Notes under the pieces: generated by a model
Told to the model about the DNA's origin: nothing
Database searches by the model: none
Seen by the model: only the letters and a program-made list of their open reading frames with translations
IMG/VR virus record: IMGVR_UViG_3300032516_000003
Span: 1,341-65,340 of that record
Length of the DNA: 64,000 bases
Source: a virus
Reading direction: 5' to 3' (one strand)
Part shown: positions 1-64,000 of the stretch, in pieces
Layout: the number at the start of each line of letters is the position of its first letter
Position numbering within the stretch: position 1 is the stretch's first letter
Program-made: the position numbers and the translations under genes

Positions 1-49
1 GTAGCGCTGGATGTGTTTCTTGGTGAGGCGCTCGATGGTCTCCTTGGTG
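1..49 (-). CDS. hypothetical protein, 5' end only (continues left of window)
   Basis: ATG at 47-49 (minus) after GAGAGATGAGG SD-like stretch; reads MKLTKETIERLTKKHIQRY with GC-rich codon 3rd positions; overlaps stop of the upstream HTH gene (ATGA-type coupling). Confidence 0.35.
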
Positions 50-68
50 AGCTTCATGGCCTCATCTC

Positions 69-437
69 TCAGTTGCGCAGCTTGATGCGAGCCCGATTGC
101 CCTCCCGCTCCCACCCCACCACCCCGGCGTCTCGTAGATGTCGTACAGCGATGATGGCTGAGGAGGCAGCGATGTCGAGCGCCCGTGCCAGCTCCCGAAT
201 GCTGCTGGCCGTGCGATCGGCCTTCTTCTTGAGGTGGCGCACGATGTGTTCTTCGTGGGTCCCACTGAGCTCGCGCGAGTGCTGAGCCTTGCCCCGTGGT
301 CGGCGGGCTGAGGGCTGGATCTCGGAGGCTGACGGTTCGACGGCCTTCAGCTCGGAGGTCGGCAATTCCTCGCTGGGCAGCTCCTCCTCCACGCCGGCGG
401 GGTAGTCCTTGAGCCACTTCTCGAAGTCGTAGGTCAT
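69..437 (-). CDS. winged-helix/HTH DNA-binding protein (repressor-like), 122 aa
   Basis: AGGAGG SD 6 nt before ATG 435-437; C-terminal SIRELARALDIAASSAIIAVRHLRDAGVV looks like a MarR/ArsR-type HTH; faces the AT-richer control region 440-830. Confidence 0.7.
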   Translation of the reverse strand: MTYDFEKWLKDYPAGVEEELPSEELPTSELKAVEPSASEIQPSARRPRGKAQHSRELSGTHEEHIVRHLKKKADRTASSIRELARALDIAASSAIIAVRHLRDAGVVGWEREGNRARIKLRN

Positions 438-454
438 GCGTTCCTCCTTGCTCT

Positions 455-464
455 CCTTATACCA
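455..464 (-). promoter_or_regulatory. TGGTATAAGG extended -10-like box
   Basis: minus strand, ~20 nt before HTH-gene ATG. Confidence 0.4.
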
Positions 465-686
465 TCCTCGTCGGCCGGACAAAGACGTCCCAGGAGCTTC
501 CCAGTTGAGGGTCAGTACCTCTCTCCTACAGGGTCGGGTCACTGGCGGCACGGTTGTGTGATCAATTGGATGCAATGGTTCTCTCTTGGTAGAGGTGTAG
601 GTGTGTATGCTAAGTCATTGGAACTACGCCGGGTTTTGCCTAGTGTCAAATTGCCCACATATCAAGGGGTTAAGTGCGTTCAGATC

Positions 687-701
687 ACTATTTGAAATAG
701 T
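687..701. promoter_or_regulatory. palindromic operator-like site ACTATTTgAAATAGT
   Basis: 7-bp inverted repeat with 1-nt centre in the AT-rich divergent control region next to the HTH gene. Confidence 0.4.
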
Positions 702-712
702 AGAGTAGCATT

Positions 713-742
713 CAAGGGATAGCCACCCCCCCAAGGGATAGA
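713..742. repeat. direct repeat CAAGGGATAG x2 (713-722, 733-742)
   Basis: exact 10-mer twice, 10 nt apart. Confidence 0.5.
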
Positions 743-774
743 CCATGACCATTCCCCAGGTTCACATGACAGGC

Positions 775-822
775 CTTAGCAGGCACACACTAGACCTTGA
801 ACCCCCTTAGCAGGCACACACT
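775..822. repeat. direct repeat CCTTAGCAGGCACACACT x2 (775-792, 805-822)
   Basis: exact 18-mer twice, 12-nt spacer, just upstream of promoter 863-891. Confidence 0.6.
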
Positions 823-862
823 GTTCCAACAATGTACTCCGATCCCCTAGGAACAAAGGTGC

Positions 863-891
863 TTGACAGATCGGTAGGAATCGATCATACT
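863..891 (+). promoter_or_regulatory. sigma70-type promoter TTGACA-17-CATACT
   Basis: TTGACA 863-868, 17-nt spacer, CATACT 886-891; shares ATCGATCATA with promoter at 12885. Confidence 0.55.
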
Positions 892-930
892 GAGGTGGTG
901 AACCAGCGACCAGGAGCACTGGAGGCTGTC

Positions 931-1116
931 ATGTGCTGCCCACTCTGTACCGGCGTGCTGCAAGTGTCGATCCCGGCCATCGGGGACCAGGAACCAGTCA
1001 TGAGCTGCCAGGGCTGCAAGGTGGTCCTGACCAGTGACTTCCTGGGCCTGTACATGGACCAGGCTCTTGACCGCGAGCTCATCCACGAGCTCCACCGGGA
1101 GCTGAAGGCCGCCTAG
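931..1116 (+). CDS. small Zn-ribbon protein (CPLC...CQGC), 61 aa
   Basis: GGAGG 5 nt upstream of ATG 931; GC3 becomes high only from this ATG; downstream of TTGACA-17-CATACT promoter. Confidence 0.5.
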   Translation: MCCPLCTGVLQVSIPAIGDQEPVMSCQGCKVVLTSDFLGLYMDQALDRELIHELHRELKAA

Positions 1117-1236
1117 TCTTCCCCCTCCCTGTCCCAGGGCCTGTGGCTCTTCATTGCCTCCATCCCAGTAAGCTATCCCCTGCGAGAGTGTGTCTATTAG
1201 CGACCCCCTGTCATGTGAACCTGGGGTGATATTGGT

Positions 1237-1321
1237 GGGGTAGGATATATACCTACCTTTGATCAACAAGCCCCAGCTACACCTGGTCACACGAACCAGG
1301 GGTAGGAATTATTGGGGTAGG
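1237..1321. promoter_or_regulatory. three GGGGTAGG boxes (1237, 1299, 1314) plus GGTAGG-ATATATA-CCTACC hairpin
   Basis: iteron-like repeats upstream of HNH gene; related GGGTATAGG at 1355. Confidence 0.4.
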
Positions 1322-1394
1322 TGTATGTGCGCTGATCAATTCACCCTCCTTCCAGGGTATAGGTCCTGTACTCTACCTTGAAGGAGGTTAGATC

Positions 1395-2357
1395 ATGCCA
1401 CCTAAACGAGTCCCTGCGGTCGGGGAGCGCTTTGGAGTACTAGAAGTACTGGGGGAAGTTCCGCCGGGACCGGATTGGAAGACCCGCGTGCGAGTTTCCT
1501 GCCATTGCGGTCGCCCGGGGTGCCATCAAGAACGAGTTGTCATGGCCGCATGTCTCTACCGTGGCATGACCACCTCATGTGGAGCCACGGGGAAGGATCT
1601 GGCTGGTCAGCCATTCGGTTTGCTGAAAGTGATCAGCTTTGCCGGAAGGGACGAAAGGAATAGCCTTCTGTGGCTAGTGGAGTGCCGCTGCGGCCGGCAC
1701 AACTGCCGTCATCAGTTCACCGTGAGAGCCAGCCAGCTACTTGGTGCCAAGATCAGATGTTGTGGCGGAAGACGACGTATAACTGATCTAGGACGGACTC
1801 TGAGCCGACACTACAGTGCCTACAAGGGCAGTGCCAAGAAGCGCCGCCTGGAATTCACGCTCTCTCAGGAGGCGTTCGAGCAACTCTGCATTCAGCCCTG
1901 CTACTATTGTGGACTCCTTGATCAGAAGCCCATCTTTACCCAGAAGAAGGGCGACCACACCAGCCGCACAACCGGGCTGAATGGAATTGATAGAGTAGAC
2001 AATACGAGGGGCTACGAGATCACCAATTGTGTACCCTGCTGTGCTACCTGCAACCGCATCAAGTTGGCACTTCCCGAGCAAGCATTCGTCGACCACTGCC
2101 AGAGGGTGGCGACTCACCAGATTGGACAGGGCATGTACACCCAGGAGCAGCTGCGGGAGCTCCAGGCGGCGATCACCCAGAGGCAGGAGGAGGAACATGA
2201 GTTCAACCATGACCCAGTGCATACTCAGGGGACCCCAGAACCAGGTGGACACCCGATGGATCGAATCCCGGCTGGCCCAGAAGGAGAAGCAGCTGGTGGT
2301 CAAGGCTTCCGGCCAGGTGTGGGTGGTAGTGGAGGTGGGAGCGACCTGGCCAACTAA
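1395..2357 (+). CDS. HNH homing-type endonuclease with duplicated N-terminal Cys/His DNA-binding repeats
   Basis: GAAGGAGG SD; C-terminal GLNGIDRVDNTRGYEITNCVPCCATCNRIK HNH motif; two GxxFGxLxVL...CxCG repeats; last ~50 codons have low GC3 and are overlapped by next gene. Confidence 0.8.
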   Translation: MPPKRVPAVGERFGVLEVLGEVPPGPDWKTRVRVSCHCGRPGCHQERVVMAACLYRGMTTSCGATGKDLAGQPFGLLKVISFAGRDERNSLLWLVECRCGRHNCRHQFTVRASQLLGAKIRCCGGRRRITDLGRTLSRHYSAYKGSAKKRRLEFTLSQEAFEQLCIQPCYYCGLLDQKPIFTQKKGDHTSRTTGLNGIDRVDNTRGYEITNCVPCCATCNRIKLALPEQAFVDHCQRVATHQIGQGMYTQEQLRELQAAITQRQEEEHEFNHDPVHTQGTPEPGGHPMDRIPAGPEGEAAGGQGFRPGVGGSGGGSDLAN

Positions 2358-2463
2358 ACGGGTGTTGGACTATGAATGGGACTATGTGACCATGCCGACG
2401 GTCTCGGATGCCCTCACCGGGAAGGATGGGCGGAGAAGGCTCCCGGTGCGGCCTAAAGGGTGA
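2197..2463 (+). CDS. hypothetical protein, 88 aa
   Basis: perfect AGGAGGAGGAAC-ATG start inside the tail of the HNH ORF; GC3-rich in this frame while HNH frame loses GC3 bias. Confidence 0.45.
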   Translation: MSSTMTQCILRGPQNQVDTRWIESRLAQKEKQLVVKASGQVWVVVEVGATWPTKRVLDYEWDYVTMPTVSDALTGKDGRRRLPVRPKG

Positions 2464-2478
2464 AATTGACCCTTTCCC

Positions 2479-2488
2479 CTGGCATAAG
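2479..2488 (+). promoter_or_regulatory. TGGCATAAGG extended -10-like box
   Basis: 46 nt upstream of ATG 2534. Confidence 0.4.
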
Positions 2489-2533
2489 GCTTGTAGAGGT
2501 CGAGATCAACTTTCGCACCTCTAGGAGGCTGAC

Positions 2534-2950
2534 ATGCACGCACATGCTCGTTTCTGCGCATTCGTGAAGGGTGTGGCCATCGTGATTGGCGGTGACGCAT
2601 GCCACACGGTGGAGAGTCTGAAGAAGGCTCTCCGTGGACGCCGGGCCGAGTTAATTGGTCAGGACGTACTCCTGCAGGTCTACGGGGGTCCCGAGGTGGA
2701 CTTCACCGAGATCGCCTCGGTGAAAGTTCTGGTCACCCCGACCAAGATCCAGGTCCTGGACAACAGCTTCGGTGTCAGCCCTATCAAGTGCGGCTGGGCG
2801 TGGTTAGAGTTCGCCCTGAAGGCGGCCGCGGACTTGGAGCTGAAGTCTCGACCCTGGCCGATGACAGAAGCCCCCGTGGCCCCGCGGCCGCAGACGGCTG
2901 CAGAGCAGGTGGCGGGGGACTGGGTCAAGTTCGACAACTACCACCGCTAG
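2534..2950 (+). CDS. hypothetical protein, 138 aa
   Basis: AGGAGG SD, ATG 2534; TGGCATAAGG box 46 nt upstream; two terminator hairpins follow. Confidence 0.65.
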   Translation: MHAHARFCAFVKGVAIVIGGDACHTVESLKKALRGRRAELIGQDVLLQVYGGPEVDFTEIASVKVLVTPTKIQVLDNSFGVSPIKCGWAWLEFALKAAADLELKSRPWPMTEAPVAPRPQTAAEQVAGDWVKFDNYHR

Positions 2951-2954
2951 GAGG

Positions 2955-2972
2955 AGGGCCTTCGGGCCTTTT
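2955..2972 (+). terminator. intrinsic terminator hairpin AGGGCC-TTCG-GGCCTT + TTTT
   Basis: GC stem, tetraloop, T-run after gene 2534-2950. Confidence 0.6.
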
Positions 2973-3003
2973 AGTCCCTACACGTCGCCCAGGGACTATT
3001 TTG
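2973..3003 (+). terminator. second hairpin AGTCCCT-N11-AGGGACT + ATTTT
   Basis: 7-bp stem followed by T-run; tandem with 2955-2972. Confidence 0.5.
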
Positions 3004-3126
3004 GGGTCCTGATATGTCCTCGATCAAATAGATACAATAGTCCATAGCTGTTTACCATGTACGGGCCCCACTGTTCAAGTCATCCACTCAACGAGGGGCG
3101 GAAGCCCTAGTCCCCACCAGATCGAG

Positions 3127-3136
3127 GTATAAGAAG
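3127..3136 (+). promoter_or_regulatory. GGTATAAGAA -10-like box
   Basis: after double terminator, 18 nt before ATG 3154. Confidence 0.4.
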
Positions 3137-3153
3137 CATGAAAGGAGAACACC

Positions 3154-3240
3154 ATGCGTGTGATCTTCCAGAAGGCCCGTCTCATGGTCATCCTCGTTCC
3201 CCAGAACGGCGCCATCCAGGTCGCCTGGTTCAAGGGCTGA
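3154..3240 (+). CDS. small ORF, 28 aa (MRVIFQKARLMVILVPQNGAIQVAWFKG)
   Basis: AAAGGAGAA SD; TGA overlaps ATG of next gene (ctgACATG); below ORF-table size cutoff. Confidence 0.35.
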   Translation: MRVIFQKARLMVILVPQNGAIQVAWFKG

Positions 3241-3241
3241 C

Positions 3242-3457
3242 ATGCCCTGCGTCTACGTGAAGTTCCCACTGACCAACCCGCCGCTGGCCAGGTACTCGGA
3301 CCAGCGGTTCTCCTTCCACTTCCTTCGCGTCCCCTGCGTGGGGGAGATCGTCGACACCCGGGATGCCAAGTGGGTGGTGCACCGGGTGGTGCACCACGCC
3401 GGCGAAGACATCCTCCCGGACGCCACCGCGACCATCTTCGTCCGACTGGAGGAGTAG
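3242..3457 (+). CDS. hypothetical protein, 71 aa
   Basis: translationally coupled to upstream small ORF and directly abuts HD-domain gene. Confidence 0.5.
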   Translation: MPCVYVKFPLTNPPLARYSDQRFSFHFLRVPCVGEIVDTRDAKWVVHRVVHHAGEDILPDATATIFVRLEE

Positions 3458-4081
3458 ATGGCTCACATCGCCGATCTCATCCAAGCCTGCCGGGTCTGCT
3501 GCTGGCCGGCTCTCGTCACCCTGGTCCCCGAGCTCAAGACTCTGGAGGGCCAGTCCCAGCACCGGGGAGCTGGCGTCGATGTGGCTGAGCACACTCGCCT
3601 CATGCTGGTCCAGTGCCCCAAGGAGGATGATGTCCTGCTTCTTGCCTGCTTGCTGCACGACCTGGGGAAGCCCCAGACGGCCGAGCCCAACCGCAAGGGC
3701 GGCTGGCAATTCCCCGACCATGCCGCAGTCGGTGCCGCCATGGTCCAGCCGATTCTGGAGCGCTTCGACGGTGTGGACACTGACCTGAGCATCCGGCTGC
3801 ATGGCCTGGTGTTCGCCCACATGATGCCACATGGGGGCGAGATCTTGGACATGGGGCCGGACACCGAGCGCTTGATCGACCTGGCCGAGCTCGACTCGGG
3901 CTCCTTCCTCAACCGCTCGGTGGGCAAGGTCCGGGAGCGCTTCAATGCGCTGCGGGTCAAGCACCACCTCCCCGAGCGGCCCTTCCCCCCGCCAGAGCCC
4001 ATCTCCAGGGCTCTGGAGGAGTACCAACGAGTCTGCCTGCAGGGCAAGGAGCCGCGCTATGATGGACCTCAAGCGGCCTGA
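3458..4081 (+). CDS. HD-domain metal-dependent phosphohydrolase
   Basis: LLLACLLHDLGKP motif (H...HD...K) typical of HD superfamily; GGAG SD; ATG 3458. Confidence 0.75.
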   Translation: MAHIADLIQACRVCCWPALVTLVPELKTLEGQSQHRGAGVDVAEHTRLMLVQCPKEDDVLLLACLLHDLGKPQTAEPNRKGGWQFPDHAAVGAAMVQPILERFDGVDTDLSIRLHGLVFAHMMPHGGEILDMGPDTERLIDLAELDSGSFLNRSVGKVRERFNALRVKHHLPERPFPPPEPISRALEEYQRVCLQGKEPRYDGPQAA

Positions 4082-4207
4082 GATCGTCTGTCCCCACCGT
4101 GGGGACAGACGCCTTCCCTGGCTCTGGCTGCCCCGCCCCATGAAGTTCCCCCAGAAGCGTCGGCGGAAGATCCGGCTCATCCGGATCCGGCCGATCGTCT
4201 TCAACTA

Positions 4208-4227
4208 GGCCCTCGGGGCCTTTCCTT
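4208..4227 (+). terminator. hairpin GGCCC-TCG-GGGCC + TTTCCTT
   Basis: ends + strand HD-gene operon. Confidence 0.5.
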
Positions 4228-4246
4228 AGGATGCAGGCTAAGGAAA

Positions 4247-4265
4247 GGGGCCGGCTGCCGGCCCC
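4247..4265 (-). terminator. hairpin GGGGCCGG-CTG-CCGGCCCC (T-rich on minus side)
   Basis: ends minus gene 4275-4523; convergent terminator pair. Confidence 0.5.
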
Positions 4266-4274
4266 TTCTGCGGT

Positions 4275-4523
4275 TCACGGCAGTAGTCGGATGTTCCTGA
4301 TGCCGTCTACACACATGCTCCACAACGTCCTGAAGATGATGTAGCCATCGCGAAGGCCGAAGGTAGCCTGCCAGCGACTTCTCCCAGAGACTGCTTTGAC
4401 TGTCACTTCTGCGTTGCATACGTCGATGTAGGCTGAGACATCGGCGGTACGTAGCACCCCGCGGCTATCCTTGTACTGCAATGCGGGCCACTGCTGATCA
4501 CTATGCGGATTCGGGCAAGACAT
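4275..4523 (-). CDS. hypothetical protein, 82 aa
   Basis: AGGAGG SD before ATG 4523 (minus); convergent with HD operon, hairpin terminators 4208-4265 between them. Confidence 0.6.
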   Translation of the reverse strand: MSCPNPHSDQQWPALQYKDSRGVLRTADVSAYIDVCNAEVTVKAVSGRSRWQATFGLRDGYIIFRTLWSMCVDGIRNIRLLP

Positions 4524-4544
4524 GAAGGCACCTCCTGAATGACC

Positions 4545-4554
4545 TTCTTATACC
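4545..4554 (-). promoter_or_regulatory. GGGTATAAGA -10-like box
   Basis: minus strand, 22 nt upstream of ATG 4523. Confidence 0.4.
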
Positions 4555-4576
4555 CCAATAATGATCATTCGATCAG

Positions 4577-4586
4577 GTATAAGTCT
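4577..4586 (+). promoter_or_regulatory. AGGTATAAGT -10-like box
   Basis: 51 nt upstream of ATG 4637; divergent from 4545 box. Confidence 0.4.
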
Positions 4587-4636
4587 AGTAGAACAGAAGT
4601 TTTACTTTCGTCCGAAACGATCAGAAAGGAGGATCG

Positions 4637-5023
4637 ATGCGGTATCAGATCGTAGATGCCCTCTACGGCGTGCACATGAACACCGTGACCCCTCGGCTTG
4701 TCAGCGAACTTCTGGCGGAACACGGTTATGATCTTCGGGATCTGAAGCCCGGGGAGATGATCCCGATCTTCAACAACAGCTGGGAGTGGGGCGGACTCTG
4801 CGATAGCCGTACTCCGCCCCGCTTCAAGGTCGTCGTCAACGAAGACGGCCTGATCTACCTGAAACAGCCGGTCCACGAAGTGCTCGACCAGATCAGCGGG
4901 CCGCTGAAGTTCAGTATCTACATCCACGCCCACATCACCTGTCCAGCGAAGATCCGGGAGCAGCTGGCCAACTCGCTGGCGAAGCAGAGGCTTGCACTAC
5001 AGAACAAAAGGAGGAAAGCATGA
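4637..5023 (+). CDS. hypothetical protein, 128 aa
   Basis: AAAGGAGGA SD; AT-rich promoter region upstream with GGTATAAG box. Confidence 0.7.
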   Translation: MRYQIVDALYGVHMNTVTPRLVSELLAEHGYDLRDLKPGEMIPIFNNSWEWGGLCDSRTPPRFKVVVNEDGLIYLKQPVHEVLDQISGPLKFSIYIHAHITCPAKIREQLANSLAKQRLALQNKRRKA

Positions 5024-5481
5024 ACTGGAAGAAGATCAAAGGCCGGGGCACCGGCAGTCTCTTCAGCCTGCAGGATCGGCTGAAAATGATGCAGGACCGC
5101 ACGAACGGGCGCAATATCCTCGACATAGCAAAGGAGACCGGCTGCTCCCAGTCGACCCTCGTCACCATGACGGTTCTCATGGTGAAGGAGGGCTACCTCA
5201 GAAGGGTCGGCCACAAGAAGTACCGCATGACCGAGAAGGGGAAGGAGGCGCTGGCGGAGCGGCCGCGGCCGAAGATGGAACTGGTGGAGAGGCCGGGCGG
5301 GGTGGAGCTCAAGATCACGCCGGCCTCGCAGATGAAGGTGGAGGAGACTCCATCGGCGGCCATCAACGACAAGATGAAAAGCCTGGAGGAGGAACTCGCC
5401 TACCAGCAGGCCTCACGGCCGTTCCTCCTCAACATGGGGTGGAAAGTCAGGCTGATGATGGAACTGGAGAAGGCCAAGTGA
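5020..5481 (+). CDS. winged-helix DNA-binding protein
   Basis: AAAAGGAGGAAAGC-ATG; ILDIAKETGCSQSTLVTMTVLMVKEGYLRRVGHKKYRMTEKG is MarR/wHTH-like; ATGA coupling to upstream gene. Confidence 0.7.
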   Translation: MNWKKIKGRGTGSLFSLQDRLKMMQDRTNGRNILDIAKETGCSQSTLVTMTVLMVKEGYLRRVGHKKYRMTEKGKEALAERPRPKMELVERPGGVELKITPASQMKVEETPSAAINDKMKSLEEELAYQQASRPFLLNMGWKVRLMMELEKAK

Positions 5482-5711
5482 GGGTGATCCATCGAGGAGG
5501 ACACCCCGCCCAGGTCATCATCACCTCAGGTCCAGATCTGGAATCCGACGTCCGTTCGAACACGCCGGACTACCAGCCCGATCCCTGGGGTGACTACGAC
5601 CAGGAGAAGAACGGCTACACCAACTCGGAGACCCATGAGTTCTCCCCGGGTCCCGATCGCCCCGCTAAGAAACTCCCACCTCGCGGCCCCCGGGGCCGCT
5701 TCACCACCTGA
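5478..5711 (+). CDS. possible small gene (GTG start), 77 aa
   Basis: in-frame GTG overlapping stop of 5020 gene; GC3-rich; no clear SD; terminator hairpin follows at 5759-5776. Confidence 0.3.
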   Translation: MRVIHRGGHPAQVIITSGPDLESDVRSNTPDYQPDPWGDYDQEKNGYTNSETHEFSPGPDRPAKKLPPRGPRGRFTT

Positions 5712-5758
5712 AAGAGATGCTCACTCCTGGGGCATAAGGATCATGACAGGAGATGGTT

Positions 5759-5776
5759 ACCCCTTCGGGGGTTTCC
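5759..5776 (+). terminator. hairpin ACCCC-TTCG-GGGGT + TTCC
   Basis: after gene ending 5711; GGGCATAAGG box lies 25 nt upstream. Confidence 0.5.
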
Positions 5777-5790
5777 GTTAACCCGTAGAC

Positions 5791-6276
5791 CTACTTGAAG
5801 AGAAGACGGGCCGGCAACTGGGTCTGGTGCATCGGCGGCATGGCCTTGTGGACCGGGCGGGCCTTCAAGGCCTTCAGGGCCACCTCGGCGGGCTGGGAAG
5901 CTGGCGGAGGCTCGGGGCGACGCGGCTGCCCGACAGGCCGCGTTCTTGACCTCTCAGCCCGGCGAAGCTCGTCCTCGACCCGATGCCGCAGGCCGATCTC
6001 CAATACCGCGGCCCGTACCTGGTTGAGTGCCTCACCCTGCTCGTTGACCTGCTTGCGCAAGGCTTCGAGGTTGGCCGGTAGTTCCTTGTTGATCGTCTGG
6101 GCCACCTTCTGATACACCGCATCGACCGTCTTCTCGCTGGCCTTCTGCTGCCAGACCCCGAAGACACCTACGATCGCGGCCATGACGATCGGCACCAGGA
6201 GTTTCTCGATGGTCGTCTCCCAGATCTTGATCAGGAGGCCGTATAGGAAGGAGTGCTTCTTGGTCTCATCGCTCAT
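5791..6276 (-). CDS. membrane-anchored coiled-coil protein, 161 aa
   Basis: start MSDETKK at 6276; one TM helix (LLVPIVMAAIVGVFGVW) then heptad-rich helix and Pro-rich C-terminus; longer upstream extension has no SD. Confidence 0.55.
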   Translation of the reverse strand: MSDETKKHSFLYGLLIKIWETTIEKLLVPIVMAAIVGVFGVWQQKASEKTVDAVYQKVAQTINKELPANLEALRKQVNEQGEALNQVRAAVLEIGLRHRVEDELRRAERSRTRPVGQPRRPEPPPASQPAEVALKALKARPVHKAMPPMHQTQLPARLLFK

Positions 6277-6305
6277 GTGACCATAGTACAACAAGCGTAG
6301 GATTC

Positions 6306-6315
6306 TGGCATAAGA
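6306..6315 (+). promoter_or_regulatory. TGGCATAAGA extended -10-like box
   Basis: 28 nt upstream of ATG 6343. Confidence 0.4.
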
Positions 6316-6342
6316 AAGACATTCTACCCAGGAGGTTATCCC

Positions 6343-6654
6343 ATGGCCCTTAGTGGAGATCGCTGCGCCTGGTACCGCTGCACAGGCGAGATCGACGTCA
6401 TCTATGGTGCCTGCTTTGCCAAGAACGGGGAGCGGCTGAACATCCCGCTCTGTGAGCGACACTGGGGCAAGATCGCCGGCCTAGGATCAATCGAGGCGGG
6501 TGAGGTCTTGCAGAAGAGTGTGCCCAACATTCGGATCGACATCGGGAGGACTAATGAAGCCGCTCTACAAGACCACCATCGTCATCTGGTCCGAGTACGA
6601 CCCGACGGAGAAGTACGAGCTCAAGGAGCTCGCCAACGAGGCCGAGCAGGGTGA
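6343..6654 (+). CDS. hypothetical Cys-containing protein
   Basis: CAGGAGG SD; TGGCATAAGA box 28 nt upstream; last ~30 codons lose GC3 and are overlapped by next gene. Confidence 0.5.
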   Translation: MALSGDRCAWYRCTGEIDVIYGACFAKNGERLNIPLCERHWGKIAGLGSIEAGEVLQKSVPNIRIDIGRTNEAALQDHHRHLVRVRPDGEVRAQGARQRGRAG

Positions 6655-6751
6655 CGCCTACTGCAGCAAGATGCGGGCGACCCTGATCGACAAGCCCCAC
6701 GAGGACCCCGACTGGGACAACACCGAATTCTTCGACGACGTGGAGGATTGA
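6554..6751 (+). CDS. hypothetical acidic protein, 65 aa
   Basis: GGGAGG SD, ATG 6554; good GC3. Confidence 0.55.
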   Translation: MKPLYKTTIVIWSEYDPTEKYELKELANEAEQGDAYCSKMRATLIDKPHEDPDWDNTEFFDDVED

Positions 6752-6753
6752 TC

Positions 6754-7011
6754 ATGGCGTGCGCAAGGCTTAGTCACGAAGATCTGAGGGCCCTTCGAAA
6801 GCACGGCCACCCCAATTTCTGGGAGGTGGCCATCTACGGCAAGGCATCGCGCCCAGATTCTGTGACCGTAGAGTGTACCAAGTGTGGGGAGGTGCTGATT
6901 GAATTGGTGAGCTTGGACCTCGAACGGCAGAATCGAGAGCTCCTCCGCTACCTGAGGGAGTCGGGGAAGCGCATGGCCAAGGATTTCTTTCCGGATGCAG
7001 TCAAGCGATGA
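6754..7011 (+). CDS. hypothetical protein (CTKCGE zinc-knuckle like)
   Basis: GGAGGA 6 nt before ATG 6754 (TTG 6748 also possible). Confidence 0.6.
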   Translation: MACARLSHEDLRALRKHGHPNFWEVAIYGKASRPDSVTVECTKCGEVLIELVSLDLERQNRELLRYLRESGKRMAKDFFPDAVKR

Positions 7012-7078
7012 GCCAGACGACGTTCCCCCTGTCCCTGTGGTGCTGCCCTCACTGCCGTAGCGGTCACTGGAGGAGGCC

Positions 7079-7606
7079 ATGAGCGAAAAGAGACTGGTCA
7101 GAATCTACATCGGCGGGCAGGTCAGCCCCGAGACCGCCAGGACGCTGGTGGAGCGCATCAAGGCCATCCACGGGGCCCTGGATGACTACTGGTCCACTCC
7201 GCCCCAGGACGTCGACCAGCTGGTCGCTTACGCAGTCAAGGAGAAGTGGGTCGGACTGAGACATGAAGACTGGCCGCAGGCCTTCGAGGAGCTGGAGGAG
7301 TGGTGCCAGGAGGAGCGCATCCCCTACGACGAGGTCCTGCCGCCCTTCGGGGAGTTCCCAGGGGTCATCGCCTACTACCGCCCTGCCGCCCGAGTGGGAA
7401 CGAGACTGATGCCGCGGCTCAGGGTCAGCCGCAACTGTGACTTCTTCGGCAACCCCATCCTGGAGTGGAGGGAGGTCCGGAAGGTCCTGGAGATGCTGCG
7501 AACGCGCACCTTGGCGCGAGCACGAACCGCGAAGGCTGACTCCATGCTGGAGGAGCTTCTGGGCAAGGATGTCCATGAACTGCCGCCCTTCGAGATGCGG
7601 CCATGA
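7079..7606 (+). CDS. hypothetical protein, 175 aa
   Basis: GGAGGAGG SD; GC3-rich. Confidence 0.7.
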   Translation: MSEKRLVRIYIGGQVSPETARTLVERIKAIHGALDDYWSTPPQDVDQLVAYAVKEKWVGLRHEDWPQAFEELEEWCQEERIPYDEVLPPFGEFPGVIAYYRPAARVGTRLMPRLRVSRNCDFFGNPILEWREVRKVLEMLRTRTLARARTAKADSMLEELLGKDVHELPPFEMRP

Positions 7607-7887
7607 TCAAGAAGCAGATGGTGTGCTTCGATTGTGGGATGAAGATCGAAGCAAGCATCGTGCAGGCCAAGGCGCACGGATGGACGGTGTGGGTGGGAGG
7701 GGCTCGATGCAAGGCCTGCTCAGCGAAGGATGACTCCATCTCCGTCTTCATCTGGGGTGGGCCATGTAAAGGAGGGGGAGATCATAGCTGTGATGGCCCT
7801 GAGTACGAGGAAGCGCTGATGTCTACGGCTACCTGCTCGAAGTGTGGCATGCACCAGATCGACTACGACCTGCTGAGGATGCCGTGA
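7603..7887 (+). CDS. Cys-rich Zn-finger protein (CFDCGM...CKAC...CSKCGM)
   Basis: ATGA overlap with upstream gene. Confidence 0.6.
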   Translation: MIKKQMVCFDCGMKIEASIVQAKAHGWTVWVGGARCKACSAKDDSISVFIWGGPCKGGGDHSCDGPEYEEALMSTATCSKCGMHQIDYDLLRMP

Positions 7888-8057
7888 AGTACCAGGACAG
7901 CGAGTACCGCTGGCATCGGGAGCTCTGGCAGCGATTCCGCCGCGAGGTCCCCGATGACGAGACGGCGGAGAAGGTCTGCGCCATCGCAGTGGAGGAGATC
8001 GAGCGGATAATCGATCGCCATCACTGGAACAGCAACGGCATCAACTGGGACGACTGA
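7884..8057 (+). CDS. hypothetical protein (GTG start), 57 aa
   Basis: GAGGATG SD-like 4 nt before GTG 7884, which overlaps stop TGA of upstream gene. Confidence 0.4.
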   Translation: MKYQDSEYRWHRELWQRFRREVPDDETAEKVCAIAVEEIERIIDRHHWNSNGINWDD

Positions 8058-8065
8058 GGTGACCA

Positions 8066-8440
8066 ATGACCAATGCTGAGTGGTTTGTCTACGACCCGAT
8101 TGATGGCGCATCATTCTACGCGACTGAGGTGGAGGCCCGCGATCGAGCCGAAGCACTACTCGAAGAGGAGCGGGACGATTCGGGGGATGGCTGGAATGAG
8201 CATGTCAACCAGATCTGCTACGGGCGGGTCATGGGTCGAGTTGAGCAGATCAAGTGTGCGCCCGCCCCGGAAGGCAGTGGATTCGACGAGTACTGGGACT
8301 TTGCCCTCAAGACACTGGCTGACCCGGGAGGACAAGCCATGGCGGATGCGAGGGTGCTCGCCCACAGCTACAAGCATGACTCGAACCCGCCACAGGATGT
8401 GGTAGCCCGTGCCTTAGCGTACCCAGTGAGGTCAATCTGA
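8066..8440 (+). CDS. hypothetical acidic protein, 124 aa
   Basis: GAGGTGACCA-ATG. Confidence 0.6.
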   Translation: MTNAEWFVYDPIDGASFYATEVEARDRAEALLEEERDDSGDGWNEHVNQICYGRVMGRVEQIKCAPAPEGSGFDEYWDFALKTLADPGGQAMADARVLAHSYKHDSNPPQDVVARALAYPVRSI

Positions 8441-8455
8441 TTTGTGGAGGAGCGT

Positions 8456-8617
8456 ATGAGCAAGAATGGGATGATACCTGGACAGGAACCGTACACGCAG
8501 GAAGAGCTCCAGCGGCTACACAAGGCTCTGGAGGAGGCCTGTGAGGCAACAGAGTACTTCACTGAGGACGAACTGGAGGAGGCAGCCGATGAGTGTCGAC
8601 TTCCACGTCGAGGGTGA
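8456..8617 (+). CDS. small acidic ORF, 53 aa
   Basis: GTGGAGGAGCGT-ATG; below ORF-table cutoff. Confidence 0.4.
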   Translation: MSKNGMIPGQEPYTQEELQRLHKALEEACEATEYFTEDELEEAADECRLPRRG

Positions 8618-8930
8618 ACACTTCGACCCGGAGGCCCCTCAGAATCACTCGGTCTGGATCAATCTCTGCAACCGCAACGCTGGTGACCTCTTGAACTGGC
8701 TGGAGATTCCACGTGATGGGCTCTATGGTCAGATCAGGGGCACGGAGTTGGCAGCCAAGTGCCGCCGGCGGTTGTGGGACGTGCCACGGAATCACGACCA
8801 GGGACTGGAGACGGTCACCGACGGCCGGGTCACTGACTGCGGCCGCGAAGACGACTACCTGAGGACCCGCACCCGGTGGCTCCTGGCCATGGCTGAGCGG
8901 GCTGGAGAGAGGATGGTCTTGTTTGGCTAG
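8589..8930 (+). CDS. hypothetical protein, 113 aa
   Basis: GGAGGAGG SD before ATG 8589. Confidence 0.6.
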   Translation: MSVDFHVEGEHFDPEAPQNHSVWINLCNRNAGDLLNWLEIPRDGLYGQIRGTELAAKCRRRLWDVPRNHDQGLETVTDGRVTDCGREDDYLRTRTRWLLAMAERAGERMVLFG

Positions 8931-8974
8931 GAGATGGTACTATAGTCTCCATTCCCAACCATGGAGGGGTCCCG

Positions 8975-9298
8975 ATGAAAGTCACCTTGCGGGACAAGCT
9001 CGGCGCTGATCTGGACAAGCTCCGGCTGCAGCTTCCCGCGCAGGAAGAACCCAAACCACTCGTTGGTGTTGTCGTTCCCGATCCTCGCCCCAAGCCATCC
9101 GCAGACCCACTGCACGTTCATCTCAAGCGCGAAGCGAAAGAGCCCCACGACCCGGAACTTCTCCAGCAGATTGATGAGGGTCAACTCGTCGGAGAAATTC
9201 TCGACTGGCTCTTCGCCAAGGGCTACTTCAAGGACAGTGTCATTCGTACCTCCCTGATCGTTGCCCAGCGGGAGTTCTTCAAGGAGCGCGGACGATGA
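8975..9298 (+). CDS. hypothetical protein, 107 aa
   Basis: GGAGGGG SD. Confidence 0.6.
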   Translation: MKVTLRDKLGADLDKLRLQLPAQEEPKPLVGVVVPDPRPKPSADPLHVHLKREAKEPHDPELLQQIDEGQLVGEILDWLFAKGYFKDSVIRTSLIVAQREFFKERGR

Positions 9299-9969
9299 TC
9301 TCCGCCAGGGACTTCTACAAGCCCCTGATCTGGGTCGAGGGCATCATCGGTGCCGGCAAGTCGACCTTCGCTCGCGAGGTAGGAAGCCGCCTGGAGCTCC
9401 GCATTCTGGAAGAGCCGGTGGACTCCAACCCATACCTCAAGGTGTTCTACGAGGACCCAGCCAAGTATGCCTTCGGCATGCAGATCCATCTCCTGCACCG
9501 GCGGTACATCCAGCAGCGCCTGGCCGCGGATGAAGCCACCAGTCTGGGTGGATACAAGGGCGCCATCCTGGACCGCTCACTGTCAGGGGATCGAGTGTTC
9601 GCCAAGCTGCACCACGTGGCTGGCAACATCACCTACCTCGACTGGGTCACCTACGAGATGGCCTACAACTTCATGTGCCGCAGCCTGCTGCCGCCGACGT
9701 TGCTAGTCTTCCTCGATGTCCAGCCGGAGACGGCCTATGCGCGCATGAAGAAGCGTGATCGGACGGTAGAGGCCAAGGTGTCACTCGACTACCTAGTCGC
9801 CCTGCGCCAGGGCTACCAGGAGTTGCTGACCGAGGCTGAGCGCGGGCTGATGCCGTGGGCTCATGCGGTGCGCGTCACGCGTATCGTCTGGGACCCCGAC
9901 ATCATCACCGTCGGACACTGGGACGCTGTCGCTCGGACAGTTCTGGACGCGTGCCGCTTCCTCACTTGA
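9295..9969 (+). CDS. deoxynucleoside kinase (dNK/dGK family)
   Basis: P-loop GIIGAGKST near N-terminus, LDRSLSGDRVF and arginine-rich lid (ARMKKRDRTVE) as in the deoxynucleoside kinase family; ATGA coupled. Confidence 0.8.
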   Translation: MISARDFYKPLIWVEGIIGAGKSTFAREVGSRLELRILEEPVDSNPYLKVFYEDPAKYAFGMQIHLLHRRYIQQRLAADEATSLGGYKGAILDRSLSGDRVFAKLHHVAGNITYLDWVTYEMAYNFMCRSLLPPTLLVFLDVQPETAYARMKKRDRTVEAKVSLDYLVALRQGYQELLTEAERGLMPWAHAVRVTRIVWDPDIITVGHWDAVARTVLDACRFLT

Positions 9970-9970
9970 T

Positions 9971-9980
9971 CCGAGGTATA
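9971..9980 (+). promoter_or_regulatory. AGGTATAAGA -10-like box
   Basis: start of the 134-nt leader of gene 10104. Confidence 0.4.
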
Positions 9981-10103
9981 AGAGATGTAGGATCAAAGGA
10001 GGATAGCCATGAGAAGAGAGCACGCTCCTCGCGCTCTCGCTAGCCACGAAGCTCATCAACCACGTCGGCCAGGCGGTGGTCGATACGCAACTCAAGGTGA
10101 AAC

Positions 10104-10574
10104 ATGCCAAAGAGCAAGGTCAACGAGAAGAAGAAACGGGGTGACGGATCGGTCCAGCTCCTCGCCCGATTCGCGGGGCTGGGGTCCAAGGACTCGGAGG
10201 AGAACACCAAAGATCTGTTCTTCGCGGCGTTGAACAACGTCGGCTTCATGCGACTACTGATGTGGATCATCCGTGACTGGTTCTTCAGGAAGCTGCTGAA
10301 CTCCAGACCAGAGGGCTTCGGGAAGTATCCTACCTTCTGGCAGTTGATCGGGTTGGCGGTCTCGAAGATGTTCAAGCACAACCTGGAGCGAGGGGACAAC
10401 TACAAGAAGATGGAGGTGGCCGACATCCTGGGAAGGAAGCGGCGCGTCGATGCCCAGATCGAGGAAGCAGTCAACAACAACCGGCCCATCGCAGGGCTGG
10501 TGGCCGACTCCTACAACTACGGCTGGATGCTAGTGGAGAAACTGGGGGAAATGCAGCCTCCAGAGTTCGAGTGA
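10104..10574 (+). CDS. hypothetical protein, 156 aa
   Basis: good GC3; first ATG after in-frame stop; 134-nt leader with strong SD and atypical-codon ORF (see findings); terminator 10578-10607 follows. Confidence 0.7.
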   Translation: MPKSKVNEKKKRGDGSVQLLARFAGLGSKDSEENTKDLFFAALNNVGFMRLLMWIIRDWFFRKLLNSRPEGFGKYPTFWQLIGLAVSKMFKHNLERGDNYKKMEVADILGRKRRVDAQIEEAVNNNRPIAGLVADSYNYGWMLVEKLGEMQPPEFE

Positions 10575-10577
10575 TCA

Positions 10578-10607
10578 AGCGAGGCCCACAAGGGCCTCGC
10601 TTTCTTT
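10578..10607 (+). terminator. hairpin AGCGAGGCCC-ACAA-GGGCCTCGCT + TTCTTT
   Basis: 10-bp perfect stem plus T-run after gene 10104-10574. Confidence 0.65.
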
Positions 10608-10631
10608 AGCCCTGACACGGGGAGGCGAAGG

Positions 10632-10892
10632 ATGTTGAATGGCAAGCGGGAGAAGTTGTACAAGGCCTATCTGGAGATCATCCGAGACTGTCGGGTCATG
10701 AACAACCGATCGCAGGCTAAAGTAGCGAGGGCGGCCGGCCTGAGCGGGAAGTACGTCAACATGCTCGAACTCGGCCGCCGCTCGCCGGCATTGGAAAGTC
10801 TGCTGGCACTGTGTTCCGCTGCGGGAGTGGGTAGGGCCACGGCTACCCAGCTGGTGACCGAAGTGCTAGACTCATTCGACTGGGAAGAGTGA
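10632..10892 (+). CDS. XRE-family (Cro/CI-type) HTH regulator
   Basis: GGGAGG SD; RSQAKVARAAGLSGKYVNMLELGRRSP HTH_XRE pattern. Confidence 0.75.
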   Translation: MLNGKREKLYKAYLEIIRDCRVMNNRSQAKVARAAGLSGKYVNMLELGRRSPALESLLALCSAAGVGRATATQLVTEVLDSFDWEE

Positions 10893-11146
10893 TGGAGAAC
10901 CTGTGGAGAGTCGGCTTCATGCCGCGGGCACTGGAACTGGTCACCCTGATGTCGGGGTTGGTCGAGATCCTCGACGTCTACTGGCATGTCGAAGACAGCG
11001 CCCTGATCTTCTTGGTGAAGAGCAAGAGCCACGAGTTGTTCCGTCAGGACTCCTTGCGGGGTACCCCGACCAAGCGGGTGCAGATGTCCAACCAGCCGCT
11101 GTACGTCGACCTAGCTGGTCTCAACGAGACCCGCCAGGTCCAGTAG
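10889..11146 (+). CDS. hypothetical protein, 85 aa
   Basis: ATGA overlap with XRE gene. Confidence 0.55.
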   Translation: MMENLWRVGFMPRALELVTLMSGLVEILDVYWHVEDSALIFLVKSKSHELFRQDSLRGTPTKRVQMSNQPLYVDLAGLNETRQVQ

Positions 11147-12022
11147 CGAATTCGCCGCCCCACGCAGCGGATCTATGTCGGTCTTCTTGATCTCGTCCCA
11201 GTCCAGTGGTTGCTTGTCGATGTAGTTGGTGAGCTCGTCGGCCTTCGACTGCAGACCCTTCGCCGCGGTGATGAGAGCCTGCAGGTTGCGGATGACCACG
11301 ACCGTCGGGGACTGAGTGGTCTTGAGCTTCTTGTCCTTCAACCGTTCCTTGCTCTCCTCCTGAGTCTCTTCCAGCATCACCCGCAGTTCTTCCTGCTGCT
11401 GCTTCTTGGGTAGGCGTGTGAGGCGGTTGGCCTGGTCGATCGTGATGAGTCCACGGTCGAGAGCCCGGCTGGCGGAAGGACACAGGTTCGCCGCCCGCTT
11501 TAGCGTCTCGCGGGCCTTGCTAGGGCTCACGCCTAGTTCCTTCGCCAGTTCCTTCACTGCTGTCTCTCGTGGCAAGGTCGGCCGGCCTGGCGATGGCTTC
11601 GTGCCCGAGCGCTTGTGCCGCTCAGCTTCGTCGGCAGCCTTCTTGGCCGCCTCGGTTTCGAGCAACTCTCCATAGCGCTTGAGACCCCAGCGCAGTTCGC
11701 TTTCCTTGGGGCTGCGGCGGTGCAGGTTCTCGATGATCGACAGGATCTCGGCGGTGCGGTCGTCGACTTGAGCTACCGCACAACGCGCCTCCTTGATCCC
11801 CTCCGCCTTCATGGAGAGGTAGCGCACCCGGCCGGCCAGGAGCTCGTAGGTGCCACTGATCTTGCCCTTCACCTGCCGGACTAGCAGCTGGTGCAGCTGA
11901 CCGAACTTGGCGATGCTGCCACCAAGTTCATCGATGTCTTTCGGGGTGATCTCTCGCTGCCAGTGGACGGGGCTGATATGGATGGCAGCGAGTGGGATGA
12001 TCTTGTCCTTGTACGGTATCAT
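11111..12022 (-). CDS. ParB-like nuclease-domain protein
   Basis: AGGAGG SD before ATG 12022 (MIPYKDK); N-terminal IPLAAIHISPVHWQRE...LGGSIAKFGQLHQLLVRQV...YELLAGRVRYL matches ParB/Srx N-domain, then HTH (TAVKELAKELGVSPSKARETLKRA). Confidence 0.8.
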   Translation of the reverse strand: MIPYKDKIIPLAAIHISPVHWQREITPKDIDELGGSIAKFGQLHQLLVRQVKGKISGTYELLAGRVRYLSMKAEGIKEARCAVAQVDDRTAEILSIIENLHRRSPKESELRWGLKRYGELLETEAAKKAADEAERHKRSGTKPSPGRPTLPRETAVKELAKELGVSPSKARETLKRAANLCPSASRALDRGLITIDQANRLTRLPKKQQQEELRVMLEETQEESKERLKDKKLKTTQSPTVVVIRNLQALITAAKGLQSKADELTNYIDKQPLDWDEIKKTDIDPLRGAANSLLDLAGLVETS

Positions 12023-12053
12023 CAGCGCCTCCTGGGTAAAGGAGTGGGTGGGC

Positions 12054-12092
12054 ACACCCGTAGACATGCCCACCCACTCGCTCTCGGTCTAG
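12054..12092. promoter_or_regulatory. perfect 13-bp inverted repeat GAGTGGGTGGGCA-N12-TGCCCACCCACTC
   Basis: between histone-fold gene stop and ParB-like gene SD; no T-tract on either side. Confidence 0.5.
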
Positions 12093-12286
12093 AAGTCCTC
12101 CAGCCGCACCGTGGCACGGCCGTTGGCCTTGCAGCGTCCGATTGCTTCGTTGACCCTGTCGGCCATCCACTGGTGGATGCCTTCCGCTGTCTCGCCGGCG
12201 AGGCGCAGACCGGCATCGCTGATGAGCTCCTTGAGCGAGGACGTGACGATGAGACGGGGTGCTTCCTTCACTTCCTTCTTGGCCAT
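12089..12286 (-). CDS. histone-fold protein (archaeal/bacterial histone-like), 65 aa
   Basis: AGGAGGAAGCA-ATG; full-length collinear similarity to HMf-type histone fold (LISDAGLRLAGETAEG...NGRATVRLEDF vs IIKDAGAERVSDDAR...GRKTIKAEDIE). Confidence 0.7.
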   Translation of the reverse strand: MAKKEVKEAPRLIVTSSLKELISDAGLRLAGETAEGIHQWMADRVNEAIGRCKANGRATVRLEDF

Positions 12287-12325
12287 TGCTTCCTCCTGGG
12301 TGAACCGGGGACCATCCCCGGAGTC

Positions 12326-12754
12326 TCAGCACTGCTTGTTGACGGCGAACATCACGGATGCGCGAAGGATGTCCTCGCAGACCCGCCGGCGCATGACGTC
12401 CTCGTCCTTGATCGAGGGACGAACCACGTGTACATCGAAACAGGAATACGACTCCTTGTCAACCGCTTGCTTCCAGCGGTAGCTCTGGACGATCCACCCC
12501 TTCACTACCCGCGTCTCCTGCCTGGTCAGTGGTGGCAGATGCGGACCGGGGTCCTCCTTCAGCCACTCCACCATCACATAGATGTCCAGAGGTGATACCC
12601 AGAGTGCCGCCTTGAAGTCCCACTCCCTGTATCGCCAGACCTGGGCGAGCTCTGGTAGGGGGCCGTGGGTAGGGTGTAGTGGGTCTCCGATCGCCTCATC
12701 TGGCCACTCCCCCAGGGGCGGTATGATGATGTCATAGAGTAGCTTGGGCTGCAT
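12326..12754 (-). CDS. hypothetical protein, 142 aa
   Basis: GGGAGG SD before ATG 12754 (MQPKLLYD); first gene of the minus-strand trio. Confidence 0.6.
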   Translation of the reverse strand: MQPKLLYDIIIPPLGEWPDEAIGDPLHPTHGPLPELAQVWRYREWDFKAALWVSPLDIYVMVEWLKEDPGPHLPPLTRQETRVVKGWIVQSYRWKQAVDKESYSCFDVHVVRPSIKDEDVMRRRVCEDILRASVMFAVNKQC

Positions 12755-12884
12755 GTTACCTCCCAACGTCAGTGATGCTCTTATCACACATTCCTGTGGT
12801 GTTTTCTAAGGCCGGGAAATCCCAACGATCCTGTGGCATAAGCCCGGTACGCACTGCTGATCGCTAAATTGTTCACTTTGGGGC

Positions 12885-12913
12885 TTGACAAAGCCGTGGT
12901 GATCGATCATAGT
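12885..12913 (+). promoter_or_regulatory. sigma70-type promoter TTGACA-17-CATAGT
   Basis: upstream of H1-like gene; spacer/-10 GATCGATCATAGT nearly identical to promoter at 863. Confidence 0.55.
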
Positions 12914-12949
12914 GTTTCTGTCAAGGCCGATCAACCCAGGAGGTACGGC

Positions 12950-13456
12950 ATGTACAACACGGACCAGTGGAAGATCATGAAGCAGCTCGCCGGCTCACTC
13001 CCGAAGCGTGAGTCCCTCAAGATCGGGGACATCAAGGACAAGTGCTTCAAGTCTGCCCCCAACGACCGCGTGGTGCGGAACGCCATCCGCAAGCCGGTCG
13101 CCGAGGGCCACGTCGAGATCGCCGATCGTGGCGACTATCGGCTGACGGCGAAGGGCGCCGCCTTCTGCCAGAAGATGGAGAAGGAGGGCTTCAAGCCGGC
13201 GTCAGTGCGTCAGATGGCGAAGCCGTCTCAATCGATCAAGAAGAGTGCCAAGAAGGCCGCCCCGAAGAAGGTGGCCAAGAAGAGTGCCAAGAAGGCCGCC
13301 CCGAAGAAGGTGGCCAAGACCAACGGAGCCAAGGTCGAGTCCAAGCCGACCGAGAAGTCCCAGGCCCCCGAACCCAAGAAGAGCTCGGTCAAGATCCCCC
13401 GCCCCAAGAAGGACGAGTCGGCAGCTGCCGTTCCTCCGTCCACTCTCAGCTTCTAG
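12950..13456 (+). CDS. H1/Hc1-like DNA-binding protein: wHTH-like N-domain plus Lys/Ala/Pro repeat tail
   Basis: CAGGAGG SD, ATG 12950; tail KKSAKKAAPKKVAKKSAKKAAPKKVAK...KKSSVKIPRPKK; downstream of TTGACA-17-CATAGT promoter; terminator hairpin 13483-13513. Confidence 0.75.
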   Translation: MYNTDQWKIMKQLAGSLPKRESLKIGDIKDKCFKSAPNDRVVRNAIRKPVAEGHVEIADRGDYRLTAKGAAFCQKMEKEGFKPASVRQMAKPSQSIKKSAKKAAPKKVAKKSAKKAAPKKVAKTNGAKVESKPTEKSQAPEPKKSSVKIPRPKKDESAAAVPPSTLSF

Positions 13457-13482
13457 CAGCATCCTCCTACTGCTTGATCATC

Positions 13483-13513
13483 AAAGGCCTCACGAGGAGG
13501 CCTTTGGTGTTTC
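13483..13513 (+). terminator. hairpin AAAGGCCTC-N5-GAGGCCTTT + GGTGTTTC
   Basis: after H1-like gene. Confidence 0.55.
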
Positions 13514-13523
13514 AGGAGATCGC

Positions 13524-13727
13524 ATGGCCGACAAACCCGAGAACGAAGAACTCACTCGCTTGGCAGTGCTGATGATAAAGCGGCGTGATCAGATTTTGCT
13601 TCTGGACAAGCTCACCGCCCTAGAGAAACGACTGGACAAGTTGTGCCGCCGGATGAAGGACTGTGAGGAGCTAGTTGCCTGGTCACGGCGGCGTAGGCCG
13701 ATCAAGAAGACGAGGAGGAAGCGATGA
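13524..13727 (+). CDS. hypothetical small basic protein, 67 aa
   Basis: CAGGAGATCGC-ATG. Confidence 0.5.
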   Translation: MADKPENEELTRLAVLMIKRRDQILLLDKLTALEKRLDKLCRRMKDCEELVAWSRRRRPIKKTRRKR

Positions 13728-14179
13728 ACGAGAAGATCGATGTGATCGATGACCAGGAGCGACGCGCTCAGATCCTGCTGTTGGGGGACGCACTCTTTCA
13801 CTTGCTCTCAGAGCGGTTTTCGAGCTACTGTCTGGACAACGAGGGAGAACGCGCCGACCTATCGGTGGCACTCGCCGAGTGGCTGATCGTAGCGGACAAG
13901 ACGACCGAGATCACGCAGCAGATCACACTGCCGCGTGCAAAGAGCAGGGTAGGGTTCAATGTGGTCGATGAGGTGACAGGCAAGAGAATCGTCTACCTGG
14001 AACTCGAACGCGACCGGATGATGACCGATGGCGACTTTCTCCAGCTTCAGAACTTCTTCTGGACCACCATCGGCCTAGCGATCGTTGATCACCCTGAGGT
14101 CATCAGAACGCTGCAGGCCGCCGGCATCAAGGTCACCCGTGGTGGTGACGACGAGGGAGGACAGCTAGCACCCGCCTGA
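13724..14179 (+). CDS. hypothetical protein, 151 aa
   Basis: GGAGGAAG SD, ATGA coupling. Confidence 0.65.
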   Translation: MNEKIDVIDDQERRAQILLLGDALFHLLSERFSSYCLDNEGERADLSVALAEWLIVADKTTEITQQITLPRAKSRVGFNVVDEVTGKRIVYLELERDRMMTDGDFLQLQNFFWTTIGLAIVDHPEVIRTLQAAGIKVTRGGDDEGGQLAPA

Positions 14180-14211
14180 ACGCCGTCGGGCATCTCCGGC
14201 AGGAGGAACGA

Positions 14212-14664
14212 ATGCTGGAGATCACACTTGCAGCACTCCTACTGCTTCACCCAGACCCAGATTCGAACGCGGTACAGCACTACGCCCAGTACATCACGGA
14301 GGGGGGAGAACGGGTCGACATCGACCCGCTACTGGTAGTGGCGCTCATCCATCGGGAAGGCCGATGGAATCCCAAGGCTAAGAGTGGCAAAGGCGACTTC
14401 GGGCTGATGCAGATACGGGCACGGTCCTACAAGCGCTTCCGCAACAACCCCAAGAAGCTCCTTGACCCCCAGGTGAACATCACGGTAGGAATCGAGACTC
14501 TCGCCATGTGGCGAGAGTTCCACCAGAAGAACTGCGGCAAGAAGCGGCACGACTGGTGGGCGCACTATCAACACGGGATGCACGTAGGCAACAATCGATC
14601 AGCGCAGCGTGTCGAGCGACTGTGGCACTGGCTGCGTGAACGAACCAGGAGACATGAGACATGA
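14212..14664 (+). CDS. lytic transglycosylase (SLT domain) with N-terminal hydrophobic segment
   Basis: GGCAGGAGGAACGA-ATG; ALIHREGRWNPKAKSGKGDFGLMQI matches SLT catalytic region (E...S...GLMQ). Confidence 0.8.
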   Translation: MLEITLAALLLLHPDPDSNAVQHYAQYITEGGERVDIDPLLVVALIHREGRWNPKAKSGKGDFGLMQIRARSYKRFRNNPKKLLDPQVNITVGIETLAMWREFHQKNCGKKRHDWWAHYQHGMHVGNNRSAQRVERLWHWLRERTRRHET

Positions 14665-15422
14665 CCTTCCCCATCATCGGCCTCTGCGGTGTAGCAGGTG
14701 TCGGCAAGGACGTAGTGGCTGACTTCTTCGTCGAGAAGGGCTTCGCCAAGGTCGCCTTCAGCGATCCGATGAAGCGCTTCATCCAGTATCTCTTCAACCT
14801 CGATGACGAGCAGCTGTGGGGTCCCTCGAAGACCCGCAACGAGGAGATCACCTTCACTGAAGAGGAGTGGGTTGGCATCACCCAGCGCATGGAGCAGGAG
14901 GCCTGGGACTTCGTCGAGGAGACGCGGATGAAGTGCCAGGTGCCGGCTTTGCTCGGTCTCTGGGACTGGCTCGGGGTCCTCTACCACCAGCAGAAGATTT
15001 CGCCGCGCATCATCCTGCAGACGTTGGGCACCGAGTGGGGACGCACCCTAGATCTGCACGTCTGGACGGACTACCTGCATCGGGTAGTCCGCCCCCAAAT
15101 GGAGATAGGGTACACCTACTCGGCTCAGAAGGGAGTGGAGGAGCGACGGCAAGAGTTTGCCGGCATCATCATCCCAGATCACCGCTTCGCCAATGAGGTC
15201 ATGGCCACTCGTGAAGCCGGCGGCTACATGATTCGCGTACACCGACCTGGCCGGCCGCAAGAGATAACTCTCCCAGGCATCCAGGGGCACGCCAGTGAGA
15301 AGGAGCAGGAGACTCTGGCGGCTGACTTCTTCCACAGCGAACTCTTGATGCCGGAGGGGCTGGATCGAGCACATGCAGTTCTGGAGGACTTTTTCTTCAA
15401 GCGCCCGTGGGGTGTGGGCTAG
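14661..15422 (+). CDS. deoxynucleoside-monophosphate kinase (T4 gp1-like)
   Basis: IIGLCGVAGVGKDVVADFF vs T4 gp1 LIFLSGVKRSGKDTTADFI; IIIPDHRFANEV...MIRVHRPG vs YIVPDTRQDHEM...VIHVVRPG. Confidence 0.8.
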   Translation: MTFPIIGLCGVAGVGKDVVADFFVEKGFAKVAFSDPMKRFIQYLFNLDDEQLWGPSKTRNEEITFTEEEWVGITQRMEQEAWDFVEETRMKCQVPALLGLWDWLGVLYHQQKISPRIILQTLGTEWGRTLDLHVWTDYLHRVVRPQMEIGYTYSAQKGVEERRQEFAGIIIPDHRFANEVMATREAGGYMIRVHRPGRPQEITLPGIQGHASEKEQETLAADFFHSELLMPEGLDRAHAVLEDFFFKRPWGVG

Positions 15423-15428
15423 AGAGAC

Positions 15429-15459
15429 GGGGTGGGCCGGACGACACCGGCCCACCCCA
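15429..15459. terminator. hairpin GGGGTGGGCCGG-N7-CCGGCCCACCCC between convergent genes
   Basis: 12-bp perfect GC stem; weak T-tracts. Confidence 0.5.
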
Positions 15460-15465
15460 CCGAGA

Positions 15466-15870
15466 TCAGACCTTCTCAATCTCGTAGTTCGTGCGGTTCC
15501 CGTCTTTCGTCTCCTTGACCAGGACGGGGATCCCAGTTGGGAACTCCTCCCACATCTTCGCTTCGATCGCGGCGCGGTGTGCCTCGTCGAAGACGTCATC
15601 TCCCCTGTACTTGTGGCTGTGGTCGTTGTCGCGGAAAGGCACCCACAGGTGTGGGCGGCGCCCTTCCACGACTTCGACAATGACGGTGGGTGTCAGGAAA
15701 CCGTGCCGATGGAGCGTACCGTCATGACGTTCCTCGTCGATGGGCGGCAGGTAGCGAGTGTCGTGTCCAGAGACTACGCAGTTGTAGATCTTCACCGGGA
15801 TGGTCGCAGTCGTTTCCTTCTCGGACTTGTCCTTCTTGGTCGTTTCCTTCTTGGTGGTCTTCGTGGTCAT
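15466..15870 (-). CDS. hypothetical protein with Thr/Lys-rich N-terminus, 134 aa
   Basis: GGAGGACAGC-ATG; convergent to dNMP kinase with perfect 12-bp-stem hairpin 15429-15459 between; CGGTATAAGG box upstream. Confidence 0.65.
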   Translation of the reverse strand: MTTKTTKKETTKKDKSEKETTATIPVKIYNCVVSGHDTRYLPPIDEERHDGTLHRHGFLTPTVIVEVVEGRRPHLWVPFRDNDHSHKYRGDDVFDEAHRAAIEAKMWEEFPTGIPVLVKETKDGNRTNYEIEKV

Positions 15871-15912
15871 GCTGTCCTCCGGCTGAAGGCTGATGGTTCA
15901 CTTCGTGTTTAC

Positions 15913-15922
15913 CTTATACCGT
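15913..15922 (-). promoter_or_regulatory. CGGTATAAGG -10-like box
   Basis: minus strand, 43 nt upstream of ATG 15870. Confidence 0.4.
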
Positions 15923-15933
15923 GGGAGGATCAA

Positions 15934-16539
15934 ATGTTGATTGGGATCGATGAGGCCGGCATGGGCACCTTGGCCGGCCCCATGACTGCCGCAGTGGTGG
16001 TCCTGGCCGACGATGCACAGATCAAAGGTGTCCGTGACTCCAAGACCATGAACAACGAGCAGCGGGAGGAAGTCGCGGCCAGGATCATGACCGCAGCGTT
16101 GTTTTACCAGGTCGGTTCTCGGGAAGCTGAGGACATCGACAAGCGGGGGCTCTCCAAGTGCTGGCTGGAGCTGGTCCGCGAGCTGGCCATCGCAGCCAAG
16201 GCAGCCCTGTCCGAGCAGCTGATGGACAAGCCCACGAACGAGAAGATCATCCTAGACGGCAACCGGCTGATCGGGTTACCCTATGTGATACCCGTGGTCA
16301 AGGCCGATGCCACGCATCTCGCCGTCTCCGCCGCGTCGATCCTCGCCAAGTACAAGCAAGTGTGCGCAATGATCGACGCCCATAGGCTCTATCCAGCCTA
16401 CGGCTTCTTAGAACATCACGGCTACTGTACGATCAACCACAAGACCAAACTGAGGGAGCGGGGACCATGTCCAATCCATCGCAGGAGCTTCCGACCGGTG
16501 AGGGACCTTACTCGGTCTTCTGGTTCCGGACGCGGCTAG
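15934..16539 (+). CDS. rnhB: ribonuclease HII
   Basis: GTGGGAGGATCAA-ATG; IGIDEAGMGTLAGPMTAAVVVL, DSKTM, ASILAKY and C-terminal HRRSFRPV are RNase HII hallmarks. Confidence 0.9.
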   Translation: MLIGIDEAGMGTLAGPMTAAVVVLADDAQIKGVRDSKTMNNEQREEVAARIMTAALFYQVGSREAEDIDKRGLSKCWLELVRELAIAAKAALSEQLMDKPTNEKIILDGNRLIGLPYVIPVVKADATHLAVSAASILAKYKQVCAMIDAHRLYPAYGFLEHHGYCTINHKTKLRERGPCPIHRRSFRPVRDLTRSSGSGRG

Positions 16540-16718
16540 GGACGTTGTACACCATGCCGGACATGTTGCCACAGCATGTCGACGAGGCCCACCGGCAGCT
16601 GGACCTGCCGGTGACCAACATCACGTTGCGCAACATCAGTGATGTGGCTATGGTAGTACCGCGGCGGATCATCAAATCCGCCGGCGCCAATGATCGGTGC
16701 TTCTGGGAAGCCCCATGA
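16467..16718 (+). CDS. hypothetical protein, 83 aa
   Basis: GGGAGCGGGGACC-ATG; overlaps 3' end of rnhB. Confidence 0.5.
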   Translation: MSNPSQELPTGEGPYSVFWFRTRLGTLYTMPDMLPQHVDEAHRQLDLPVTNITLRNISDVAMVVPRRIIKSAGANDRCFWEAP

Positions 16719-17215
16719 TCTGCATCAATTGCGGCTGTGTGATCGGGCAGCAGTTCCTCTTCCAGGGCGTGGTGGTCTGTGGCGACTGCTACAAGATCGC
16801 CAGCCACTACCTGCAGCGGACCAAGACCGAGCTGCAGATGCTGGTCCAGACCTACATGGAGATGCTGCGCGTGGCGCTCATCAAGGGTCAGCTCCGGCCG
16901 CCGCGACTACCGGCCGGGGAGCTACCGCGGCGACAGTTCACCAAGGCATTCCAACAACTGTTGGAGGAGATCACCGATGCGGACCGAGCCAAGAAAACCA
17001 CGAATGGCGACGGCACAGTGCAGGGCCTGCGGAGCGAAGCGGAGGATACCCGACGTGAACTTCGAGCTGGGCACCATGCTGAAGCCGTACTCAGGGGGCG
17101 GGAACTACGGCCACTGCCTGAAGTGCAAGCGGGCCGGGACACTGATGATCATCGAGACTCCGCCACAGCCGGAGCCGACGCTGCCGACGGGATGGACCAA
17201 ATACCCAGGAGGTGA
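16715..17215 (+). CDS. Zn-ribbon protein (CINCGC...CGDC); C-terminus uncertain
   Basis: ATGA coupling; coding-like GC3 only to ~16990, remainder overlapped by next gene. Confidence 0.45.
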   Translation: MICINCGCVIGQQFLFQGVVVCGDCYKIASHYLQRTKTELQMLVQTYMEMLRVALIKGQLRPPRLPAGELPRRQFTKAFQQLLEEITDADRAKKTTNGDGTVQGLRSEAEDTRRELRAGHHAEAVLRGRELRPLPEVQAGRDTDDHRDSATAGADAADGMDQIPRR

Positions 17216-17222
17216 GACGTGA
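16977..17222 (+). CDS. Zn-ribbon protein (CRACGAK...CLKCKRAG), 81 aa
   Basis: GGAGGAG SD before ATG 16977. Confidence 0.5.
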   Translation: MRTEPRKPRMATAQCRACGAKRRIPDVNFELGTMLKPYSGGGNYGHCLKCKRAGTLMIIETPPQPEPTLPTGWTKYPGGET

Positions 17223-17674
17223 GTGCTTTCGAGATCTGGCTGGGCGAGCGGAAGATTGCGACTCCTACACAATACAGTTGGAACCAACCCTTCGTCCCAG
17301 GGTCGGCGCCGAGCGAGTGGCACGTGTGGCCGGGGATGAAGAGCATCGGCCTGTTCTACTTCCGGCGCCTGACCCTAGAGCCGCCGGTACTCTTTGAGCA
17401 TCTGTCCGGGGTGGGTCTGGCGGCCTTCCTGGACCATTGTGACTTCAAAGTCATCGGCGACGGACGCACCACCATCCACGAGGACCTACGCTACATTCAC
17501 GGGCGCAGTGAGGCCATGAAGGGCAATCCCCAGGTCAGCGCCGTGGTGCTGGCCAAGATAGAACCGGCGGAGGACTTCAATGAGCTCAAGTTCCGGACCC
17601 AGATCCCCAACATCTACCGCGAACTGCTGGCCCAGATGACTGGGGCTCCGACGGTCCCCGAACAGAAGACTTGA
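17219..17674 (+). CDS. hypothetical protein (GTG start), 151 aa
   Basis: GGAGGTGAGAC-GTG. Confidence 0.6.
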   Translation: MSAFEIWLGERKIATPTQYSWNQPFVPGSAPSEWHVWPGMKSIGLFYFRRLTLEPPVLFEHLSGVGLAAFLDHCDFKVIGDGRTTIHEDLRYIHGRSEAMKGNPQVSAVVLAKIEPAEDFNELKFRTQIPNIYRELLAQMTGAPTVPEQKT

Positions 17675-17699
17675 CAGGGACAGACACTGTCTGTATGAC
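17671..17699 (+). promoter_or_regulatory. promoter-like TTGACA-17-TATGAC with embedded palindrome ACAGACAcTGTCTGT (17680-17694)
   Basis: perfect 7-1-7 palindrome fills the spacer and overlaps -10: operator-in-promoter architecture. Confidence 0.45.
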
Positions 17700-17711
17700 T
17701 GATGGAGAGGC

Positions 17712-17996
17712 ATGAACTTGGCAGATTCGAAAGAGACGATCGCAGAGGCTGTCCTCCCCCCGAGGAAGCCTTTTCTTAGCCAAGATCAGCTTGATGAGCT
17801 CTGGAACGAGCGAGGCCTGAAGTACCGGGTCGACGAGTTCCATGTGGTGCTGCTGGAGCGAGGTCTGGGCGTTCACGTCGACCGGCCGATCTTCCGCAGC
17901 ACTTTCTACAGCATCCTGAAGCTGTTCCTCGTCGAAGGAGAGGCGAAGCGGGACCCCCGCTACATGCCCATCCCCCGCTTCCCTCGTGTCCAATGA
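17712..17996 (+). CDS. hypothetical protein, 94 aa
   Basis: GGAGAGGC-ATG; preceded by TTGACA-17-TATGAC promoter containing a 7-1-7 palindrome. Confidence 0.6.
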   Translation: MNLADSKETIAEAVLPPRKPFLSQDQLDELWNERGLKYRVDEFHVVLLERGLGVHVDRPIFRSTFYSILKLFLVEGEAKRDPRYMPIPRFPRVQ

Positions 17997-19108
17997 GCAA
18001 GGACGACAAGAACACGGTCAGCTTCAACAAGACGCCTGAGGAGGTCTTGCGGGCGCGGAAGAGCCAACAGGAACTGACCTCGGAGCAGAAGGCCTACCAG
18101 GAGCGCATGGCCAGCCTCAAGCAAGCTCGCCAGCCTCTGGGTGGTGCTCCGCCCGTACAGATCCCACCACTGGATGCCGAGCCCATGGAGCACTTCAAGG
18201 GCACCATGCAGGACCAGGCAGCAGCCCTGCGGGACCCCACCAATCCCCTCAGCCCCCTCTACGAGCCGCAGCTGGCCATGATGGGCCATCCCCTGGCACC
18301 TCTACCGCCCGAAGCTGCCCAGCAGCCAGGATTCCGCCCTGGTGTCGGCTCGATGTACGCCCACAACCAACCCGCCATCCCCCGAGTGCCGGCCAAGACC
18401 ATGGTGCCACCCAAGCCGGGTGAGCCCTACCGGCCGAGCCTGAGTCGCGAAACCGAAGAGAGCTTGCGGGCTCTGGCCGAGTTCCAGAGCAAGGCGCAGC
18501 ATACCCAGGAGGCTTCTGTGGACGAGACCAAGAAAGACGAGAAGAAGATCGACGAAGAGGCCTCCAAGCTGGAGAAGGCGGCCAAGGAAGGCGCTCCGGA
18601 GAAGGACTTCCTCAACGAGCTGAAGGGCCTGCTCGACAACCCCCAACAGTGGAACGCGCTCAACAACCCGGCCCGCCGCAAGGAGATCGAGGCTCGCTGC
18701 CGGCCGATGGACATCACGGACATCATCCTGCATGGTGAGGTCCGGCAAGAGGTGCCAATCCGCACCGGTCCCAAGCCTCTGGTCATCATCTATCGCTCAG
18801 TTTCAGTCGACGAAGACCTGGCGGTCAAGCGCATGATGTTCGGTGAGACCGGTGGCGATCGCTATCTGATCGACAAGTTCTCCCTCATGCAGCTGACTCT
18901 GGGCATCGTCTCGATCAACGGGGAGTCGCTGCCCACGCACCTCACCGAGGATCGGAAGTTCGACGAGAAGAAGTTCGACAACAAGTACCAGAAGCTACTG
19001 CGCTTCCCGATCCAGTTCATCGCGGATTTGGGGATACAGTATCAGTGGTTTGACGAGAGAGTCCGTGATCTCTTCGTCGGAACGACGGAGGCCGTAAAAA
19101 ATTCCTAG
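17993..19108 (+). CDS. hypothetical protein with Pro/Gln-rich middle region, 371 aa
   Basis: ATGA coupling; GC3-rich throughout. Confidence 0.7.
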   Translation: MSKDDKNTVSFNKTPEEVLRARKSQQELTSEQKAYQERMASLKQARQPLGGAPPVQIPPLDAEPMEHFKGTMQDQAAALRDPTNPLSPLYEPQLAMMGHPLAPLPPEAAQQPGFRPGVGSMYAHNQPAIPRVPAKTMVPPKPGEPYRPSLSRETEESLRALAEFQSKAQHTQEASVDETKKDEKKIDEEASKLEKAAKEGAPEKDFLNELKGLLDNPQQWNALNNPARRKEIEARCRPMDITDIILHGEVRQEVPIRTGPKPLVIIYRSVSVDEDLAVKRMMFGETGGDRYLIDKFSLMQLTLGIVSINGESLPTHLTEDRKFDEKKFDNKYQKLLRFPIQFIADLGIQYQWFDERVRDLFVGTTEAVKNS

Positions 19109-19140
19109 AGACTCCTCTGGGGTGGGCGCGAGCGAATCTC

Positions 19141-19500
19141 ATGTACGACATGATGAGCGAGCCCCCAAAGCCAGGCACTCCGTTGGAGTCTCTGATGCTT
19201 CTTGTCTGGCGGATGCGACAGGACATCGAGGTCCAGAAGACCAAGGCGATCGTCCAGGCCATTGTGGCGTCTGCATCGGAAGGGGAGGACGCGAACAAGA
19301 TGCTGATGACGGCCTGGGACCAGTACCTGGACGAGGTCTTCCCGTTCAAGCGTGGTCACCGGGTGAAGGCCGATCAGCTGGCGATCGAGTACCTCAAGCG
19401 GGAGGTGGCCCGCGGTCCGCTGCACGTCGTCCCCCTGCAGCCCCTGACCAAGGCCAAGAGTCGCCTGCGTGCCAGGAGCAAGAAGGTGCAGAATGAGTAG
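19141..19500 (+). CDS. hypothetical protein, 119 aa
   Basis: ORF with good GC3. Confidence 0.6.
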   Translation: MYDMMSEPPKPGTPLESLMLLVWRMRQDIEVQKTKAIVQAIVASASEGEDANKMLMTAWDQYLDEVFPFKRGHRVKADQLAIEYLKREVARGPLHVVPLQPLTKAKSRLRARSKKVQNE

Positions 19501-19882
19501 CGGCGTTCGGTTGTGCCCAAGCTGCGGCTCAGGAAAGATCACGGAGATCTCGACGGGCTCCTTGCAGCTCGACCCGGACGTGGAATGCACTAGCTGCGGC
19601 TGGAAGGGCCAGGGCCACGAGTTGATGTCTGCTCTCCAACCCCGGCAGCAGGAGATCGATCCTCAGCTACACATCGCCGAAGAAATCTCGCGGACCTATC
19701 TCCAGCTGCTAGCCAAAGAGGCAGGCAAGCCCATTGGCTTGGCAATGGTGAGTGCGGGAGTCATCGGCGTCAAGGACACCAGCAACCTGGGCCGCCTGAT
19801 CCGCGCTGCCTGCATGGGAGCCCACCGGGCCACTCTGGAAGAGATCGACAAGATTCAGGAGGAGCTGCACCATGGAGTCTGA
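19493..19882 (+). CDS. Zn-ribbon protein (CPSCGSG...CTSCGWKG), 129 aa
   Basis: AGAAGGTG SD, ATG 19493 overlapping upstream stop. Confidence 0.6.
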   Translation: MSSGVRLCPSCGSGKITEISTGSLQLDPDVECTSCGWKGQGHELMSALQPRQQEIDPQLHIAEEISRTYLQLLAKEAGKPIGLAMVSAGVIGVKDTSNLGRLIRAACMGAHRATLEEIDKIQEELHHGV

Positions 19883-20174
19883 AAACAACCCCTTCGCCGT
19901 CCAGCGACCTGAGCAGCATGCGGTGGGCGCAGCCAACGAGGTCTACTGCTGGATGCCGAACAGCGGTGACCGGGAATGCAACGCCACCTGCGTGGCCTAC
20001 GATCCCTCGCATGCTACCGAGGGCAAGTCCTGTGAGGTGTTGAACCATCTCGCGGCCATCATTGACGTCATGTCGCGGCGCACTGGACTGATGAAGAAGC
20101 TGGCTGTCGACCAACAGATCGATCGCGTGAAAGAAGCGATTGAGAAGATCCCGCAACCTCCGGAGGTGAAGTGA
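19872..20174 (+). CDS. hypothetical protein, 100 aa
   Basis: overlapping start, GC3-rich. Confidence 0.6.
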   Translation: MESENNPFAVQRPEQHAVGAANEVYCWMPNSGDRECNATCVAYDPSHATEGKSCEVLNHLAAIIDVMSRRTGLMKKLAVDQQIDRVKEAIEKIPQPPEVK

Positions 20175-20722
20175 TGCAAATCCTCAACGTCGGACAGGTC
20201 TGCGACCTGGAACACGGCGGCTTCACCAACCAGATGAGCGTGCGGCTGCGGGATGGTCGCGTGGTGATCATTACCACGGATGAGGACACGGTGGCGCAGC
20301 TGCTGAATGCCGCGGCCGCTGAGATGAGGAACATACCAACCAGTCCGGCAACCACGGAAGTCTCAGAACTCCCGCCCGACGTCCCAGCTGGTGACGTCTT
20401 CGGTGGCGATCTCCCAGATCCTGGGGAAGCGCTTGATCCCCCAGTGCCGCCAGCGACAGGTTCGCTGGATGTCAGGCCTGAACCCGAGTACCCGCGAGAC
20501 AAGCTTGGGAAGCCAATCATGCGTGATGTCGATGGACGCGGAGCGCTGGGGAAGGGCCACCCCAACAAGAAGGGACGAGTCGGCCTCTACCGCACCGTGC
20601 CGTCGGTGCCCACACGTACAGTGCCCATGGACGAGGCTGGCAACCCCATCGTGCCCGCAGAGCATCGGGTGGAGAATCAGGTTGCTGCCGAACTACCCGA
20701 TGAGGATGGCGAGTCGATCTGA
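20171..20722 (+). CDS. hypothetical protein, 183 aa
   Basis: ATGA coupling. Confidence 0.65.
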   Translation: MMQILNVGQVCDLEHGGFTNQMSVRLRDGRVVIITTDEDTVAQLLNAAAAEMRNIPTSPATTEVSELPPDVPAGDVFGGDLPDPGEALDPPVPPATGSLDVRPEPEYPRDKLGKPIMRDVDGRGALGKGHPNKKGRVGLYRTVPSVPTRTVPMDEAGNPIVPAEHRVENQVAAELPDEDGESI

Positions 20723-21402
20723 TGTGGTACTACGCCTGCGCCAGCTGTGGCACGTTCATCCGCGTCACCGGTGACGTTGAAGAACATCAGAAGCTGCTCA
20801 TCATCCACCCCATGTGGGAGCATGGCAGGAAGTGCTTCAACGAGGGATGTAGCGGACTGATCGTGGGCCCGATCGACACCAGCGTCCCGGCAATTCGCAA
20901 TGATATCGAGAACTTTAAGAAGGGGTGCCAACGCTTCCTCGATCTCGATCCCCAGCAATTGTTCCGGGCCCTCTGCGGCGGTGGCACGCCGGAAGAGGTG
21001 GAGGTCCGCGTGGAAGTAGTCCGGGCCTTTCTCCTTAGCTCCAAGATCATCAAGGTGATCGCGCATGAGATGATGGGTGATCACCGAGTCATCATGGATC
21101 GACTGTACCTCGATAATGGCACGATCCTCCACTTCGCGGGAACCGGCGCTGGTGCGCTGATCTACAAGGTGACCAAGGATGTCCAAGCAAGTAGTGGAAT
21201 GGGAGTACAACCGGAGGCCGGGGACGGAGTTGTACGACGGCCACCTGAGTGTGCTGACACCGTCAGCGCGGGAGAAGCGCGGCAAGGTGTACGAGGAGTT
21301 CTTCGGCGTCAGGATGGAGTGGATGCTGGAATCACTGCACGGCTTCCTCCAGACCTGGCCGGAGACGATGGTCCACGTGACCCGGAGACAGAAGGCGAGT
21401 GA
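20722..21402 (+). CDS. hypothetical protein with N-terminal Zn-ribbon (CASCGT...C..C); C-terminus uncertain
   Basis: GC3 bias lost after ~21180 where next gene starts. Confidence 0.55.
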   Translation: MWYYACASCGTFIRVTGDVEEHQKLLIIHPMWEHGRKCFNEGCSGLIVGPIDTSVPAIRNDIENFKKGCQRFLDLDPQQLFRALCGGGTPEEVEVRVEVVRAFLLSSKIIKVIAHEMMGDHRVIMDRLYLDNGTILHFAGTGAGALIYKVTKDVQASSGMGVQPEAGDGVVRRPPECADTVSAGEARQGVRGVLRRQDGVDAGITARLPPDLAGDDGPRDPETEGE

Positions 21403-21541
21403 TTTCCACAAGGAGCGCACGGCAACCACCACGTTGCCGTCGGAGTTAGTAGACCTGCTCCGGGAGCATCCCGTCAAGGCCTACGAGCACTTCAAGCCCA
21501 TAGTGGTACGATCGGAGGAAGACGATGCCAGTCAGGGGTAA
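21179..21541 (+). CDS. hypothetical protein, 120 aa
   Basis: AAGGTGACCAAGG-ATG. Confidence 0.55.
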   Translation: MSKQVVEWEYNRRPGTELYDGHLSVLTPSAREKRGKVYEEFFGVRMEWMLESLHGFLQTWPETMVHVTRRQKASDFHKERTATTTLPSELVDLLREHPVKAYEHFKPIVVRSEEDDASQG

Positions 21542-21827
21542 CAAGATCGAGCGCAGTGATGACATCAAGACCGTGGAGCATCTGATGCCACTGGAATTCT
21601 ACGTGGCCATCGGTGTCGTGGATGGCAACGGCATCAAGCGGAACCGGGTCGTCTTCCGCGCCAAGGGCACCAAGAACTTCTTCTTTGCCTTCCCCGAGGG
21701 CACCGAGGAGGCGATGAAGGGCCCGGCGCCATGGCTCCAGGAGCTACTGGAGAAGGAGATTGGGGATCACGCGGCCGACCTGCCGGTGGAGAAGGCAAGC
21801 GACATCCCGGTGGGCAGCCCACTCTAG
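21525..21827 (+). CDS. hypothetical protein, 100 aa
   Basis: GGAGGAAGACG-ATG. Confidence 0.6.
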   Translation: MPVRGNKIERSDDIKTVEHLMPLEFYVAIGVVDGNGIKRNRVVFRAKGTKNFFFAFPEGTEEAMKGPAPWLQELLEKEIGDHAADLPVEKASDIPVGSPL

Positions 21828-21836
21828 GAGGGTTCG

Positions 21837-22166
21837 ATGCGAGTCCTGAACGACTGGATCCACATCAAGCTGGACCCGGACGAGCAGATGGCGGGCAGCC
21901 TCTACAAGCCGCAGGGAGCCTACGACCACATCCTGCGTACTGCTGAGGTGCTGCAGGTGGGACCGGGGAAGCGGTGCAAGGACATCGACCAGCGTGAGCC
22001 CATGGGCCTGGAGCCTGGTGATGGTGTGGTGTTCATCCGCTTCGTGGCGGACAGCACTCGGACGGCTCAGAGCATCCAGGCGACGATCGGCAAGGATGAG
22101 GCGCTCATCCGTGTGGGCGATGTCATGCTGGTCTACGATCGGAAGGACCCACCGAGGTTCGGATGA
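21837..22166 (+). CDS. GroES-like co-chaperonin (Cpn10 fold)
   Basis: AGGAGGGTTCG-ATG; size 109 aa and pattern RVLND.I.IKLD...LYKP.....TAEVLQVGPG...GDGVVF....EALIRVGDVMLV parallels GroES RPLHDRVIV...GEVLAVG.G...GD.V.F...E.LI..E.DILAIV. Confidence 0.6.
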   Translation: MRVLNDWIHIKLDPDEQMAGSLYKPQGAYDHILRTAEVLQVGPGKRCKDIDQREPMGLEPGDGVVFIRFVADSTRTAQSIQATIGKDEALIRVGDVMLVYDRKDPPRFG

Positions 22167-22429
22167 AGCTCGCTATCGTCACCGACTTTGGCCAGACCCT
22201 AGAGCTGCGGTGGATGTGGCTCCCGGTGTTCATCAGCCAGAACTATGGTCTGATGACCGAGCTCAGAACTGCTTGGAAGAAGCAATACCCGGGCGGCATG
22301 CCGATGGAAACGCAGGAGCAGGCCGAGCGCGTAGCTCACCTGTTCGTCATAGGCTGGCTTCAGGAGAAACTCAAGATCGATGGGCTCGACAAGTACCTGC
22401 AGGCCATCGAGCACGTTAAGGAGACCTGA
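22163..22429 (+). CDS. hypothetical protein, 88 aa
   Basis: ATGA coupling. Confidence 0.6.
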   Translation: MKLAIVTDFGQTLELRWMWLPVFISQNYGLMTELRTAWKKQYPGGMPMETQEQAERVAHLFVIGWLQEKLKIDGLDKYLQAIEHVKET

Positions 22430-22430
22430 G

Positions 22431-23516
22431 ATGTTGTACACCAAGGCTCAGGCGAAGGAATTCTTCGGCGCGCTGCGAGAGTGCTCGGAGGAAGTGCTCA
22501 AGTACTACAAGCTCCCCACCGATCCGGGTTTCAAGACGCGGTCGTGGAAGGAGGGGCACGCCCAGGGGATCACCTTCCACTTCACTGCCGGCGTGACCTG
22601 GAAGGAGAGCGCCAACTGGCTGAACGGGTCCAGCAACAAGGGCAGTTCCTGTCACTTCATGGTCCTCGACCGGCGCATCGGCGAGGTGGACGCCATCGTC
22701 TCCAAGTACCCGGTGCTCGACGTGCTGCCGGTACTCGTGCTGCAGCTGGCCGACCTCAATCGGGGCACCTGGCATGCCGGCTGGGTCAACGGGATGAACC
22801 TCGGCATCGAGAACCGCAACGCGGGCCTCGTGAAGCAGGTCGGCGACCACTGGTGCTGGTGGCCCAACAACTGGACCGAGAAGTTCCCAGCTGAGGGCCT
22901 GGGCAAGACCCCGGTCAACATCGAGGGCCAGTGGTGGGAGCCGTTCACCTACGGCCAGGTGGCCGCCAACGTCATCCTTGGCCAGATGTTCTACTGCCTC
23001 TACGAAGGCGACATGGACGAGCGGTGGATGCTGCCCCACAGCGCTTCCGCGAAGACCAAGATGGACACCGGCAAGGCCTTCCCGCTGCAGCAGGTCCGGG
23101 CCGCGATCATCAACCAGACGCTGCTCCAGGACTTGGACTGGCTCCAGAACTACAAGGCCGATCCGATGTACATGGACGACTACGAGATGGAGCAGGACTG
23201 CGGCTTCCTCCAGCAGCTGGCCATCATGGAGGGAGACCTGTCGGAAGAGGCAGACCAGTGTCCGGCCCTGGACGCAGCAGATCTGTCATTGCTGGTCACC
23301 CCGGGGCCCTGGCAGCAGGAACTCGATGCCATCCGCCGGGCCCTGGCCAAGCTCTGGTACGTGGTCAGCGGCTCCGGCGAAGAGCTCGACGAGGACACCA
23401 GGCAGGCCATCAAAACCTTCCAGTACTCCCAGGACCTCACGGTGGACGGCATCCCCGGCGACAAGACGCAGGCGGCCCTCATGAAGCGCTTGAAGGACTT
23501 CCACTTGGAGACATAG
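22431..23516 (+). CDS. endolysin: N-acetylmuramoyl-L-alanine amidase (PGRP/Amidase_2) plus C-terminal peptidoglycan-binding domain
   Basis: GGAGACC SD; HFTAG...SCHF.V...W.W.W.AG..N..S.GIE amidase_2 pattern; C-terminal TRQAIKTFQYSQDLTVDGIPGDKTQAAL = PG_binding_1. Confidence 0.85.
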   Translation: MLYTKAQAKEFFGALRECSEEVLKYYKLPTDPGFKTRSWKEGHAQGITFHFTAGVTWKESANWLNGSSNKGSSCHFMVLDRRIGEVDAIVSKYPVLDVLPVLVLQLADLNRGTWHAGWVNGMNLGIENRNAGLVKQVGDHWCWWPNNWTEKFPAEGLGKTPVNIEGQWWEPFTYGQVAANVILGQMFYCLYEGDMDERWMLPHSASAKTKMDTGKAFPLQQVRAAIINQTLLQDLDWLQNYKADPMYMDDYEMEQDCGFLQQLAIMEGDLSEEADQCPALDAADLSLLVTPGPWQQELDAIRRALAKLWYVVSGSGEELDEDTRQAIKTFQYSQDLTVDGIPGDKTQAALMKRLKDFHLET

Positions 23517-23517
23517 C

Positions 23518-24096
23518 ATGAGCCGCCTCGATCGCCTCATCGAAGCTGAGCGCGCCCTGGTCCCGCGGAGCCGGTACGTGGACAAGAGCAAGAGTTGGTT
23601 CATGCGCTTCTTGAACTTGTTCGTGCGCTGGTTCAACCCGAGATTCATGACTGACTTCACCACCACACTCGGCGCCAAGAGCTTCTTCCCGCCGGCCCTG
23701 CTCGATCCCCGGGTGGTAGACGATCAGGCAGTGATGGTCGAGTGCCACGAGTTCATCCACAAGTGGGACTTCTGGCAGCATGAACTGACGTTCGTGGTCA
23801 AGTACCTGTTCAGCCGGAAATTCCGCCGTGACGCTGAGCTGCGCGGCTACACCATGACCATGTACTGGTACTGGCTGCGCTTCGGCACGCAGGTCGATCC
23901 AGAGACCTTCGTCAAGCATTTCACCAGCTCGGAGTACCTGTACATGGAGCGTGACCCCTACTACGTACGGGACGAGCTCTCTGCCAGACAGCAGTTGTTC
24001 ATCCAGTACGAGGATCAGTTCTTGCTCCAGCCAGGCTCCGAGCCATATCGGCTGGTCAAGAGCTTCCTCAAGATCGAGGGAATCCTTCATGCCTAG
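23518..24096 (+). CDS. hypothetical protein, 192 aa
   Basis: GGAGACA SD, abuts endolysin. Confidence 0.65.
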   Translation: MSRLDRLIEAERALVPRSRYVDKSKSWFMRFLNLFVRWFNPRFMTDFTTTLGAKSFFPPALLDPRVVDDQAVMVECHEFIHKWDFWQHELTFVVKYLFSRKFRRDAELRGYTMTMYWYWLRFGTQVDPETFVKHFTSSEYLYMERDPYYVRDELSARQQLFIQYEDQFLLQPGSEPYRLVKSFLKIEGILHA

Positions 24097-24265
24097 GAGG
24101 TCTGGAGGGACGCGGATCAATATCCGCCTCAATGCTCAGCTGGTCGAGTGGGCCAAGTCGTATGCCAAGCGGCGCGGCACAGACCTCACCAAGCTGATTC
24201 GCGAGTACTTCATCGCGCTCAAAGCCCATGACGAGCGCCAGGAAGCAGAAGCGGAGCAGATCTGA
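24089..24265 (+). CDS. ribbon-helix-helix (CopG/antitoxin-like) protein, 58 aa
   Basis: GAGGGAA SD; RINIRLNAQLVEWAKSYAKRRGTDLTKLIREYF is a typical RHH beta-strand plus two helices. Confidence 0.6.
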   Translation: MPRRSGGTRINIRLNAQLVEWAKSYAKRRGTDLTKLIREYFIALKAHDERQEAEAEQI

Positions 24266-24828
24266 TGGCAGGCATCGGACAGAAGATGGGTGGCAAGATC
24301 ACGCGCATCAGTGTGGCCTGCCCCGACGACATCGACGGCATCGTCGATCGCATTCGGCAGATCATCCTAATAGGTCAAGTCCAGACCATCACGCTCAAGA
24401 ACGGTGAGCCGATCGTCTACGAGCGTCTGGTCCAGCCCGGTGAGGAGATCAAGCCACAGGAGAGCACCGAGGGCTTCGCCGAGCTCACCCCCTTCGAAGT
24501 GGTACGCAACGTACCCATGGAGGAGTTCCGGATCGAGGAGTATGTCACCACGAAGCCGGCGCCACACCAGACCTTGGTCTGGTCCTTCATTCACCTGCAT
24601 CTGCAGGACTGGATTGTCACCCACATCCTGCTGGGGCAGGAGACCAACTTCTGGAAGTGGCTGGGGATGCCTCGGCGGGGACGGGGTCTGCAGACCACCC
24701 ACTTCCTCAACGCCCGAGTTGAAGAGGATAAGCAGGTCCCCGAGAACATCTACATCCTGTGTGGCGCCCGCACACGGCACGCCACGATCGCGGAGATCGG
24801 ATGCTCCCTGAAATGCTCGGCGGGGTAG
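24265..24828 (+). CDS. hypothetical protein, 187 aa (coupled to RHH gene)
   Basis: ATGA coupling. Confidence 0.6.
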   Translation: MAGIGQKMGGKITRISVACPDDIDGIVDRIRQIILIGQVQTITLKNGEPIVYERLVQPGEEIKPQESTEGFAELTPFEVVRNVPMEEFRIEEYVTTKPAPHQTLVWSFIHLHLQDWIVTHILLGQETNFWKWLGMPRRGRGLQTTHFLNARVEEDKQVPENIYILCGARTRHATIAEIGCSLKCSAG

Positions 24829-24953
24829 ATCGCCATCCGCGTGAGGGAAGGAGCAGATGTATGGGATCTGTCCCGGATGTACGGACTCTCCGTGATCACG
24901 ATCAGGCAGATAGCAAGAGGACAGCGAAGGCAAGGCATCGGATGAGGAGACCC

Positions 24954-25448
24954 ATGCGGAAGTTGACCGACAAGGTGGTTGAGGCGGGCATTATTCCCGA
25001 GAACGCGCTCAAGCTGATGAAGATGTGGGGCGTTCATGAGGAGCTGCCCGACTTCGTGCACAAGAAGGACATGACCTACGAGCAGCTGCTGCGGATGGTC
25101 GAGGAGATCGCCGCCCTGCTGGAGGAGAAGTCCGAAGTCCCGGAGATCAAGGAGACCGAGCTGGATCTGGAGCGGGTCTTCAAGGCAGATTCCGAGATGC
25201 TGCCGATCAGCGTCTTCATCGGTGACCGCTACGTGGACATCTACATGCTGGTGGCCCAGGACCGGGTGGGACGCTTCATCTTCGATCGGACCTACACCAA
25301 GCGGGCTGGCAACGTCGCCGTCCCGGGTACCAGGATCAAGAAGGAGAACGTGGTGTACGAGATCTTCGAGGTGGAGACTCGCTACAAGGCCGATGAACCC
25401 ACGTTCGATGTGTGCACGGTCAGGGAGGTGCCAAATGCCACGGTGTGA
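24954..25448 (+). CDS. hypothetical protein, 164 aa
   Basis: GAGGAGACCC-ATG at 24954; alternative start 24860 has lower GC3. Confidence 0.6.
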   Translation: MRKLTDKVVEAGIIPENALKLMKMWGVHEELPDFVHKKDMTYEQLLRMVEEIAALLEEKSEVPEIKETELDLERVFKADSEMLPISVFIGDRYVDIYMLVAQDRVGRFIFDRTYTKRAGNVAVPGTRIKKENVVYEIFEVETRYKADEPTFDVCTVREVPNATV

Positions 25449-25761
25449 GAAGTGTGAGAAGAGCGTTCCCAGCTTCGAACTGAAGTACGTCCGCGCCGAG
25501 GAGGGCAAGACCACACTGGCCTGCCAGACCTGCCGGACACCGACCGAGGTGATCTCCGGGAAGCACGAGACCGACCAGCAGCTCGCGGCGATCTCGCTGC
25601 ACCAGTACGAGACGGCGGAGGGGAAGAAGGACTACCGCGTCCGGGCCGAGATGACCCACGGTGGCCTGAACGTCGACTACCAGTTCACCTTCAACGAGGC
25701 GCGGGAGTTCTTCAAGGGCATCAAGGACAAGAAGAAGACCGCCGAGCTCAAGGCGGTGTAG
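25435..25761 (+). CDS. Zn-ribbon protein (CEKCEK...CQTCRT), 108 aa
   Basis: GGAGGTGCCAA-ATG. Confidence 0.6.
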   Translation: MPRCEKCEKSVPSFELKYVRAEEGKTTLACQTCRTPTEVISGKHETDQQLAAISLHQYETAEGKKDYRVRAEMTHGGLNVDYQFTFNEAREFFKGIKDKKKTAELKAV

Positions 25762-25763
25762 TC

Positions 25764-26138
25764 GTGGCCATCAAGAAATTCTCGAAGGAGTATCTCAGCG
25801 CTCTCAAGAGCCCGCATTTCAAGCGGGTCTGTGTGGGGGTCTTCGAGCGCGCCAACGGCATCTGCGAACGGTGCCACAAGCGTCCGGCAACAGACCCACA
25901 CCACAAGCACTACAACACGCTCGGACGTGAACGTCCGGAAGATCTTCTCGCCGTGTGCCGCCCCTGTCATGACATCCTGACGCGGGAAATGGAAGATGAG
26001 CGGGAGGAGCGCTATCAGAACGCACGCGTCGAGGGATGGGCAACCAAGAAGTACGGCCCAGACTGGTCGAGCTATCGCGACCCAGTCGAGGTCGAACAGG
26101 AGTTCGAGGCCTGGCTAGAACGGCGTGGAGAGTACTGA
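25764..26138 (+). CDS. small HNH-type nuclease
   Basis: GTG start; CERCHKRPATDPHHKHY...LLAVCRPCHDIL = CxxC...HH...CxxCH HNH motif. Confidence 0.7.
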   Translation: MAIKKFSKEYLSALKSPHFKRVCVGVFERANGICERCHKRPATDPHHKHYNTLGRERPEDLLAVCRPCHDILTREMEDEREERYQNARVEGWATKKYGPDWSSYRDPVEVEQEFEAWLERRGEY

Positions 26139-26542
26139 TGAGTTTCCTGGTGTGTGGGATCTACGAGGAGCGGCCGGATGTCTGCAAGAAGTACCCGGAA
26201 CGGGGATCGTACCAGCCGCAGGGCTGCACCTTCTACTTCACGGAAGAAGGGCGGAAAGGCGACTGCGATCCCCACTGCCAGGCAGCTTGCTGCATGCTAC
26301 CCCGAGCTGATGGACTCCCGGGAGGGGCTCCGCTACCTGAGATCGCCGGTGGACGACCCTGCAAGTACCTCATCACCGCCGACCAGCACCCCGCCATCTC
26401 CGGCAAGCGGAATGAAGCCGGACGACTCGATGACGGGACAGCTGGTCCCGGCCTTGGAGGCCATACGGAAGAAGATCAAGGAGGGTCTAATCCTGTCGAA
26501 CGCGTCCTTGCCGATCGAGGACCTGTCCATCCAGGTAGCTAA
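26138..26542 (+). CDS. Cys-cluster protein (CxxxxxxxxC...CDPHCQAACC; YkgJ/UPF0153-like)
   Basis: GGAGAG SD, ATGA coupling; coding-like GC3 only to ~26415. Confidence 0.55.
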   Translation: MSFLVCGIYEERPDVCKKYPERGSYQPQGCTFYFTEEGRKGDCDPHCQAACCMLPRADGLPGGAPLPEIAGGRPCKYLITADQHPAISGKRNEAGRLDDGTAGPGLGGHTEEDQGGSNPVERVLADRGPVHPGS

Positions 26543-27200
26543 GATCCTCAGGAACTGGGCCTTGCTGTACGGCCCAGAAGAAGCCGCCCGCATGGGCGAG
26601 GAGATGTTCACGAAGCACAAGATCAAGGTGACGGACTTACGGGGCGTACCGGGGATCAGTCGCTTGGTGCTGGTACCTACAGGAGAGAATGTGAATGCTC
26701 AAGGAAAAGGAAGCGATGGTGGAGAATTCGGTGAAGGCGATCAACGCCTTCTGTCGGGTGATGGAACTGCACACGAAGAACATCGCCCAGGGCGGGCCGT
26801 CGATCCTGACCAAGGGCACGCCGATGTGCCGGGCGGTGGATGCGGCCCAGGAGGGGCTGGCGAGGGAGGTCGAGTTCTTGTCCTTCCTCCGCGCGGGCAA
26901 CAAAGGGAAGGTCTCTCCCGAAGGCTGATCTCCCTGGAACTGACGGAGCACCGGAAGGACCTGACCGCCTTCGTGACCGCCTATGACTGCGTGCATCGCC
27001 GCGTCCAGGAGGTCAAGGACCATGGCCGGCTGATGAAGCTGGTGGACTGGTCCGGGACGGCGGCAGTCATGGGTGCGTTGGAGTTGTCGATCCACTCGAT
27101 CGAGCGGGTGGTGGAGGAGCTGGAGAACATACTCCTCCGCATCGATGGTGGGGCGATCCCGAACCTAGACGAGGATGACCATGGTCAAGATCGTACTTGA
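26412..27200 (+). CDS. frame-0 ORF with two coding-like segments (26412-26690, 26922-27200) separated by a low-GC3 Gly-rich stretch
   Basis: no stop in frame for 789 nt; middle 230 nt is coding-like only in the +1 frame (gene 26695-26928); one gene with an overprinted internal gene, or two compensating indels. Confidence 0.3.
   Translation: MKPDDSMTGQLVPALEAIRKKIKEGLILSNASLPIEDLSIQVAKILRNWALLYGPEEAARMGEEMFTKHKIKVTDLRGVPGISRLVLVPTGENVNAQGKGSDGGEFGEGDQRLLSGDGTAHEEHRPGRAVDPDQGHADVPGGGCGPGGAGEGGRVLVLPPRGQQREGLSRRLISLELTEHRKDLTAFVTAYDCVHRRVQEVKDHGRLMKLVDWSGTAAVMGALELSIHSIERVVEELENILLRIDGGAIPNLDEDDHGQDRT
26695..26928 (+). CDS. hypothetical protein, 77 aa, embedded in +1 frame of 26412-27200
   Basis: ACAGGAGAGAATGTGA-ATG; in-frame TGA immediately upstream; very high GC3. 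Confidence 0.55.
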   Translation: MLKEKEAMVENSVKAINAFCRVMELHTKNIAQGGPSILTKGTPMCRAVDAAQEGLAREVEFLSFLRAGNKGKVSPEG

Positions 27201-27657
27201 GGAACGCCTGTCCCAGGCGCTCAATGCCACCCGGGTGGTCGAGGTGGTGCGTTCCTCACAAGAGGACGGCTCCATCAAGTTGCTCTTCCGCGTGACGCAG
27301 AAGCGCGTCTGGCTGGCCATCCTGGAGTACGCCCTGGCGCGGGCCTCGACCTGGTCAGCACATATCTGCCAGCAGTACTTCATGCGTAACGGCAAGCTGG
27401 TCTACGGTTGGAACTTCATCCTCCGGCCGGCCGAAGGCGTGAATCTCGATGAGGCGGTGTCCGATGCCGGGCAGCTGCTGGTGCAGGCGGCCAGGACCGC
27501 GCCGCAGGTGATGGCCAAGACCGACGCCGACAGCTTCCCATTGGTGGGCTACAGCCCGCGCCGGACGGCCAAGCTGGTCTTCGACCCGCGTATGCCGGGA
27601 CCAGACAGGGGCGGGCCCAGTCACAAGGGCGCCTATCCCATTACCAGCAAGGGCTAG
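27181..27657 (+). CDS. hypothetical protein, 159 aa
   Basis: GAGGATG SD-like before second ATG. Confidence 0.6.
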   Translation: MVKIVLEERLSQALNATRVVEVVRSSQEDGSIKLLFRVTQKRVWLAILEYALARASTWSAHICQQYFMRNGKLVYGWNFILRPAEGVNLDEAVSDAGQLLVQAARTAPQVMAKTDADSFPLVGYSPRRTAKLVFDPRMPGPDRGGPSHKGAYPITSKG

Positions 27658-27658
27658 C

Positions 27659-28018
27659 ATGCTGCTGGTCCGGACCTACACGGCGCCGTCTCCGATTCAC
27701 GGCACTGGCCTGTTCGCAGCCGAACCCATTCCGGAAGGGACCGCCATCTGGGAGTTCACCCCAGGGCTAGATCAGTTGCTGTACCACCAGCCCGAGGGTG
27801 AGACGAAGGACTGGTCTTGGCGGGAAGAGGACTGCTGGGTGGTCCCCCAGGATGATGCCCGCTTCATCAACCACTCTCTCACCCCCAGTGGGAAAAGTGG
27901 TGGCAGTCGTCATGGAATCGACCGTGCTGCGCGGGACATCCTGCCTGGGGAAGAGATCACGCTGGACTACGCTACTTTCGATCTGGACTACCCAGAGTAC
28001 GAGCAGGCATTGAGGTAA
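27659..28018 (+). CDS. SET-domain protein (putative protein-lysine methyltransferase)
   Basis: SPIHGTGLFA..IPEGTAIWEF...ARFINHSLTPSGK....AARDILPGEEITLDY follows SET-domain landmarks (GxG, NHS, post-SET ExxY) as in minimal viral/bacterial SETs. Confidence 0.8.
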   Translation: MLLVRTYTAPSPIHGTGLFAAEPIPEGTAIWEFTPGLDQLLYHQPEGETKDWSWREEDCWVVPQDDARFINHSLTPSGKSGGSRHGIDRAARDILPGEEITLDYATFDLDYPEYEQALR

Positions 28019-28020
28019 TC

Positions 28021-28677
28021 ATGGGCGAGTTCTTCGGTCCTGAGGCCAGTCAAGAGCTGCAGAAGCGCATCGAGGAGAAGGGCGCCACCGAGCTGACCCC
28101 GGCTGAAGCTGTAGTGGTCAAGCAACAGCAGGAGGCGCTCGACAAGTTCTTCGCCCAGCGCATCCAGGCCACCTACAAGATCGAGGTCGAGTTTGGCAAG
28201 GGCCGCTCCACCTGGAAGCACTTCCCGGGCACGCTGTCACTCTACCTGAGCGGCACCAAGCTCCACGGTGGTGGGGACGAGAAGCTCTACCTCTGCCCCC
28301 GCGATGACTGTACTGGTGTAATCTTCCCGGGCGAGCGGCTGGGTGCCCAGGTCCACTGCCGCAAGTGCCAGATGATGTGGCCGGAGACCCAGCTGGTCGG
28401 TGAGATCTTCTACCGGCTCTCGCCCAACGATTGGTCTGTCGTGATCCACCGCTTCTTTGTCCGGCTGGACCACAATGCCGACATCTACCTCAAGTACCAC
28501 CCGACCGACATCCGCTACCAGACGGCCATGGAGCTCGCCCGGAAGCGCGGTGGCGAGGCGGTGAACAAGGCCCGGAACAACCGCGGCTTGCACATCTACC
28601 CCTTGAAGAACATCATCAAGGACACCAGCACCGGGGCCGATCTTCTGAAGCGGATCGAGGGCTTCATCAAGTCTTAG
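28021..28677 (+). CDS. hypothetical protein with Cys4 cluster (CPRDDC...CRKC), 218 aa
   Basis: GAGGTAATC-ATG. Confidence 0.65.
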   Translation: MGEFFGPEASQELQKRIEEKGATELTPAEAVVVKQQQEALDKFFAQRIQATYKIEVEFGKGRSTWKHFPGTLSLYLSGTKLHGGGDEKLYLCPRDDCTGVIFPGERLGAQVHCRKCQMMWPETQLVGEIFYRLSPNDWSVVIHRFFVRLDHNADIYLKYHPTDIRYQTAMELARKRGGEAVNKARNNRGLHIYPLKNIIKDTSTGADLLKRIEGFIKS

Positions 28678-28686
28678 GAGAGCACC

Positions 28687-28980
28687 GTGGCCGAGATCGT
28701 TTCCAAGCCAACCACGGACGGGTACCGCAACAACTACGTTCGCACGTTCACCAGAGTACGGGTCGACAGCTTCGATGGCATCTACATCTTCATCGCTAAA
28801 TGTGGCGACCAAGAGCTACTCAGGGAGCGGTTCTCTGGTAAGGAACTCACAGCATCGGCGGAGAACCTGAACGATCTCCTGGAGCGTTTCTGGGGCCACA
28901 TCCCTGGGTTGACGCCTGAGGAGGGCAAGGCGCTCATGATCGAGGCCGTCGAGGACATCAAGTGCCGGTATGTAGGTTAA
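28687..28980 (+). CDS. hypothetical protein (GTG start), 97 aa
   Basis: AGGAGAGCACC-GTG. Confidence 0.6.
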   Translation: MAEIVSKPTTDGYRNNYVRTFTRVRVDSFDGIYIFIAKCGDQELLRERFSGKELTASAENLNDLLERFWGHIPGLTPEEGKALMIEAVEDIKCRYVG

Positions 28981-29136
28981 GAATGCACAGCGCCGTCGGC
29001 ACATTCTGTACCGTCCACCCGCTGCGGCCCCGGTGGCGGGGATTTCAACCCTGCACCTCCTCCGACGAGGATCCCTTCGTGCGGCGGCCGTCGTGGCGAT
29101 CTTGTTGATCCACACCGGGAGCTGAGATCTTATACC

Positions 29137-29562
29137 ATGAGCAAGGCCAAGTTTCAGAGCGTCATGGAGCAACGCAACAACCTTCTCAACCTCCAGGCGG
29201 TGTGGACCGAGATCAAGGAGTACCTTGGCAAGTTCATGAACACGGATGCAACGCCGGCGAAACACGGCATTCGCACCAAGACGGCGGAGTTGGTGGTGCC
29301 CCAGGACATCATCAGCAACGTGATCAGCCACATCGAGGTCGAGTACCTCGGCAGTATCCAACAGCAGTTGGACACCATCGACAGGAGCGACGTCCATGTC
29401 CAAGAAGACCAGGGGAGTGAAGAACAAGGTGCCCGGAAGGCCACCCGTCAAGGCCGATCCCCACAAGCAGAAGGCCACCCTCGCCCAGTTCGCCACCCTC
29501 GCCCAAGAGGCGCAGCAGGCACACCAGCAGCTGGCGCAAAAGGCCAACCGGGCGATCGCTGA
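29137..29562 (+). CDS. hypothetical protein; C-terminus uncertain
   Basis: GC3 bias ends ~29395 where next gene starts. Confidence 0.5.
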   Translation: MSKAKFQSVMEQRNNLLNLQAVWTEIKEYLGKFMNTDATPAKHGIRTKTAELVVPQDIISNVISHIEVEYLGSIQQQLDTIDRSDVHVQEDQGSEEQGARKATRQGRSPQAEGHPRPVRHPRPRGAAGTPAAGAKGQPGDR

Positions 29563-29986
29563 GCTGTGGAAGAACCAGCAGGAGATCTTGCAGGGTCTGA
29601 GCGCGGCCGAGTTCAACCTTCGCACTCACCAGAAGGTGATGAACGCCATCTCGTTGGAGCTGGACTCGCTCAGCAAGAGAATGCCGATGCCTGTCGGGAT
29701 GGCCATCGACGCGGCTCCCTCCTTCCTGGTCAAGAAGGAATTTACTGTGGACGGACAGGCCAGTCTCAAGGTCGATTGGACCTTCTACCACAGGCAAGTG
29801 GAAGAAGAACTCAAGGCCATGCGTGAGGCGGAGAAGGCCGCGGCGAAGGAAGCGGCCGCAGTGGCAGAGAAGGCCAAGGACGAGGCCCCAGCTCCAGAGG
29901 CGCCCCCTGCCCCCGAATCTGGTACAGTAGGGGTTAAGGAAGACGGAGGCTCCGGGATTCCGGATGGGGCCACCGTCTTCGGCTAG
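29396..29986 (+). CDS. coiled-coil, Ala/Glu/Lys-rich protein, 196 aa
   Basis: GACAGGAGCGACGTCC-ATG. Confidence 0.6.
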   Translation: MSKKTRGVKNKVPGRPPVKADPHKQKATLAQFATLAQEAQQAHQQLAQKANRAIAELWKNQQEILQGLSAAEFNLRTHQKVMNAISLELDSLSKRMPMPVGMAIDAAPSFLVKKEFTVDGQASLKVDWTFYHRQVEEELKAMREAEKAAAKEAAAVAEKAKDEAPAPEAPPAPESGTVGVKEDGGSGIPDGATVFG

Positions 29987-29995
29987 GAGTCAACG

Positions 29996-30184
29996 ATGTC
30001 AGTGATCACGACGAAGAATCGGCCGAAGAGGCAGGTGGTTGTGAAGGATGCTGGCCATCCGGCAGCCTTCAACAAGATCCGCTGTCCCAAGTGCAGCCTG
30101 GGCTACGCCGTGAAGAGCATGACCGAGCCCGACAAGTTCACCTGTGAGCGTTGTCACACCACCTTCACGGTCGGCAAGCTCTAG
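29996..30184 (+). CDS. Zn-ribbon protein (CPKC...CERC), 62 aa
   Basis: AGGAGTCAACG-ATG; last + strand gene before the inverted island. Confidence 0.55.
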   Translation: MSVITTKNRPKRQVVVKDAGHPAAFNKIRCPKCSLGYAVKSMTEPDKFTCERCHTTFTVGKL

Positions 30185-31251
30185 GCCTGCGCCACCTCAG
30201 CCGGATCTTCCTCCGGACGAGGATTGAGGTCAGTCACTTCCTCCGACCCTAGTCGCTTCGCGCGCTTCCCCCGATTGATGTGATTGAGCATGAGCTGATA
30301 CAGCAGCTCACGGGCCTTGCCAGAGGCGCTGGACAGGTTCCGCACCTCGGGGTCGGACACCGGGAAGGACTGGATCTTGCGGACGATGTTCTTGTCGACG
30401 TGAAGCCGGGAGCCGTGCCAGAAGATCTGGTGACGGGAGAAGATGGTGGCCAGGCAGGAGAGGAAGGACAGCCGCAGGTAGGTTGCCCCCTCACGGAAGG
30501 TGATGACCTTGATACCCCAGCAGTCGTCGATGATCTCGAAGAACGTCCTGAGATTGTCACGGAAAACGAGCCGGCCGATCTTGGTCATGATAGTCTGGAG
30601 CCCGCCGCTGAGTTCCGTAATCGTCACGCTGCGGCCAGGACCGAGATGCGAGTGCAGGATGCCCCCGACCCGCATGAGGGAGAGGGCGCTGATGAGGTGG
30701 TCACGGGTGGCGCGCTGGGCCCAGCACACCCGGTTGTGCATGATGAAGGTCTTGTCGTGGCAGAGTCCGTAGAGCAGCTCAATCACCGGCATCGTCGTCC
30801 GCATGTTGCGGATCAGGATGTTCGGGCTCAGCTTGCTTCGATCGGCGTTCAGTGTCCGGAATCGATCTCGTTCCCACGCCTCCGTGGTACTGAAGTGGAC
30901 GGTAGCCCCGAGCTTGGGTGAAGCACCCGGCTTGGTCTTCATGAGGTGGCGAGCCGCACTGACCCGCTGGAGCCCGTCGATGATGAAGACCGGGTCCTGC
31001 AGGTAGAACGCGTCGCCCTTCTCCAGATAGGACTGTCCGCGCATGCCCAGGTCAATGTCGGGCACGGAAGAGCCGGCGTCGAATGCCTTGGCCAGCTTGC
31101 TGATGGTCGTCAGTGGCATCACTTCCCGCTGGTACTCGGCGATCTTCAGTACCGCCAACGAACCGGGGTCGAGGACACCACGCAGGATGATCTCCATGTC
31201 GGGGGTTTCATCCAGCGCGGCATGGATCAGTTTCACGCTTTCTCGGGTCAT
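30181..31251 (-). CDS. ParB/Srx-superfamily nuclease-like protein (DUF262/DndB-like, DGxxR motif)
   Basis: AGAGGAAGACC-ATG at 31251; N-terminal IAEYQRE... and FIIDGLQRVSAARHL resemble DUF262/DGQHR motifs (YQR... / DGQQR). Confidence 0.6.
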   Translation of the reverse strand: MTRESVKLIHAALDETPDMEIILRGVLDPGSLAVLKIAEYQREVMPLTTISKLAKAFDAGSSVPDIDLGMRGQSYLEKGDAFYLQDPVFIIDGLQRVSAARHLMKTKPGASPKLGATVHFSTTEAWERDRFRTLNADRSKLSPNILIRNMRTTMPVIELLYGLCHDKTFIMHNRVCWAQRATRDHLISALSLMRVGGILHSHLGPGRSVTITELSGGLQTIMTKIGRLVFRDNLRTFFEIIDDCWGIKVITFREGATYLRLSFLSCLATIFSRHQIFWHGSRLHVDKNIVRKIQSFPVSDPEVRNLSSASGKARELLYQLMLNHINRGKRAKRLGSEEVTDLNPRPEEDPAEVAQA

Positions 31252-31302
31252 GGTCTTCCTCTTTGGTGTGCTCATAATGAGCTTTGAGGTTGACGGGTTG
31301 GA

Positions 31303-31593
31303 CTACCATTCTGGATCAACGATTACGTCGTGCCAATCGATGATGTCCCAGTTCAGCCAGCGGGTGGTGAGGAGTTTGCCCTTCAAGGCCTCGTCCTTCT
31401 TCCACTCCGCGTGCTTCTCTTCGGTGGTCTGTCCACCACAGAGAGTGATCTCTCCCATGATGGTGAGGACTCCATCGCTGCGGAAGGAGTCTTCCTTGTC
31501 GATGCCGTAGTCGGAGAAGACGTTGAGGATCTTGTCCTCCTCACCTTCTTCGACCGGCTTGATCTCAATCTCCACTCGGTAGAAGCGGCTCAT
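31303..31593 (-). CDS. hypothetical acidic protein, 96 aa
   Basis: minus-strand ORF, GC3-rich, weak SD. Confidence 0.5.
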   Translation of the reverse strand: MSRFYRVEIEIKPVEEGEEDKILNVFSDYGIDKEDSFRSDGVLTIMGEITLCGGQTTEEKHAEWKKDEALKGKLLTTRWLNWDIIDWHDVIVDPEW

Positions 31594-31865
31594 GGCTGGC
31601 TCCGTGTGTCGCCTGTGAGGATCCACTTGCAGTACCAGCAGAGAGTGCGAGGGTCTTGTAGACCCAGCCGGTATCCGCAATTCTCACAGCGTGTTGGCTC
31701 GATGAGGTGCTCAGGCAGGGGGAGCTCGCTGAAGATCCTCGGCGTTACGCGCCGATGGACTCCGCAATCTGTGGTGACCTCGCCGATGATCTTCTCTCCC
31801 GGCTTGCGCCAGGGAGGGTTGTCGTCGGGGCTCACGGCTGCTCCAGCAGCAGTTGGCTCAGACAT
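31590..31865 (-). CDS. Zn-ribbon protein (CENCG...CWYCKW), 91 aa
   Basis: ATG 31865; ATGA-type overlap with 31303 gene. Confidence 0.5.
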   Translation of the reverse strand: MSEPTAAGAAVSPDDNPPWRKPGEKIIGEVTTDCGVHRRVTPRIFSELPLPEHLIEPTRCENCGYRLGLQDPRTLCWYCKWILTGDTRSQP

Positions 31866-32362
31866 GCGAGCTGCCACTCGCGCTCGATGTGGTAGTCGGC
31901 GGAGGCGGCGGCGGCGGCGGCGGAGGCGGCGGCGGAGTAGGCGGAGTAGGCGGAGGCGGCGGCGGAGGAGGCGGCGAAGGCGGAGGAGGCGGCGGCGGAG
32001 GAGGCGGCGGAGGAGGCGGCGGCGGAGGAGGCGGCGAAGGCGGAGGCGGAGGCGATGTCCAACTCATTCGGCGACACTGACCCAGGCCACTCCAGTGCCC
32101 GCCGAGTGAGTCGTAGGCATGCCTGCACCCGCCGGTCACGGTTGAGATGCCGCACCCGCTCCGCGACGACCAGCGCGTACCACCGCTGCGCGTCGAGGGG
32201 CAGCACAGTGACCAGCCACCACACGTCGATCTCGTCGAGTGCCGCGAGCAGTGACAGGTTCTCTACCGTCGGCTCGAAGCCCTTGGGAAACCGCCGACAG
32301 ACCGTGAGCACCTGTGGCTGGCAAGCATGGTGCGCGCACAACAACTCCTTCGTGATCTTCAT
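31832..32362 (-). CDS. hypothetical protein with N-terminal Cys/His-containing domain and Ala/Ser low-complexity tract encoded by (GGC/GGA)n
   Basis: CAGGAGGCTCTG-ATG at 32362; in-frame with 53-triplet repeat 31897-32055. Confidence 0.5.
   Translation of the reverse strand: MKITKELLCAHHACQPQVLTVCRRFPKGFEPTVENLSLLAALDEIDVWWLVTVLPLDAQRWYALVVAERVRHLNRDRRVQACLRLTRRALEWPGSVSPNELDIASASAFAASSAAASSAASSAAASSAFAASSAAASAYSAYSAAASAAAAAASADYHIEREWQLACLSQLLLEQP
31897..32055. repeat. (GGC/GGA)n trinucleotide tract, ~53 triplets
   Basis: GGCGGAGGCGGCGGC... in-frame on minus strand as Ala/Ser run. Confidence 0.8.
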
Positions 32363-32589
32363 CAGAGCCTCCTGGCGAGCCAGCGCTCCACCGCGCGCTG
32401 CGCCGGTGCTAGATGTACGTAGAGGCGCTCCCACGTCTCGGTGCCGTGCCAGGCATACGCTCGCCGGCCCTGGACGTGGGCGGCGACCATGCCGCCGTGG
32501 CCATCGCCGCCGACCATGAGGTCGGGGCCGTCCCAGTGCCATTCCAGCGTGAGCGCAGGGGAAGAGGGTCCTGTCTTGGCTTTTTTCAT
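32362..32589 (-). CDS. hypothetical protein, 75 aa
   Basis: GAAGGGAGGCGCGCG-ATG; stop overlaps next start. Confidence 0.5.
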   Translation of the reverse strand: MKKAKTGPSSPALTLEWHWDGPDLMVGGDGHGGMVAAHVQGRRAYAWHGTETWERLYVHLAPAQRAVERWLARRL

Positions 32590-32837
32590 CGCGCGCCTCC
32601 CTTCATGTGGCGCCGGGCGGCGAGCATGGCATCTTCGGCCTCAGTCGCAGGCGCGAAGCACTTCACCGTGAGGTAGAGCGTCCCGCACAACGCCTTGCGG
32701 TCGGCGATGGCGACGAGCGCATGGCGCAGCGCCCGTGCCAGCCGATCTTCCGCCTGGTCGGCATCGGCGCCGACGTTGTTCTCGGCGATCTCTACCAGTC
32801 GGTTGCGGATCTCACGCTCGGCTTCGTCGTCGGTCAT
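32586..32837 (-). CDS. hypothetical acidic protein, 83 aa
   Basis: TGCGGGAGGCGCGCG-ATG (same 14-nt initiation block as neighbour). Confidence 0.55.
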   Translation of the reverse strand: MTDDEAEREIRNRLVEIAENNVGADADQAEDRLARALRHALVAIADRKALCGTLYLTVKCFAPATEAEDAMLAARRHMKGGAR

Positions 32838-33085
32838 CGCGCGCCTCCCGCAGGGGGATTGAGCAAAGCGGCCGGCAGGTCGTCGAGCGTGTCGAGTAGC
32901 TCGCGCATATCGGCCCACGAAAGTACGAGGCCGGCGCACGGATCCACGAGCTTCCTCCCGCTATATTCGCCCATGAGCACCTCTGCTTCGCGACGCAGAA
33001 TGCTGATGTCCAGCGAGGTCACGCGCACGAGAATGTCCCCATGTTCGGTGTGACAGATCGTGCGCTCGTCGCCTGGGTTCAGCAT
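32834..33085 (-). CDS. hypothetical protein, 83 aa
   Basis: ATGA coupling; weak SD. Confidence 0.5.
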   Translation of the reverse strand: MLNPGDERTICHTEHGDILVRVTSLDISILRREAEVLMGEYSGRKLVDPCAGLVLSWADMRELLDTLDDLPAALLNPPAGGAR

Positions 33086-33270
33086 GATCTACCGCCCGCG
33101 GGGGGATCGAGGGCCAGTCGCAAATCCTTGACAAACCGCTTCATCACCCCCCAGTCACTCGGCGGTGTCACCGTGGCCCAGTAGACCAGCAGGTGTCTCA
33201 CCCGCTGCTCGCGCTCACGTAGTTCGTCGATCTCGCGGCGCAGTAGTCGCATGGCCTTTGGCTCGCTCAT
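33079..33270 (-). CDS. hypothetical protein, 63 aa
   Basis: ATGA coupling to upstream tiny gene. Confidence 0.5.
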
Positions 33271-33371
33271 GGCTTCACGGGCTCGTAGGTCGCCTCGAAG
33301 ATGTCTGGCTTGCAGGGGTAGCGCTCGCCCTTGACGCCGGTGATGATCCAGTCGCCGGGGATGCACGTCAT
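33267..33371 (-). CDS. tiny protein [34 protein letters not shown], 34 aa
   Basis: GGGAGGGAGAAGG SD; coupled on both sides. Confidence 0.45.
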
Positions 33372-33487
33372 CGTGCCTTCTCCCTCCCCTTGAGTTCCCT
33401 CTCCCTTTTGGTGAGGGCGCTCTCCAGGCCAGGAAGGTAGTTCTTCTTGATCCAATTCTCGTGCCGACGCTCGCGTGCTGCGTTCAT
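33368..33487 (-). CDS. tiny basic protein, 39 aa
   Basis: GTCAGGAGGCTAAGTTC-ATG. Confidence 0.4.
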
Positions 33488-33625
33488 GAACTTAGCCTCC
33501 TGACGTTGATGCCGTTGTGGTGGAGCATAGCGAGACAAGCCAAACAGCACTGGAACTCCGGATCTCTCTTCCGGTTCCCCTTGTAGCGGCCAGTTGACTT
33601 GCCTCGACAAACGGGGAACTGAACT

Positions 33626-34963
33626 TCACAGTTCTTCGTCGACGCATTCTTGGCAGAGCTTGTCGTCTCGCTGTCGCTGGTAGCGCGGGAAGTCGAGCGA
33701 GTTGGTCTTGTCACCTTGGCTCTTGTAGAACCGCGAATCATACTTCACCTCCACACAGATCGGGTACTTCTGGGTTGCGAGTCGTTCCCGCTCTTCGTCG
33801 GTGAAGCCAGAGCAGTCGGCGATATAGGTCTCTTCTCCTTTCTTGTTGAGCTGGTAGAGACTGAGCGTGCCGACCTTGCCCATGTTCTTGCCGGTCCCCC
33901 AGGTCCCCAGCGGCCGCTCTTTGGTGCCCGCGTCCGGATCCCAGTAGGCGCGGAAGTCATCGGTCTGGGCCCGCTTCATCTTGAAGGCACAGGCCGGTCG
34001 ATGGGCCTTGCCGTCGAACGAGTAGCTGTAGTCGCCGATGACCGCCGACGCCTGGTAGCAGACCCAGCCTTCGTAGTTCTCGTTCTCGGCCAGCTCCATG
34101 GCCTCCTTCACCGAGCCCTCGAAGAGCTCCAGGGTGTAGAGGAGGCGGCCCTTGGCTCGATCATCGCGGTAGTCGATGAACTTGTCCCCGAGCGTATTAT
34201 CGATCAGGTGCGCGAGCTCCAGGCAGGTGTGATCGGCCTCCAGGTGCAGGGACTTCCAGAAGGGGATGCGGTAGAGGTAGAATTTCATCCACCCCCGCTC
34301 CTTCTGCCGGTCGGTGGACTTCTGGGGCAGCTTGCAACGCATGATCTCCGAGCACTTGCCGAGGTCGCGCTTGGTGTTACCATCGCCCATGAAGGCCTCG
34401 AACATCAGGATGGTGCAGAACGGGATCTTGAGCTCCTTGATGGCCTTGACCAGATGTGGGAAGTGGTCGGACATGATGTCCATTCGCCGACTGTACAGCA
34501 CGACCTTCCCGTCAGCCTGGACCTGGGCGATCACTGTCATGCCATTCACCTTGCGCGTGAACAGCAGGTCATCCTTCGCTTCCAGAGCCGCGATGTAGTC
34601 CCCGTTGACCTTGTTCCGCGGCTTGGAGAAGCAGAGCTTCTTGGGTAGCCTCTCACCCCAGTCGATCGTCGTCTGAATGGCGCCGCCGACCAGCGGCTGA
34701 CCATCCAGGCCAACCTCGACGTAGCCTTCCTCGGTCTTCTTGCGGATGTCCCGATCCAGGTTGAACTGGGCGTTCGCGTAGGAGTCGACGTAGGCCTTGG
34801 TGTCCTCCTTGCCCTTGGGGCCGGGACGATCTTTCGTCCGGCCATGCTCCTTCCGCTTGCCGTCGACTACCGCGCCCCAGACGGTGCAAACGAAGTCGTC
34901 TTCGAGCCAGGTCTGCCAGAACCGCTCGGCGGAACGACCTTGTCTCTGCCGGAATTCTCTCAT
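33626..34963 (-). CDS. ATP-dependent polynucleotide ligase-like nucleotidyltransferase (Rnl2-like KxNG motif I)
   Basis: GGAGGGAG SD; motif I RKVNGMTV (KxNG as in Rnl2-type RNA ligases, vs KxDG in DNA ligases), motif IV-like EGWVCY, motif V AFKMKR. Confidence 0.7.
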   Translation of the reverse strand: MREFRQRQGRSAERFWQTWLEDDFVCTVWGAVVDGKRKEHGRTKDRPGPKGKEDTKAYVDSYANAQFNLDRDIRKKTEEGYVEVGLDGQPLVGGAIQTTIDWGERLPKKLCFSKPRNKVNGDYIAALEAKDDLLFTRKVNGMTVIAQVQADGKVVLYSRRMDIMSDHFPHLVKAIKELKIPFCTILMFEAFMGDGNTKRDLGKCSEIMRCKLPQKSTDRQKERGWMKFYLYRIPFWKSLHLEADHTCLELAHLIDNTLGDKFIDYRDDRAKGRLLYTLELFEGSVKEAMELAENENYEGWVCYQASAVIGDYSYSFDGKAHRPACAFKMKRAQTDDFRAYWDPDAGTKERPLGTWGTGKNMGKVGTLSLYQLNKKGEETYIADCSGFTDEERERLATQKYPICVEVKYDSRFYKSQGDKTNSLDFPRYQRQRDDKLCQECVDEEL

Positions 34964-35217
34964 GACTCCCTCCGAGTAAGTAGTTGTTCAAGGGCGCGCT
35001 CGATCTTTTGCAGGTCCTTTAGCGACTGCTTGCCGAGCTCCACCGGTCGGGCAGATACGATCCACGCCGTCAACTGCTCATCCCAATCCCCCGCCATCAT
35101 ATTCTCTGGCCAGTTCGCAGGATTCTGGTTCCGCTGTTGGGTCCAATACAGCCTGAACTTCTCGATTTCCATGTGGGCGAGTCTCACGTACTCATCCAAG
35201 GTCAATTGTTTGGCCAT
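34960..35217 (-). CDS. hypothetical protein, 85 aa; first gene of inverted operon
   Basis: CAGGAGGATATCCC-ATG; TGGTATAAGA box 24 nt upstream (minus strand). Confidence 0.6.
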   Translation of the reverse strand: MAKQLTLDEYVRLAHMEIEKFRLYWTQQRNQNPANWPENMMAGDWDEQLTAWIVSARPVELGKQSLKDLQKIERALEQLLTRRES

Positions 35218-35240
35218 GGGATATCCTCCTGAAAGCGAAG

Positions 35241-35250
35241 GTCTTATACC
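35241..35250 (-). promoter_or_regulatory. TGGTATAAGA extended -10-like box
   Basis: minus strand, 24 nt upstream of first gene of inverted operon. Confidence 0.45.
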
Positions 35251-35274
35251 AGCATTCTGTGCTACCATGCGGCC

Positions 35275-35484
35275 ATGATCGCCAAGACTGTGGAAGTCCA
35301 ACTAGACACCTTCGATCCTGACATCCTCACCAAGCCCAAGGAGCAGATCAGCGTCGCGATGGATGCGGAGATCAGGCAGTTCAACCAGACCATGCTGCGA
35401 GCGGGGTTGCAGATGCTAAGCGCCTACGAGCGCACGATCTTGAAGACGTATCTCGCCTATAAGTTGGGCATCCAGCTAAAGTAG
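35275..35484 (+). CDS. hypothetical protein, 69 aa
   Basis: GC3-rich ORF; weak SD. Confidence 0.45.
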   Translation: MIAKTVEVQLDTFDPDILTKPKEQISVAMDAEIRQFNQTMLRAGLQMLSAYERTILKTYLAYKLGIQLK

Positions 35485-35622
35485 GTTCCCGCTGGCCATC
35501 GCCGGTTCTATCTCGCCTCGCTCGTGGCGGGCGGCCTCACCGGCTGCGGTCACCATGCACCTGGTGCGCTCTCCAGGCACATCGCCTTATGCCACCGACC
35601 GTGTGCCGTCTTGCAGGCGATG

Positions 35623-35631
35623 GTAGTATAA
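35623..35631 (+). promoter_or_regulatory. AGTATAAGA -10-like box
   Basis: 24 nt upstream of tape-measure-like gene ATG. Confidence 0.4.
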
Positions 35632-35654
35632 GAGCAATGCGTTAGGAGCCGAGC

Positions 35655-38600
35655 ATGCCCATCTCCTCACACCAAATTGGGGGTCTCATCGGTGGCCAGC
35701 AGGCCATGTTCGGGAATTTCCATTCCTACGCTCAGCAGATCAGTCCCTATGGCCAGCAGGGTCCTGTTGGCTACTCCAACCCCATGGCTGGCATGGGCGA
35801 GATGATGCAGCCTCCGCCAGCACCGCACGCCGAACTGCAACGGATGGGTGAGCAGTTCGGCACCGGCGCGGTGGGGATGATGGGCCACATCCCGGGCGCG
35901 ATGGGGATGATGGGGGTGGCCGGCGGCATCGGTGGCTTGATGGGCAGCCGAGCCCTAGGCGCGGTAGGTGGTGCGGCTTCGATGCTAGATCCCTTCTCCG
36001 CCGGAATTGGCGGCTTCGCGCGGGGCATCGGCTGGCAGAGTGGCGCCGGCATCGGGGCGAATCTAGGCCGATTGGGATCGATGGGTATCGGTGGTATTGC
36101 CCGCGCCGGCGTGGCTGGCCTAGGTGGAGCAGCGCTCGCGGCAGCCCCGGCGATGTTGGCCACGGAGGCCATTCGGTACGGGGCCGGCCAGATGGTCCAG
36201 GGTGCTCAGTACCAGAACCAGGTTGGCAACGTCCTCCAGAACCAGTTTCGCTTCCTCAGCCCCGGCGGTGGCACCGGCGGCTACGGCTTCAGCGGCCAGG
36301 AGCGCAAGGGCATCTCCGACATGATGCGGGAGATGGGTCACAAGGAGATGATGTCCACTCCCAGCGAGATGCTGCGATTGCTGCAGCAGGGCGCCGGGAT
36401 GGGGATGTTCAAGGCTGTCTCTGACGCCAAGGAGTTCAAGAAGAAGTTCCAGGAGATGGTGGGCACGGTCAAGGAAGTGGCCAAGGTGATGAACACGAGC
36501 CTGGAGGGGGCGATGCCCTTCCTGGCCCAGGCGCGACAGCAGGGCTTCTGGACGCCGCAGGACATCCTACGCAACGCCACCATGGCCCGCTCGACGGCCG
36601 CCGCCACCGGGATGTCAGTGGCACAAGTGCAGGGCATGATGGGTCAGGGAGCCCAGATGGCGCGTGCTGTGGGCGCTCAAGGGCGGGCAGGTGCCAGGGG
36701 CATGGCTCGGTCTTTGGAAACAGCTGCGGCCATGGTCGGCGGTCCAGGCAGGGCCGGTATGCTTTCCGAAGAGCAAGTCGGGGAGCTCACCGGGGGAATG
36801 CAAGGACCCGAAGCCGTTGCTGCTCTTGCTCAGAACATGCAGGAGGCCTCAACCCGCTTCGCACGGAGCAACGTGGCCCGCTGGACCATAGCAGCCCTTG
36901 GGAGGGACAAGTTTAGCCAACTTGATCCCGCCAAAGTACGAGCTCTCTCCGAGGGGAGGATCTCGATCGGTCAGATAGGCGGCGGGGCACGCGGCAACAT
37001 CGGTCGTCAAGGCGCTGCCAACTTCGTGATGAACGAGGAGCGTCTTCGTGGGCAACTGATTGAGATGGGTCCCCAGGCACAGATGGGCTTTGCCGCTGGT
37101 CTCGTCGGTGAGCGCTTGTACAGTGAGAAGCCGATGGACCAGTACGTCGTGCGCCGCATGTTGAAGCGTTTCGGTATTGCGCAGACCAGCCAAGAAGCCG
37201 ATGCCAAGGCTAAGATCATGCGCGACCTTCCGCGGATGATGCAGGAGATGAAAGTACGCAGCACGCTGGAGATGGATCAGACGGAACGAAACCAAGAGGA
37301 TCAACTCAGTCGCTCGTGGGATGGTGTCAAGCGCCAGATGGGCAAGTGGTGGGATGCCAACGTGAAGGAGCCGCTGCAGAAGGCTGGCGCCGATATGGCT
37401 CATTCGGCCAGTGAGTGGTTCGAGCGGGCCTCGGACCGGATGTTTGGTCGGGTGCAGAAACGCCATCAGATCGGGGCTGTCTCCCAGATGGGTGGGCGGG
37501 CCATGAGCGAATACGCTCTGACCGGCAACACCCGGCAGATGGAGATCGCATTCGGTGAACGTGGAAGTGCAAAGATAGGTGGTGGAGCTGGAGCTCTGGG
37601 CCTGACAGGCTTTGATGCAGGCATGGGGAACGCGTTTGGTGGCCAGGGAGTTCTGCGCGGTGCGCAGAATCTGTACTCCGGCGCCATGGGGATGGGGTTC
37701 AACAAGACCAACGCCAACATCGAGTGGCTGGCCAGAATGGGTGTGAAGGAAGGGGCGGTTGGGACGGAGGCGGAACGCCAGGCGTTGCTCAAGCAGGGTG
37801 GGTATCTAAGCGGCCGTACCAGCGGCGGTCCTGGAGTTGGTGCCTACCGTGTGATGGCCGAGGCTGATGTGAAGAAGGCGGTCAGCGGCTATCAGGCGGC
37901 AGTTGGTGGAGACATCACCGAGGAGCGGGCCAAGGGATTGGGCTATGACTCTGCCAAGGAGGCCAAGGTCGCCCTAGAGAAGGGCAAGCGGATCATGGGT
38001 GATCCATCCTTGGGCTTGAAGATGCAGCGCATTGCCCGGGAGACCGGCAAGTCCGGTCGCGAGCTGCTGGAGGAATACACTCGTCGTGCCCAGAAGGGTG
38101 AGTTCGGCGAAGACGCGAAGTCCTTCCTCGGTCAAGGTGACCGAGCTGAGCAAGTCCATCGTCTCCATGCCGCCATGGACCAAAAGACACGGGAGGGCTA
38201 TGGCGGCGGTGATCTGCGCGGCGAAGCCCCCAGTCAGATCGATCCTTTCCGTATGACGGAGAAGCAGCTGGCTGAGCACACGGAGAAGCAGGAAGCTCGC
38301 CTGGCCGAAGCTGCTGGTGGGGAGGGCGGAGGGCCCATGAAATGGGTCCGTCGTGGCGTAGAGGCGCTCGACAAGGCAGCAGCCTTCGCTGGCGGTCCTC
38401 TGGCAGATCTCGCTTCCTCCATGGGCCTCACGACCACAGGCTTGGCCAAGAAGCTCATGCCCAAGGCGGTGACGCAGGAGTCGGTGGGCAAGCTGCGCGA
38501 GAAGGGTGGTCCGATGATGGACGAGGCCATCCGGACTCTCGCCAATGACAAAGCTACCCCAGAGGAGAAAACGAAGGCCCGGCAGTTCTTGAAGGACTTC

Positions 38601-39557
38601 AGATCGGAAAACAAGGATCTGCCGGATGACCAAGCGCGGGCACTGGAGGTCATGGGCGGCGAAGGTGGCAATCGGCAGGAGGCCGACGCTGCGATGAAGG
38701 GCATCGCTGGCGCCATCGGCACACGTGATCAACAAGCTGTCGCAGCACTGGTCGGTCGCCGCGTCAATCGTATGAAGCAGAACATGGGCGAGCAGTACGA
38801 TCAGGCCATGGCCCTGACCACGGCTGTTGGTGCTGAGGCTTCGGGTCTCACCGGCATCGGCAAGGAGGTTGAGGGTCTGGTGAAGGGTGCTGGCACGGAA
38901 GATCCGTACAAGACCCAGGACCGGCTTTCCAAGATCGCAGCTGCAGCCTCGAAGATGGATCCCAAGCAGCTGGCTGAGTTCAAGGAGAAGTTCGCTGGGG
39001 TGCCCGGGGCGGAGATGATCAGTGAGGCCTTGGAAGGTGGCACTCAGGCCAAGGAGACCAGCAAGGCGTTGGTGACTGGCGGCAAGGGTGGCATGGGCCG
39101 CGCCTACCAGTTGGTGCAGGAACTTACCGGCAGGAAGCTGACGACGGCGCAGTACAGAGCGTTGCAGAAGGGCGACAAGAAGGCAGCCGAAGCCCTGCTG
39201 AGCGGTGTTGAGGGTGGCCGCAAAGAGATGGCCGAGAAGCTCTTCGGCGCCATCGGTTCGCAGGACGAAGCAGCGGCGACGGACGTCCAGTCCCGGATGG
39301 CCGGCGAGCGGGCCGGCGGGGCCCTCACCGGGGTCAAGCGGCGGACGCCGGAAGAGGTTGCGGAGGACATCGCCAAGAAGGCCAAGGGTGGGGAGATGTT
39401 TGGCCGCCTAGGCAGCGGCGAGGGAATGCACCAGCAGATGCTCATCACCAACCGGCTGCTGGGGGATATCGCGGCGAAGGTTGGCAAAGAAGGCAACACA
39501 GGTGCCCCAGCCGAGAAGCCCGTGGGTGGAGCACAGAAGAAAACAGAAGTGAGGTAG
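35655..39557 (+). CDS. tape-measure-like protein (1300 aa, Gly/Ala/Met/Gln-rich, helical repeats)
   Basis: TTAGGAGCCGAGC-ATG; size, low complexity and position ahead of Dit-/Tal-sized genes. Confidence 0.6.
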   Translation: MPISSHQIGGLIGGQQAMFGNFHSYAQQISPYGQQGPVGYSNPMAGMGEMMQPPPAPHAELQRMGEQFGTGAVGMMGHIPGAMGMMGVAGGIGGLMGSRALGAVGGAASMLDPFSAGIGGFARGIGWQSGAGIGANLGRLGSMGIGGIARAGVAGLGGAALAAAPAMLATEAIRYGAGQMVQGAQYQNQVGNVLQNQFRFLSPGGGTGGYGFSGQERKGISDMMREMGHKEMMSTPSEMLRLLQQGAGMGMFKAVSDAKEFKKKFQEMVGTVKEVAKVMNTSLEGAMPFLAQARQQGFWTPQDILRNATMARSTAAATGMSVAQVQGMMGQGAQMARAVGAQGRAGARGMARSLETAAAMVGGPGRAGMLSEEQVGELTGGMQGPEAVAALAQNMQEASTRFARSNVARWTIAALGRDKFSQLDPAKVRALSEGRISIGQIGGGARGNIGRQGAANFVMNEERLRGQLIEMGPQAQMGFAAGLVGERLYSEKPMDQYVVRRMLKRFGIAQTSQEADAKAKIMRDLPRMMQEMKVRSTLEMDQTERNQEDQLSRSWDGVKRQMGKWWDANVKEPLQKAGADMAHSASEWFERASDRMFGRVQKRHQIGAVSQMGGRAMSEYALTGNTRQMEIAFGERGSAKIGGGAGALGLTGFDAGMGNAFGGQGVLRGAQNLYSGAMGMGFNKTNANIEWLARMGVKEGAVGTEAERQALLKQGGYLSGRTSGGPGVGAYRVMAEADVKKAVSGYQAAVGGDITEERAKGLGYDSAKEAKVALEKGKRIMGDPSLGLKMQRIARETGKSGRELLEEYTRRAQKGEFGEDAKSFLGQGDRAEQVHRLHAAMDQKTREGYGGGDLRGEAPSQIDPFRMTEKQLAEHTEKQEARLAEAAGGEGGGPMKWVRRGVEALDKAAAFAGGPLADLASSMGLTTTGLAKKLMPKAVTQESVGKLREKGGPMMDEAIRTLANDKATPEEKTKARQFLKDFRSENKDLPDDQARALEVMGGEGGNRQEADAAMKGIAGAIGTRDQQAVAALVGRRVNRMKQNMGEQYDQAMALTTAVGAEASGLTGIGKEVEGLVKGAGTEDPYKTQDRLSKIAAAASKMDPKQLAEFKEKFAGVPGAEMISEALEGGTQAKETSKALVTGGKGGMGRAYQLVQELTGRKLTTAQYRALQKGDKKAAEALLSGVEGGRKEMAEKLFGAIGSQDEAAATDVQSRMAGERAGGALTGVKRRTPEEVAEDIAKKAKGGEMFGRLGSGEGMHQQMLITNRLLGDIAAKVGKEGNTGAPAEKPVGGAQKKTEVR

Positions 39558-39560
39558 CTG

Positions 39561-39773
39561 ATGGCATGTCGACAAGAGGTGAGCAAGCGGTACATGGTGG
39601 CCAACGGCCGCGTGGTCACCGTCTACGTCCGCAACGGCATCGTGCCGGAAGATCCTCTGATCAGTGGAGCCCGGTGCAAGGCCTTGTCGGTGCGTACCGG
39701 TGAGGTCAACGACGCCAAGCGGGTGTCGCGCACGATCAAGGACTACCTGATCAAGACTAACATCTCCATCTAG
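39561..39773 (+). CDS. hypothetical small protein, 70 aa
   Basis: ORF directly after TMP-like gene. Confidence 0.5.
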   Translation: MACRQEVSKRYMVANGRVVTVYVRNGIVPEDPLISGARCKALSVRTGEVNDAKRVSRTIKDYLIKTNISI

Positions 39774-39781
39774 GAGCTGAC

Positions 39782-41005
39782 ATGGCCGATCCGGTGTTCG
39801 TGGAGTTGCAGACCGACGCCTTTGCCGAGAACTTCGATCGGTTCAAGTTCAGGCCGGCCAACGGCGGCGTGCGGCGGCCGGTTCGTGGCTTCGAGATCAA
39901 GGAAGACACCTACGGGATGATCAAGGTCATCCGTGCCGACGGGACCATGATCCCCCTGACCGATGCCGCCGGCCCACTCTCACCCTCTTCTGGCAGCGAG
40001 ACCGGTGCCGGCTCGGGTGTACCCCAGCAGGGAGCGACAAAGCCGCGTACTGGAGCCACCTACAACTACTCCAACTTCATCATCCAGAGCGTCGTGGAGA
40101 GCCGGCAGGAGAAGGCCCAGGTCCTGGAGACCTTCGGTGACACCTTCGTGTTCTTCTTCGGTGAGCGGCCGCGCATCCTGCAGGTCAGTGGCATCCTGAT
40201 GAACACTCTGGACTTCAACTGGCGTACGGAGTTCTGGTACAACTACGAGAACACCCTCCGCGGCACCAAGCTCGTCGAGCAGAACGCCCGCATCTACCTC
40301 TTCTACGACGATCTGGTCGTGGAGGGGTACATGCTGGGCGCCAATGCTCAAGACCTGGCGGAGAACCCGTACCACATCCCGTTCAGCTTCCAGCTCTTTG
40401 TCACCAATCACCAGTACCTCGGCAACATTGGCCAGGAGGACTATCCGATCACTCACGCGGTCAACCTCAAGCCGCTGCTCACGGCGACGGAGGTCATGGA
40501 AGCCAAGAACATCCTCAAGTCGCTGGGCATCCAGACGCAGAAGACCGACACGCTGGTGGGCTCGTTGCTCGACTCATTCCGCTCCATGAGTTCTGGTGGA
40601 CTCACCGTCAAGGCCCCATTGATTGAAGGCGTCAGTTTGAGCCTCCAGTCGGCGGCCACGATGTTCTTAGACGTGGCCAAGACCTTCTTCGGCATGTTGA
40701 TCCCTTCTCGCCTGATGCCGTACCGCACCAAGCTGCGCGACAATCGGGATGAGTTCATGAACAACTACGAGTGGGGCTACATCTCCGATGATCGGGTGAC
40801 CAAGGCCATCCTTGATCAGCAATTCGCCAGCATGTTCGCGGTGGGAGGAGCCATCGTGGCTGATCTGGTAGGCGTCGGCATCAATGCGCTCGTGCCAGGA
40901 GTAGGTTGCCCGTTGCTGGAGGCCACGCATGGCCTATTCGCCACGAGTTCACCGATGCCGGTATACAACACCTTCGCGATCCGGACGACTGGATACGGAC
41001 AATGA
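39782..41005 (+). CDS. distal-tail (Dit)-like structural protein, 407 aa
   Basis: TAGGAGCTGAC-ATG; position after TMP. Confidence 0.6.
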   Translation: MADPVFVELQTDAFAENFDRFKFRPANGGVRRPVRGFEIKEDTYGMIKVIRADGTMIPLTDAAGPLSPSSGSETGAGSGVPQQGATKPRTGATYNYSNFIIQSVVESRQEKAQVLETFGDTFVFFFGERPRILQVSGILMNTLDFNWRTEFWYNYENTLRGTKLVEQNARIYLFYDDLVVEGYMLGANAQDLAENPYHIPFSFQLFVTNHQYLGNIGQEDYPITHAVNLKPLLTATEVMEAKNILKSLGIQTQKTDTLVGSLLDSFRSMSSGGLTVKAPLIEGVSLSLQSAATMFLDVAKTFFGMLIPSRLMPYRTKLRDNRDEFMNNYEWGYISDDRVTKAILDQQFASMFAVGGAIVADLVGVGINALVPGVGCPLLEATHGLFATSSPMPVYNTFAIRTTGYGQ

Positions 41006-44000
41006 CCGGCGGCCACTCTCTTGGTCTTCGCTGCTTCCTGGAGGGCATTGAGATCCCGGTCATCGGGGCCAACGTCACTGTCGTTGCCAATGCGCCGGTA
41101 GCTGCCCAGATCCAGGTGATCGGCACCGACCGGTTGCTGACCATCATGCCGCGTACGGTCGTTCACCTGTTCTTCTACGACTACGTCGATGCCGCCAACC
41201 CGCTCAGCCAGGAGGACATCAACAACGCCGGCCTCGACCCAGCTGATCAAGAGCTGTCCAAGTACCGGCTGCTCTTCATGGGCGAGGTGCAGGGCATTGG
41301 CTTCCAGAAGAATTCAGCGGAGCGGGCCGCCATCTTGAACTGCGTCGACTTCTCCAACTACTGGGACACCACCTACCAGTACAACTTCGGTGGCCAGCTC
41401 TTCGGTGGCCAGCAGCAAGCAGCCTTCATCGGGGCCAACGCCAACCTCTTCACAAGCCCTCTGGGTCATGGTGTCGGCACCTTCGCCGCGCTACTGCAAG
41501 GCAAGTCGGCCAACTTCCCCAAGATGAAGGGTCTGCTCGCCGGCGTCGTGCGGTGCCTCGAAGCAATCGGTGGCTGCTACTACGGCAAGGACACCTTCAA
41601 GGGTGCCAACGACTTCACTTCCCTGGCCGAGCTGCGGCTGAAGATCTTGCAGCAGATCACGGCCGCGGAGTTGGATGACAGCACCGCCAAGCTGTTCGCG
41701 CGCAAGGCCTTCAACATGTGGATGAACCAGCAGATGCAGGGGCTGGGCAAGCTGGTGACCTTCCGGGGTGTGGTGCAGATCCTCGACCAGTTCATCTTCC
41801 ATGAGATCTACCCCAATCCCTGCGCCCGCTACATTCCCGAGCAGCAGGTGCAGCAGCAGCAGGCCTACTACGCGGACGCCGCCACCGATCCACGCTTCCG
41901 CAGCATCTATGATGCTTACCGCAAGCTGATCAAGCTACTCAAGTCGGCGAAGAGCAACCTCAGCCCCATCGCCATCACCGAGAAAGAGATCAAGGCCGCG
42001 GCCTCTGATCTATCTCAGGCCGGAAGAGTGCTGGATTCACTCATCGCCAATGAGGCCTCGCGCTTTACCAGTGGCATCGGCGCGCAGATGCTTTCCGTGA
42101 ACCCGGAGGTGGAGCTGGCGCGAACCTGGAAGGTGCTGGGGGGCAGTTCGCATATCAATCCGGTGGATGTGTCTACTGCACTTGACGTGATGGCTCGTAG
42201 GGCAGCCTTGGGCTACATCGACACGGCGTTGAAAAACCTGCAGAGTGCGGTCACTGGCAAGGCGATCAAGAAGCAGAAGATGGTCACCACCACGCAGCGT
42301 AGTCGGGTCAATAACCAGATCTTGCGGCCTGACATCTGGTTCGTACCTCCGCCGCGCTGCAACGTCCTCTTCCCCGAGATGTACGAGAGCTTCCAATGGC
42401 AGCGCAACTTCCTGCGGGAGGTCTCTCGCATGGAGCTGCAGACTACGCATGAGATTCTTGGGGATGATGCGCTCTTCAACGGCCGCTACTACGCTCCTGA
42501 CGTCGCTGACATGCGGAAGGGGGTGAAGCTCTCCTCCCGAAACTTCTCCAGGCTGACCATGGAGCACGAGCTCTACACAGGGATCATCCCCATGTACGAG
42601 AAGCTGAGCGAGGCCAACCTATTCGCCATGGGCAGCAAGCAGGTGAACGTCGGGGGCGCCAAGGTCGGCTACGCCCAGCGGGCCGTCAACTTCATGTACT
42701 TCAAGCACCGCTTCGCCTCGCGGCAGATGGGAGCCAGTGGCCGCTTCAATCCGTGGTTCGTGGCTGGGTTCCCGGGGCTCTTGATTGACAAGCCGATGGA
42801 CGCGGTGAACCTGGCGATCTCCGGCCTACCGGTGGAAGACGCCCTGAAGGTGCTCGACTTCCAGCCGGACGACCCGTCGGAGATCACCAGAGCGGTGCTG
42901 CTGCAGAAGCTGGTGCCGATGCAGTACATGGGCATGTGTGCACAGCTGACACACAATCTCAGCCAGCAGGGTGGCCGCACGGAGTATGCCTTCACTCAGG
43001 CGCGAGTCCATCGTGAGGATGCCGAGTTCTTGGGCGTGGACAAGGCCACGGTCAACAAGAAGGTGGGTACTGGCTCGCGGACCTATGTGGTCAGTGCCGC
43101 GGTCACCAAGCCGCCAACCAAGGGGATGCTCGGCAGATATGGCGGTCCGCTCTCTTCAGTGAAGGATGTATCTTCCTCGTACAAGGGCCGCTACCTTACT
43201 GGCTTGCGGGACACGCGCAAGTTCCTTGGCACTGGCTCCAGCAGTGCCATCGCGCAGGAGTATTACCCAATCGATGGCGCGAAGGTGAAAGCCTACGAAG
43301 TCAAGGAGAGCTTCGACCGGCGAGCCAGAGTGAAGATCAATAAGCCCATCGAGGACGCCATCCGGCCACCCTGGATCTGGGACGGCTGGACCAACCTGAA
43401 GATCGGCGACACGTACCTGCAGTTCTTCGGCACCAACGCAATCACCGACATCGAGGGCTTCACTGCCACCGGCACGGCCGCAATCAATGCCATCGGCTCG
43501 GGCCTGGCCGAAGACTACGGCATGGTGATCGAGTCGTCTCAAGGAGTGGCCCAGGGCAGCGGCGTCAATCCCATGACTGCGCCTCAGACCCCACTCACAC
43601 CATTCTCGGGGGCGGCTCCCAACTACGGCCCACCTACGGCTGGACTGGGAGCACCATCGACGCCGAACCAACGGCCCCCGTCCACCAGTCTCTCGGCCTA
43701 CGACCAGAAGATCTCCGCGGCCACAATCCTCGCCATCGAGAAGGAACGGACGATCGAGAACGCGGTGGACTATCTGGTGCGGCTGTACAGTTACCTCAAG
43801 GCCAACAGCCTGGACGTGGGCCAGTTCCTACGCAACTACTCCTGGCGCCCAGTGGCGACGTTGGTGGACATCCTGGGCTCTTCCAAGTTCACCATCAGGC
43901 CAGATCCAGCCGATCCCGACAAGTTCGTCACCAGCGGACAAGAGGGCTTCCACAGCCGGGCCTTCAGTGATGAAGCCAACCTCTTCGGGCTAGTAGATCC

Positions 44001-44187
44001 GCAGGTGGGCAACATTCTGGGACTCAAGCGACCACCAAGCGGCATGAATCTGATAGGTCGCTACCTCATGTCTATGACAGATCCACACTATTCGGCGGTG
44101 GCGAAACTCGATGTTCGAGGTGCCCGACGCAAGGTGGTGCGGGAGTACGTGAACGAACTCACCAATTCCCGAGGCTTGCTGGGATAG
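41002..44187 (+). CDS. large tail/baseplate protein (Tal-like), 1061 aa
   Basis: ATGA coupling to Dit-like gene; size and position. Confidence 0.65.
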   Translation: MTGGHSLGLRCFLEGIEIPVIGANVTVVANAPVAAQIQVIGTDRLLTIMPRTVVHLFFYDYVDAANPLSQEDINNAGLDPADQELSKYRLLFMGEVQGIGFQKNSAERAAILNCVDFSNYWDTTYQYNFGGQLFGGQQQAAFIGANANLFTSPLGHGVGTFAALLQGKSANFPKMKGLLAGVVRCLEAIGGCYYGKDTFKGANDFTSLAELRLKILQQITAAELDDSTAKLFARKAFNMWMNQQMQGLGKLVTFRGVVQILDQFIFHEIYPNPCARYIPEQQVQQQQAYYADAATDPRFRSIYDAYRKLIKLLKSAKSNLSPIAITEKEIKAAASDLSQAGRVLDSLIANEASRFTSGIGAQMLSVNPEVELARTWKVLGGSSHINPVDVSTALDVMARRAALGYIDTALKNLQSAVTGKAIKKQKMVTTTQRSRVNNQILRPDIWFVPPPRCNVLFPEMYESFQWQRNFLREVSRMELQTTHEILGDDALFNGRYYAPDVADMRKGVKLSSRNFSRLTMEHELYTGIIPMYEKLSEANLFAMGSKQVNVGGAKVGYAQRAVNFMYFKHRFASRQMGASGRFNPWFVAGFPGLLIDKPMDAVNLAISGLPVEDALKVLDFQPDDPSEITRAVLLQKLVPMQYMGMCAQLTHNLSQQGGRTEYAFTQARVHREDAEFLGVDKATVNKKVGTGSRTYVVSAAVTKPPTKGMLGRYGGPLSSVKDVSSSYKGRYLTGLRDTRKFLGTGSSSAIAQEYYPIDGAKVKAYEVKESFDRRARVKINKPIEDAIRPPWIWDGWTNLKIGDTYLQFFGTNAITDIEGFTATGTAAINAIGSGLAEDYGMVIESSQGVAQGSGVNPMTAPQTPLTPFSGAAPNYGPPTAGLGAPSTPNQRPPSTSLSAYDQKISAATILAIEKERTIENAVDYLVRLYSYLKANSLDVGQFLRNYSWRPVATLVDILGSSKFTIRPDPADPDKFVTSGQEGFHSRAFSDEANLFGLVDPQVGNILGLKRPPSGMNLIGRYLMSMTDPHYSAVAKLDVRGARRKVVREYVNELTNSRGLLG

Positions 44188-44211
44188 CCCATGAGGGGGT
44201 ATAACAGGAGC

Positions 44212-44505
44212 ATGGATCAGTGGCTGCCGTCCTTCGTGGATGAGCTGGAGAAGATTGCTGTCAGTCGCCACTTGTCCACTTATGGGCCGCAGTCTCGCAA
44301 GGGTCGGCGTCCCATCCGCGTCAAGAGAATGATCGAGAAGGACACTGCCTTCTGGAACAACCGTGCCAAGGCCAAGCTGGAGAAGGCCGAGACGCGGGAT
44401 GATGACCAGGCCAAGTACTACGAGCACGAAGGCTACCGGCAGTACACCAGCACGCCGGAATCTGGTGACGACGGCAGCCAGCGCTACTTCGCCAGCGGCG
44501 CCTAA
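44212..44505 (+). CDS. hypothetical protein, 97 aa (SFVDELEKI N-terminus)
   Basis: ACAGGAGC-ATG. Confidence 0.55.
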   Translation: MDQWLPSFVDELEKIAVSRHLSTYGPQSRKGRRPIRVKRMIEKDTAFWNNRAKAKLEKAETRDDDQAKYYEHEGYRQYTSTPESGDDGSQRYFASGA

Positions 44506-44514
44506 GGAGTGGCC

Positions 44515-45108
44515 ATGTACCAGTCGTTCTTCGACGAGTTGCAGAAGATCTCCGCGGCTACTGAGCCCAAGAAAGAGGAACCGGGCACGGGAACCATGCG
44601 TGGGGCGGTGGCGGCTCGTCCCTGGGTGACTTCGGCGGCCAAGGGTGCACTACCTACGGCCAGCCTGGCGGCGCTCCTGCCGGTGAACCCCAAGATTCGG
44701 CCAGGGGCGGAGACGGCAGAGATCATGGCCGCGCAGGTGAAGGCCATGAAGCGGAAGTCCAAGGTGATCGCCGGCGCAGCTGCTCTGGGCACTGCCGCTG
44801 GGTTGGCCGACAAGTACATGAAGGACTGGGCAGCCAAACATCCACGCGCCAAGGTCACCAAGAAGTTCGAAGGTCAGCTGCAGCGAGAGAAGGGACAGTT
44901 CAAGACCGGCGCCATGGCGGGCGATCTCCGGCGGAAGGGACTGGGTGGCGTGACCGAGCCCCCTTTTCCGACTGAGGACAGCAAGCAGGTAGCCGAGGGC
45001 CAGCTCAACAGCTCTCAGCAGCAGGCCAGCTTCGCGACGCATACACTGCCCCGCCACCTGGTGCGGCCAGGGCCCTCAATCAATCAGACTGCTGCGCTCC
45101 CGAGGTAG
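44515..45108 (+). CDS. hypothetical protein, 197 aa (SFFDELQKI N-terminus)
   Basis: AAGGAGTGGCC-ATG. Confidence 0.6.
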   Translation: MYQSFFDELQKISAATEPKKEEPGTGTMRGAVAARPWVTSAAKGALPTASLAALLPVNPKIRPGAETAEIMAAQVKAMKRKSKVIAGAAALGTAAGLADKYMKDWAAKHPRAKVTKKFEGQLQREKGQFKTGAMAGDLRRKGLGGVTEPPFPTEDSKQVAEGQLNSSQQQASFATHTLPRHLVRPGPSINQTAALPR

Positions 45109-45110
45109 GC

Positions 45111-45881
45111 ATGAACCCGGTGACGGAGTTCTTGGGCCTGCAGGAGGGAGCCGAGAAGCAAGCGGCCACTGACCTGAAGGGCAAGCAGGTCCGGGAGCTG
45201 GAACTGTGGCACACCTGGCAGCAGGGTGGCAAGCAGCCTGACCATCTCCGCCCGCTGATCCAGTCGCTGCGTCCCTTCATCAAGAGCCAGGCTGACCTAT
45301 GGGCCACCCGCAACCGCGACATCCCGCCGGCGGCCATCCGCGCCGAGTTCATGAATCAGGCAGTGGCGGCCCTGGAGACCTACGATCCATCCAGAGCCGC
45401 GCTCAACACCCACATCGGCCACCGGCTCAAGAAGGCCCAGCGCTTCGTCACCTCGTACCAGAACCCAGCCCGCATCCCCGAGAACCGCATCTACCGGGTT
45501 CGTGACCTACAGGATGCCACCACGCATCTGGATCAACAGTTCGGCCGGCCACCCACGCAGCTGGAGATTGCTGATCATCTCAAGTGGTCTCCACGGCAGG
45601 TGGACCTGCTGCAGCGGGAGATCCGCAAGGCGCGGCCAACTAGTCAGTTCAGTTCGGACCCCTTCAAGACCACGCCCTCTCGCCACCAGGAGGTCTTGCG
45701 ACTGTTGCCCTACGAGCTCAGTTCCGATGAGCGCGCGGTCTTCGAGCACCTGTACGGCATCGGCGGCAAGCCGAAGCTGGAGCCGGGACAGATCGCGCAG
45801 ACGTTGAACATGAGCGCTCCCAAGGTCTCGCGGCTGAAGAAGTCCATCGCCGAAAAATACTCCCGTTACGCAGGCGTGTGA
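45111..45881 (+). CDS. sigma-70-family sigma factor (regions 2-4 like)
   Basis: GAGGTAGGC-ATG; C-terminal LSSDERAVFEHLYGIGGKPKLEPGQIAQTLNMSAPKVSRLKKSIAEKY fits region 4.2 HTH; central QLEIADHLKWSPRQVDLL fits region 3. Confidence 0.7.
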   Translation: MNPVTEFLGLQEGAEKQAATDLKGKQVRELELWHTWQQGGKQPDHLRPLIQSLRPFIKSQADLWATRNRDIPPAAIRAEFMNQAVAALETYDPSRAALNTHIGHRLKKAQRFVTSYQNPARIPENRIYRVRDLQDATTHLDQQFGRPPTQLEIADHLKWSPRQVDLLQREIRKARPTSQFSSDPFKTTPSRHQEVLRLLPYELSSDERAVFEHLYGIGGKPKLEPGQIAQTLNMSAPKVSRLKKSIAEKYSRYAGV

Positions 45882-46402
45882 TGATTGAAGAGTGGCGCAG
45901 CATAACAGATCACCACAACTACGAGGTCAGTAGTCTGGGTAGGATTCGTCGAGTAGGTCGAGCGAGATCAGCGCGTGTAGGCAGGATCCTTGCAGGAGGC
46001 GTGACTTGGAATGGCTACCGCTTCTTCACCGCCAGTTGCCACTGCGAACGAACTAACGTGTACGTGCACATAGCCGTGGCTCAAGCGTTCTTGGGCCCCC
46101 GACCCTCTGGCAGAGTGGTTAACCACAAGAATGGGGTCAAACTTGACTGTAGAGTAGCCAACTTGGAGTACATCACACAGAGCGAAAACATCAAACACGC
46201 TCTAGCGTTGGGGACACATCCGCGTGGCTCAGCCCGAACTCAAGCCAAACTTCACGAAAATGACGTGCTGCTGGCCTGGGAGTTGAAGAGCGACGGATGG
46301 GGACCTACCAAGATAGGACGAGCTCTCGGAGTCACCCAATCGATTATTTCTGACATATTCCGTGGCAAGCGTTGGATGCACGTCCAATACACGGGGGGCT
46401 GA
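45878..46402 (+). CDS. HNH homing endonuclease (NUMOD4-like N-term, HNH, C-terminal HTH)
   Basis: EEWRSITDHHNYEVSSLGRIRR; HIAVAQAF...NHKNGVKLDCRVANLEYITQSEN; C-terminal LLAWELKSDGWGPTKIGRALGVTQSIISDIFRGKRW. Confidence 0.85.
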   Translation: MMIEEWRSITDHHNYEVSSLGRIRRVGRARSARVGRILAGGVTWNGYRFFTASCHCERTNVYVHIAVAQAFLGPRPSGRVVNHKNGVKLDCRVANLEYITQSENIKHALALGTHPRGSARTQAKLHENDVLLAWELKSDGWGPTKIGRALGVTQSIISDIFRGKRWMHVQYTGG

Positions 46403-46403
46403 G

Positions 46404-46628
46404 ATGGCGACGAACCAAATCCAAGCTGACCGTGACAAGCGCCTCGACAACCTGAAGAAGGCCACGGACAAGTGGGCCCAGGACGAGACGGACCGCCTCA
46501 ACTACGAGAAGGACTTCCTCAAGTCAGTGCTCAAGGGCCGCACTGGCGCCGGTCGGCTGGCCACCCAGAATGTCGTGGACACCTGGGGCATCGTGGTGGA
46601 CGCCATCAAGAACTTCCTGGAGGGCTAG
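46404..46628 (+). CDS. hypothetical protein, 74 aa
   Basis: ATG right after HNH stop. Confidence 0.5.
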   Translation: MATNQIQADRDKRLDNLKKATDKWAQDETDRLNYEKDFLKSVLKGRTGAGRLATQNVVDTWGIVVDAIKNFLEG

Positions 46629-46631
46629 ACC

Positions 46632-48203
46632 GTGGCTGTCACCTCCAGACGTCTACTGGCTGCAGGGGGCTGGATCTATGTCTACGACATCCAGGGTCGG
46701 AACGGAGTAGTCGTCAGTGCCCAGACCTACCAAGATACCGGCAACAACGTCCTCCAAGCCTGCACAGCCTCTGGCAACGACTTGCGGGTGTACCTGCGGG
46801 CCAGTTATCCCCTGGTGAACGTCCATGGCGTGGCCGGCACTCTTACACGCGCCCCTGACTCTGGGTTCTATACCGGCTACGTCGATATCACGCTGACTGC
46901 CGCCGGAAACATCATCGCCAAGGTCACCACTCCCGACAGCACCGAAGGCCCGCATGACACTGTCATTGTCGCCGTGGAGATCGCCCCGGCGATCCTCACC
47001 CTGAGTTTCATTGGCGGCTACCCGGGATCGCAGACCGAGCTCAAGGCGGGAGATGCCTTTCAGATCCATGGCACCACTGATCGTCCTTGCGTAGGCGTCG
47101 AGATTCTCGACTTCGAGGCATGCCAACACGCAGTGCTGACTTTCGCCTCGACCACATCGTTCACCGTGGCCGGGGTGATCGCCGACCGTGGCACCGCCGC
47201 CGTAGCACGACCAGCACGATTGCGCGCCCGCAACGCTGCAGGAGCCTACGGAGCAACCCGCGACACCAACTCTGGTGGCGGCTCCGTCGACGGCACCGAC
47301 GTAGTGAAATGCAACAACCTGCATCCGACCGTAATATTCGGAACGATCACCTACCCGACTGGCCAGACGGCACTCAAGAACTCCGAGTCGGCCTCTGTCG
47401 TCGTCGTGACGGCCAACTTGGATACGATTCTCTACGACAGCCCCAACAGTCAGTTGGCGATCACCGACCCTACGGCCATCGGGTCGCCCAAGATCGTGAC
47501 CCGCATCGCCGGGAACTACAATGTCGCCACGAACAACCTGCGAGCAGAGGCAGTCCGGTCGGCGAACAATGCCCATACCATCGCACAGACGGTGGTCCGC
47601 ATCGCGCACATAGCGGCCGTCATCGTGGTGACGGAACCTTATGCACGCCTGCGGGCCGGCAACCCCAACGGAGACTACACCTGCTCGATCTCCAGTGATC
47701 AGGAGCTCCCAGTAGCTCCGTCGCTACTCTCGTCGGCCAGCCCCAACTCGGGCGTGCTGCAGGGTGCAGGTTGGGTAGGTGGCCTGCTGCTCTATACCAG
47801 GGTCATGCGCGTAACGCCTACGGACGTCTCTGGCACCTATGGTTGGCGCGATCTGTCGGCGACCAATCGGGCGGGGATCGTCACTACCTCCATCACCGGA
47901 GATGCGAACTACGTCATCGGGGGCTTCACCGCTCGCAGTGTGACATTCCCTGCGTTCAGCCAGACTACTCTCCTAGGAGTTGCCGTCATCGACTATGCGA
48001 AGTTGAGGGCTGGCATCTTCACGGCGACCAATCAGCCGTCGATCAAGAATCCAACGCTAGGCAACCACGACGATCTGCTGAACACGTACACCATCGAAGC
48101 GCTGGGGGTGAACCCGACGACGATCTTTTGGAACGATGTCGCTGCGGCTAACTCGAACAGCAGCGGCACCGCACAGCTGCTCGACATCGAGGAGCTAGTC
48201 TGA
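46632..48203 (+). CDS. beta-rich structural (tail/fibre-associated) protein, 523 aa
   Basis: Thr/Ser/Gly/Val-rich composition in structural block. Confidence 0.65.
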   Translation: MAVTSRRLLAAGGWIYVYDIQGRNGVVVSAQTYQDTGNNVLQACTASGNDLRVYLRASYPLVNVHGVAGTLTRAPDSGFYTGYVDITLTAAGNIIAKVTTPDSTEGPHDTVIVAVEIAPAILTLSFIGGYPGSQTELKAGDAFQIHGTTDRPCVGVEILDFEACQHAVLTFASTTSFTVAGVIADRGTAAVARPARLRARNAAGAYGATRDTNSGGGSVDGTDVVKCNNLHPTVIFGTITYPTGQTALKNSESASVVVVTANLDTILYDSPNSQLAITDPTAIGSPKIVTRIAGNYNVATNNLRAEAVRSANNAHTIAQTVVRIAHIAAVIVVTEPYARLRAGNPNGDYTCSISSDQELPVAPSLLSSASPNSGVLQGAGWVGGLLLYTRVMRVTPTDVSGTYGWRDLSATNRAGIVTTSITGDANYVIGGFTARSVTFPAFSQTTLLGVAVIDYAKLRAGIFTATNQPSIKNPTLGNHDDLLNTYTIEALGVNPTTIFWNDVAAANSNSSGTAQLLDIEELV

Positions 48204-48214
48204 TGTCGCTCTTC

Positions 48215-48880
48215 TCACTCAACGTGAGCCCAAGACCGTCGGTGAATGATCGACAGGATCACCTGCTTCGAGACACGGTACTGCTTGGCCAGTTTGAGAG
48301 AGCTGAGTTCTCCGATGGCGTAGGTGCTGCGGATAGTCCGCACGTTGTTCTCAGTGAGTTTGGAACGAGGATTGTTCTCTCCCTGAAGAGCCTCGGGATG
48401 TTCTTGGTAATGTTGGCGCAGACTATCGCGACGCTGCTTTTCGGACTTCTCTGTGTGTGCAGCGTACCAGGCTTCTCCTCGGCAAGTGTTCTCCGGATGA
48501 GTGTATCGGCCATTGTTCTTGCCTGTGCGTTTGTGTCCACCTCCACGACTTTTGGCATCGCGGTCGGCGTTATTATCAGCCGCAGTTCCAGAGAACAAAT
48601 GATCCGGCCGTATGCACTTGGGATTGTCGCATGTGTGGCAGCAGTGCAGTCCTGGTTGCTTTCCGTATTCCAAGAAGTACGAGACTCTATGAACCAAGTA
48701 CGACTTGAGGAAGCTCGTCCGACCCAGACAAGTCCAGCCGTACCCGTCTCTCGTGAGTCTTCCCTGCCACTCCCAACATTCGCCACTCGGGCCAAGCCCT
48801 GGTTCCTTGCTTACAAAGCCCCAAAAGGCGTCAACTTGGAGTCGGCTGAGTGGAGGTATTTCTCGAACGCCGTCTGGCAT
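48215..48880 (-). CDS. HNH homing endonuclease, antisense to the structural operon
   Basis: CAGGAGAAAATGCA-ATG at 48880; GYGWTCLGRTSFLKSYLVHRVSYFLEYG...HCCHTCDNPKCIRPDHL; C-terminal HTH. Confidence 0.8.
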   Translation of the reverse strand: MPDGVREIPPLSRLQVDAFWGFVSKEPGLGPSGECWEWQGRLTRDGYGWTCLGRTSFLKSYLVHRVSYFLEYGKQPGLHCCHTCDNPKCIRPDHLFSGTAADNNADRDAKSRGGGHKRTGKNNGRYTHPENTCRGEAWYAAHTEKSEKQRRDSLRQHYQEHPEALQGENNPRSKLTENNVRTIRSTYAIGELSSLKLAKQYRVSKQVILSIIHRRSWAHVE

Positions 48881-48930
48881 TGCATTTTCTCCTGTCCCCG
48901 ACTGTATAGCACGGCAGGAAGGGGATAACA

Positions 48931-49446
48931 ATGCCTACCAGTTTTGAATTTTTCGTCAATACTGAGCTGCCGCAGCGTGCGGTCATGCTCACCGCCTACA
49001 ACACGGGCGGGTACACAGGCGACCCTCGCTCGGCGACGCTGGACAAGATCAAGTACGCGCCAAAGGGTACTTGGTTCATCGATGAAGCTACTGGTGACCT
49101 GTGGCAGAAGCTCATTCAGATTAACCCAGCCGCTTGGGTCCAGCGATCAACGCTATCAGCACTGACCGAAGCAACCCATCATGTCCTTGACGATCAAGTC
49201 CACAACTTGGCTGAAACTTACGTCAAGGAGATCACCCGGACTATCGAGGGAGTCACAGAAGTCCTGTGTCGTACTACCGGGTCAATTCCTATCCGTCGGA
49301 CATTGCTCACGCGAGCCACGGGGGTGCTGACCCAGGTTGAGCGCATACAGTATAATGCTGCTGGTGCTGAGGTCCATCGGATGACAGGCGTCATCACACG
49401 GGCAGCCGGTAAGATCAGTTCGATAGCCTGGACCTACTCAGGGTGA
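48931..49446 (+). CDS. hypothetical structural protein, 171 aa
   Basis: GGAAGGGGATAACA-ATG. Confidence 0.65.
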   Translation: MPTSFEFFVNTELPQRAVMLTAYNTGGYTGDPRSATLDKIKYAPKGTWFIDEATGDLWQKLIQINPAAWVQRSTLSALTEATHHVLDDQVHNLAETYVKEITRTIEGVTEVLCRTTGSIPIRRTLLTRATGVLTQVERIQYNAAGAEVHRMTGVITRAAGKISSIAWTYSG

Positions 49447-49480
49447 GGAAAGACCTCCAGCCTAGAAAGCGACGGACACT

Positions 49481-50404
49481 ATGGCATGGGTAACGTTCAC
49501 TTGTTCTGGGACTCTGTTCCAGCAGACTTTGGCGGATCGCGCCGTGACCAACGGCTGGGTAAGGAGTGAGGCCGGGTACGACTGGATCAAGCCAGCTGCC
49601 TCCACCAACGTCGCCCTGGCGAGGATCACGCAGCTCGGCGCCATCCGCATCTACACCGAAGTCAGTGCCACCGGCTATCTCTACACCATCCTCGAACCCT
49701 CCGTCCGAGAGTCCTACGATCTCGGGACGCATACGGGGATCGGCCTTGGCTGGACTGGCTGGGGCAACCCCATCTATTGGGCTGGCCGGTCGGAGAACGA
49801 CTTGGCACGGGATTACACCTTCGAGGGTTGGATCGATTCCAACTGCATCTTCGGAAACGTGAAACCCGACGCGTCGATCACAGCAGCCACCACGTTCCCG
49901 ATCTTCTTCTGCGTCACCAAGGGATTCGACGGCGTGAACCGTCTGGTGGGGCTGGACATGCTCCCCTCCGGGGCGGCGTATCGCTGCAACGCCCGGCTCA
50001 TCTACGCCACGGACGCGCTCAACTACTGGAAGGCGGTGCAATCCGGCGGGCTCGGAGTCTGGGGGTTCGACAGCAAGGCTCGCTTGTCGAAGCTCTACGC
50101 CTTCCGTGGTGGGGTGCTCGTGGCGGACGCGATCAACCCAGCAGCCATCATCGCCAGCTTCGAGGATCCGGTGACGGGAATACCCTACGTCCTGTGCAGT
50201 CAGAACCAGGGTGTCGAGGTCTACAACGACGAGTGCGTCCTGACCATCGGTGTCACGGACTACTACTACCGGTGCCTCTACCCCACGCTGACGCCTCCGC
50301 ACACGGTGATGATGACCAGCAAGTTCTCCAACTTCAACTCTGCCGTGGCTCCTTCTCGCATCGTCACGGACAAGATACTGACCTACTGGGTCAGGAGGGC
50401 ATGA
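49481..50404 (+). CDS. hypothetical structural protein, 307 aa
   Basis: long GC3-rich ORF, weak SD. Confidence 0.65.
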   Translation: MAWVTFTCSGTLFQQTLADRAVTNGWVRSEAGYDWIKPAASTNVALARITQLGAIRIYTEVSATGYLYTILEPSVRESYDLGTHTGIGLGWTGWGNPIYWAGRSENDLARDYTFEGWIDSNCIFGNVKPDASITAATTFPIFFCVTKGFDGVNRLVGLDMLPSGAAYRCNARLIYATDALNYWKAVQSGGLGVWGFDSKARLSKLYAFRGGVLVADAINPAAIIASFEDPVTGIPYVLCSQNQGVEVYNDECVLTIGVTDYYYRCLYPTLTPPHTVMMTSKFSNFNSAVAPSRIVTDKILTYWVRRA

Positions 50405-50574
50405 TGACAAACTGCAACAAGTGCGCGAAGGAGCTCGCCGAGAAAGAAGTGGCGGCCTACTACGACTTCCCGCCAGGGACGAAGCAGCACCTCTGTCAGG
50501 AGTGCTACGATCAGTACCGGGTCGCCTGCGCTGAGCAAGGAGCGGCAACCGAGGACGCGGAGTGGGTTGGTTAG
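50401..50574 (+). CDS. Zn-ribbon protein (CNKC...CQEC), 57 aa
   Basis: AGGAGGGC-ATG, ATGA coupling. Confidence 0.5.
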   Translation: MMTNCNKCAKELAEKEVAAYYDFPPGTKQHLCQECYDQYRVACAEQGAATEDAEWVG

Positions 50575-53039
50575 ATCCAGCGTGGGGCTATCGGAAGGCC
50601 CACTACGTCGGACCGGCAGCCGGAGCCGGCACGGACTACCAAGTGCGCGTGGTGGCGCACTTCGGTGCCGGGGCCGACGGTGGTGAGGACGTCTACCTCG
50701 ACAGCAAGGGCAAGACGGACTTTGGCGACCTGCGCTTCACGGACAACACCGGTGTCACCCCGCTGAGCTACTGGATCGAAAAGAAGATCGATAGTGACTA
50801 CGCCATCGTCTGGGTCAAGATCAGCGACGACCTGAGCGTGTACGACAAGCGCATCTACGTCTACTACGGGAACGCGGGCGCAGCTTCGGCCGCCGACGGT
50901 GATGGCACCTTCATCTTCTTCGACGACTTCGAGACCGATCTCGCCAAGTGGAGTGCCGTCGGCCAGTTGGAGGGACCGTGGTCCGAGTGTACTTTTCAGC
51001 ATCACATCGCCCGTACCGCAGACGGAACGATCCACGTAATCACCAATTCGGTCTTCAACACCGGCTCCGGCAACTCCTACATCAAGCATTCCCTGAGCCG
51101 GGACGGCGGGGCGACCTGGGCTACCATCAACGTGGCCACGACTACTCCCGGCGTGCTCGATCTACCGTCCATGGTAACCGACGCCGGCGACAACTTGCAC
51201 ATGGCCCGAGGGTACTTCGCCGGGGGAAACAACGGGCGCATCTATTACCGGAAGGCTCTGGTCGACAAGACCAACCCGAGCCTGTGGGTGTGGAACTGGC
51301 AAACCGAGAAGACGGTCGCGGCGATCACCAACGGCGGACCGCCAGACATCGCGGTGGACACGAACGGATACATTCACGTCGTCTACGAGCGAAACCTCAC
51401 AACCAAAGGTCAATGGGCGCGGTCGATTGACGGAGGTACGACTTGGACGCTGGAGGACTTCTCTACGATTCCCGGCCTTGGCACTAGCCAGGGCTACATC
51501 ACCGCCAGCATCGACAAGGACAGCCAGAACAACCTGTACCTCGGGCTCGGTCCGTTTCTCGGCTCTGAGCGGCATCCCAAGTTCTACGTCGAGAAGATCA
51601 GCTACTTGGGCGGCACGTCTTGGTCGCAAGGGGCAGTCGTGCCGGTCACCGCTGACGACGCGACCTTCGGGCAGTTGGTCGTTCTCCCCGACGACCGCAT
51701 CTTCGTCCTCTACGGCATCGACACGTCTCCGTCCATTGTCTGCCGGAAGTCGACGAACCCGCGCGATGAAACGGTGTGGGACGCAGAGGTCTTGGTCGCG
51801 AACGGGACGGCGGCGGTCAACCGCGACTTCACGTTTGCCTACACCGACTCAAGCAACTTCAAGGTGGTCTACCTCACGGACCAGTGGCACAGCGACCTGG
51901 ACTTGGTCCTGACCGCGTCATCCGATGGTGGAGCTACCTGGGGAGCCGCAACTCAACTCACGGATTACGCGGTTCCCAAGCGAGGTCCCAACTCGTTGCG
52001 GCAGACCGTCGGCGGCAACATCTTGTTGATCTACCGGGAGTACGCCACCTGGGAGCAGAAGTACGGAAGCATCTTGTTCCTGACGGATGCGCCGGCCTTG
52101 GTGCAGATTTACGGGTCGTCGCCGACGCTCTCGGCGGACCACGCCTACTCTGGGAACCGGAGCGTGAAGTTCCTCCCCGCCGTAGCGACGACTCTTCAGA
52201 AGATCGGCGGTCCAACGTCCAACCACGCAGTTCACGTCCATCTGTACGATCAGGTGTCTCCCTCGACGGAGTACACGGTCTTCTCCTTCGACGCGGGGGA
52301 AGCCGAGGTGTCGTACCTCGGCATAGTCACCGACGGCGCCAACTACGAGTACATGCTTGGTGGAGCAACCTACGACAGCGGAGTCGTGCGGACAGTGGGG
52401 TGGCACGAGTTCGTGGCCCGAATGTCGCCGGGCCTCAAGGAGTTCCTCATCGACGGCAATCTCATGCCCGTCACTGGAGCAGGGAACTACGGTGCAATCA
52501 TCATCCTCATCGGTGCGGCAACCAGCGCGGTGAACTCGTACTGGGACACGGTGTTCGAGACAAAGTTCGTCAGCCCCGAACCCGCCCACGGCCTCTGGGG
52601 AGCGGAGGAGGCGAGTCCCGGAGGTACGATATACGTCGCTGAAGACGTGGTCCCGACCTTCGCATCGGGAGCGCACCTCACTGAAGAGACAGTGTTTACC
52701 CTGCCAGAGCAGGCGCACCTTGTGGAAGAGATTGTCGCCGTCCTGTCGACGCAACGGCTACGTCTCGCTGAAGATCTGCTGCTAGAGCTTCTGCTTTCCC
52801 CCTTTCACACTCCGGCCTTCCTGGCGGAGGAGATCGTGTTTGCCCTGTCGACGCAACGGTTACGTCTCGCTGAAGATCTGCTGCTAGAGCTTCTGCTTTC
52901 CCCACACACCCCTGCTTTCCTCGTGGAGGATGTGGTACTAGCACTGCTGGCGCAGAGGCGATTCAAGGTCGTGCACGAGTTTGGGGCGGAGGGTGGCGTC
53001 GGTGGCATCTCCCGCAGTAGAATCGGGGCGAGATCGTAG
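50562..53039 (+). CDS. tail-associated BNR/sialidase-like glycosidase (N-terminal DUF2341-like domain, >=3 S-x-D-G-G-x-T-W repeats, C-terminal tandem repeat)
   Basis: GTG start with GAGGA SD; SRDGGATWA, SIDGGTTWT, SSDGGATWG BNR motifs; 103-bp tandem duplication 52730-52935. Confidence 0.7.
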   Translation: MGWLDPAWGYRKAHYVGPAAGAGTDYQVRVVAHFGAGADGGEDVYLDSKGKTDFGDLRFTDNTGVTPLSYWIEKKIDSDYAIVWVKISDDLSVYDKRIYVYYGNAGAASAADGDGTFIFFDDFETDLAKWSAVGQLEGPWSECTFQHHIARTADGTIHVITNSVFNTGSGNSYIKHSLSRDGGATWATINVATTTPGVLDLPSMVTDAGDNLHMARGYFAGGNNGRIYYRKALVDKTNPSLWVWNWQTEKTVAAITNGGPPDIAVDTNGYIHVVYERNLTTKGQWARSIDGGTTWTLEDFSTIPGLGTSQGYITASIDKDSQNNLYLGLGPFLGSERHPKFYVEKISYLGGTSWSQGAVVPVTADDATFGQLVVLPDDRIFVLYGIDTSPSIVCRKSTNPRDETVWDAEVLVANGTAAVNRDFTFAYTDSSNFKVVYLTDQWHSDLDLVLTASSDGGATWGAATQLTDYAVPKRGPNSLRQTVGGNILLIYREYATWEQKYGSILFLTDAPALVQIYGSSPTLSADHAYSGNRSVKFLPAVATTLQKIGGPTSNHAVHVHLYDQVSPSTEYTVFSFDAGEAEVSYLGIVTDGANYEYMLGGATYDSGVVRTVGWHEFVARMSPGLKEFLIDGNLMPVTGAGNYGAIIILIGAATSAVNSYWDTVFETKFVSPEPAHGLWGAEEASPGGTIYVAEDVVPTFASGAHLTEETVFTLPEQAHLVEEIVAVLSTQRLRLAEDLLLELLLSPFHTPAFLAEEIVFALSTQRLRLAEDLLLELLLSPHTPAFLVEDVVLALLAQRRFKVVHEFGAEGGVGGISRSRIGARS
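52730..52935 (+). repeat. ~103-bp tandem duplication inside BNR-protein gene
   Basis: CTGTCGACGCAACGG(C/T)TACGTCTCGCTGAAGATCTGCTGCTAGAGCTTCTGCTTTCCCC twice. Confidence 0.75.
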
Positions 53040-53040
53040 C

Positions 53041-53439
53041 ATGGATGCAAGGCAACTAGGTTCCACGGTACACCCCGTCGTCTGGCTGATGGTGGACGCG
53101 ACTGATCATGTAGTACCCAAGCTCGGACTCACACCTACCGTCGTCATCTCCAAGGATGGCGCTCCGTTCGCGGCTCCCGTGGGCACCGTAGTGGAGATCG
53201 GCAACGGCTGGTACAAACTTGCGGGTGCCGCAGCAGATCGCAGTGCCCTAGGGGAGTTGATCATTCATGCCGAAGCGGTGGGGGCTGACCCAGCCGACGT
53301 ACGTGTCACGATTGTCGAGTTCGATCCGTTCGTCGATGTCTCGGCCATCAAAGCCAAGACGGACAATCTCCCGGCTGATCCAGCAAGTGAGGGGACTGTC
53401 AACGGAGTAGCGGACCTAGTAGTTGCATTTGGCCCCTAA
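53041..53439 (+). CDS. hypothetical protein, 132 aa
   Basis: ATG immediately after upstream stop. Confidence 0.6.
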   Translation: MDARQLGSTVHPVVWLMVDATDHVVPKLGLTPTVVISKDGAPFAAPVGTVVEIGNGWYKLAGAAADRSALGELIIHAEAVGADPADVRVTIVEFDPFVDVSAIKAKTDNLPADPASEGTVNGVADLVVAFGP

Positions 53440-53493
53440 TGGCAGCATTGAACAGGCTGCTAGCCTAACCCAGGAAGAAGTGAGAGGGCTCTC

Positions 53494-53757
53494 ATGAGCA
53501 ATGACCAGACCCCGCCTGACGGACATGAGTTGTTCCCCGAGGCCGGGATCGAGCTCATCGGTAGCCTCTCGCTAGATGAGAAACTCGATAAGATCATCGT
53601 GCTGTTGGAGAAGAGCGAACGGGATCGACAGGAGATGAAGGTGCGCCTGGAGCAAGTCGAACACAACCTGGACATGCTCCGGGCTGCCTACCAGCAGCAT
53701 GGCCTTCGCCTTGGTGAACTGTTCGCCCGCCTCGACGACCTCTGGAAGCATGTCTGA
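53494..53757 (+). CDS. coiled-coil protein, 87 aa
   Basis: GAGAGGG SD. Confidence 0.55.
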   Translation: MSNDQTPPDGHELFPEAGIELIGSLSLDEKLDKIIVLLEKSERDRQEMKVRLEQVEHNLDMLRAAYQQHGLRLGELFARLDDLWKHV

Positions 53758-53815
53758 CGGTAGCGTTGAACGGGCCCGCTAACCGGGTGTAGAGTCTAGG
53801 AGAAGGAGTAGCGGA

Positions 53816-55543
53816 ATGCCAATCCCTGTCGCTCAAGCGGGCCCTACTCAGGCGTGGCTGGCCTCCTCGTTGCCGAAGACCGTCACCCTCGCTGGTGGCG
53901 CTACCAACCCGCCAATCCTCAGTTGGGAATGGACGATGCTGTCCGTACCCCCGGGCTCGACGGCCAACGTGGGGGTCAATGGCAATTTCACCGACGGGGT
54001 CGCCACCGTCCAGAACCCCAGTTTCATCTGCGACGTCGTTGGCGGCTATGTCCTGCAGCTGCGCGCTCGGAACTCCTTCGGCTGGAGTCTACCCAACAAG
54101 GACTTGGACGGCGGTCAGACGATCATCTACATCGAGACGGCCCGCTTCCAGCTGCGACTGCCTGGCTACAAGGAGTACCGCTACGACGCGGCTCTCAACA
54201 CCGACCTCCTGACGTTGGAGAGCGCGATCATCACCGATCACGGCCTGCTCGACGTCACCTCGCTCACACACGACGACCATGGGCAGTATGCACTCCTCGC
54301 AGGTCGTGCCGGTGGGCAGACACTCATTGGTGGCACTGGCACCACTGACAAGCTGATCCTCCAGGCGACGAACAACGTCGCCGCGGCCAGTGGCTCCAAC
54401 GTAGTGCTTCGGGTGGGTTCGAGTGGGTCGCTAATCGACGCCCTCACTGTGGCCTACGATGGCAGCATCACCGTGACCGGCACCGTGAGTGGCGTCACGC
54501 CTACTGACCCAGCGCATCTCACCACCAAGCTCTACGTCGACGGGCTCATCACTGGCTTGAACTGGAAGGCCATGGTACGCCTGGCCTCCACCGTCGCCGG
54601 TGGCAACGTCACGCTGAATGGGGACCAGGCCATCGACGGCTTCACCACGACCGAGCTGGACCGCGTCCTCCTCAAGAACCAGACCAGCCCCATCGAGAAC
54701 GGCATCTGGATTGCGCACACTGGCGCCGCCTGGACCCGCGCTGCTGACATGCCGGCCGGCAGTCATGCCAGTACGGTTACGGTCTTCGTCGACATCGGCA
54801 CGCTCAACGAGGATGTCTCCTGGTTCTGTCTGACCGACAAGCCCAACGACATCGTTGGCACCCACGCGCTGTCTTTCCAGGTCTTCTCCAACACCCTCTC
54901 GATGCACAACGCCCTCACCGGCCTCGATGGCGGCACGAGCGGGCAGTACTACCACCTGACGTCCGCGCAGCACACTGCGTTGACCAACACGTTCACGGTC
55001 GGCATGGGTGGCACCGGCACCTCTACACAGTTCACAGAGGGCTCGGTAGTCTTCGCGGGAGCCTCTGGTGTCTACAGTCAGAACAATGCCAAGCTGACTT
55101 GGGACAACGCCAATTTCCGGCTGAGCATCACCGGAGACCTCACGGTCACCGGAGCTCTCGGCCTCTACTCCTACACCGCCGGAGAGACTCTGGCCCAGTA
55201 TGACGTCGTCTACGCCTACTGTGAAGCGGGCACCTCGGGCCGACTCAAGAAGGCCACGAACGCGGCCGAGAGTACCTCTCGGGTCGTGGGAGTAGTCGTC
55301 ACTGGCAACACCGCCGGCAACGCGGCCACCATCGTCATGGCGGGGGTCTACAAGATGACCTTCACCGGCACCACGCCCGCCATCACGCACTTCGGCCAGC
55401 CGGTGTACCTGAGCGCGACGGCAGGGGCGGTGACCCTGACGGCGCCGGGAGCCGGCACAGTCCTGTTGCGGGTGGGCTACCTAGTGGGCATCGGCGCCCA
55501 GGCCGAGGTCAGCATCCACATCGGCGACGAGTTCCAGCAGTGA
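53816..55543 (+). CDS. tail fibre protein, 575 aa
   Basis: TAGGAGAAGGAGTAGCGGA-ATG; Thr/Gly/Ala-rich beta composition. Confidence 0.7.
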   Translation: MPIPVAQAGPTQAWLASSLPKTVTLAGGATNPPILSWEWTMLSVPPGSTANVGVNGNFTDGVATVQNPSFICDVVGGYVLQLRARNSFGWSLPNKDLDGGQTIIYIETARFQLRLPGYKEYRYDAALNTDLLTLESAIITDHGLLDVTSLTHDDHGQYALLAGRAGGQTLIGGTGTTDKLILQATNNVAAASGSNVVLRVGSSGSLIDALTVAYDGSITVTGTVSGVTPTDPAHLTTKLYVDGLITGLNWKAMVRLASTVAGGNVTLNGDQAIDGFTTTELDRVLLKNQTSPIENGIWIAHTGAAWTRAADMPAGSHASTVTVFVDIGTLNEDVSWFCLTDKPNDIVGTHALSFQVFSNTLSMHNALTGLDGGTSGQYYHLTSAQHTALTNTFTVGMGGTGTSTQFTEGSVVFAGASGVYSQNNAKLTWDNANFRLSITGDLTVTGALGLYSYTAGETLAQYDVVYAYCEAGTSGRLKKATNAAESTSRVVGVVVTGNTAGNAATIVMAGVYKMTFTGTTPAITHFGQPVYLSATAGAVTLTAPGAGTVLLRVGYLVGIGAQAEVSIHIGDEFQQ

Positions 55544-55552
55544 GGAGACAAG

Positions 55553-55969
55553 ATGTCCCAATACGACAGCCTCGTCATCAAGTCCGGCATCCCGACCGTC
55601 ATCGGGACCGACACCTTGCGTGCTGATCGCGGAGCACCTGCGGGACTGACGACGACTGGGCTGGCTTCAGGAGATGCCTGCCAGATCTCCGGGGCGCTCA
55701 CCCTTCAGAAGGCGGTGAACACCAGCACGAGTCCGATCATCGGCATCTACGATGGGGTGTCAGGCTCGGTGGTGCGAGAGGGTGTAGTCGTCGCCACGTT
55801 CTCGGATAGCTGTCCTGCTGCCGGCAGTGCCGTCTACCTGTCCTCCACGGCGGGGCAACTCACGGGAACCAAGCCAACCACCGACTACTTGCATGAAGTA
55901 GGGGTAGTGATCGACGCCTCGACGTGCAAGGTGTTACTGCAACCGAAGCCAGTGATCATGCTGTCGTAG
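55553..55969 (+). CDS. hypothetical protein, 138 aa; paralog of N-terminal domain of next gene
   Basis: shares QYDxLVIKSG...DTDTLRAD...AGLTTTGL.GDACQ.SG.LTL.KA..TS.P.IG.YD.V.GSVVREGVV with 55978 gene. Confidence 0.65.
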   Translation: MSQYDSLVIKSGIPTVIGTDTLRADRGAPAGLTTTGLASGDACQISGALTLQKAVNTSTSPIIGIYDGVSGSVVREGVVVATFSDSCPAAGSAVYLSSTAGQLTGTKPTTDYLHEVGVVIDASTCKVLLQPKPVIMLS

Positions 55970-55977
55970 AGGAACGT

Positions 55978-57468
55978 ATGGCGAACCAGTATGACCCACT
56001 CGTCATCAAGTCCGGCCTCGCGGGAGTCCTCGACACCGACACGCTCCGCGCCGACCTGATCGCCCATGCCGGCCTGACGACCACGGGCCTGACTGCGGGT
56101 GATGCTTGTCAGGTCTCGGGGAATCTAACCCTTGGTAAGGCCGCCAAGACCTCACGCCCTCTTATCTTCGGCGTCTACGATGAGGTGACGGGTTCGGTGG
56201 TGCGCGAAGGGGTAGTCGCGGCTGGCTTCATCTCCGGCCTAACGATCGCCGCTGGCGATACGGCGTACCTCTCAGACACTGCTGGCAAACTGACGAACGT
56301 AAAACCAACACTGGGTGCCGCAATCAAAGCGGGCGTCGTCGTCGATGCCTCGATCTACGGCAGCCCCGACTACTTCTGCAAGCTCTTGCTACAACCAGAG
56401 TGGCCGGTAGGCTTAGCCGTACCAGGCCAGGTCATCGTAGTAGGTGGTGGGTCCTCTGATCCAGGAACGGGAGCTACCGAAGTATACAACGAGGACACCG
56501 CTCAGTGGTCGTTGTTGGGACAGCTGCACACCCCTAGGATCAACCCCAACATAGTGATCTTACCTGATAGACGTATATTGGCCATTGGGGGTAGAAACAC
56601 CGGTGATGCTGCCTTGAGTACGACGGAGATCCTGGTCGGAAGCTATTGGACCACCATCTCCCCCCTCAACACCGCCCGCAAGTCTGCCTGCTGCTGTGTA
56701 CTGGCGGATGGTCGTGTGCTCATTACTGGTGGTCTTACTGGGACCAGTACATGGGTTTACACATCAGAAGTGTGGGATCCAAGTACCGAACTGTGGAGCT
56801 ATGTCGCGTCATCTGATCGACGAGTCTGTCAGACAGAGGCGGTGTTACTGAACAACGGCAAGGTACTAGTTTCAGGTGGTTTCTATTCTACCACCTACCA
56901 CTGGGACGCTAGAATCTACGACCCTGCTGATGATTCGTGGATAGCCTCCACGAATGATATGTCCAGGCAGCGGGCCTTCTTTCCGTCAATCATTCTCTCG
57001 GATGGCAGGGTCTTACTGGCCGGAGGATATTATCTTAGTGGGGGCACCTACACTCCTGCGTGTGATACTTACGATCCCGCAACCAACTCGTTCACCGCCA
57101 CGGGGAACCTACCAGAAGGTCGAGCACAATCGGCACTGGTGGTGCTGGCAGATGGACAGGTCTTCTGGGCTGGTGGTTATGTTGGCGGAGGCTTCAGCAG
57201 AGCAAGCGCAGCTATCTGGAATCCTAGTACAGGACTCTGGACGGCTACTGGTAGTATGACCCGTACCCGTTCCGGGTTCAATCTTGAGAATCGACTGGCA
57301 GCCTTTAGACTTAGTAACGGTAATGTGCTAATACCGAATAATCTAAACGGTGTTTCTAGTTACTCTGCGTATGACATCTTCAATGGCAGTACTTGCAGTT
57401 CACCCGGAGGTAGCCTTGTAAGTAGGCAGAGTCGCCCCGCGGCAGGTGTGTGGTTTCCTCCAGCGTGA
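55978..57468 (+). CDS. Kelch-repeat beta-propeller protein (receptor-binding candidate), 496 aa
   Basis: GTAGAGGAACGT-ATG; repeated DGRVLITGG / NGKVLVSGG / DGRVLLAGG / DGQVFWAGG blades. Confidence 0.75.
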   Translation: MANQYDPLVIKSGLAGVLDTDTLRADLIAHAGLTTTGLTAGDACQVSGNLTLGKAAKTSRPLIFGVYDEVTGSVVREGVVAAGFISGLTIAAGDTAYLSDTAGKLTNVKPTLGAAIKAGVVVDASIYGSPDYFCKLLLQPEWPVGLAVPGQVIVVGGGSSDPGTGATEVYNEDTAQWSLLGQLHTPRINPNIVILPDRRILAIGGRNTGDAALSTTEILVGSYWTTISPLNTARKSACCCVLADGRVLITGGLTGTSTWVYTSEVWDPSTELWSYVASSDRRVCQTEAVLLNNGKVLVSGGFYSTTYHWDARIYDPADDSWIASTNDMSRQRAFFPSIILSDGRVLLAGGYYLSGGTYTPACDTYDPATNSFTATGNLPEGRAQSALVVLADGQVFWAGGYVGGGFSRASAAIWNPSTGLWTATGSMTRTRSGFNLENRLAAFRLSNGNVLIPNNLNGVSSYSAYDIFNGSTCSSPGGSLVSRQSRPAAGVWFPPA

Positions 57469-57483
57469 GATCGAGGTGAAGAG

Positions 57484-60120
57484 ATGGCGTCCGCATACCC
57501 AGTCTACTCTCCCGCTTCGGCCCCTGGCCTGGCGCGGTTCCTCGACGCCGACACCTGCAAGGTCGGCATCCTCCAGGTGACCTCATTTACCTTGGGCTCG
57601 GTGATCTTCGCAGGAGCCAGTGGACTGCTGGCCCAGGACAACTCCAACCTGTTCTGGGATGCGACCAACAAGCGGCTGGGGATCGGTGCTGCAGCGGCCC
57701 CGAGTGCTACGCTGCATGTCGTCCAACCGGTGATCACCACCGGCTCTCCCACTATTCTCTGGTTCACAGGTGGGGCACACACGACATTGACGGTCATAGA
57801 AGTCACCGACATCTATTTCAACCTCGCACGTACGGTGACATTCACCACCGGAGGCGGCACCATAGCCGCACAACGAGCGGTCTACATCAACGCCCCAACC
57901 TATGCGGCTGGTGCAGCAACGACGCTCACCTATGCCGCCACCATGGCGATTATCGGAGCACCCGTCAAGGGCTCCAATGTCACCCTCACAGCTACGCACG
58001 GACTCTACATCGGAGCAGGAGCCGTCAGCACGGCAACAGCAAGCTATGGCCTCACAGTCAATGCCCAGACCGGGGCAACCGCCAACTATGCAGCCCAGTT
58101 CGTGGGGGGCAACGTCGGCATCGGCATCGCGGCGCCGACGGCAAACCTCCACGTGGCTCAGACAGTCACGGCGACGGGGGCGCTCAAGGGTATCGTCTAT
58201 GTCGGAGCGGTTAACACCAACCAGACCCTCTCCACAGAGATCCCCTCCGTCACCATCACGACGGCAGGCCGCCAATGGGCGACCGGGGCGTTGTCATGGC
58301 AACGGGAGATCCTGATCTCTGAGCCCACTTACTCATTCGTCGGGGCCAGCGTGATCGCGGACGCAGTGACGGTGATGCTCGGTGGCGCTCCGATCGCCCA
58401 CACCAACGCCACCTTGACGCGCTCGCATGCCATTTACATCGGCGCGACGGATGTCACCAACGCCGGGGCCTGCGGCACGAGCTATGCTTTGACTGTCAAC
58501 GCCATGACCGGCGCGACCGCGAACTACTGCGCCCAGTTCATCGGGGGCAACGTCGGCATCAACGATGCCGCGCCCACCTACGTGCTCTCCATCGGCAAGA
58601 GCGCCTCGTACTCCGAACTCCTGGTCGGCGACGCCATCGAGACCACGGTAGCGGATGGAACAGTGCGCCTCACCTGGGGCAACACCGCTGGTAATGTCAC
58701 GCTCAAGATGGGCCAGTCTTCAACAGCCGACCTGATCGTCGCGTGGAACTACAACGCGACGCCAGCTAACGCCTACGCCGAGATCACGACCCATTCCACT
58801 TCAGCGTGTCCGTTGGCTCTGCAAACCTTCACGGGCGGCAAGGTCGGCATCGGCATAACAGCACCGTTGAGTACGCTACATGTTCAACAGACCGCAGCAG
58901 CTACGGGCGCGTTGAAGGGTTTCATCTACACAGGTGCGGTTAACACCAACCAGACCCTTTCCACAGAGATTCCGGCGGTCACCATCACCACGGCGGGGCG
59001 GCAGTGGGCCACTGGGGCACTCACTACGCAGCGAGAAGTGCTGATCACTCAGCCTACCTACTCCTTCGTGGGTGCCAGCACGATCACAGATGCCGCGACC
59101 CTAGGTATCGACGGGGCACCGATCCTCTCTACCAATGCCACCATCACCCGTGCCCACGCGCTCCTCATCCAGGCGGGTGCAGTAGGAGCAGTAGCTGCCA
59201 GTTACGGTCTGACAGTCAACGCTCAGACGGGCGGCACGGCCAACTACTGCGCTCAGTTCATCGGGGGCAACGTCGGCATCGGCACCGCCAGCCCTACCGC
59301 CGCTCTGCACCTCAAGGCCGGCACCACGGCTGCCAGCACCGCGCCGCTGAAGCTCACCTCCGGGGACCTGATGACCGCACCGGAGGCGGGAGCCATCGAG
59401 TTCCTCACCGACACCTTCTACGGGACGATCACCACCGGGGTGGCCCGCAAGGCGTTCGCCTTTGCCGCCGATGTGGTGCCCACCAGCCGGACCATCACGG
59501 CGGGCACTGGGCTCTCGGGGGGTGGAGATCTGACCGCCAACCGCACCCTCTCGGTGGACCAGAGCTTCGCGCCGACCTGGACGGGGAAGCACACCTTCGC
59601 CAACGACATCGACTTCGGGTCGGGAGCGAATCGGGTACTCAAGATCGCCGACAATGATAGCCTGCGCAGCTTAACCGTGAAGACCGGAGACGAGGTCACT
59701 CCCAGCACGGGATCTGGCGATTTCCTCCTGGACGTCGGAGCTGCTGCCGCTTCTGCAGGGAAATTGAAGCTTGGTGCTACCAACGCCGCCGAAGTCTGGC
59801 TCGTAGCTTCGGGCAAGAAACTCGGCTTCTTCGGTACCACTGCCGCGGTACAGGCTTCGGCCTATACCCAAACCTACACGACGGCAGACAAGACGCAAGC
59901 GAACTTGACCTCCGCCACGCTCACGGACAGCTCTGGCGGATCTCCGGGGACCACCCTGGCGGCGATCACCGGCGGTGGCATCGCGTGTGAGAACGCCACC
60001 AAGGATGCCGTCGCTTCTCTAGCAGCGCAGGTCAATGCGTTGCGGGTTGACCTGGAGGACGTGAAGCAGATCACCAACTCGCTCATTGATGACTTGCAAG
60101 CTTACGGACTTGCGCAGTAG
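57484..60120 (+). CDS. long tail fibre with three internal ~270-aa repeats, 878 aa
   Basis: repeated ANYAAQFVGGNVGIGIAAPTANLHVAQT...NTNQTLSTEIPSVTITTAGRQWATGAL blocks. Confidence 0.75.
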   Translation: MASAYPVYSPASAPGLARFLDADTCKVGILQVTSFTLGSVIFAGASGLLAQDNSNLFWDATNKRLGIGAAAAPSATLHVVQPVITTGSPTILWFTGGAHTTLTVIEVTDIYFNLARTVTFTTGGGTIAAQRAVYINAPTYAAGAATTLTYAATMAIIGAPVKGSNVTLTATHGLYIGAGAVSTATASYGLTVNAQTGATANYAAQFVGGNVGIGIAAPTANLHVAQTVTATGALKGIVYVGAVNTNQTLSTEIPSVTITTAGRQWATGALSWQREILISEPTYSFVGASVIADAVTVMLGGAPIAHTNATLTRSHAIYIGATDVTNAGACGTSYALTVNAMTGATANYCAQFIGGNVGINDAAPTYVLSIGKSASYSELLVGDAIETTVADGTVRLTWGNTAGNVTLKMGQSSTADLIVAWNYNATPANAYAEITTHSTSACPLALQTFTGGKVGIGITAPLSTLHVQQTAAATGALKGFIYTGAVNTNQTLSTEIPAVTITTAGRQWATGALTTQREVLITQPTYSFVGASTITDAATLGIDGAPILSTNATITRAHALLIQAGAVGAVAASYGLTVNAQTGGTANYCAQFIGGNVGIGTASPTAALHLKAGTTAASTAPLKLTSGDLMTAPEAGAIEFLTDTFYGTITTGVARKAFAFAADVVPTSRTITAGTGLSGGGDLTANRTLSVDQSFAPTWTGKHTFANDIDFGSGANRVLKIADNDSLRSLTVKTGDEVTPSTGSGDFLLDVGAAAASAGKLKLGATNAAEVWLVASGKKLGFFGTTAAVQASAYTQTYTTADKTQANLTSATLTDSSGGSPGTTLAAITGGGIACENATKDAVASLAAQVNALRVDLEDVKQITNSLIDDLQAYGLAQ

Positions 60121-60183
60121 TATGCCGTTGTGGGCCGGTTCGCTAAGTGGCTGAAACAGAACCCTAACAAGAGAGGTAAGCGA

Positions 60184-60555
60184 ATGCCGATCAAGTACAT
60201 CGCCATCCCAGATCCGATCACCCTGGTGGAGCCGACGACCAAGGAGCCGCTGAAGGACGAGAAGGGCGAGACCAAGCCAGTCGCCTTCTCCGACTTCATC
60301 GGCAAGCAGCTCTTCAACCCGATGTGGGCCGAGAACTACAAGAACATCAAGAGCGCCAAGGCCATCGACAAGGCGTTCTCCAACGGCAGCGGGGTTGCCC
60401 AGCTCGCCGAGGAGGACTGGAAGAAGCTGAAGGATCTGGTCGAGAACCCCAAGAGTGGCTACGGCTACCACGCCGCTGTCATGCCCCAGCTCCTCCCCTT
60501 CCTCGAAGCCATCGTAGAAGCCAAGGACGCCCCGCCCGAAGAGAAGAAGGACTGA
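60184..60555 (+). CDS. hypothetical protein, 123 aa
   Basis: AGAGGTAAGCGA-ATG. Confidence 0.55.
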   Translation: MPIKYIAIPDPITLVEPTTKEPLKDEKGETKPVAFSDFIGKQLFNPMWAENYKNIKSAKAIDKAFSNGSGVAQLAEEDWKKLKDLVENPKSGYGYHAAVMPQLLPFLEAIVEAKDAPPEEKKD

Positions 60556-60562
60556 TCGTCGC

Positions 60563-61201
60563 GTGTCTGGCTTCGGTACCCAGTTCGGTGTTGGATGGTA
60601 CGGCCTGGAGTTGGATGAAGGCCTTCTGATCTTTCCAGGCCTGATGACGGGAGTGACGCTCATGCCCAAGACCCAGTTCCAGTCGACTGAGAAGCTCCGC
60701 GTCCGCCTGCCACCGTTCCTCAACAAGAACGACTGGTCCTACATCATGGGTACCGACCAGGCGACCATCTCCGTGAAGTGCCCCGACAACGCCGTGCTGA
60801 CGTCGGGCTCTGGGGGCGTGCCAGCCGCCTCCTACGACAGCGACATGAAGATGTGGTCACTCGATCTCGACGTGAGCTACTACACGGCGCACCACGCCTC
60901 CGCGACCAACGAGTGGAAGGTCTACGCCATCAGTGATGACGCCAGCTACGTGCCCCAGTGGGCTTCCTACTTCTGGGGTGACTACGTCGATGACATCACG
61001 GCGGTGAAGACGCTGGTGACCGCGATGGGAGGCGACGTCGCGATCTTGAAGAAGATCGCCACTGGTCGGTGGCGCGTCACCTCCGGGAACCAGTTCATCA
61101 TCTACGATACGGACGGCTCTACGGTCCTGTATCGCTTCAACTTGAAGGACCTCATGGGCCTGCCGACCAGCGACAACATCTACGAGCGCGTTCCGGTGTA
61201 G
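60563..61201 (+). CDS. hypothetical protein (GTG start), 212 aa
   Basis: GC3-rich ORF. Confidence 0.6.
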   Translation: MSGFGTQFGVGWYGLELDEGLLIFPGLMTGVTLMPKTQFQSTEKLRVRLPPFLNKNDWSYIMGTDQATISVKCPDNAVLTSGSGGVPAASYDSDMKMWSLDLDVSYYTAHHASATNEWKVYAISDDASYVPQWASYFWGDYVDDITAVKTLVTAMGGDVAILKKIATGRWRVTSGNQFIIYDTDGSTVLYRFNLKDLMGLPTSDNIYERVPV

Positions 61202-61291
61202 CCACGGCAGCGCCTGTCGGGGTACACTCGTAGAAGGAGGTCTTCGTGCACCAGGCACGGAGCCATGGAGCCCAGTGCATAAGGGCTATTG

Positions 61292-61567
61292 ATGGACCCC
61301 GCTACCATCAAACTTCTAGTGCAGTTGGGGACTTACGGCCCACTTGGAATCATGGCCGCACTAGGTTTCCTACTCTTTCTCTTCGAGCGCCGCAAGAACG
61401 AGAAGCTCACGGAGAAGTTGCTGGAAGTCAGTCTGGCGAGCATCCAAGCAGCATCGGAGCACAGCAAAGCCTATGCGCCGCTGGAGCGGGTGTTCGACCG
61501 TGCGATCGACGTGCTTGCTGATCAGAGGTCTTTTTTGGAGAGGGGACATGAAAACTCCAAAGGCTGA
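61292..61567 (+). CDS. small membrane protein with one TM helix (holin-like candidate), 91 aa
   Basis: GPLGIMAALGFLLFLF hydrophobic helix then charged helical C-terminus. Confidence 0.5.
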   Translation: MDPATIKLLVQLGTYGPLGIMAALGFLLFLFERRKNEKLTEKLLEVSLASIQAASEHSKAYAPLERVFDRAIDVLADQRSFLERGHENSKG

Positions 61568-61907
61568 TCCCAGCTCCATCGGCAACATCCTCCTCCGCAT
61601 GAAGCTGGTCACCCGGGACCAGCTCGACGCCATCACCGAGGAACAGCACCACATGCGAGAAGATCACATGATGGGCAACCTCATGGTGGTGAAGGGCTGG
61701 ATCACGAGGGAGCAGCTGGAGCTCGCCCTGGCGGCGCAGAAGGGGATGCGGACTGGTGGGCGCAACGGACAGGCTCTGGCAGTAGCCGAGCTCTGCCTGG
61801 CGCACTCCAAGTCTAGTACAGAACATCGGGCCCGAGTACTGGAGAAGGGCGCCGTCGTCGAACAGACTTTCATGAGCATGCGCCTCGCTGGTACTCGTCG
61901 GGCCTAG
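61548..61907 (+). CDS. hypothetical protein, 119 aa
   Basis: GGAGAGGGGAC-ATG. Confidence 0.55.
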   Translation: MKTPKADPSSIGNILLRMKLVTRDQLDAITEEQHHMREDHMMGNLMVVKGWITREQLELALAAQKGMRTGGRNGQALAVAELCLAHSKSSTEHRARVLEKGAVVEQTFMSMRLAGTRRA

Positions 61908-61951
61908 CCAAAGCCTCGGGAAGCTAGTAGGATCGCTGATAAGGCCTGGCC

Positions 61952-62491
61952 ATGTCAGCGGTCTACAGCGTCGGGGACATCGTTCCTCTGGCTCTTCTGC
62001 TGGAGGATGGCAACGAGACTCAGTATCCCCAGGCCGAGGTCTACGCGGCCGGTGGCACGTCCCCGCTGGCGACGCTTGACCTAGTGCACAAGGCCCGGGG
62101 CCGGTACGAGGCCAACTACACGCTCACTGCCGCCGGCGTGCGCACGGTTGTCTTCATCACCTACGCGGACACGGCTCATACGGTCGAGAACATTACCTAC
62201 TCACGCGAGCAGGAGCAGCTCATCATCACGCAGTATGGCATTGATGATCTCGCACTTCAGCTCATACGGGTGTTGGGCCTGGTCCACGAGAACGCCTTCA
62301 TCGACAACACCGTACACGATACCCTCGACCAGCTGGTGGCCGCCCGGGTACGGGTCTTCGACTCCAAGGAACACTGTGAAGCCGCCACCGATGGTGGCTA
62401 CGAAACCTTGGGTCTTGTTGCCACCTACGAGATCGCTACCACGTACGAGTCCCAGGGCCGCATGGGCACCTACCGGATGAAGAAGGTGTGA
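61952..62491 (+). CDS. hypothetical protein, 179 aa
   Basis: GC3-rich ORF. Confidence 0.6.
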   Translation: MSAVYSVGDIVPLALLLEDGNETQYPQAEVYAAGGTSPLATLDLVHKARGRYEANYTLTAAGVRTVVFITYADTAHTVENITYSREQEQLIITQYGIDDLALQLIRVLGLVHENAFIDNTVHDTLDQLVAARVRVFDSKEHCEAATDGGYETLGLVATYEIATTYESQGRMGTYRMKKV

Positions 62492-62492
62492 C

Positions 62493-62795
62493 ATGGCCAC
62501 TGGTGTCGCCATCGCCACTCGCGGCATGATCAATTACTTCTACTACCAGGAAGAGCATTTGGTCAGCCTCGACAAGCCGCAATTCCGCCAAGCGGTCGAG
62601 GTGCGGCCCAAGATCCGCTACGCCGGGACGCCACCGGTCGGCGCTATCACCGCACCCCACATCACAGCCACGCTGGAGCTGAAGCCGGAATCCATCGGGG
62701 TCACGGCTCCAGCGCCGCCCGCTGACGACATGAAGCCGGTCCCGGTCGTGGCGATCAACTTGCGGCCGGTCATCAAGAAAATCGAGGAAGAGTGA
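62493..62795 (+). CDS. hypothetical protein, 100 aa
   Basis: AGAAGGTGTGAC-ATG. Confidence 0.55.
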   Translation: MATGVAIATRGMINYFYYQEEHLVSLDKPQFRQAVEVRPKIRYAGTPPVGAITAPHITATLELKPESIGVTAPAPPADDMKPVPVVAINLRPVIKKIEEE

Positions 62796-63739
62796 TGGCC
62801 GTCATCAAGATCAAGCTCTTCGTCCCGGAGATTGCCAACGTCCTCACGCTGTTCAACAAGATCCAGGTGCAGCGGTCCGAGGCGGGCACCCCCTACACGG
62901 ATGCCAAGTTCATCACCGCCGACACGGCCGCCAAGCCCGAGCTGCAGGGCACCACCGAGGGTCCATTCACCATCCAGGGGCAGTCGCTCAAGCTCAAGGT
63001 GGACGGGGGAGCCGAACAGAATATCACTTTCGTGTCTGCCAACCCGGCGGTCATCAGTCGCATCGTCGATGAGATCAACACGGACCTCACGGGCGTAACC
63101 GCCTCTTCGGTCGGAGGCAAGCTGAAGCTACAAGGTGACCTGGCAGGGACCTTCGGCATCCTGGAGCTCACGGGAGGCACGGCGCTTACGACCCTGGGCT
63201 TCACGACCGGCCAGAAGGACAATGGTGAAGATGCCCACATCTCGCTGCAGTCGGGCGTGGACTCGTACGAGTACGACGATGGCAGCGGCGCGGCGAGCTA
63301 CTGGTACCGCACCCGCTTCTACCATACGACCTCAGGGGTCTACAGCTCCTGGTCGGACTGGATGCAGGGGTCGACTGGCGGCGCCATCACGGCCAGCTTG
63401 CTCACGGTGGGGAAGATCAAGCTGGCCAACATCGATGGCACAGCCATGGTCAACTGTCGGGTCACGATCGTCAACGTCTTCAATCCGCTCTCGGCCGGAG
63501 GCTACTTCCTGGCTGGGGCTAGCAAGAGCTTCCTGACAGACGGCATGGGTCAGGGCGAGATCACGCTGGTGAAGGGTTCCATGGTGGATGTCATTCTCGA
63601 AGGCACCTCTGTGACTCGCCGGATCGTGGTACCATCCTCAGGCACGGAGTTCGATCTGATGGATGCCACACTGGTGCAGGATGACCCGTTCAACATCCAG
63701 GTGCCGGACCTGCCAGCGGCCGCGCGAAGGAGTCTGTGA
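62795..63739 (+). CDS. hypothetical structural protein, 314 aa
   Basis: GAGGAAGAGTG-ATG, ATGA coupling. Confidence 0.65.
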   Translation: MAVIKIKLFVPEIANVLTLFNKIQVQRSEAGTPYTDAKFITADTAAKPELQGTTEGPFTIQGQSLKLKVDGGAEQNITFVSANPAVISRIVDEINTDLTGVTASSVGGKLKLQGDLAGTFGILELTGGTALTTLGFTTGQKDNGEDAHISLQSGVDSYEYDDGSGAASYWYRTRFYHTTSGVYSSWSDWMQGSTGGAITASLLTVGKIKLANIDGTAMVNCRVTIVNVFNPLSAGGYFLAGASKSFLTDGMGQGEITLVKGSMVDVILEGTSVTRRIVVPSSGTEFDLMDATLVQDDPFNIQVPDLPAAARRSL

Positions 63740-64000
63740 TGCTTCCGGTCTACTCCTTCTTCGACGAGTTGCAGAAGATCGCCTTCGGTCCGACCGAGAT
63801 GCGGAAGGTCCTTTCGCTGAGCGCCAAGAAGGCCCTCAAGATGCCGGCGGGCCAGCTGCCAGTGGGTTCGGTGGCCTTCCCGAAGTCGATCGTTCCGGCG
63901 CAGCGTGGCGCGGTTCAGACAGCTCTCAGTGCGGGGCAGATTTCCCCTGAACAAGCCTCGTCCTTCCTGCAGGTAGCCCGACACGGTGAGGGCAAGATGG
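63739..64000 (+). CDS. hypothetical protein, 3' end cut by window (SFFDELQKI N-terminus, third paralog)
   Basis: ATGA coupling; carries 24-nt exact repeat of 44528-44551. Confidence 0.55.
   Translation, partial: MLPVYSFFDELQKIAFGPTEMRKVLSLSAKKALKMPAGQLPVGSVAFPKSIVPAQRGAVQTALSAGQISPEQASSFLQVARHGEGKM

Follow-up and report, generated by a model that had tools for sequence, protein, structure and literature searches.

Repeats in a phage control region as probable recent duplications in the variable spacer of a conserved early-promoter module

The repeats that stand out between two divergent genes of a ~194-kb phage are probably recent local duplications in the hypervariable spacer of a conserved early-promoter module and, judging from the sequence, likely scars of recombination. 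Since the spacer that carries them is found only in this phage, a young origin is preferred to a conserved genetic switch or a conserved replication origin. A first-pass annotation of the interval 440-930 of the window (the whole stretch of 64,000 nucleotides analysed here, to which all coordinates refer) had described a divergent control region with a palindrome, two sets of exact direct repeats, a box serving the leftward gene and a sigma70-like promoter, and had compared the layout to a repressor/antirepressor switch or an origin-like iteron region. All of these elements are present, with coordinates 1-2 nt off. The divergent region, the box and the sigma70-like promoter hold up well, whereas the reading of the repeats as a switch or as an iteron origin does not.

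The window is part of the genome (193.7 kb) of a phage with a contractile tail; in the part of this genome that was seen, the gene content is of the lytic type, with nucleotide metabolism. The leftward and rightward gene blocks diverge at 440-930, in agreement with the earlier description, and so does the local drop in GC content, which reaches 0.48 in 500-800 vs ~0.60 in the genome. The frequency of GATC in the region is not above the genome-wide level, itself already high. The same locus is found in five related lineages (L003, L005, L007, L009, and L011), in the order noncoding block, variable spacer, promoter, Zn-ribbon gene, and second noncoding block (Table 1); another contig, L018, belongs to the phage of L005. 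On either outer side of this module, the genes vary among the lineages, and an HNH endonuclease gene is present in the window only, which together mark the locus as a recombination hotspot. The HNH ORF (1395-2357; PHROG 1035/3118 HNH/endonuclease VII matches, E=1e-16) extends into the next gene, 2197-2463, in another frame, and in L005 and L007 a homolog of 2197-2463 stands directly after the right block. Many short early genes were missed by a codon-usage gene caller, and other gene calls were used.

Several searches beyond these lineages were negative or nearly so. Positions 1-3000 gave no DNA similarity match among 50,697 phage records, the HTH and Zn-ribbon proteins used as queries found no relatives in viral contigs, and a 19-mer from the conserved core matched neither viral nor metagenome contigs. 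The single genome-contig match of this 19-mer, in a Methylophilaceae MAG, was judged to be chance because ~9 chance matches were estimated and no similarity extends beyond the seed. The promoter pattern gave 19 matches in metagenome contigs, with L018 as the sole relative, and a single match in viral contigs, also unrelated; this pattern also matches ordinary bacterial promoters in metagenomes.

Table 1. Features of the control region and its surroundings, in window coordinates
Feature	Position	Strand	Remarks
122-aa protein gene	69-437	-	SD AAGGAGG at 443-449; first gene of the leftward block
GGTATAAG box, putative phage-type promoter element without -35	456-463	-	predicted to serve the HTH gene
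Left conserved noncoding block	466-686		alignments A2, A4, A7; single copy
Left-block invariant words CGGCCGGA, CTTCCCAGT, GATC	472, 497, 560		single copy per genome
Degenerate inverted 18-mer copy with its 3' extension	593-614	-	not in the first-pass annotation
Left-block invariant words TG.ATGCTAAGT, GGAACTAC, CAGATCA	604-615, 620-627, 680-686		single copy per genome
IHF-like site TATCAAGGGGTTA	660-672	+	match to IHF core consensus; predicted
Lineage-specific spacer segment	687-804		alignments A2, A7; holds the repeats first annotated
Palindrome ACTATTTgAAATAGT	687-701		absent from relatives
CAAGGGATAG, two copies	713-722, 732-741	+	period 19; absent from relatives
20-mer left arm	754-773	+	new inverted copy of a right-block element; in window-only segment
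CCTTAGCAGGCACACACT, two copies	774-791, 805-822	+	period 31, 13-nt gap
Promoter-upstream words ACACACTG, ATGTACTCCGA	816-823, 832-842	+	alignment A7
Predicted host sigma70-type promoter GCTTGACAGATC-N13-CATACTGA	861-893	+	-35 863-868, -10 886-891
61-aa CxxC...CxxC Zn-ribbon gene	931-1116	+	SD GGAGG 921-925; all six lineages
Right conserved noncoding block	1117-1345		alignments A3, A8; G-run-rich
20-mer right arm	1207-1226	+	ancestral; short GC-rich hairpin in most lineages
Lineage-specific insertion	1346-2357	+	own GGTATAGG box 1355-1362, SD, HNH ORF

The spacer segment measures ~118 nt and is absent from all five relatives; these have ~30 nt at its position, except L009 with an expansion of its own, and a mismatch-tolerant search at the homologous place found none of the spacer motifs. 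Lack of conservation in relatives had been named in advance as an observation that would count against a functional reading of the repeats. The palindrome, both 10-mers and one copy of the 18-mer are indeed lacking there, as is the left arm of the 20-mer, since they all lie within this segment. The copy of CCTTAGCAGGCACACACT at 774-791 is new and that at 805-822 is ancestral; in L003 a single copy, CCACAGCAGGCACACACT, occupies the place of the second. Chance also deserves attention. Dinucleotide shuffling of 438-930, repeated 1000 times, produced direct repeats of 10 nt or more in 105 cases and palindromes with arms of 7 nt or longer in 111; at ~11% each, neither the 10-mer pair nor the palindrome is remarkable alone. 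The 18-mer pair appeared in none of the 1000 (0.02 matches expected in 64 kb at up to three mismatches) and is the only one among the repeats first described that exceeds chance. The palindrome thus stands where it had been placed, without exceeding chance by itself; the 10-mer pair is present too, but ends at 741, not 742, and is equally not significant alone, while the 18-mer pair starts at 774 rather than 775, with a spacing of 13 rather than 12 nt.

The region contains further repetition that had been overlooked. An inverted, degenerate relative of the 18-mer with its 3' extension lies at 593-614 (20/23 in the local alignment of 775-797 with its reverse complement, p=0.01 by shuffling), and this segment is also the invariant core (AGGTGTAGGTGTGTATGCTAAG) of the left block. 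The next intergenic region, 1117-1394, shares sequence vocabulary with 440-930. CAAGGGATAG is the reverse complement, at 9/10 positions, of the conserved right-block word CTATCCCCTG (1173-1182), and a perfect 20-bp inverted repeat, CCCCAGGTTCACATGACAGG, for which 0 occurrences are expected, flanks the Zn-ribbon gene. Its right arm has counterparts at the homologous position in L003 (CCTGTCgTGTGAACtTGGGG), L005 (CCcGTgCcGTGAACCTaGGG), and L009 (CCgGTCcCGTGtACCgGGGG), and the left arm is without the part of the ancestral element that forms the hairpin. A proposal that the whole spacer is a diverged inverted copy of the right block was discarded, as the similarity of the sequences flanking the 20-mers is not significant (p=0.10 and 0.44). 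Neither the exact 20-mer nor the exact 18-mer was found in viral contigs.

A perfect inverted repeat that brackets a promoter and a gene could suggest an invertible segment or a miniature transposable element, 754-1226, that would invert or relocate the cassette of promoter and Zn-ribbon gene. This is highly improbable. The right arm is found in conserved context where the left arm is absent, so that the pair does not represent the two ends of one inserted element. Moreover, there is no target-site duplication (flanks ACCATT and TGATAT), no recombinase gene among the neighbours scanned, and no further copy of the 20-mer in the 74 kb examined of the ~194-kb genome; in two independent assemblies the segment has one orientation, with 0 mismatches.

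Recent duplication is consistent with the behaviour of the spacer in other lineages. L009 has, in the same spacer, an unrelated tandem 17-mer in two copies, independently gained, which indicates that the spacer gains repeats recurrently. The distance from block to promoter differs by ~100 nt among lineages, and the spacer is therefore not length-constrained. Near-identical contigs, when compared, did not reveal any copy-number polymorphism. The repeats (687-822) overlap neither promoter: 41-176 nt separate them from the -35 hexamer downstream, and the leftward promoter is >220 nt away.

The two promoters belong to the conserved part of the module. On the minus strand, TGGTATAAGG occupies 464-455, 18 nt upstream of the start of the HTH gene at 437. 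Its core GGTATAAG occurs eight times in the window, against 0.35 copies expected per 64 kb, and 12 times in 74 kb; across four phage fragments, 31 of the 33 copies are followed by an SD and a start 17-63 nt downstream, and no conserved -35 accompanies them. The box assigned to the HTH gene in the first reading is a genuine recurrent element of promoter type lying close to genes. No described consensus matching GGTATAAG was found in the literature, where the matches are unrelated primers only. On the other strand, TTGACA-17-CATACT at 863-891 agrees with the consensus at 10/12 positions, 40 nt upstream of the ATG at 931, and qualifies as a predicted bacterial sigma70-type promoter, as had been proposed. 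The words CTTGACAGATC and CAyACTGA are invariant in the six lineages, with spacing fixed at 13 nt, and the same invariance is observed for ATGTA within the promoter-upstream words. A twin promoter of identical architecture is located at 12883-12913. The Zn-ribbon protein downstream (amino acid identity to L003/L005/L007 of 88/54/48%) has no Pfam or PHROG family and no HTH match.

The noncoding blocks are conserved too. The left block occurs in the four lineages whose contigs are long enough, and part of it in L009; its identity to L003/L005/L007 is 83/63/59%, similar to that of the HD gene (74/69/71%). A small conserved ORF does not explain it: indel lengths are not divisible by 3, and in L005, L007, and L009 the frame opened by the conserved ATG is closed by a stop after 4-10 codons. 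A reading of the conserved words as ECF-type (GGAAC) or MotA-box-type elements was also dropped, their putative -10 partners being unconserved. In the right block, the invariant words are CAGTAAGCTAT, AGTG, CGA, GGGGTAGG, and ATGTG..ATGAT, and GGGGTAGG is repeated three times (1237, 1299, and 1314). Its identity over 1150-1250 to L003/L005/L007 is 80/79/63%, an older internal duplication is visible in the window and L003, and the consensus fold is weak (-8.8 kcal/mol), with no covariation.

Conservation of noncoding sequence might also point to a small noncoding RNA or a structured leader in 466-830, with the 18-mers pairing with the conserved core, of which 601-614 is 86% complementary to both 18-mers. 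Such an RNA seems very unlikely. Rfam has no credible match at gathering or permissive thresholds, RNAalifold gives -14.4 and -9.0 kcal/mol over ~240 columns with invariant best blocks, and the MFE z-scores run from -0.7 to +1.7 on both strands of four lineages. Besides, the block is not bounded by a conserved promoter or terminator and the 18-mer partner is missing or altered in other lineages. With no RNA-structure signal in the left block, the structured-RNA hypothesis was rejected on the consensus folds and z-scores, a test of limited power with 4-6 sequences.

A DNA-level role for the whole module, 466-1345, has more to recommend it, although it still appears unlikely. The module would be a unique cis-acting site of an uncharacterised ~190-kb phage clade, either a transcription-activated replication origin or a packaging or terminus site. 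If it were an origin, the AT-richer stretch and the IHF-like site could melt and bend, the strong promoter could supply transcriptional activation, and the lineage-specific direct repeats, which arose independently in two lineages, could be iteron-like protein-binding sites in rapid turnover. The single-copy blocks show roughly the conservation of genes, only 186 of the ~870 nt of the module are coding, and the GC dip coincides with the divergence of gene orientation. For the IHF core consensus, WATCAANNNNTTR, the site TATCAAGGGGTTA is the sole match in 64 kb (0.35 expected), and L003 and L005 each have one at the homologous position, that of L005 differing at the N position (GGAG). In addition, the contig of L011 begins with a complete sequencing adapter attached to sequence that aligns at window ~649, which could mark a fixed DNA end. 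Other observations speak against such a site. Of five lineages, three conserve the IHF-like site and two, L007 and L009, lack it; a PCR-duplicate artefact could account for the adapter junction, and in four lineages the contigs continue through the region without a break. The repeats have only two copies each and are lacking in four of the six lineages. Instead of the three or more phased direct repeats of ~17-22 bp expected of an iteron origin, there are two direct copies 31 bp apart and, at a distance of 160 bp, a single degenerate copy in inverted orientation. Among the neighbours, no match to a Rep or helicase-loader family was found (122-aa winged-HTH-like, Zn-ribbon, and HNH endonuclease), nor is any initiator, terminase or partition gene adjacent. 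The GC skew is flat and the switch in AT skew merely tracks the coding strand. There is no conserved DnaA box; a candidate, TTGCCCACA (651-659), was rejected, having two mismatches to the consensus and being unconserved in L005 or L007. With two copies, no adjacent initiator gene and no independent strand-skew signal, the iteron-region proposal of the first-pass annotation is not supported.

The gene at 69-437, followed leftward by one that starts at 57, raises the question of a regulator acting on the repeats. Its product has an acidic N-terminal half of low confidence and, in the AF2 model, a C-terminal part (residues 61-120 with pLDDT of at least 90) formed by helices and a beta-hairpin. 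Pfam PF25212 matches below threshold (E=9.5e-4, 19.4 bits vs a cut-off of 27.6), the best Foldseek matches are ArsR/SmtB winged-helix proteins, all with E>2, PDB sequences gave no match and, among 5.8 billion proteins, no homolog was found except the protein itself. The modelled C-terminal half is probably a winged helix-turn-helix. The C-terminal 61 amino acids are 56% identical to a 299-aa protein of L003, encoded 2 kb away, and no homolog was found on the contigs of L005 and L007; the gene adjoins the control region in this lineage only.

It is conceivable, but doubtful, that this protein binds the 18-mer sites (774-791, 805-822, and the inverted 593-614), the 20-mers or both, and that it shuts off early transcription in an Aca-like or Cro-like circuit newly evolved in this phage, perhaps through a DNA loop around the promoter and the Zn-ribbon gene. 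Several observations suit such an operator array, and most of them can also be turned against the interpretation of the repeats as scars. The 18-mer and 20-mer pairs are perfect, far beyond chance, which fits selection as well as a recent origin; the three related 18-mer sites are what is expected for a multimeric DNA-binding protein, and the 31-bp period of two of them is near three helical turns; the 20-mers bracket promoter and gene at a distance of 453 bp; and the winged-HTH gene abuts the region in exactly this lineage. However, neither promoter is overlapped, the nearest 18-mer ending 41 nt upstream of the -35; L003 has the HTH-domain homolog yet none of the extra copies; the invariant core is kept in lineages on whose contigs no such homolog was found; the HTH assignment is below threshold; and the left 20-mer lacks the hairpin-forming part. 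A repressor/antirepressor switch, as first suggested, agrees poorly with repeats that overlap neither promoter and are unconserved in relatives. No second divergent DNA-binding regulator was detected, the right gene being a Zn ribbon with no HTH match, and a scan of ~25 proteins and the 20-kb L001 gene table showed neither integrase nor excisionase. The operators and the gene pair are likewise unconserved, with the repeats absent from five relatives and the HTH homolog present in L003 only.

Local duplication within a conserved module remains the preferred explanation. A -35-less GGTATAAG phage-type promoter would drive the leftward winged-HTH gene, and the host sigma70-type promoter would drive the 61-aa Zn-ribbon gene, presumably an immediate-early unit read by unmodified host RNA polymerase. 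The unstructured 220-bp block 466-686, with its IHF-like site, may act as a cis element at the DNA level. Between this block and the promoter, the hypervariable spacer would have gained a second 18-mer copy, a doubled 10-mer, and an inverted copy of a 20-nt element of the right block. The likely mechanism is replication slippage, template switching, or break repair; the last would fit a locus that acquired an HNH homing-endonuclease gene in the same lineage. Two observations sit less easily with this explanation: the 20-mer was copied without flanking similarity, odd for simple slippage, and direct repeats at the same spot in two of six lineages could be due to a function that requires repeats regardless of their sequence. 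At most, the repeats could be newly recruited extra binding sites, outside the conserved control logic.

It is important to note that exact repeats that catch the eye in the control region of a phage can be duplications of recent date, specific to one lineage; in this case, comparison with a few distant relatives shifted attention from the repeats to the conserved elements. For the annotation of this ~190-kb uncultured clade, the useful elements are a rare TTGACA/CATACT host-type promoter together with an abundant -35-less GGTATAAG box, a conserved early module around the 61-aa Zn-ribbon gene, and two conserved noncoding blocks as candidates for a cis-acting site. Current understanding is not overturned, and the general interest is modest unless the blocks prove to be an origin or a packaging site.

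Among known systems, the lambdoid CI/Cro switch is similar in that the gene of a DNA-binding protein faces an opposite small gene across repeated motifs. Unlike its tandem pseudo-palindromic operators, the repeats here are off the promoters and are direct or distantly inverted; a second HTH gene is lacking, neither an integrase nor a lysogeny module was seen, and both repeats and gene adjacency are unconserved in relatives. Iteron-type origins (lambda ori, pSC101, and R6K gamma) combine iterons with an AT-rich region and IHF or DnaA sites. The 18-nt direct repeat, the AT-richer stretch, and the IHF-consensus match within ~150 bp recall this design, but two copies 31 bp apart contrast with 3-7 phased iterons, relatives lack the repeats, and none of the adjacent genes encodes an initiator. 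In T4-type hyperplastic regions, small early genes lie between PeSL (promoter-early stem-loop) repeats, through which cassettes are shuffled. Here too, similar short sequences stand on either side of a small early gene that has its own promoter, and neighbouring cassettes, each with its own promoter box, vary among relatives; the flanking copies, however, are inverted and occur once rather than genome-wide, with the left copy in one lineage. The phage also differs from those of the phiKZ/PhiPA3 type, to which its tail sheath is only ~34% identical. In large lytic phages, host sigma70-type early promoters coexist with -35-less phage-specific promoters, and the late promoters of T4 consist of a lone TATAAATA box. 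This phage departs from them in a GGTATAAG box matching no described consensus found and in the ~400 bp of noncoding DNA between its divergent promoters, which is unusually long. It resembles large lytic phages such as T4 in combining a canonical conserved -35/-10 promoter with a repeated -10-like box without -35, and in its small early genes interspersed with free-standing HNH endonuclease genes.

Judged by its gene content, the window is phage DNA. It carries a tail sheath gene (PHROG 15433, E=1e-93), whose product shares ~34% identity with the sheaths of Pseudomonas jumbo phages of the phiKZ/PhiPA3/Noxifer type, and it also encodes a deoxynucleoside kinase, a dNMP kinase, an RNase HII, an HD-domain protein, an amidase and a ParB_N-domain protein. 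An identical copy of the 122-aa protein (69-437) is encoded on a metagenomic contig of 193,704 bp, from which the same-phage locus L001 was taken; L001 overlaps the window with 0 mismatches and extends it 9.9 kb leftward. Since genes run leftward on the left of 440-930 and rightward on its right, gene orientation truly diverges at this interval. The turn of the cumulative AT skew at this place only follows the coding strand, and GC skew is flat. Farther left, L001 encodes an 860-aa protein (15434-18016) with Pfam major vault protein domains (MVP_shoulder; weak Vault matches), which are unusual in phage, near a dCMP deaminase, NT5C and a second pair of small Zn-ribbon (zf_Tbcl) and HNH_3 genes. 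Inside overlapping ORFs of both strands (31832-32542 minus, 31330-32109 plus), the window holds at 31867-32072 a long array of imperfect GGC/GGA-rich repeats, whose period is 9-15 nt.

The interval 440-930 is probably the divergent promoter region of this large phage, and the repeats found in it are most likely recent, lineage-specific duplications. On one side would stand a conserved immediate-early unit, in which a host-type promoter and the Zn-ribbon gene are flanked by blocks conserved at the DNA level, and opposite to it a leftward gene block driven by a phage-type box. The repeats would have arisen in the sole stretch of the region where neither length nor sequence is constrained.

Features of the divergent region and of the conserved module around it (window positions unless a related locus is named)
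Feature	Position	Strand	Sequence and remarks
Phage-type box	464-455	minus	TGGTATAAGG; just upstream of SD and ATG (437) of the 122-aa gene
Left noncoding block	466-686		Invariant CGGCCGGA, CTTCCCAGT, TG.ATGCTAAGT, GGAACTAC, CAGATCA
Spacer	Between left block and promoter-upstream words		Variable length
Palindrome	687-701		ACTATTTgAAATAGT
10-mer, two copies	713-722, 732-741		CAAGGGATAG
20-bp inverted repeat	754-773, complement at 1207-1226		CCCCAGGTTCACATGACAGG; perfect, 0 expected by chance
18-mer, two copies	774-791, 805-822		CCTTAGCAGGCACACACT; 13-nt spacer, period 31
Promoter-upstream words	Between spacer and promoter		ACACACTG, ATGTACTCCGA
Rightward promoter	863-891	plus	TTGACA-17-CATACT, 10/12 matches; CTTGACAGATC-N13-CAyACTGA invariant in 6/6 lineages
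Zn-ribbon gene	Between promoter and right block	plus	
Right noncoding block	1117-1345		Invariant CAGTAAGCTAT, GGGGTAGG, ATGTG..ATGAT
Right block homologs	L003 6500-6728; L005 3337-3500; L007 6497-6622; L009 599-756; L011 426-582		
GGTATAAG copies	456-463, 3126-3133, 4547-4554, 4576-4583, 9975-9982, 15913-15920, 29129-29136, 35243-35250		

The two promoters belong to different classes. That the leftward box serves the 122-aa gene, as proposed in the first-pass annotation, is supported by the recurrence of GGTATAAG upstream of SD and start codons. This word occurs 8 times in the window (0.35 expected), 12 times in 74 kb, and 33 times over the window and three related phage fragments; 31 of the 33 copies have, on their own strand, SD and a start codon at 17-63 nt downstream, and a conserved -35 is lacking. 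It is also present in L001 and in the related lineages L003, L005 and L007, often directly after GATC, and the variants GGTATAGG, GGCATAAG and GTGATAAG are located upstream of other genes. These data identify it as a clade-wide promoter-type box lacking a -35, of a kind proper to this clade. By contrast, the rightward promoter has canonical -35/-10 elements and is, by sequence definition, of the sigma70 type, as had been proposed; it would be read early by the host polymerase. The sole other promoter of this architecture in the 74 kb, GCTTGACA...ATCGATCATAgT at 12883-12913, precedes a winged-helix-like gene (12950-13456) for a 168-aa protein with a lysine-rich tail. The divergent region there spans only ~195 bp, against a promoter-to-promoter distance of ~400 bp in 440-930, and holds no repeat array. 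The lysine-rich tail includes an exact 39-nt tandem duplication (13237-13314, KKSAKKAAPKKVA repeat). GATC occurs at ~8.5/kb in the window and L001 (74 kb), L003, L005 and L007, ~2.4x our own base-composition expectation, and is present inside both host-type promoters and beside many GGTATAAG boxes.

A homolog search with the 122-aa protein returned only itself. For the HD-domain protein, whose gene lies 2.5 kb rightward, homologs of 54-70% identity were found on contigs that proved syntenic, and a profile of the Zn-ribbon protein added two more lineages on short contigs. The locus is thus available in six lineages (the window, L003/L004, L005/L018, L007, L009/L010 and L011/L012), whose alignments show a fixed order of elements. 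Identity to L003/L005/L007 is 83/63/59% for the left block, 80/79/63% for the right block and 74/69/71% for the HD gene, so the noncoding blocks are roughly as conserved as the adjacent genes. Beyond this ~870-bp module, the adjacent genes vary by lineage on both sides. L005 holds an intact 164-aa plus-strand gene (2305-2799) between the leftward promoter and the conserved block, of which L003 retains a decayed remnant (5690-5950) and which is wholly lost from the window.

In the right block, invariant CTATCCC and GGGGTAG might base-pair so as to enclose a short GC-rich hairpin, the ancestral 20-mer; no covariation was found in that block. That the region encodes a noncoding RNA is very improbable: the Rfam search of the conserved blocks gave no match, consensus folds are weak (-14.4, -9.0 and -8.8 kcal/mol) with invariant best-conserved columns, and folding z-scores range from -0.7 to +1.7 (both strands, four lineages). 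No ORF is conserved in the blocks. Their words are single-copy per genome, so that the blocks are not a recurring promoter. The one positive lead is a candidate IHF site: TATCAAGGGGTTA (660-672) is the sole match in the 64-kb window to the IHF core consensus, WATCAANNNNTTR. L003 and L005 have exactly one match each at the homologous position, that of L005 differing at one unspecified base, and L007 and L009 have none. L009 and L010, from two samples, begin at an identical base inside the left block. At L011 1-58, the contig opens with the entire Illumina universal adapter, and phage sequence follows it immediately; this sequence aligns to window ~649, close by the IHF-like site on its left. 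The junction reflects either a DNA end that is physically fixed or an artefact of a short insert or PCR duplicates.

All elements named in the first-pass annotation are found in the sequence, with small corrections of coordinates, and the GC dip is real (0.48 around 500-800, ~0.60 elsewhere). They differ in meaningfulness: among 1000 dinucleotide-preserving shuffles of 438-930, none gave an 18-nt direct repeat, while direct repeats of at least 10 nt turned up in 105 and palindromes having 7-nt arms in 111. Taken together with its 3' extension, the 18-mer also matches the invariant core 593-614 as a degenerate copy in inverted orientation (20/23, p=0.01). Short words of 440-930 recur almost only in the next intergenic region, 1117-1394 (ACACACT, GGGATAG, CTGTCATGTG, TGATCAATT and GTAGGTGT). 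The strongest feature had been overlooked, namely the 20-bp inverted repeat, whose arms bracket the rightward promoter and the Zn-ribbon gene. Such an arrangement might bound an invertible or mobile element; this is the least credible of the readings, given that the right arm is ancestral, that two assemblies show a single orientation, that target duplication is lacking, and that neither further copies (in 74 kb and viral contigs) nor a recombinase (among the neighbours scanned) were found.

Comparison with relatives points to the origin of the repeats. The palindrome, the two copies of the 10-mer, the left arm of the 20-mer and the first copy of the 18-mer all fall within 687-804, a segment that none of the relatives has, ~30 nt standing there in L003, L005 and L007; the conservation on which the earlier reading had been made to depend is therefore lacking, and a mismatch-tolerant search found none of the repeat motifs at the homologous place. 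L003 has a single 18-mer-like copy, CCACAGCAGGCACACACT, at the place of the window's second copy, which identifies the first copy as a duplication. Likewise, the right 20-mer arm, within the conserved right block, is recognisable in L003 (2 differences), L005 and L009 (5 differences each), and is thus ancestral, the left arm being a recent inverted copy. Because similarity between the flanks of the two arms is not significant (p=0.10, 0.44), only the 20-mer itself was copied. L009 carries in its homologous spacer a perfect tandem repeat (CACCATCCAGCTGATCA x2, 239-272) unrelated in sequence to the window's repeats, and the right block of the window and L003 has an older internal duplication of a hairpin-plus-GGGGTAGG unit, giving three GGGGTAGG copies. 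An HNH endonuclease gene, provided with a GGTATAGG box of its own, is inserted directly after the right block in the window's lineage, whereas L005 and L007 have the next conserved gene at that place. Repeat gains, block duplication and HNH insertion together make the locus a hotspot for duplication and for the exchange of cassettes; the copies may stem from slippage, from template switching or from the repair of breaks close to a homing-endonuclease gene. The inserted gene (1346-2357; PHROG 1035/3118) is free-standing and lineage-specific; its ORF lacks a stop of its own, extends 160 nt into the next gene (2197-2463) in a different frame and was missed by the source's gene caller. Other lineages have different cassettes at this junction, each with its own promoter box.

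The repeats might instead have evolved recently as operators for the neighbouring putative winged-HTH protein, a reading that we regard as unlikely. The HTH label derives from a sub-threshold Pfam match; in an AlphaFold single-sequence model, residues 61-120 (pLDDT >=90) form helices followed by a beta-hairpin, and Foldseek ranked ArsR/SmtB-type winged-helix repressors first, not significantly. A homologous domain occurs only in L003, as part of a 299-aa protein encoded 2 kb away from the module, beyond an additional gene for 573 aa; none was found on the L005 and L007 contigs.

The earlier interpretation stands in part: the region controls divergent genes, and its promoter box and its promoter are both real, but the repressor/antirepressor switch or origin proposed for it is unsupported. 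What retains interest is the pair of conserved noncoding blocks, together with the GGTATAAG class of promoters in this uncultured clade of phages. Regarding known systems, 440-930 falls outside the CI/Cro switch family, as its repeats, the would-be operators, do not overlap the promoters, a second regulator is missing and nothing in the arrangement is conserved. Nor does it belong with iteron origins, since there are just two copies, an initiator gene is missing and conservation is absent; that the module is a replication origin or packaging site with fast-evolving iteron-like repeats is about as unlikely as the operator reading. As a divergent promoter region, 440-930 would resemble in its working the early/late promoter junctions found in large lytic phages.

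Follow-up and report, generated by a model that had tools for sequence, protein, structure and literature searches.

The window analysed here, a 64,000-nucleotide stretch of a phage genome of ~193 kb, carries a short box that recurs between its genes. The core of this box is the 8-mer GGYATAAG, for which we found 13 matches in the window where 0.97 were expected, a number reached in 0 of 100 shuffles. A preliminary description of this DNA had reported the recurrent box in the longer form TGG(T/C)ATAAG. The box is real, and the 9-mer TGGYATAAG was itself present in 7 exact matches (0.37 expected); however, the base preceding the GG is a T in only 9/17 copies, and we therefore define the box as GGYATAAG rather than TGGYATAAG. 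These 17 exact copies were obtained by adding two 10-kb flanks of the source contig to the window (83.7 kb altogether), and all 17 are intergenic, even though 90% of this sequence is coding and only 10% non-coding. Likewise, GGTATAAG was the top intergenic-enriched 8-mer in an unbiased k-mer comparison (12 intergenic occurrences, 0 coding). Considering the 13 exact copies of the window plus three variants, a Shine-Dalgarno (SD) sequence and start codon follow on the same strand, 18–53 nt downstream, at 12 sites, such that the enrichment upstream of genes and the mostly correct orientation proposed earlier both hold; among the remaining placements, the start codon is 107 nt downstream in one case (12835) and one site is leaderless. 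On either strand, the boxes stand at the head of the majority of operons made up of small genes or of genes for nucleotide and DNA metabolism; from their look, the genes served would be early or middle during infection.

The copies are described below with their exact coordinates, from which those first given deviated by 0–4 nt. The leftmost box (GGTATAAG, 456–463, minus strand) precedes the ATG of gene 69–437(-) by 18 nt, and the first variant, GGTATAGG (1356–1363, plus strand), is found, as listed earlier, 31 nt upstream of an SD and the ATG at 1395, which opens an ORF with weak coding signal (1395–2357). The GGCATAAG box at 2481–2488(+), 45 nt upstream of gene 2534–2950, has an orthologous copy at position 279 of L014, a contig from a close relative. 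At 3126–3133(+), a GGTATAAG box precedes by 20 nt an uncalled 28-codon ORF (3154–3241, GC3 of 0.86), and gene 3242–3457 is directly next to it. Two further GGTATAAG boxes, 21 bp apart, form the divergent pair that had been noticed before: 4547–4554(-), 23 nt upstream of gene 4275–4523(-), and 4576–4583(+), 53 nt upstream of gene 4637–5023. The GGCATAAG box at 5731–5738(+) serves no ORF and, as also noted previously, is closely followed by a hairpin (5759–5776); L014 (position 8512) retains this box together with the 15 nt that come after it (GATCATGACAGGAGA), and likewise has a hairpin there, but of different sequence. GC-rich hairpins also occur just upstream of the boxes at 2481 and 5731, and these are absent from a terminator scan requiring a T-run. 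The next GGCATAAG box (6307–6314, plus strand) is located 28 nt upstream of an SD and the ATG at 6343. A GGTATAAG box right after the dNK gene (9975–9982, plus strand) is conserved in L014 at 10686 and is followed by an SD and an ATG at 10009, the first clearly coding gene downstream being 10104–10574. The GGCATAAG box at 12835–12842(+), upstream of gene 12950–13456, stands in tandem with a canonical promoter (12885–12913) and forms an isolated stretch of identity when aligned with L014, and the GGTATAAG box at 15913–15920(-), 42 nt upstream of gene 15466–15870(-), is conserved in L014 at 16869.

Two minus-strand boxes had been described as pointing antisense into plus-strand genes. This is the case for the GGCATAAG box at 35586–35593(-), which runs against the conserved gene 35275–35484(+), is not conserved in the related contig L018 and lies back-to-back with the box at 35625(+), thus making a second divergent pair; the two pairs both occupy divergent intergenic regions. 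The other, the GGTATAAG box at 29129–29136(-), has no obvious gene; it points into the gap 28981–29128 and abuts the ATG (29137) of an uncalled plus-strand gene. Between them, a GGTATAAG box (35243–35250, minus strand), with an equivalent in L018 at 240(-), precedes by 25 nt gene 34960–35217(-), the head of a leftward operon with a ligase-like gene. The copy at 35625–35632(+), which the preliminary description had counted as regular at 35623, is in fact a variant (AGTATAAG; TAGTATAAG when read over 35624–35632), 22 nt upstream of a 1300-aa gene (35655–39557) that heads the operon whose last gene encodes a sigma factor. The third variant, GGTATAAC (44198–44205, plus strand), was already on the first list and is a positionally conserved family member: it is found in a 24-nt gap after a 1061-aa gene, and the same geometry recurs in two related contigs (L023 and L019). 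Salmonella phage Arash has GGTATAAG just before gp9-gp10. Variant boxes thus stand at the head of a large-virion-protein operon and of the sub-operon holding the phage sigma gene, and the three variants (1356, 35625 and 44198) look functional too. Taken together, GGYATAAG is very probably a promoter family of this ~193-kb phage.

The box is not restricted to this genome. L014 (63% GC) carries 13 copies, and further copies are present in L013 (55% GC), L018, L020 (42% GC) and L026. In phage Arash we counted 31 copies versus 2.6 expected; 30/31 share their strand with the non-structural genes, and one is located 12 nt before a tRNA gene. Vibrio phage D69 has a GKTATAAG form, seen as tG(G/T)TATAAG in intergenic gaps. 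Because the same box occurs in distant relatives that have other hosts and that encode a sigma factor of their own, its reader is probably part of the phage machinery and not of the host's.

Counting from the first G of the box, a pyrimidine/purine step is conserved at +13/+14 in 15/17 copies here, 12–13/13 in L014 and 30–31/31 in Arash. Moreover, in the window (44212, MDQWLPSF...), L023 and L019 one gene has its ATG precisely at the predicted +1, and the transcript covering the 97-aa, 197-aa and sigma genes would therefore be leaderless. The step 6–7 nt after the box and the ATG on +1 together locate the predicted start site and thereby identify YATAAG as a -10-like element, as the earlier description had proposed; the predicted start lies 6–8 nt past the hexamer, as in sigma-70 promoters. 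In this anatomy, GG would occupy -14/-13 and YATAAG -12 to -7, with transcription starting at the purine 7 nt past the final G and with no need for a -35 element. Indeed, no -35 element is conserved upstream of the boxes, the sequence being only slightly rich in A around -32/-31, in line with the original proposal. The orientation-dependent position upstream of start codons would equally suit an element of the 5' leader acting in RNA, as a processing site or a stability or translation element, instead of a promoter. We consider this very improbable, since anything from 6 to 121 nt separates the box from the SD or ATG, the -10-like sequence comes with its conserved pyrimidine-purine step, copies precede a tRNA gene and an ORF-less hairpin, and ~15 operons would be left without another candidate promoter.

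The promoter reading, the -10 position and the dispensable -35 element of the initially proposed extended -10 promoter thus stand, whereas the fit to the TGnTATAAT consensus does not. Position -7 is a G in 17/17, 13/13 and 31/31 copies (61 in three phages), where the sigma-70 consensus has a T, one of the two bases that are flipped out and bound by sigma-70 (PMC7598289). G(-14), G(-13) and A(-11) are likewise invariant, a C is allowed at -12, and T(-15) is present in about half of the copies (9/17 here, 4/13 in L014 and 18/31 in Arash). The invariant G(-7) and G(-13), the half-conserved T(-15) and the tolerated C(-12) all depart from TGnTATAAT. In addition, the window contains a separate canonical class, gCTTGACA-N17-CATAnT, conserved independently of the box, and canonical TTGACA-N17-TAnnnT promoters also exist in Arash alongside the box. 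Given that phages of 42–63% GC share this non-consensus box and that a canonical class coexists with it, the box appears to mark a distinct, lineage-specific class, which is most likely associated with the sigma of the phage itself and not with the host primary sigma. Since about every second copy has the TGn-like T before its GG, the host primary sigma may nevertheless use these promoters weakly. A stronger version, in which (T)GG-YATAAG is an extended -10 read directly by the holoenzyme of the host primary sigma, with the phage sigma acting at other promoters, for instance late ones, would account for the -10-like position with its A at -11, the frequent T(-15), the lacking -35 element, a start-site spacing typical of bacterial RNA polymerase, the early or middle look of the genes served, and the phage sigma gene amid virion genes, as could befit a late factor. 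We regard it as unlikely in view of the invariant G(-7), where primary sigmas bind the flipped-out T, the invariant G(-13), an identical non-consensus box in phages across that GC range, those of Salmonella and Vibrio among them, and the separate canonical promoters in the same genomes.

The phage sigma is encoded at 45111–45881(+) as a sigma-70-family protein of 256 aa (Pfam Sigma70_r3, E=1.5e-8, and a weak r4 hit). Over its whole length, its structural model can be aligned with SigD, SigB, SigA, sigma-S and WhiG, so that Pfam hits and the full-length sigma fold of the model together indicate domains 2, 3 and 4. The protein is 28% identical to the Arash virion sigma Gp10 and its gene is found in the same order: gp6-like, gp8-like, sigma, an arrangement shared by 12 IMG/VR contigs, with a 407-aa window gene matching gp6. 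It lacks the canonical region-2 TYAxWW motif with its tryptophan pair and keeps the clade-invariant RFxxxYQN..R..E.R. A Gp10-type sigma is the one component common to all box-bearing phages that we examined, and the gene order around it is shared as well. Since the sigma gene lies behind boxes of this class, the sigma would have to be delivered in the virion, or the first round of transcription would have to occur in another way.

As for the polymerase core, Gp10, Gp206 and Gp216 were all detected in Arash virions, a signal that, according to the authors, could be carry-over of abundant proteins (PMC10585845). Pfam hits identify Gp206 as a fusion of beta with the N-terminal part of beta', with Gp216 supplying the C-terminal part. 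Four clade contigs whose sigmas are 38–41% identical encode their own beta/beta' polymerase, and contig 3300023210_000011 combines a fused beta-beta' polymerase, the clade sigma and a GGCATAAG box. The catalytic motif D[FYW]DGD was absent from the window and flanks (84 of ~193 kb), and among the polymerase matches listed there was none from the eight IMG/VR contigs whose sigmas are closest (39–69% identity). From the relatives that do carry a polymerase, we infer that the ~193-kb genome probably encodes a phage polymerase core.

On balance, we lean, with somewhat better than even confidence, towards the GGYATAAG promoters being read through the phage sigma 45111–45881, the counterpart of Arash Gp10. 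This ~193-kb myovirus would then have a lineage-specific class of promoters built around GGYATAAG, in which sigma domain 2 contacts the -10-like part and domain 3 the GG ahead of it, in an extended -10 mode of different specificity. Given the sigma and phage beta/beta' polymerase in Arash virions, the reading enzyme would probably be a phage-made, possibly injected holoenzyme; should the phage have no core of its own, the phage sigma would redirect the host core polymerase. Alternatively, the box could belong to another phage factor encoded in the remaining ~110 kb (a second sigma comparable to Arash Gp196, an activator, or host polymerase in a modified form), leaving the 45111–45881 sigma to read something else. 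Arash indeed has two sigma genes, and our view covers 84 of ~193 kb; however, Gp196 retains the canonical TYAGWW..Q in region 2, which makes it the natural reader of the canonical promoter class, a homologue of it was found in none of the clade loci examined, and it is the Gp10-type sigma that all box-bearing phages share. This alternative therefore seems improbable to us.

Compared with known systems, the phage-sigma promoters proposed here resemble the bacterial sigma-70 extended -10 class (TGnTATAAT) in their -10-like hexamer, an upstream extension of 2–3 bp, the lack of a -35 element, a start ~7 nt downstream and a sigma whose region-3 domain is available for contacting the extension. They differ from it in the base pattern described above and in their proposed reader, a divergent phage sigma without the region-2 tryptophan pair. 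The middle and late promoters of Thermus phage P23-45 are alike in having a -10-like hexamer with an upstream extension and no -35 element. In jumbo phages of the phiKZ/AR9 type, whose early promoters are read by virion RNA polymerase, a short and highly conserved motif near -10 was found computationally upstream of early operons (PMC7598289). A short -10-centred motif is conserved here as well, but it is less AT-rich; the window phage is, like phiKZ, a large myovirus, with a tail sheath 34% identical to phiKZ-type sheaths, and in relatives a multisubunit phage polymerase was detected in virions (PMC10585845). Unlike the phiKZ/AR9 polymerases, which come in 4–5 pieces and have no sigma homologue, the polymerase of this lineage, where seen, is a bacterial-like beta/beta', fused or in two pieces. 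A phiKZ/AR9-type system does not fit, as no genes for split virion and non-virion polymerases of this kind were found in the 84 kb (PHROGs and Pfam, large proteins) and a sigma-70-family gene is present. T4 late promoters (TATAAATA), which depend on gp55, gp33 and the sliding clamp (see PMC7824862), are likewise 8-bp, -10-only and phage-specific, and act through a phage sigma-family protein; gp55 is however minimal and serves late structural genes, whereas the sigma discussed here has domains 2, 3 and 4 and the boxes serve mainly non-structural genes. A T4-type late promoter was discarded because a GGYATAAG scan found no boxes in the structural region (46–74 kb) and because regions 3 and 4 are present in the sigma, whose fold is full-length.

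The closest match is phage Arash (OQ632216.1, an 'orphan' 181-kb myovirus), which has the same 8-mer GGTATAAG in its 31 copies upstream of non-structural genes, the homologous Gp10 in the same gene order, and the canonical promoters in addition. It differs in having only T at the third box position and an extended downstream consensus, taaagTGTAa, and in that its polymerase genes (Gp206/Gp216) and second sigma (Gp196) are documented, whereas none of these was seen in the 84 kb covered for the window phage. The published description of Arash makes no mention of promoters (PMC10585845), and the Arash-like GGTATAAG promoter class is defined here by comparison, not being described in the literature that we searched. 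Of the features of this class, the window shows intergenic, gene-oriented GG(T/C)ATAAG boxes with the pyrimidine-purine step, and a Gp10-type sigma in the order gp6-like, gp8-like, sigma.

Our analysis of the recurrent box covered the window and an extended set of 83.7 kb with validated gene calls, in which the window is joined to 10-kb flanks (L009 on the left, L011 on the right) from the metagenomic contig ena:ERZ27248201:k141_3956766. In the nine-nucleotide form given in the preliminary description, TGGYATAAG, the box occurred seven times in the window (0.37 expected), and the 8-mer GGYATAAG occurred 13 times (0.97 expected), a count reached in none of 100 shuffles. The extended set contained 17 copies of the 8-mer compared to 1.55 expected, all of them intergenic even though 90% of this sequence is coding. 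The recurrence was therefore confirmed, as were the reported coordinates (to within 4 nt), but the leading T was not, given that a T precedes GG in only 9 of the 17 copies; hence, we take GGYATAAG as the core. When 8-mers were ranked by intergenic enrichment without any prior assumption, GGTATAAG came out on top with 12 intergenic and no coding occurrences, while a second intergenic motif, CTAAGG/GCTAAG, did not form a coherent family. One-mismatch variants were mostly coding, with GGTATAGG at 1356 and AGTATAAG at 35625 being intergenic and well placed. With respect to strand and distance, 16 of 20 sites (17 exact copies and three variants) were followed on the same strand by a start codon at a distance of 18-53 nt, with a Shine-Dalgarno sequence; for box 12835 the start lies 107 nt downstream. 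The divergent pair 4547(-)/4576(+) noted previously was upheld, and a second back-to-back pair, 35586(-)/35625(+), likewise sits between divergent genes. Between 46 and 74 kb, where the structural genes lie, there was no box.

At the -35 position, nothing was conserved. Counting from the first G of the box, position 13 was a pyrimidine and position 14 a purine, each in 15 of 17 copies of the 83.7-kb set; the corresponding numbers were 12/13 and 13/13 in the relative L014, and 30/31 and 31/31 in Arash, a Salmonella phage (OQ632216.1). This pyrimidine/purine succession corresponds to the usual -1/+1 step, which would place YATAAG at -12 to -7. The variant GGTATAAC at 44198-44205 is located within the 24-nt gap after a 1061-aa gene, and ATG 44212 coincides exactly with position 14. 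The protein starting there (MDQW...ELEKI) begins at the same point in two relatives, and the spacing is equal in L023 (GGTATAACtaggtcATG) and one base longer in L019. Given this conserved start, the gene appears to be leaderless, which would be very hard to account for unless the box were a promoter. Overall, we consider it very likely that the boxes are promoters.

Some copies deviate from the common arrangement. Box 5731 is not followed by an ORF but by a hairpin, taken for a terminator in the preliminary description, and the same succession is found in L014, where the box and the next 15 nt are kept and the hairpin differs in sequence, suggesting that the arrangement is under selection. This box might give rise to a very short RNA, serve as an attenuated start, or drive antisense transcription running into the convergent gene. 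Two minus-strand copies had been described as pointing antisense into plus-strand genes. Of these, 35586(-) faces the conserved plus-strand gene 35275-35484 and is absent from relative L018. The other, 29129(-), abuts the ATG of an uncalled plus-strand gene with a GC3 of 0.88, and the gap into which it points is 150 nt long. The stretches 29137-29562 (+), 35275-35484 (+) and 3154-3241 (+) are all likely genes with strong third-position GC that are uncalled in the source. The L018 counterpart of 35275-35484 (280-513) has TTGACG-N17-TACGAT upstream and a leaderless ATG.

The genome also carries ordinary -35/-10 promoters, from which the GGYATAAG box is distinct. Within the first 20 kb, the two top-ranking sigma-70-type sites, both intergenic, are gCTTGACA-N17-CATACT at 863-891 (+) and gCTTGACA-N17-CATAGT at 12885-12913 (+), the latter 43 nt downstream of box 12835. 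An alignment with L014 near 12835 showed conservation of the box and of both hexamers, TTGACA and the -10 (CATAGT in the window and CATTAT in L014), with a freely varying spacer. Arash contains around ten canonical sites, clustered near tRNA genes. Judging from the sequences, the natural partners of this class would be the host sigma and the second sigma of Arash, Gp196, which retains TYAGWWVMQ.

We next turn to the relatives. In L014 (63% GC; dNK, the gene preceding box 9975, 90% identical), 13 copies of GGYATAAG were present in 18.8 kb, several of them orthologous in position, and the boxes 13692(-)/13723(+) are placed back-to-back at divergent genes as in the window. The box was also found in L013 (55% GC), L018, L020 (42% GC) and L026. 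Arash contains 31 copies of GGTATAAG compared to 2.6 expected, 30 of which are on the strand of the non-structural genes; these 30 are all intergenic or at gene boundaries, each pointing at a start codon or tRNA gene, and the extended consensus is tGGTATAAGtaaagTGTAa. In Vibrio phage D69, tG(G/T)TATAAGtaatatag occurs in four intergenic gaps. The final G of the box was invariant in the window, these relatives, Arash and D69. A perfect palindrome, GCGTAGCTACGC, lies upstream of promoters in L013 (8350-9470) and may represent an operator or the stem of a terminator. A 197-kb phage found via dNK (L015) turned out to be unrelated and to have a different motif; its genes lack leaders and are headed by TCGTAGTACGG(CC), which represents another promoter family. 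The 'Moraphage' lineage is likewise unrelated.

The window itself has a GC content of 60% and densely packed small genes, among them those for a tail sheath (PHROG E=1e-93, 34% identity to phiKZ-type sheaths), an amidase endolysin and tail-fibre-like proteins. No near-identical DNA match to 20 kb of the window was found among deposited phages, and tRNA and Rfam scans returned no matches. Exact protein matches assign the window to the 193,704-bp ENA contig (a 193,340-bp JGI contig is likewise on record), whose ends it bridges and from which it diverges at the contig's end (window 33270 onward versus L006 15250-15698). As both contig ends are thus linked by different sequence, the window stems from another assembly or variant. 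Copy number also differs between assemblies for a perfect 39-bp tandem repeat at 13237-13319 (2.1 copies, lysine/alanine-rich, within gene 12950-13456), which is shorter by one copy in the ENA contig; a GGC-rich 12/15-nt repeat (10-13 copies) is found at 31897-32054 within the minus-strand gene 31832-32362. Outside the window, at about 5-7.6 kb to its left, L009 15434-18016 encodes an 860-aa protein with Vault/MVP_shoulder Pfam matches, a major-vault-protein-like gene that is unusual for a phage. The stretches 438-930 and 1117-2196 are unusually long with few or no confident genes, mark the divergence point of leftward and rightward box-driven operons, and could be an origin or regulatory region; two copies of AGTGTGTGCCTGCTAAGG lie on the minus strand in this gene-poor region, at about 762-810. 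In the leaders of two late genes (~53445-53470 and ~53758-53785), a hairpin-like element recurs with the loop in common, GCAGC-ATTGAACAG-GCTGC and TAGCG-TTGAACGGGCC-CGCTA; it may act as a late signal for regulation or processing.

A potential reader of the box is a sigma-70-family protein of 256 aa encoded in the window (45111-45881; Pfam Sigma70_r3 E=1.5e-8, weak region 4), whose structure model (mean pLDDT 79) aligned over its full length with SigD, SigB, SigA, sigma-S and WhiG. A homing endonuclease gene (HNH_3/NUMOD4; 45878-46402 (+)), absent from the source's gene calls, lies between the sigma and tail sheath genes. More than 150 homologues of the sigma were found on metagenomic contigs of up to ~190 kb; among deposited phages, it matched only Gp10 of Arash (28% identity) and three Vibrio phages. 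The gene order of a large virion protein, a small gene, gp6-like, gp8-like, a small gene and sigma is conserved, and a Gp10-type sigma was the one component common to all box-bearing phages examined. These sigmas carry a clade-invariant RFxxxYQN..R..E.R where the canonical TYAxWW would be expected, and are without the usual tryptophan pair. Primary sigmas bind flipped-out A(-11) and T(-7) (PMC7598289). The G at -7 and those at -14/-13 are invariant in phages whose hosts are unrelated, which argues for a factor travelling with the phage. A box is located just upstream of the gp9-sigma genes in both the window and Arash, which fits a factor that would arrive in the virion and then be re-supplied. 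These sequence features lead us to slightly favour the idea that the box is read through the phage's own sigma.

Gp206, Gp216 and the sigma Gp10 are reported from purified Arash virions (PMC10585845). Pfam matches confirmed Gp206 as a fusion of beta with the N-terminal portion of beta' (Rpb2_6 E=3e-56; Rpb1_2) and Gp216 as the C-terminal portion of beta'. The D[FYW]DGD catalytic motif was not found in the 84 kb read. The sheath similarity had suggested membership in the group with phiKZ-type virion polymerases, which we rejected: a sigma gene is present, the catalytic motif is absent from this stretch, and the large proteins had no polymerase match in PHROGs, Pfam or PDB. Four IMG/VR contigs with sigmas 38-41% identical to that of the window encode a beta/beta' polymerase (72-100% identical among themselves). 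On one of them, the whole contig 3300022752_000019, a 2,119-aa single-chain beta-beta' polymerase adjoins the portal gene ~48 kb downstream of sigma, and by analogy the gene of the window phage would fall outside the stretch available. In profile and pattern scans of IMG/VR for the polymerase, the eight contigs with closer sigmas were not among the matches listed, none of the best 120 Gp206 homologues was on the 193,704-bp contig, and a metagenome scan to extend the right flank had no match. A genome scan for the polymerase returned mostly bacterial rpoB/C. Single-chain beta-beta' fusions of ~2,100 aa (e.g., L244 3750-10109 (-) and many of L316-L472) were seen at more than 500 IMG/VR loci and are very common on 100-190-kb viral contigs, usually adjoining the portal gene. 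Since the window phage is bracketed by Arash and the group with 38-41% sigma identity, it probably has its own polymerase core.

Tentatively, and at somewhat less than even likelihood, GGYATAAG could be the promoter of a phage-encoded, virion-delivered, sigma-dependent multisubunit RNA polymerase across a whole widespread clade. This clade would consist of ~165-195-kb phages with their own bacterial-type beta-beta' core and a divergent sigma, among them Arash, Vibrio phage D69 and at least 12 IMG/VR contigs carrying the sigma, with very different hosts. Its sigma would retain a single -10 specificity that departs from the canonical one, GG-YATAAG with its G at -7. If true, no promoter class would have been assigned before this one to a phage RNA polymerase that depends on sigma. 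An 8-mer kept across hosts provides a testable handle on the recognition of a G-ending -10 by a sigma without the tryptophan pair, makes it possible to map operons and timing in many uncultured phage genomes, and could yield an orthogonal promoter/sigma pair for engineering. As Arash is cultured, decisive experiments are feasible now.

Phage-specific promoters are already known, but the GGYATAAG class was not described in the literature searched. The extended -10 assignment of the preliminary description stands insofar as the box works like such an element; however, T(-7) is absent and replaced by an invariant G. T4 late promoters are similarly short and -10-centred, but they serve late genes with a minimal sigma, which is not the case here. 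The same short, -10-centred layout characterizes the promoters of jumbo-phage polymerases, yet those enzymes work without sigma, whereas a sigma is present here. Recent reviews, whose scope does not include this lineage, describe phage multisubunit polymerases as lacking sigma and sigma-encoding large phages as lacking polymerases; contrary to this division, Arash and several clade members have both.

Follow-up and report, generated by a model that had tools for sequence, protein, structure and literature searches.

Promoter-like sites of ordinary kind and a more numerous phage-specific upstream motif in an uncultivated giant phage

The three promoter-like sites of the window, the 64-kb stretch of phage DNA analysed here, are of ordinary kinds, and a phage-specific motif, GG(T/C)ATAAG, is more numerous than they are. 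We favour, with moderate confidence, a model in which a host-type promoter class (class I, sites 1 and 2) exists next to a phage-specific class (class II, the motif), and in which the third site is gated by an operator. The window is part of the large genome (>200 kb) of an uncultivated giant phage, a lytic myovirus with a GC content of 60%, whose sole sources are sediment and wetland metagenomes. Its tail sheath shares 34% identity with the sheaths of phiKZ-like jumbo phages, an endolysin gene is present, and the same phage was found on a contig of 193.7 kb whose end lies within the window. Together with 9 kb to the left of the window, about 73 kb of sequence were readable.

The class-II motif GGYATAAG occurs 13 times in the window, with 0.97 copies expected, and three further copies were found in the 9 kb to the left. 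All copies in the window are intergenic, point to a gene and are located 18-28 nt upstream of start codons, and they are placed close to gene starts throughout the non-structural region. The motif is short and highly conserved, has a high AT content for a genome of 60% GC, and is kept at the orthologous places in relatives; no -35 element was found with it. TGG(T/C)ATAAG is probably the phage's own promoter class. To our knowledge, its sequence differs from all described phage promoter motifs, and a literature search for it found nothing. It is the dominant upstream signal of the window and had been overlooked in the initial annotation; it precedes the gene at 69-437 and flanks site 2 on both sides.

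Conserved early-promoter motifs have been described in jumbo phages, and those of polymerase-encoding jumbo phages are about 10 nt long and AT-rich (PMC7598289). Like these motifs and like the late promoter of T4, TATAAATA, which depends on gp55, class II is short, AT-rich, has no -35 element and lies near gene starts. With the promoters of the jumbo-phage polymerases (PMC7598289) it has in common that a conserved AT-rich motif is located near -10, 5' of many operons. It differs from the T4 late and the jumbo early motifs in having a G at the place of the sigma-70 T-7, and in that no gene for a phage polymerase or sigma factor was found in the readable 73 kb. A beta' DxDGD or a beta motif was likewise absent from the window and the fetched loci, with about 73 kb of the >200 kb genome being readable.

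A recheck of the three sites found their positions and sequences to be exactly as annotated. All three match TTGACA in 6/6 positions, have a spacer of 17 nt and are located immediately 5' of a ribosome binding site (RBS) and start codon. A consensus scan of positions 1-20000 returned sites 1 and 2 as the top two promoter-like sites (10/12 each); the missing T at the end of its second hexamer kept site 3 from being called. TTGACA-N16-18-NATNNT is present twice in the 64 kb, with 0.47 expected; since two copies are reached in 7/100 shuffles, this pattern by itself is only marginal. TTGACA is not enriched, with 12 copies on both strands versus roughly 17 estimated from base composition, and perfect 7+1+7 palindromes occur at chance level (7 in the window versus 5.2 expected). 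The sequence ATCGATCATA, in contrast to what would be expected by chance (0.06 copies, 0/100 shuffles), is present at sites 1 and 2 in the same register; the initial annotation was right that the two sites share it, while no further copies exist in the 64 kb. The sites rise above chance because they are placed before an RBS and start codon and are conserved in relatives. That they are chance resemblances without function is hardly credible: the marginal over-representation of the bare pattern and the expected frequency of such palindromes would agree with it, but the common register of ATCGATCATA speaks against it, and for sites 2 and 3 it is already contradicted by the conservation of position and pattern across many diverged relatives.

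The comparative evidence for class I comes from site 2, which is surrounded by the following features:
12780-12786, minus strand: class-II variant TGATAAG, facing the leftward 142-aa gene 12326-12754
12835-12842, plus strand: class-II motif GGCATAAG, in tandem with site 2 and 43 nt 5' of it
12869-12884, plus strand: conserved block TTGTTCACTTTGGGGC, abutting the -35 of site 2
12885-12913, plus strand: site 2, predicted class-I promoter (TTGACA 12885-12890, 17-nt spacer, CATAGT 12908-12913)
12950-13456, plus strand: winged-helix protein of 168 aa with a Lys/Ala-rich, H1/Hc2-like tail, first gene 3' of site 2

The site is also present in 9 distinct relatives, 5' of the orthologous winged-helix/H1-like gene. 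In these orthologous upstream regions TTGAC is invariant and the spacer is always 17 nt long with variable sequence. The -10 hexamers read CATAGT, CATTAT, TAAGGT, TATTGT, CATCCT, CAGCTT, CATTCT and CAATCT, and A2 and T6 are retained in 9/9 orthologs; these are the positions read by sigma-70-family factors via base flipping (review PMC7598289). A sigma-70-type promoter is thus well supported by comparison. The block upstream of the -35, possibly a binding site for a regulator or an UP-like element, is nearly invariant among the five closest distinct relatives, and its GAACAA/TTGTTC motif recurs 5' of other class-I sites. GG(C/G)ATAAG is found in relatives both at the place of the tandem motif and at that of the leftward variant. 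As had been annotated, the region is divergent and the gene encodes an H1-like protein, with a confident winged-helix domain followed by a disordered Lys/Ala tail. The AlphaFold model has a pLDDT of ~90 for residues 1-80 and an H-H-H-hairpin-H topology, and Foldseek matched this predicted fold to MarR-family and AspA winged helices.

Site 1 is also located in a divergent region, as the initial annotation had it:
69-437, minus strand: basic protein of 122 aa without homologs, divergent from site 1
456-463, minus strand: class-II motif GGTATAAG, 18 nt 5' of the ATG of gene 69-437
754-773: left arm, CCCCAGGTTCACATGACAGG, of an inverted repeat (20 nt, perfect) with site 1 and the zinc-ribbon ORF between its arms
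851-860: GGAACAAAGG, just 5' of site 1
863-891, plus strand: site 1, predicted class-I promoter (TTGACA 863-868, 17-nt spacer, CATACT 886-891)
931-1116, plus strand: zinc-ribbon ORF of 61 aa (CxxC...CxxC), first gene 3' of site 1
1207-1226: right arm of the inverted repeat, 20 nt, CCTGTCATGTGAACCTGGGG

Site 1 fits the class consensus TTGACn-N17-CAWnnT, with cGAT preceding the hexamer. A search for relatives of this segment found none, the region being absent from related phages, and ortholog evidence is lacking for site 1 because its flanking genes have no relatives. The zinc-ribbon ORF has a GGAGG 6 nt 5' of its ATG, gave no family hits and was found only in the same phage (L023-L025). For the gene at 69-437, which had been labelled HTH, a winged-helix-like Pfam hit does exist; it is weak and sub-threshold and is the sole basis of the label. 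The perfect inverted repeats, 433 nt apart, enclose the promoter, and one might imagine an invertible or mobile cassette (754-1226), flipping of which would aim site 1 at the leftward gene. In one assembly (L025), partial copies of the repeat are scrambled over 52 nt at the left arm, which, like the lack of the region in relatives, would be in line with this. However, the orientation is identical in 3/3 independent assemblies, no recombinase was found among the proteins scanned, there is no target-site duplication, and the leftward gene is already preceded by a GGTATAAG motif. The 10-nt repeat core CACATGACAG is present in three copies in the window, all of them inside the site 1 region, and the third overlaps the start codon of the zinc-ribbon ORF, for which operators or RNA pairing are a better fit. 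We regard the cassette as very unlikely.

Across 14 sites class I has the form TTGAC(a)-N17-CAWnnT, with TTGAC invariant, a C as first base of the -10 in 12/14 and tGRY immediately before it. In relatives, further genes have sites of this architecture (L044, L046 and L049 at about 1010-1030; L047 at 15 and 1394). Sites 1 and 2 look like real bacterial-type promoters, as had been proposed: site 2 is conserved in the way that sigma-70-family recognition predicts, and site 1 is of the same class. The shared ATCGATCATA is, judged from the alignments, the local form of the class signature tGRY-CAWnnT. The annotation had pointed to a conserved GATC in the spacers that Dam could methylate. Indeed, GATCGATC or ATCGATC adjoins the -10 at sites 1 and 2, as GATC does in Dam-sensitive promoters, and GATC is present in 9/13 class-I spacers versus about 16% expected, these sequences not being independent. 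Distant relatives, however, have TGACCA or TGGTCA without GATC at the aligned position, and the TGATCA form occurs only in close relatives. Conservation thus does not extend to the GATC, and the proposed role of Dam gains no support; unlike in Dam-sensitive promoters, the GATC here arises as a side effect of the signature having the form TGATCA. Furthermore, GATC is common genome-wide (1 per 117 nt, at Markov expectation) and not enriched 5' of start codons. Regulation of sites 1 and 2 by Dam, with GATC at the spacer/-10 edge as functional feature, is highly improbable.

The C at the first -10 position and the preceding tGRY are atypical for host sigma-70, and they hold across relatives of 33-64% GC. 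This could reflect a phage-encoded specificity factor instead, so that the TTGAC-N17-CAWnnT sites would be read by a sigma-like factor or polymerase of its own specificity. The conserved tGRY is one position off the TG of a canonical extended -10, the relatives that keep class I probably have different hosts, and every class-I site lies 17-55 nt 3' of a GG(G/C)ATAAG motif. On the other hand, TTGACA, the 17-nt spacing and A-11/T-7 are the exact housekeeping sigma pattern across bacteria, and a search of the window for a sigma or polymerase gene found none. We consider reading of class I by such a phage factor unlikely and prefer host sigma-70.

Two-tier promoter programmes have precedents in T4 and SPO1 (PMC6024815, PMC13401047) and in the early-promoter motifs of jumbo phages (PMC7598289). 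Class I resembles the early promoters of T4 and the sigma-A early promoters of SPO1 in its TTGACA, its 17-nt spacer and the A2 and T6 of the -10, in preceding small early-type genes and a DNA-binding protein, and in coexisting with a separate phage-specific promoter class. It differs from them in that the -10 usually starts with C and is preceded by tGRY, in its rarity (only 2 or 3 such sites in 73 kb) and in its tandem position behind GG(C/G)ATAAG.

Site 3 is of a different kind and lies between two co-oriented genes:
17671-17699, plus strand: site 3 (TTGACA 17671-17676, dyad ACAGACAcTGTCTGT 17680-17694, 17-nt spacer, TATGAC 17694-17699); the TGA in TTGACA is the stop codon of gene 17219-17674
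17712-17996, plus strand: conserved ORFan of 94 aa, directly 3' of site 3

TTGAC is found without change in 20 distinct relatives and stands beside a dyad, ACAnAC-N3-GTnTGT, whose arms ACA.AC and GT.TGT do not vary either and whose 3-nt centre shows no conservation. This bears out a symmetric, probably protein-binding element. The "textbook" operator-over-promoter that had been annotated did not hold, since the -10 lacks T6 in the window and in 14/20 relatives (it is kept in 6/20); as members of the dyad, T1 and A2 are retained. A start ~7 nt past the hexamer would fall within the Shine-Dalgarno sequence at 17704-17710. We describe site 3 as a conserved TTGAC-plus-dyad control site; the best reading is that of a weak internal promoter carrying a protein operator. 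A MerR-type mechanism, which needs a spacer of 19-20 nt, is excluded at site 3 by the 17-nt spacer.

It might also be possible that site 3 is no promoter and acts as an intercistronic RNA hairpin after the stop codon, controlling processing, stability or translation of the 94-aa gene. Its location between the two genes, the overlap with the stop codon and the poor -10 would be compatible with this, and the window has ACAGAC/GTCTGT where ACATAC/GTATGT is common, a change on both sides. In addition, a second conserved hairpin, GGCTAAAG...CTTTAGCC, abuts the ATG in most relatives, and the leader regions of those relatives fold well (z-scores -2.9 and -4.6). The covariation test, however, was negative: 86.7% of the cells pair versus 85.6% in shuffles, and 134/500 shuffles were as good. 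The palindrome is perfect in the window as annotated, but its perfection is incidental, with mismatched arms in several relatives and the mid-stem pair broken in 5/20. An unconserved loop between invariant arm sequences is the signature of a dimer-binding DNA site, TTGAC is kept as a nucleotide sequence irrespective of the codon before it (ACT, GCT or TCT), no U-tract or T-run follows the stem, and the hairpin of the window has no unusual stability (z = -1.2). Rfam gave no match in the window. An RNA function is in our view rather unlikely, and a protein operator remains the preferred reading of site 3.

Like the lac, tet and LexA boxes and phage repressor operators, site 3 has a dyad between -35 and -10 with conserved half-sites and a free centre, in a single copy per locus, and a conserved small gene follows directly, the usual layout of an autoregulated gene. 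It differs from such operators in its poor -10 and in having only a candidate for its binding protein. This candidate, by position only, is the 94-aa protein, whose gene is always 3' of the element in relatives and probably starts at TTG 17718, 7 nt past GGAGAGG. It has no Pfam or PDB match, and its AlphaFold model is unreliable (pLDDT 50.6), so that a DNA-binding fold is not demonstrable.

In the model that we favour, class I, which is laid out for the bacterial housekeeping sigma factor, would be used by the host RNA polymerase without phage factors, and its genes would therefore be expressed early or continuously: the zinc-ribbon ORFan at site 1, and the winged-helix/H1-like DNA-binding protein with its operon at site 2. 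The -10-only class II would be read by a phage-directed polymerase or a sigma-like factor, acting in tandem with site 2 and driving the divergent genes at both regions. At site 3, a dimeric DNA-binding protein, possibly the conserved 94-aa product encoded just 3' of the site, would gate a weak internal promoter of class I through the 15-19 bp dyad.

The initial annotation had proposed three promoters, and each was found exactly where it had been placed, with TTGACA, a 17-nt spacer and a second hexamer.

Promoter-like sites in the window
Site 1: 863-891, + strand; TTGACA 863-868, 17-nt spacer, CATACT 886-891
Site 2: 12885-12913, + strand; TTGACA 12885-12890, 17-nt spacer, CATAGT 12908-12913
Site 3: 17671-17699, + strand; TTGACA 17671-17676, 17-nt spacer, TATGAC 17694-17699, with ACAGACAcTGTCTGT at 17680-17694

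A consensus scan of positions 1-20000 returned sites 1 and 2 as the top two promoter-like sites (10/12 each) and missed site 3, the second hexamer of which has no final T. The pattern TTGACA-N16-18-NATNNT was observed twice with 0.47 expected, at least two occurrences were also obtained in 7 of 100 shuffles, TTGACA itself showed no enrichment and perfect 7+1+7 palindromes occurred at the expected frequency (7 vs. 5.2). By themselves, these pattern and palindrome statistics are weak. The one strong figure is the exclusivity of ATCGATCATA, which is restricted to sites 1 and 2 in identical register (0.06 expected). A scan of IMG/VR for TTGACA-N13-ATCGATCATA matched 11 unrelated low-GC contigs, which were discarded as chance.

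The protein encoded downstream of site 2 (12950-13456) combines an N-terminal winged-helix domain with a disordered Lys/Ala-rich tail. Its AlphaFold model has a pLDDT of about 90 across residues 1-80, the Foldseek matches are MarR-family and AspA winged helices, and its homologs bear Hc2-type tails. Upstream regions could be read in nine distinct relatives, with proteins about 47-81% identical over the N-terminal domain. TTGAC is unchanged in all nine, the spacer is fixed at 17 nt and variable in sequence, and the -10 hexamers (CATAGT, CATTAT, TAAGGT, TATTGT, CATCCT, CAGCTT, CATTCT and CAATCT) retain A2 and T6 throughout. This is the pattern that would be expected from recognition by sigma-70-family factors, which flip out and bind the A at position 2 and the T at position 6 of the -10 element (PMC7598289).

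The same host-type architecture, termed class I here, is also located ahead of other genes in the relatives L044, L046, L047 and L049, and 14 such sites yield the consensus gCTTGACa-N17-CAWnnT. The first base of the -10 hexamer is C in 12 of the 14, preceded by tGRY, resulting in TGATCA, TGACCA or TGGTCA; ATCGATCATA is therefore the local form of the class signature. The block TTGTTCACTTTGGGGC (12869-12884), adjoining the -35 element of site 2, is almost unchanged among close relatives, and GAACAA or TTGTTC is found upstream of further class-I sites, site 1 included (GGAACAAAGG, 851-860); these sequences may be a regulator site. In the relative L047 (45% GC), GAACAA/TTGTTC palindromes (GAACAATCTAT...ATAGATTGTTC and TTGAACAATGCTGTTCAA) bracket or precede class-I promoters at 15-60 and 1370-1420, and their half-site is the one beside sites 1 and 2 of the window.

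Two further candidates near site 2 were rejected: a leftward promoter-like site (12934-12906), the spacing of which is lost in the relative L017, and a "covarying inverted repeat" in the left half of the region, which is better explained by two divergent GG(C/G)ATAAG copies. A ParB_N/HTH protein is encoded nearby (11111-12022, - strand), and the fold matches of the winged-helix protein (12950-13456, + strand) include AspA, the pNOB8 centromere-binding protein; conceivably, the two genes form a partition-like module or one that organises DNA. Comparison with L014, a metagenomic locus aligned with the window, gave two blocks of 100% identity over 20.5 kb with a break at 13200-13456, in the Lys/Ala repeat tract of this H1-like gene, the product of which has 168 aa in the window vs. 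155 aa in L014.

Site 1 conforms to class I (TTGACA-17-CATACT, with cGAT preceding the hexamer), and a 61-aa zinc-ribbon ORF with a good RBS lies 39 nt downstream. Neither this ORF nor the divergently encoded 122-aa protein has homologs beyond this phage, and site 1 is thus without comparative support; the syntenic stretch in relatives is different. Site 1 and the zinc-ribbon ORF are enclosed by the two arms (754-773 and 1207-1226) of a perfect 20-nt inverted repeat. The 10-nt core of the repeat, CTGTCATGTG, is present a third time at 926-935, where it overlaps the RBS and ATG of the ORF, and CACATGACAG is present at three sites. The repeat copies might be operators or, equally possible, might pair at the RNA level and hide the start codon in longer transcripts. 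The enclosed segment has one orientation in three of three independent assemblies, and inversion is therefore unsupported. L025, one of these assemblies of the same phage, carries 52 extra bases at about 300-355 (corresponding to window position 773), in which parts of the left repeat arm recur in scrambled order; they reflect either a difference between strains or an error of assembly.

Other repeats are found around site 1. The direct repeat CCTTAGCAGGCACACACT (774-791 and 805-822, 31 nt apart, upstream of the site) is accompanied by weaker, degenerate copies in inverted orientation (near 601-614 and 1186-1202), an arrangement that resembles an array of iterons or operators. A further sequence, GGGGTAGG, is present in three copies (1237, 1299 and 1314), and ACTATTTGAAATAGT, a perfect AT-rich palindrome at 687-701, lies where the GC content of the window is lowest, within the 493-nt divergent region.

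The suggestion that GATC at sites 1 and 2 serves Dam methylation is not supported by the comparison, because GATC is missing from the corresponding position in distant relatives. GATC is frequent genome-wide, its count equals the Markov expectation, and no enrichment was found ahead of start codons; a general role as a signal ahead of genes was therefore rejected. Class-I spacers contain it fairly often (9 of 13), at shifting positions and in sequences that are not mutually independent.

A k-mer enrichment analysis of non-coding DNA revealed a second motif, with all eight copies of GGTATAAG and all five of GGCATAAG being intergenic; GGYATAAG was observed 13 times with 0.97 expected. Including variants, there are about 17 copies of this motif (class II), all of them intergenic and every one aimed at a gene, located about 18-28 nt upstream of the start codon where that codon is clear. 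The logo reads T-G-G-(T/C)-A-T-A-A-G and has no -35 element.

Class-II copies in the window (position; leftward copies marked -)
456-463 (-), class II
2481, class II
3126, class II
4547 (-), class II
4576, class II
5731, class II
6307, class II
9975, class II
12780 (-), class II
12835, class II
15913 (-), class II
29129 (-), class II
35243 (-), class II
35586 (-), class II
35626, class II
61277, class II
61937, class II

The copy at 456-463 (-) would drive gene 69-437, and site 2 is flanked by the copies at 12780-12786 (-) and 12835-12842 (+). The motif is retained at orthologous places in relatives, and the 9 kb preceding the window contain three more copies and no further class-I site. Class II resembles the T4 late promoters, a -10-only phage class, as well as the short, conserved AT-rich early motifs of jumbo phages that encode a polymerase (PMC7598289). 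No polymerase or sigma gene was found in the readable DNA, comprising the window and the fetched loci. A sigma-54 reading of TGGCAT-N5-TTG at 2481 was rejected, since by eye it fails at the other copies. Class II is probably the main promoter class of this phage. For sites 1 and 2, the most likely interpretation is that they are true promoters of the host type, belonging to a class that is rare in this phage, as judged from the conservation of site 2 in nine relatives and the fit of site 1 to the class signature, in line with the initial proposal.

About 25 nt after GGCATAAG at 5731, a hairpin ACCCCTTCGGGGGT is followed by TTTCC (5731-5785), and the relative L015 has a hairpin of differing sequence at the matching place (about 4677). 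The element may be a small RNA or a mini-ORF of 10-12 codons.

Orthologs of site 3 were collected by scanning metagenomes for the conserved 371-aa protein encoded downstream, which gave 20 distinct regions. All 20 contain TTGAC, followed after 2-4 nt by the dyad (G)TACA(T/G)AC-N3-GT(A/G/C)TGTA(C); TTGAC, ACA.AC and GT.TGT are unchanged, and the three central nucleotides of the dyad vary freely. The codon before the TGA stop inside TTGAC varies (ACT, GCT or TCT) while the TTGAC nucleotides are kept, and selection must therefore act on the DNA or RNA sequence and not on coding. The main rival explanation is that site 3 acts at the RNA level, and the arms in the window (ACAGAC/GTCTGT) do look as if both sides of the common ACATAC/GTATGT had changed in compensation. 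Conserved arms around a free centre are the expected trace of a dimeric DNA-binding protein, whereas a hairpin would leave covariation. The covariation test revealed an excess neither of pairing nor of covariation (pairing of 86.7% vs. 85.6% in shuffles, with 134 of 500 shuffles as good), and the RNA hairpin was rejected on this result. The arms are mismatched in five relatives (L027, L044-L046 and L049), a U-tract is missing and the stability of the window hairpin is unexceptional.

The -10 hexamer of site 3 is TA(C/T)nnn, with T6 in just 6 of 20 regions, so that the site fails this defining feature of sigma-70 promoters. The textbook operator over a promoter that had been proposed here is supported as to the conserved dyad and not as to the sigma-70 -10 element. 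The hexamer is located 18 nt from the TTG at 17718 that is probably the start codon, and a leader from it would open at a Shine-Dalgarno sequence, a geometry that does resemble other promoters of this phage. The comparisons point to a real, conserved control element consisting of TTGAC and a putative dyad operator, the promoter status of which is uncertain; we read it as a putative weak internal promoter with the same class of -35 element, gated by a protein that would bind the dyad. Since the single dyad of each locus is invariably followed by a 94-aa ORFan, the ORFan is, by its position only, a candidate autoregulator. Its product has no match in Pfam or PDB and its AlphaFold model is too poor to use.

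In most relatives (among them L022, L029, L031, L035, L037, L043 and L048), a hairpin GGCTAAAG-loop-CTTTAGCC abuts the ATG of the 94-aa gene, and any Shine-Dalgarno-like sequence falls within or ahead of it; the clade of the window itself does not have this hairpin. In L029, a long-range helix also encloses TTGAC.

By its gene content, the window (60% GC) is phage DNA. It encodes a tail sheath (46632-48203) with 34% identity to those of phiKZ-like jumbo phages, an endolysin with Amidase_2/PG_binding_1 domains, and ParB-like, dNMP kinase and HNH genes. Two large proteins without matches among phages or in PDB resemble a tape measure protein and a baseplate protein. A nucleotide search against known phages gave no match for the window, and tRNA and Rfam scans of it found nothing. 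The same phage is carried by a metagenomic contig of 193.7 kb (ERZ27248201:k141_3956766; 100% identity across the 20.5 kb compared), and as this contig terminates within the window the genome must exceed 200 kb. Among the relatives are Ga0105093_10000004 (137 kb) and Ga0265342_10000045 (133 kb). Weak HVO_ and HTH_10 Pfam matches had prompted the idea of a haloarchaeal virus, which was rejected given the median predicted pI of 7.8 and the peptidoglycan amidase endolysin. About 5-7.6 kb before the window begins, the same-phage locus L023 encodes an 860-aa protein (1492-4074, - strand) with Pfam matches to Vault, Vault_3 and MVP_shoulder (major vault protein), and a GGTATAAG motif is located upstream of its gene.

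Both motif classes are conserved in relatives of 33-64% GC. Sigma-70 needs T-7, and class II has G in that place. It is conceivable, if rather unlikely, that both classes are promoters of an undescribed clade of sediment jumbo phages read via a new type of phage-encoded specificity factor (recognising C at -12 with tGRY, and G at the T-7 place), with TTGAC plus dyad as an autoregulatory switch bound by the 94-aa ORFan. It is textbook knowledge that phage genomes contain operators and host promoters close to the consensus. Precedents for a two-tier layout are described in T4 and SPO1 (PMC6024815, PMC13401047).

The finding is thus ordinary in kind and in itself matters little; the clade of giant phages is undescribed. 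The practical value is a first map of transcription signals for this uncultivated clade, comprising a conserved host-type promoter before the gene of a histone-like DNA-binding protein, a conserved control site with a dyad and the dominant GG(T/C)ATAAG. These motifs could help to tell which genes of related metagenomic contigs are early and which are later.
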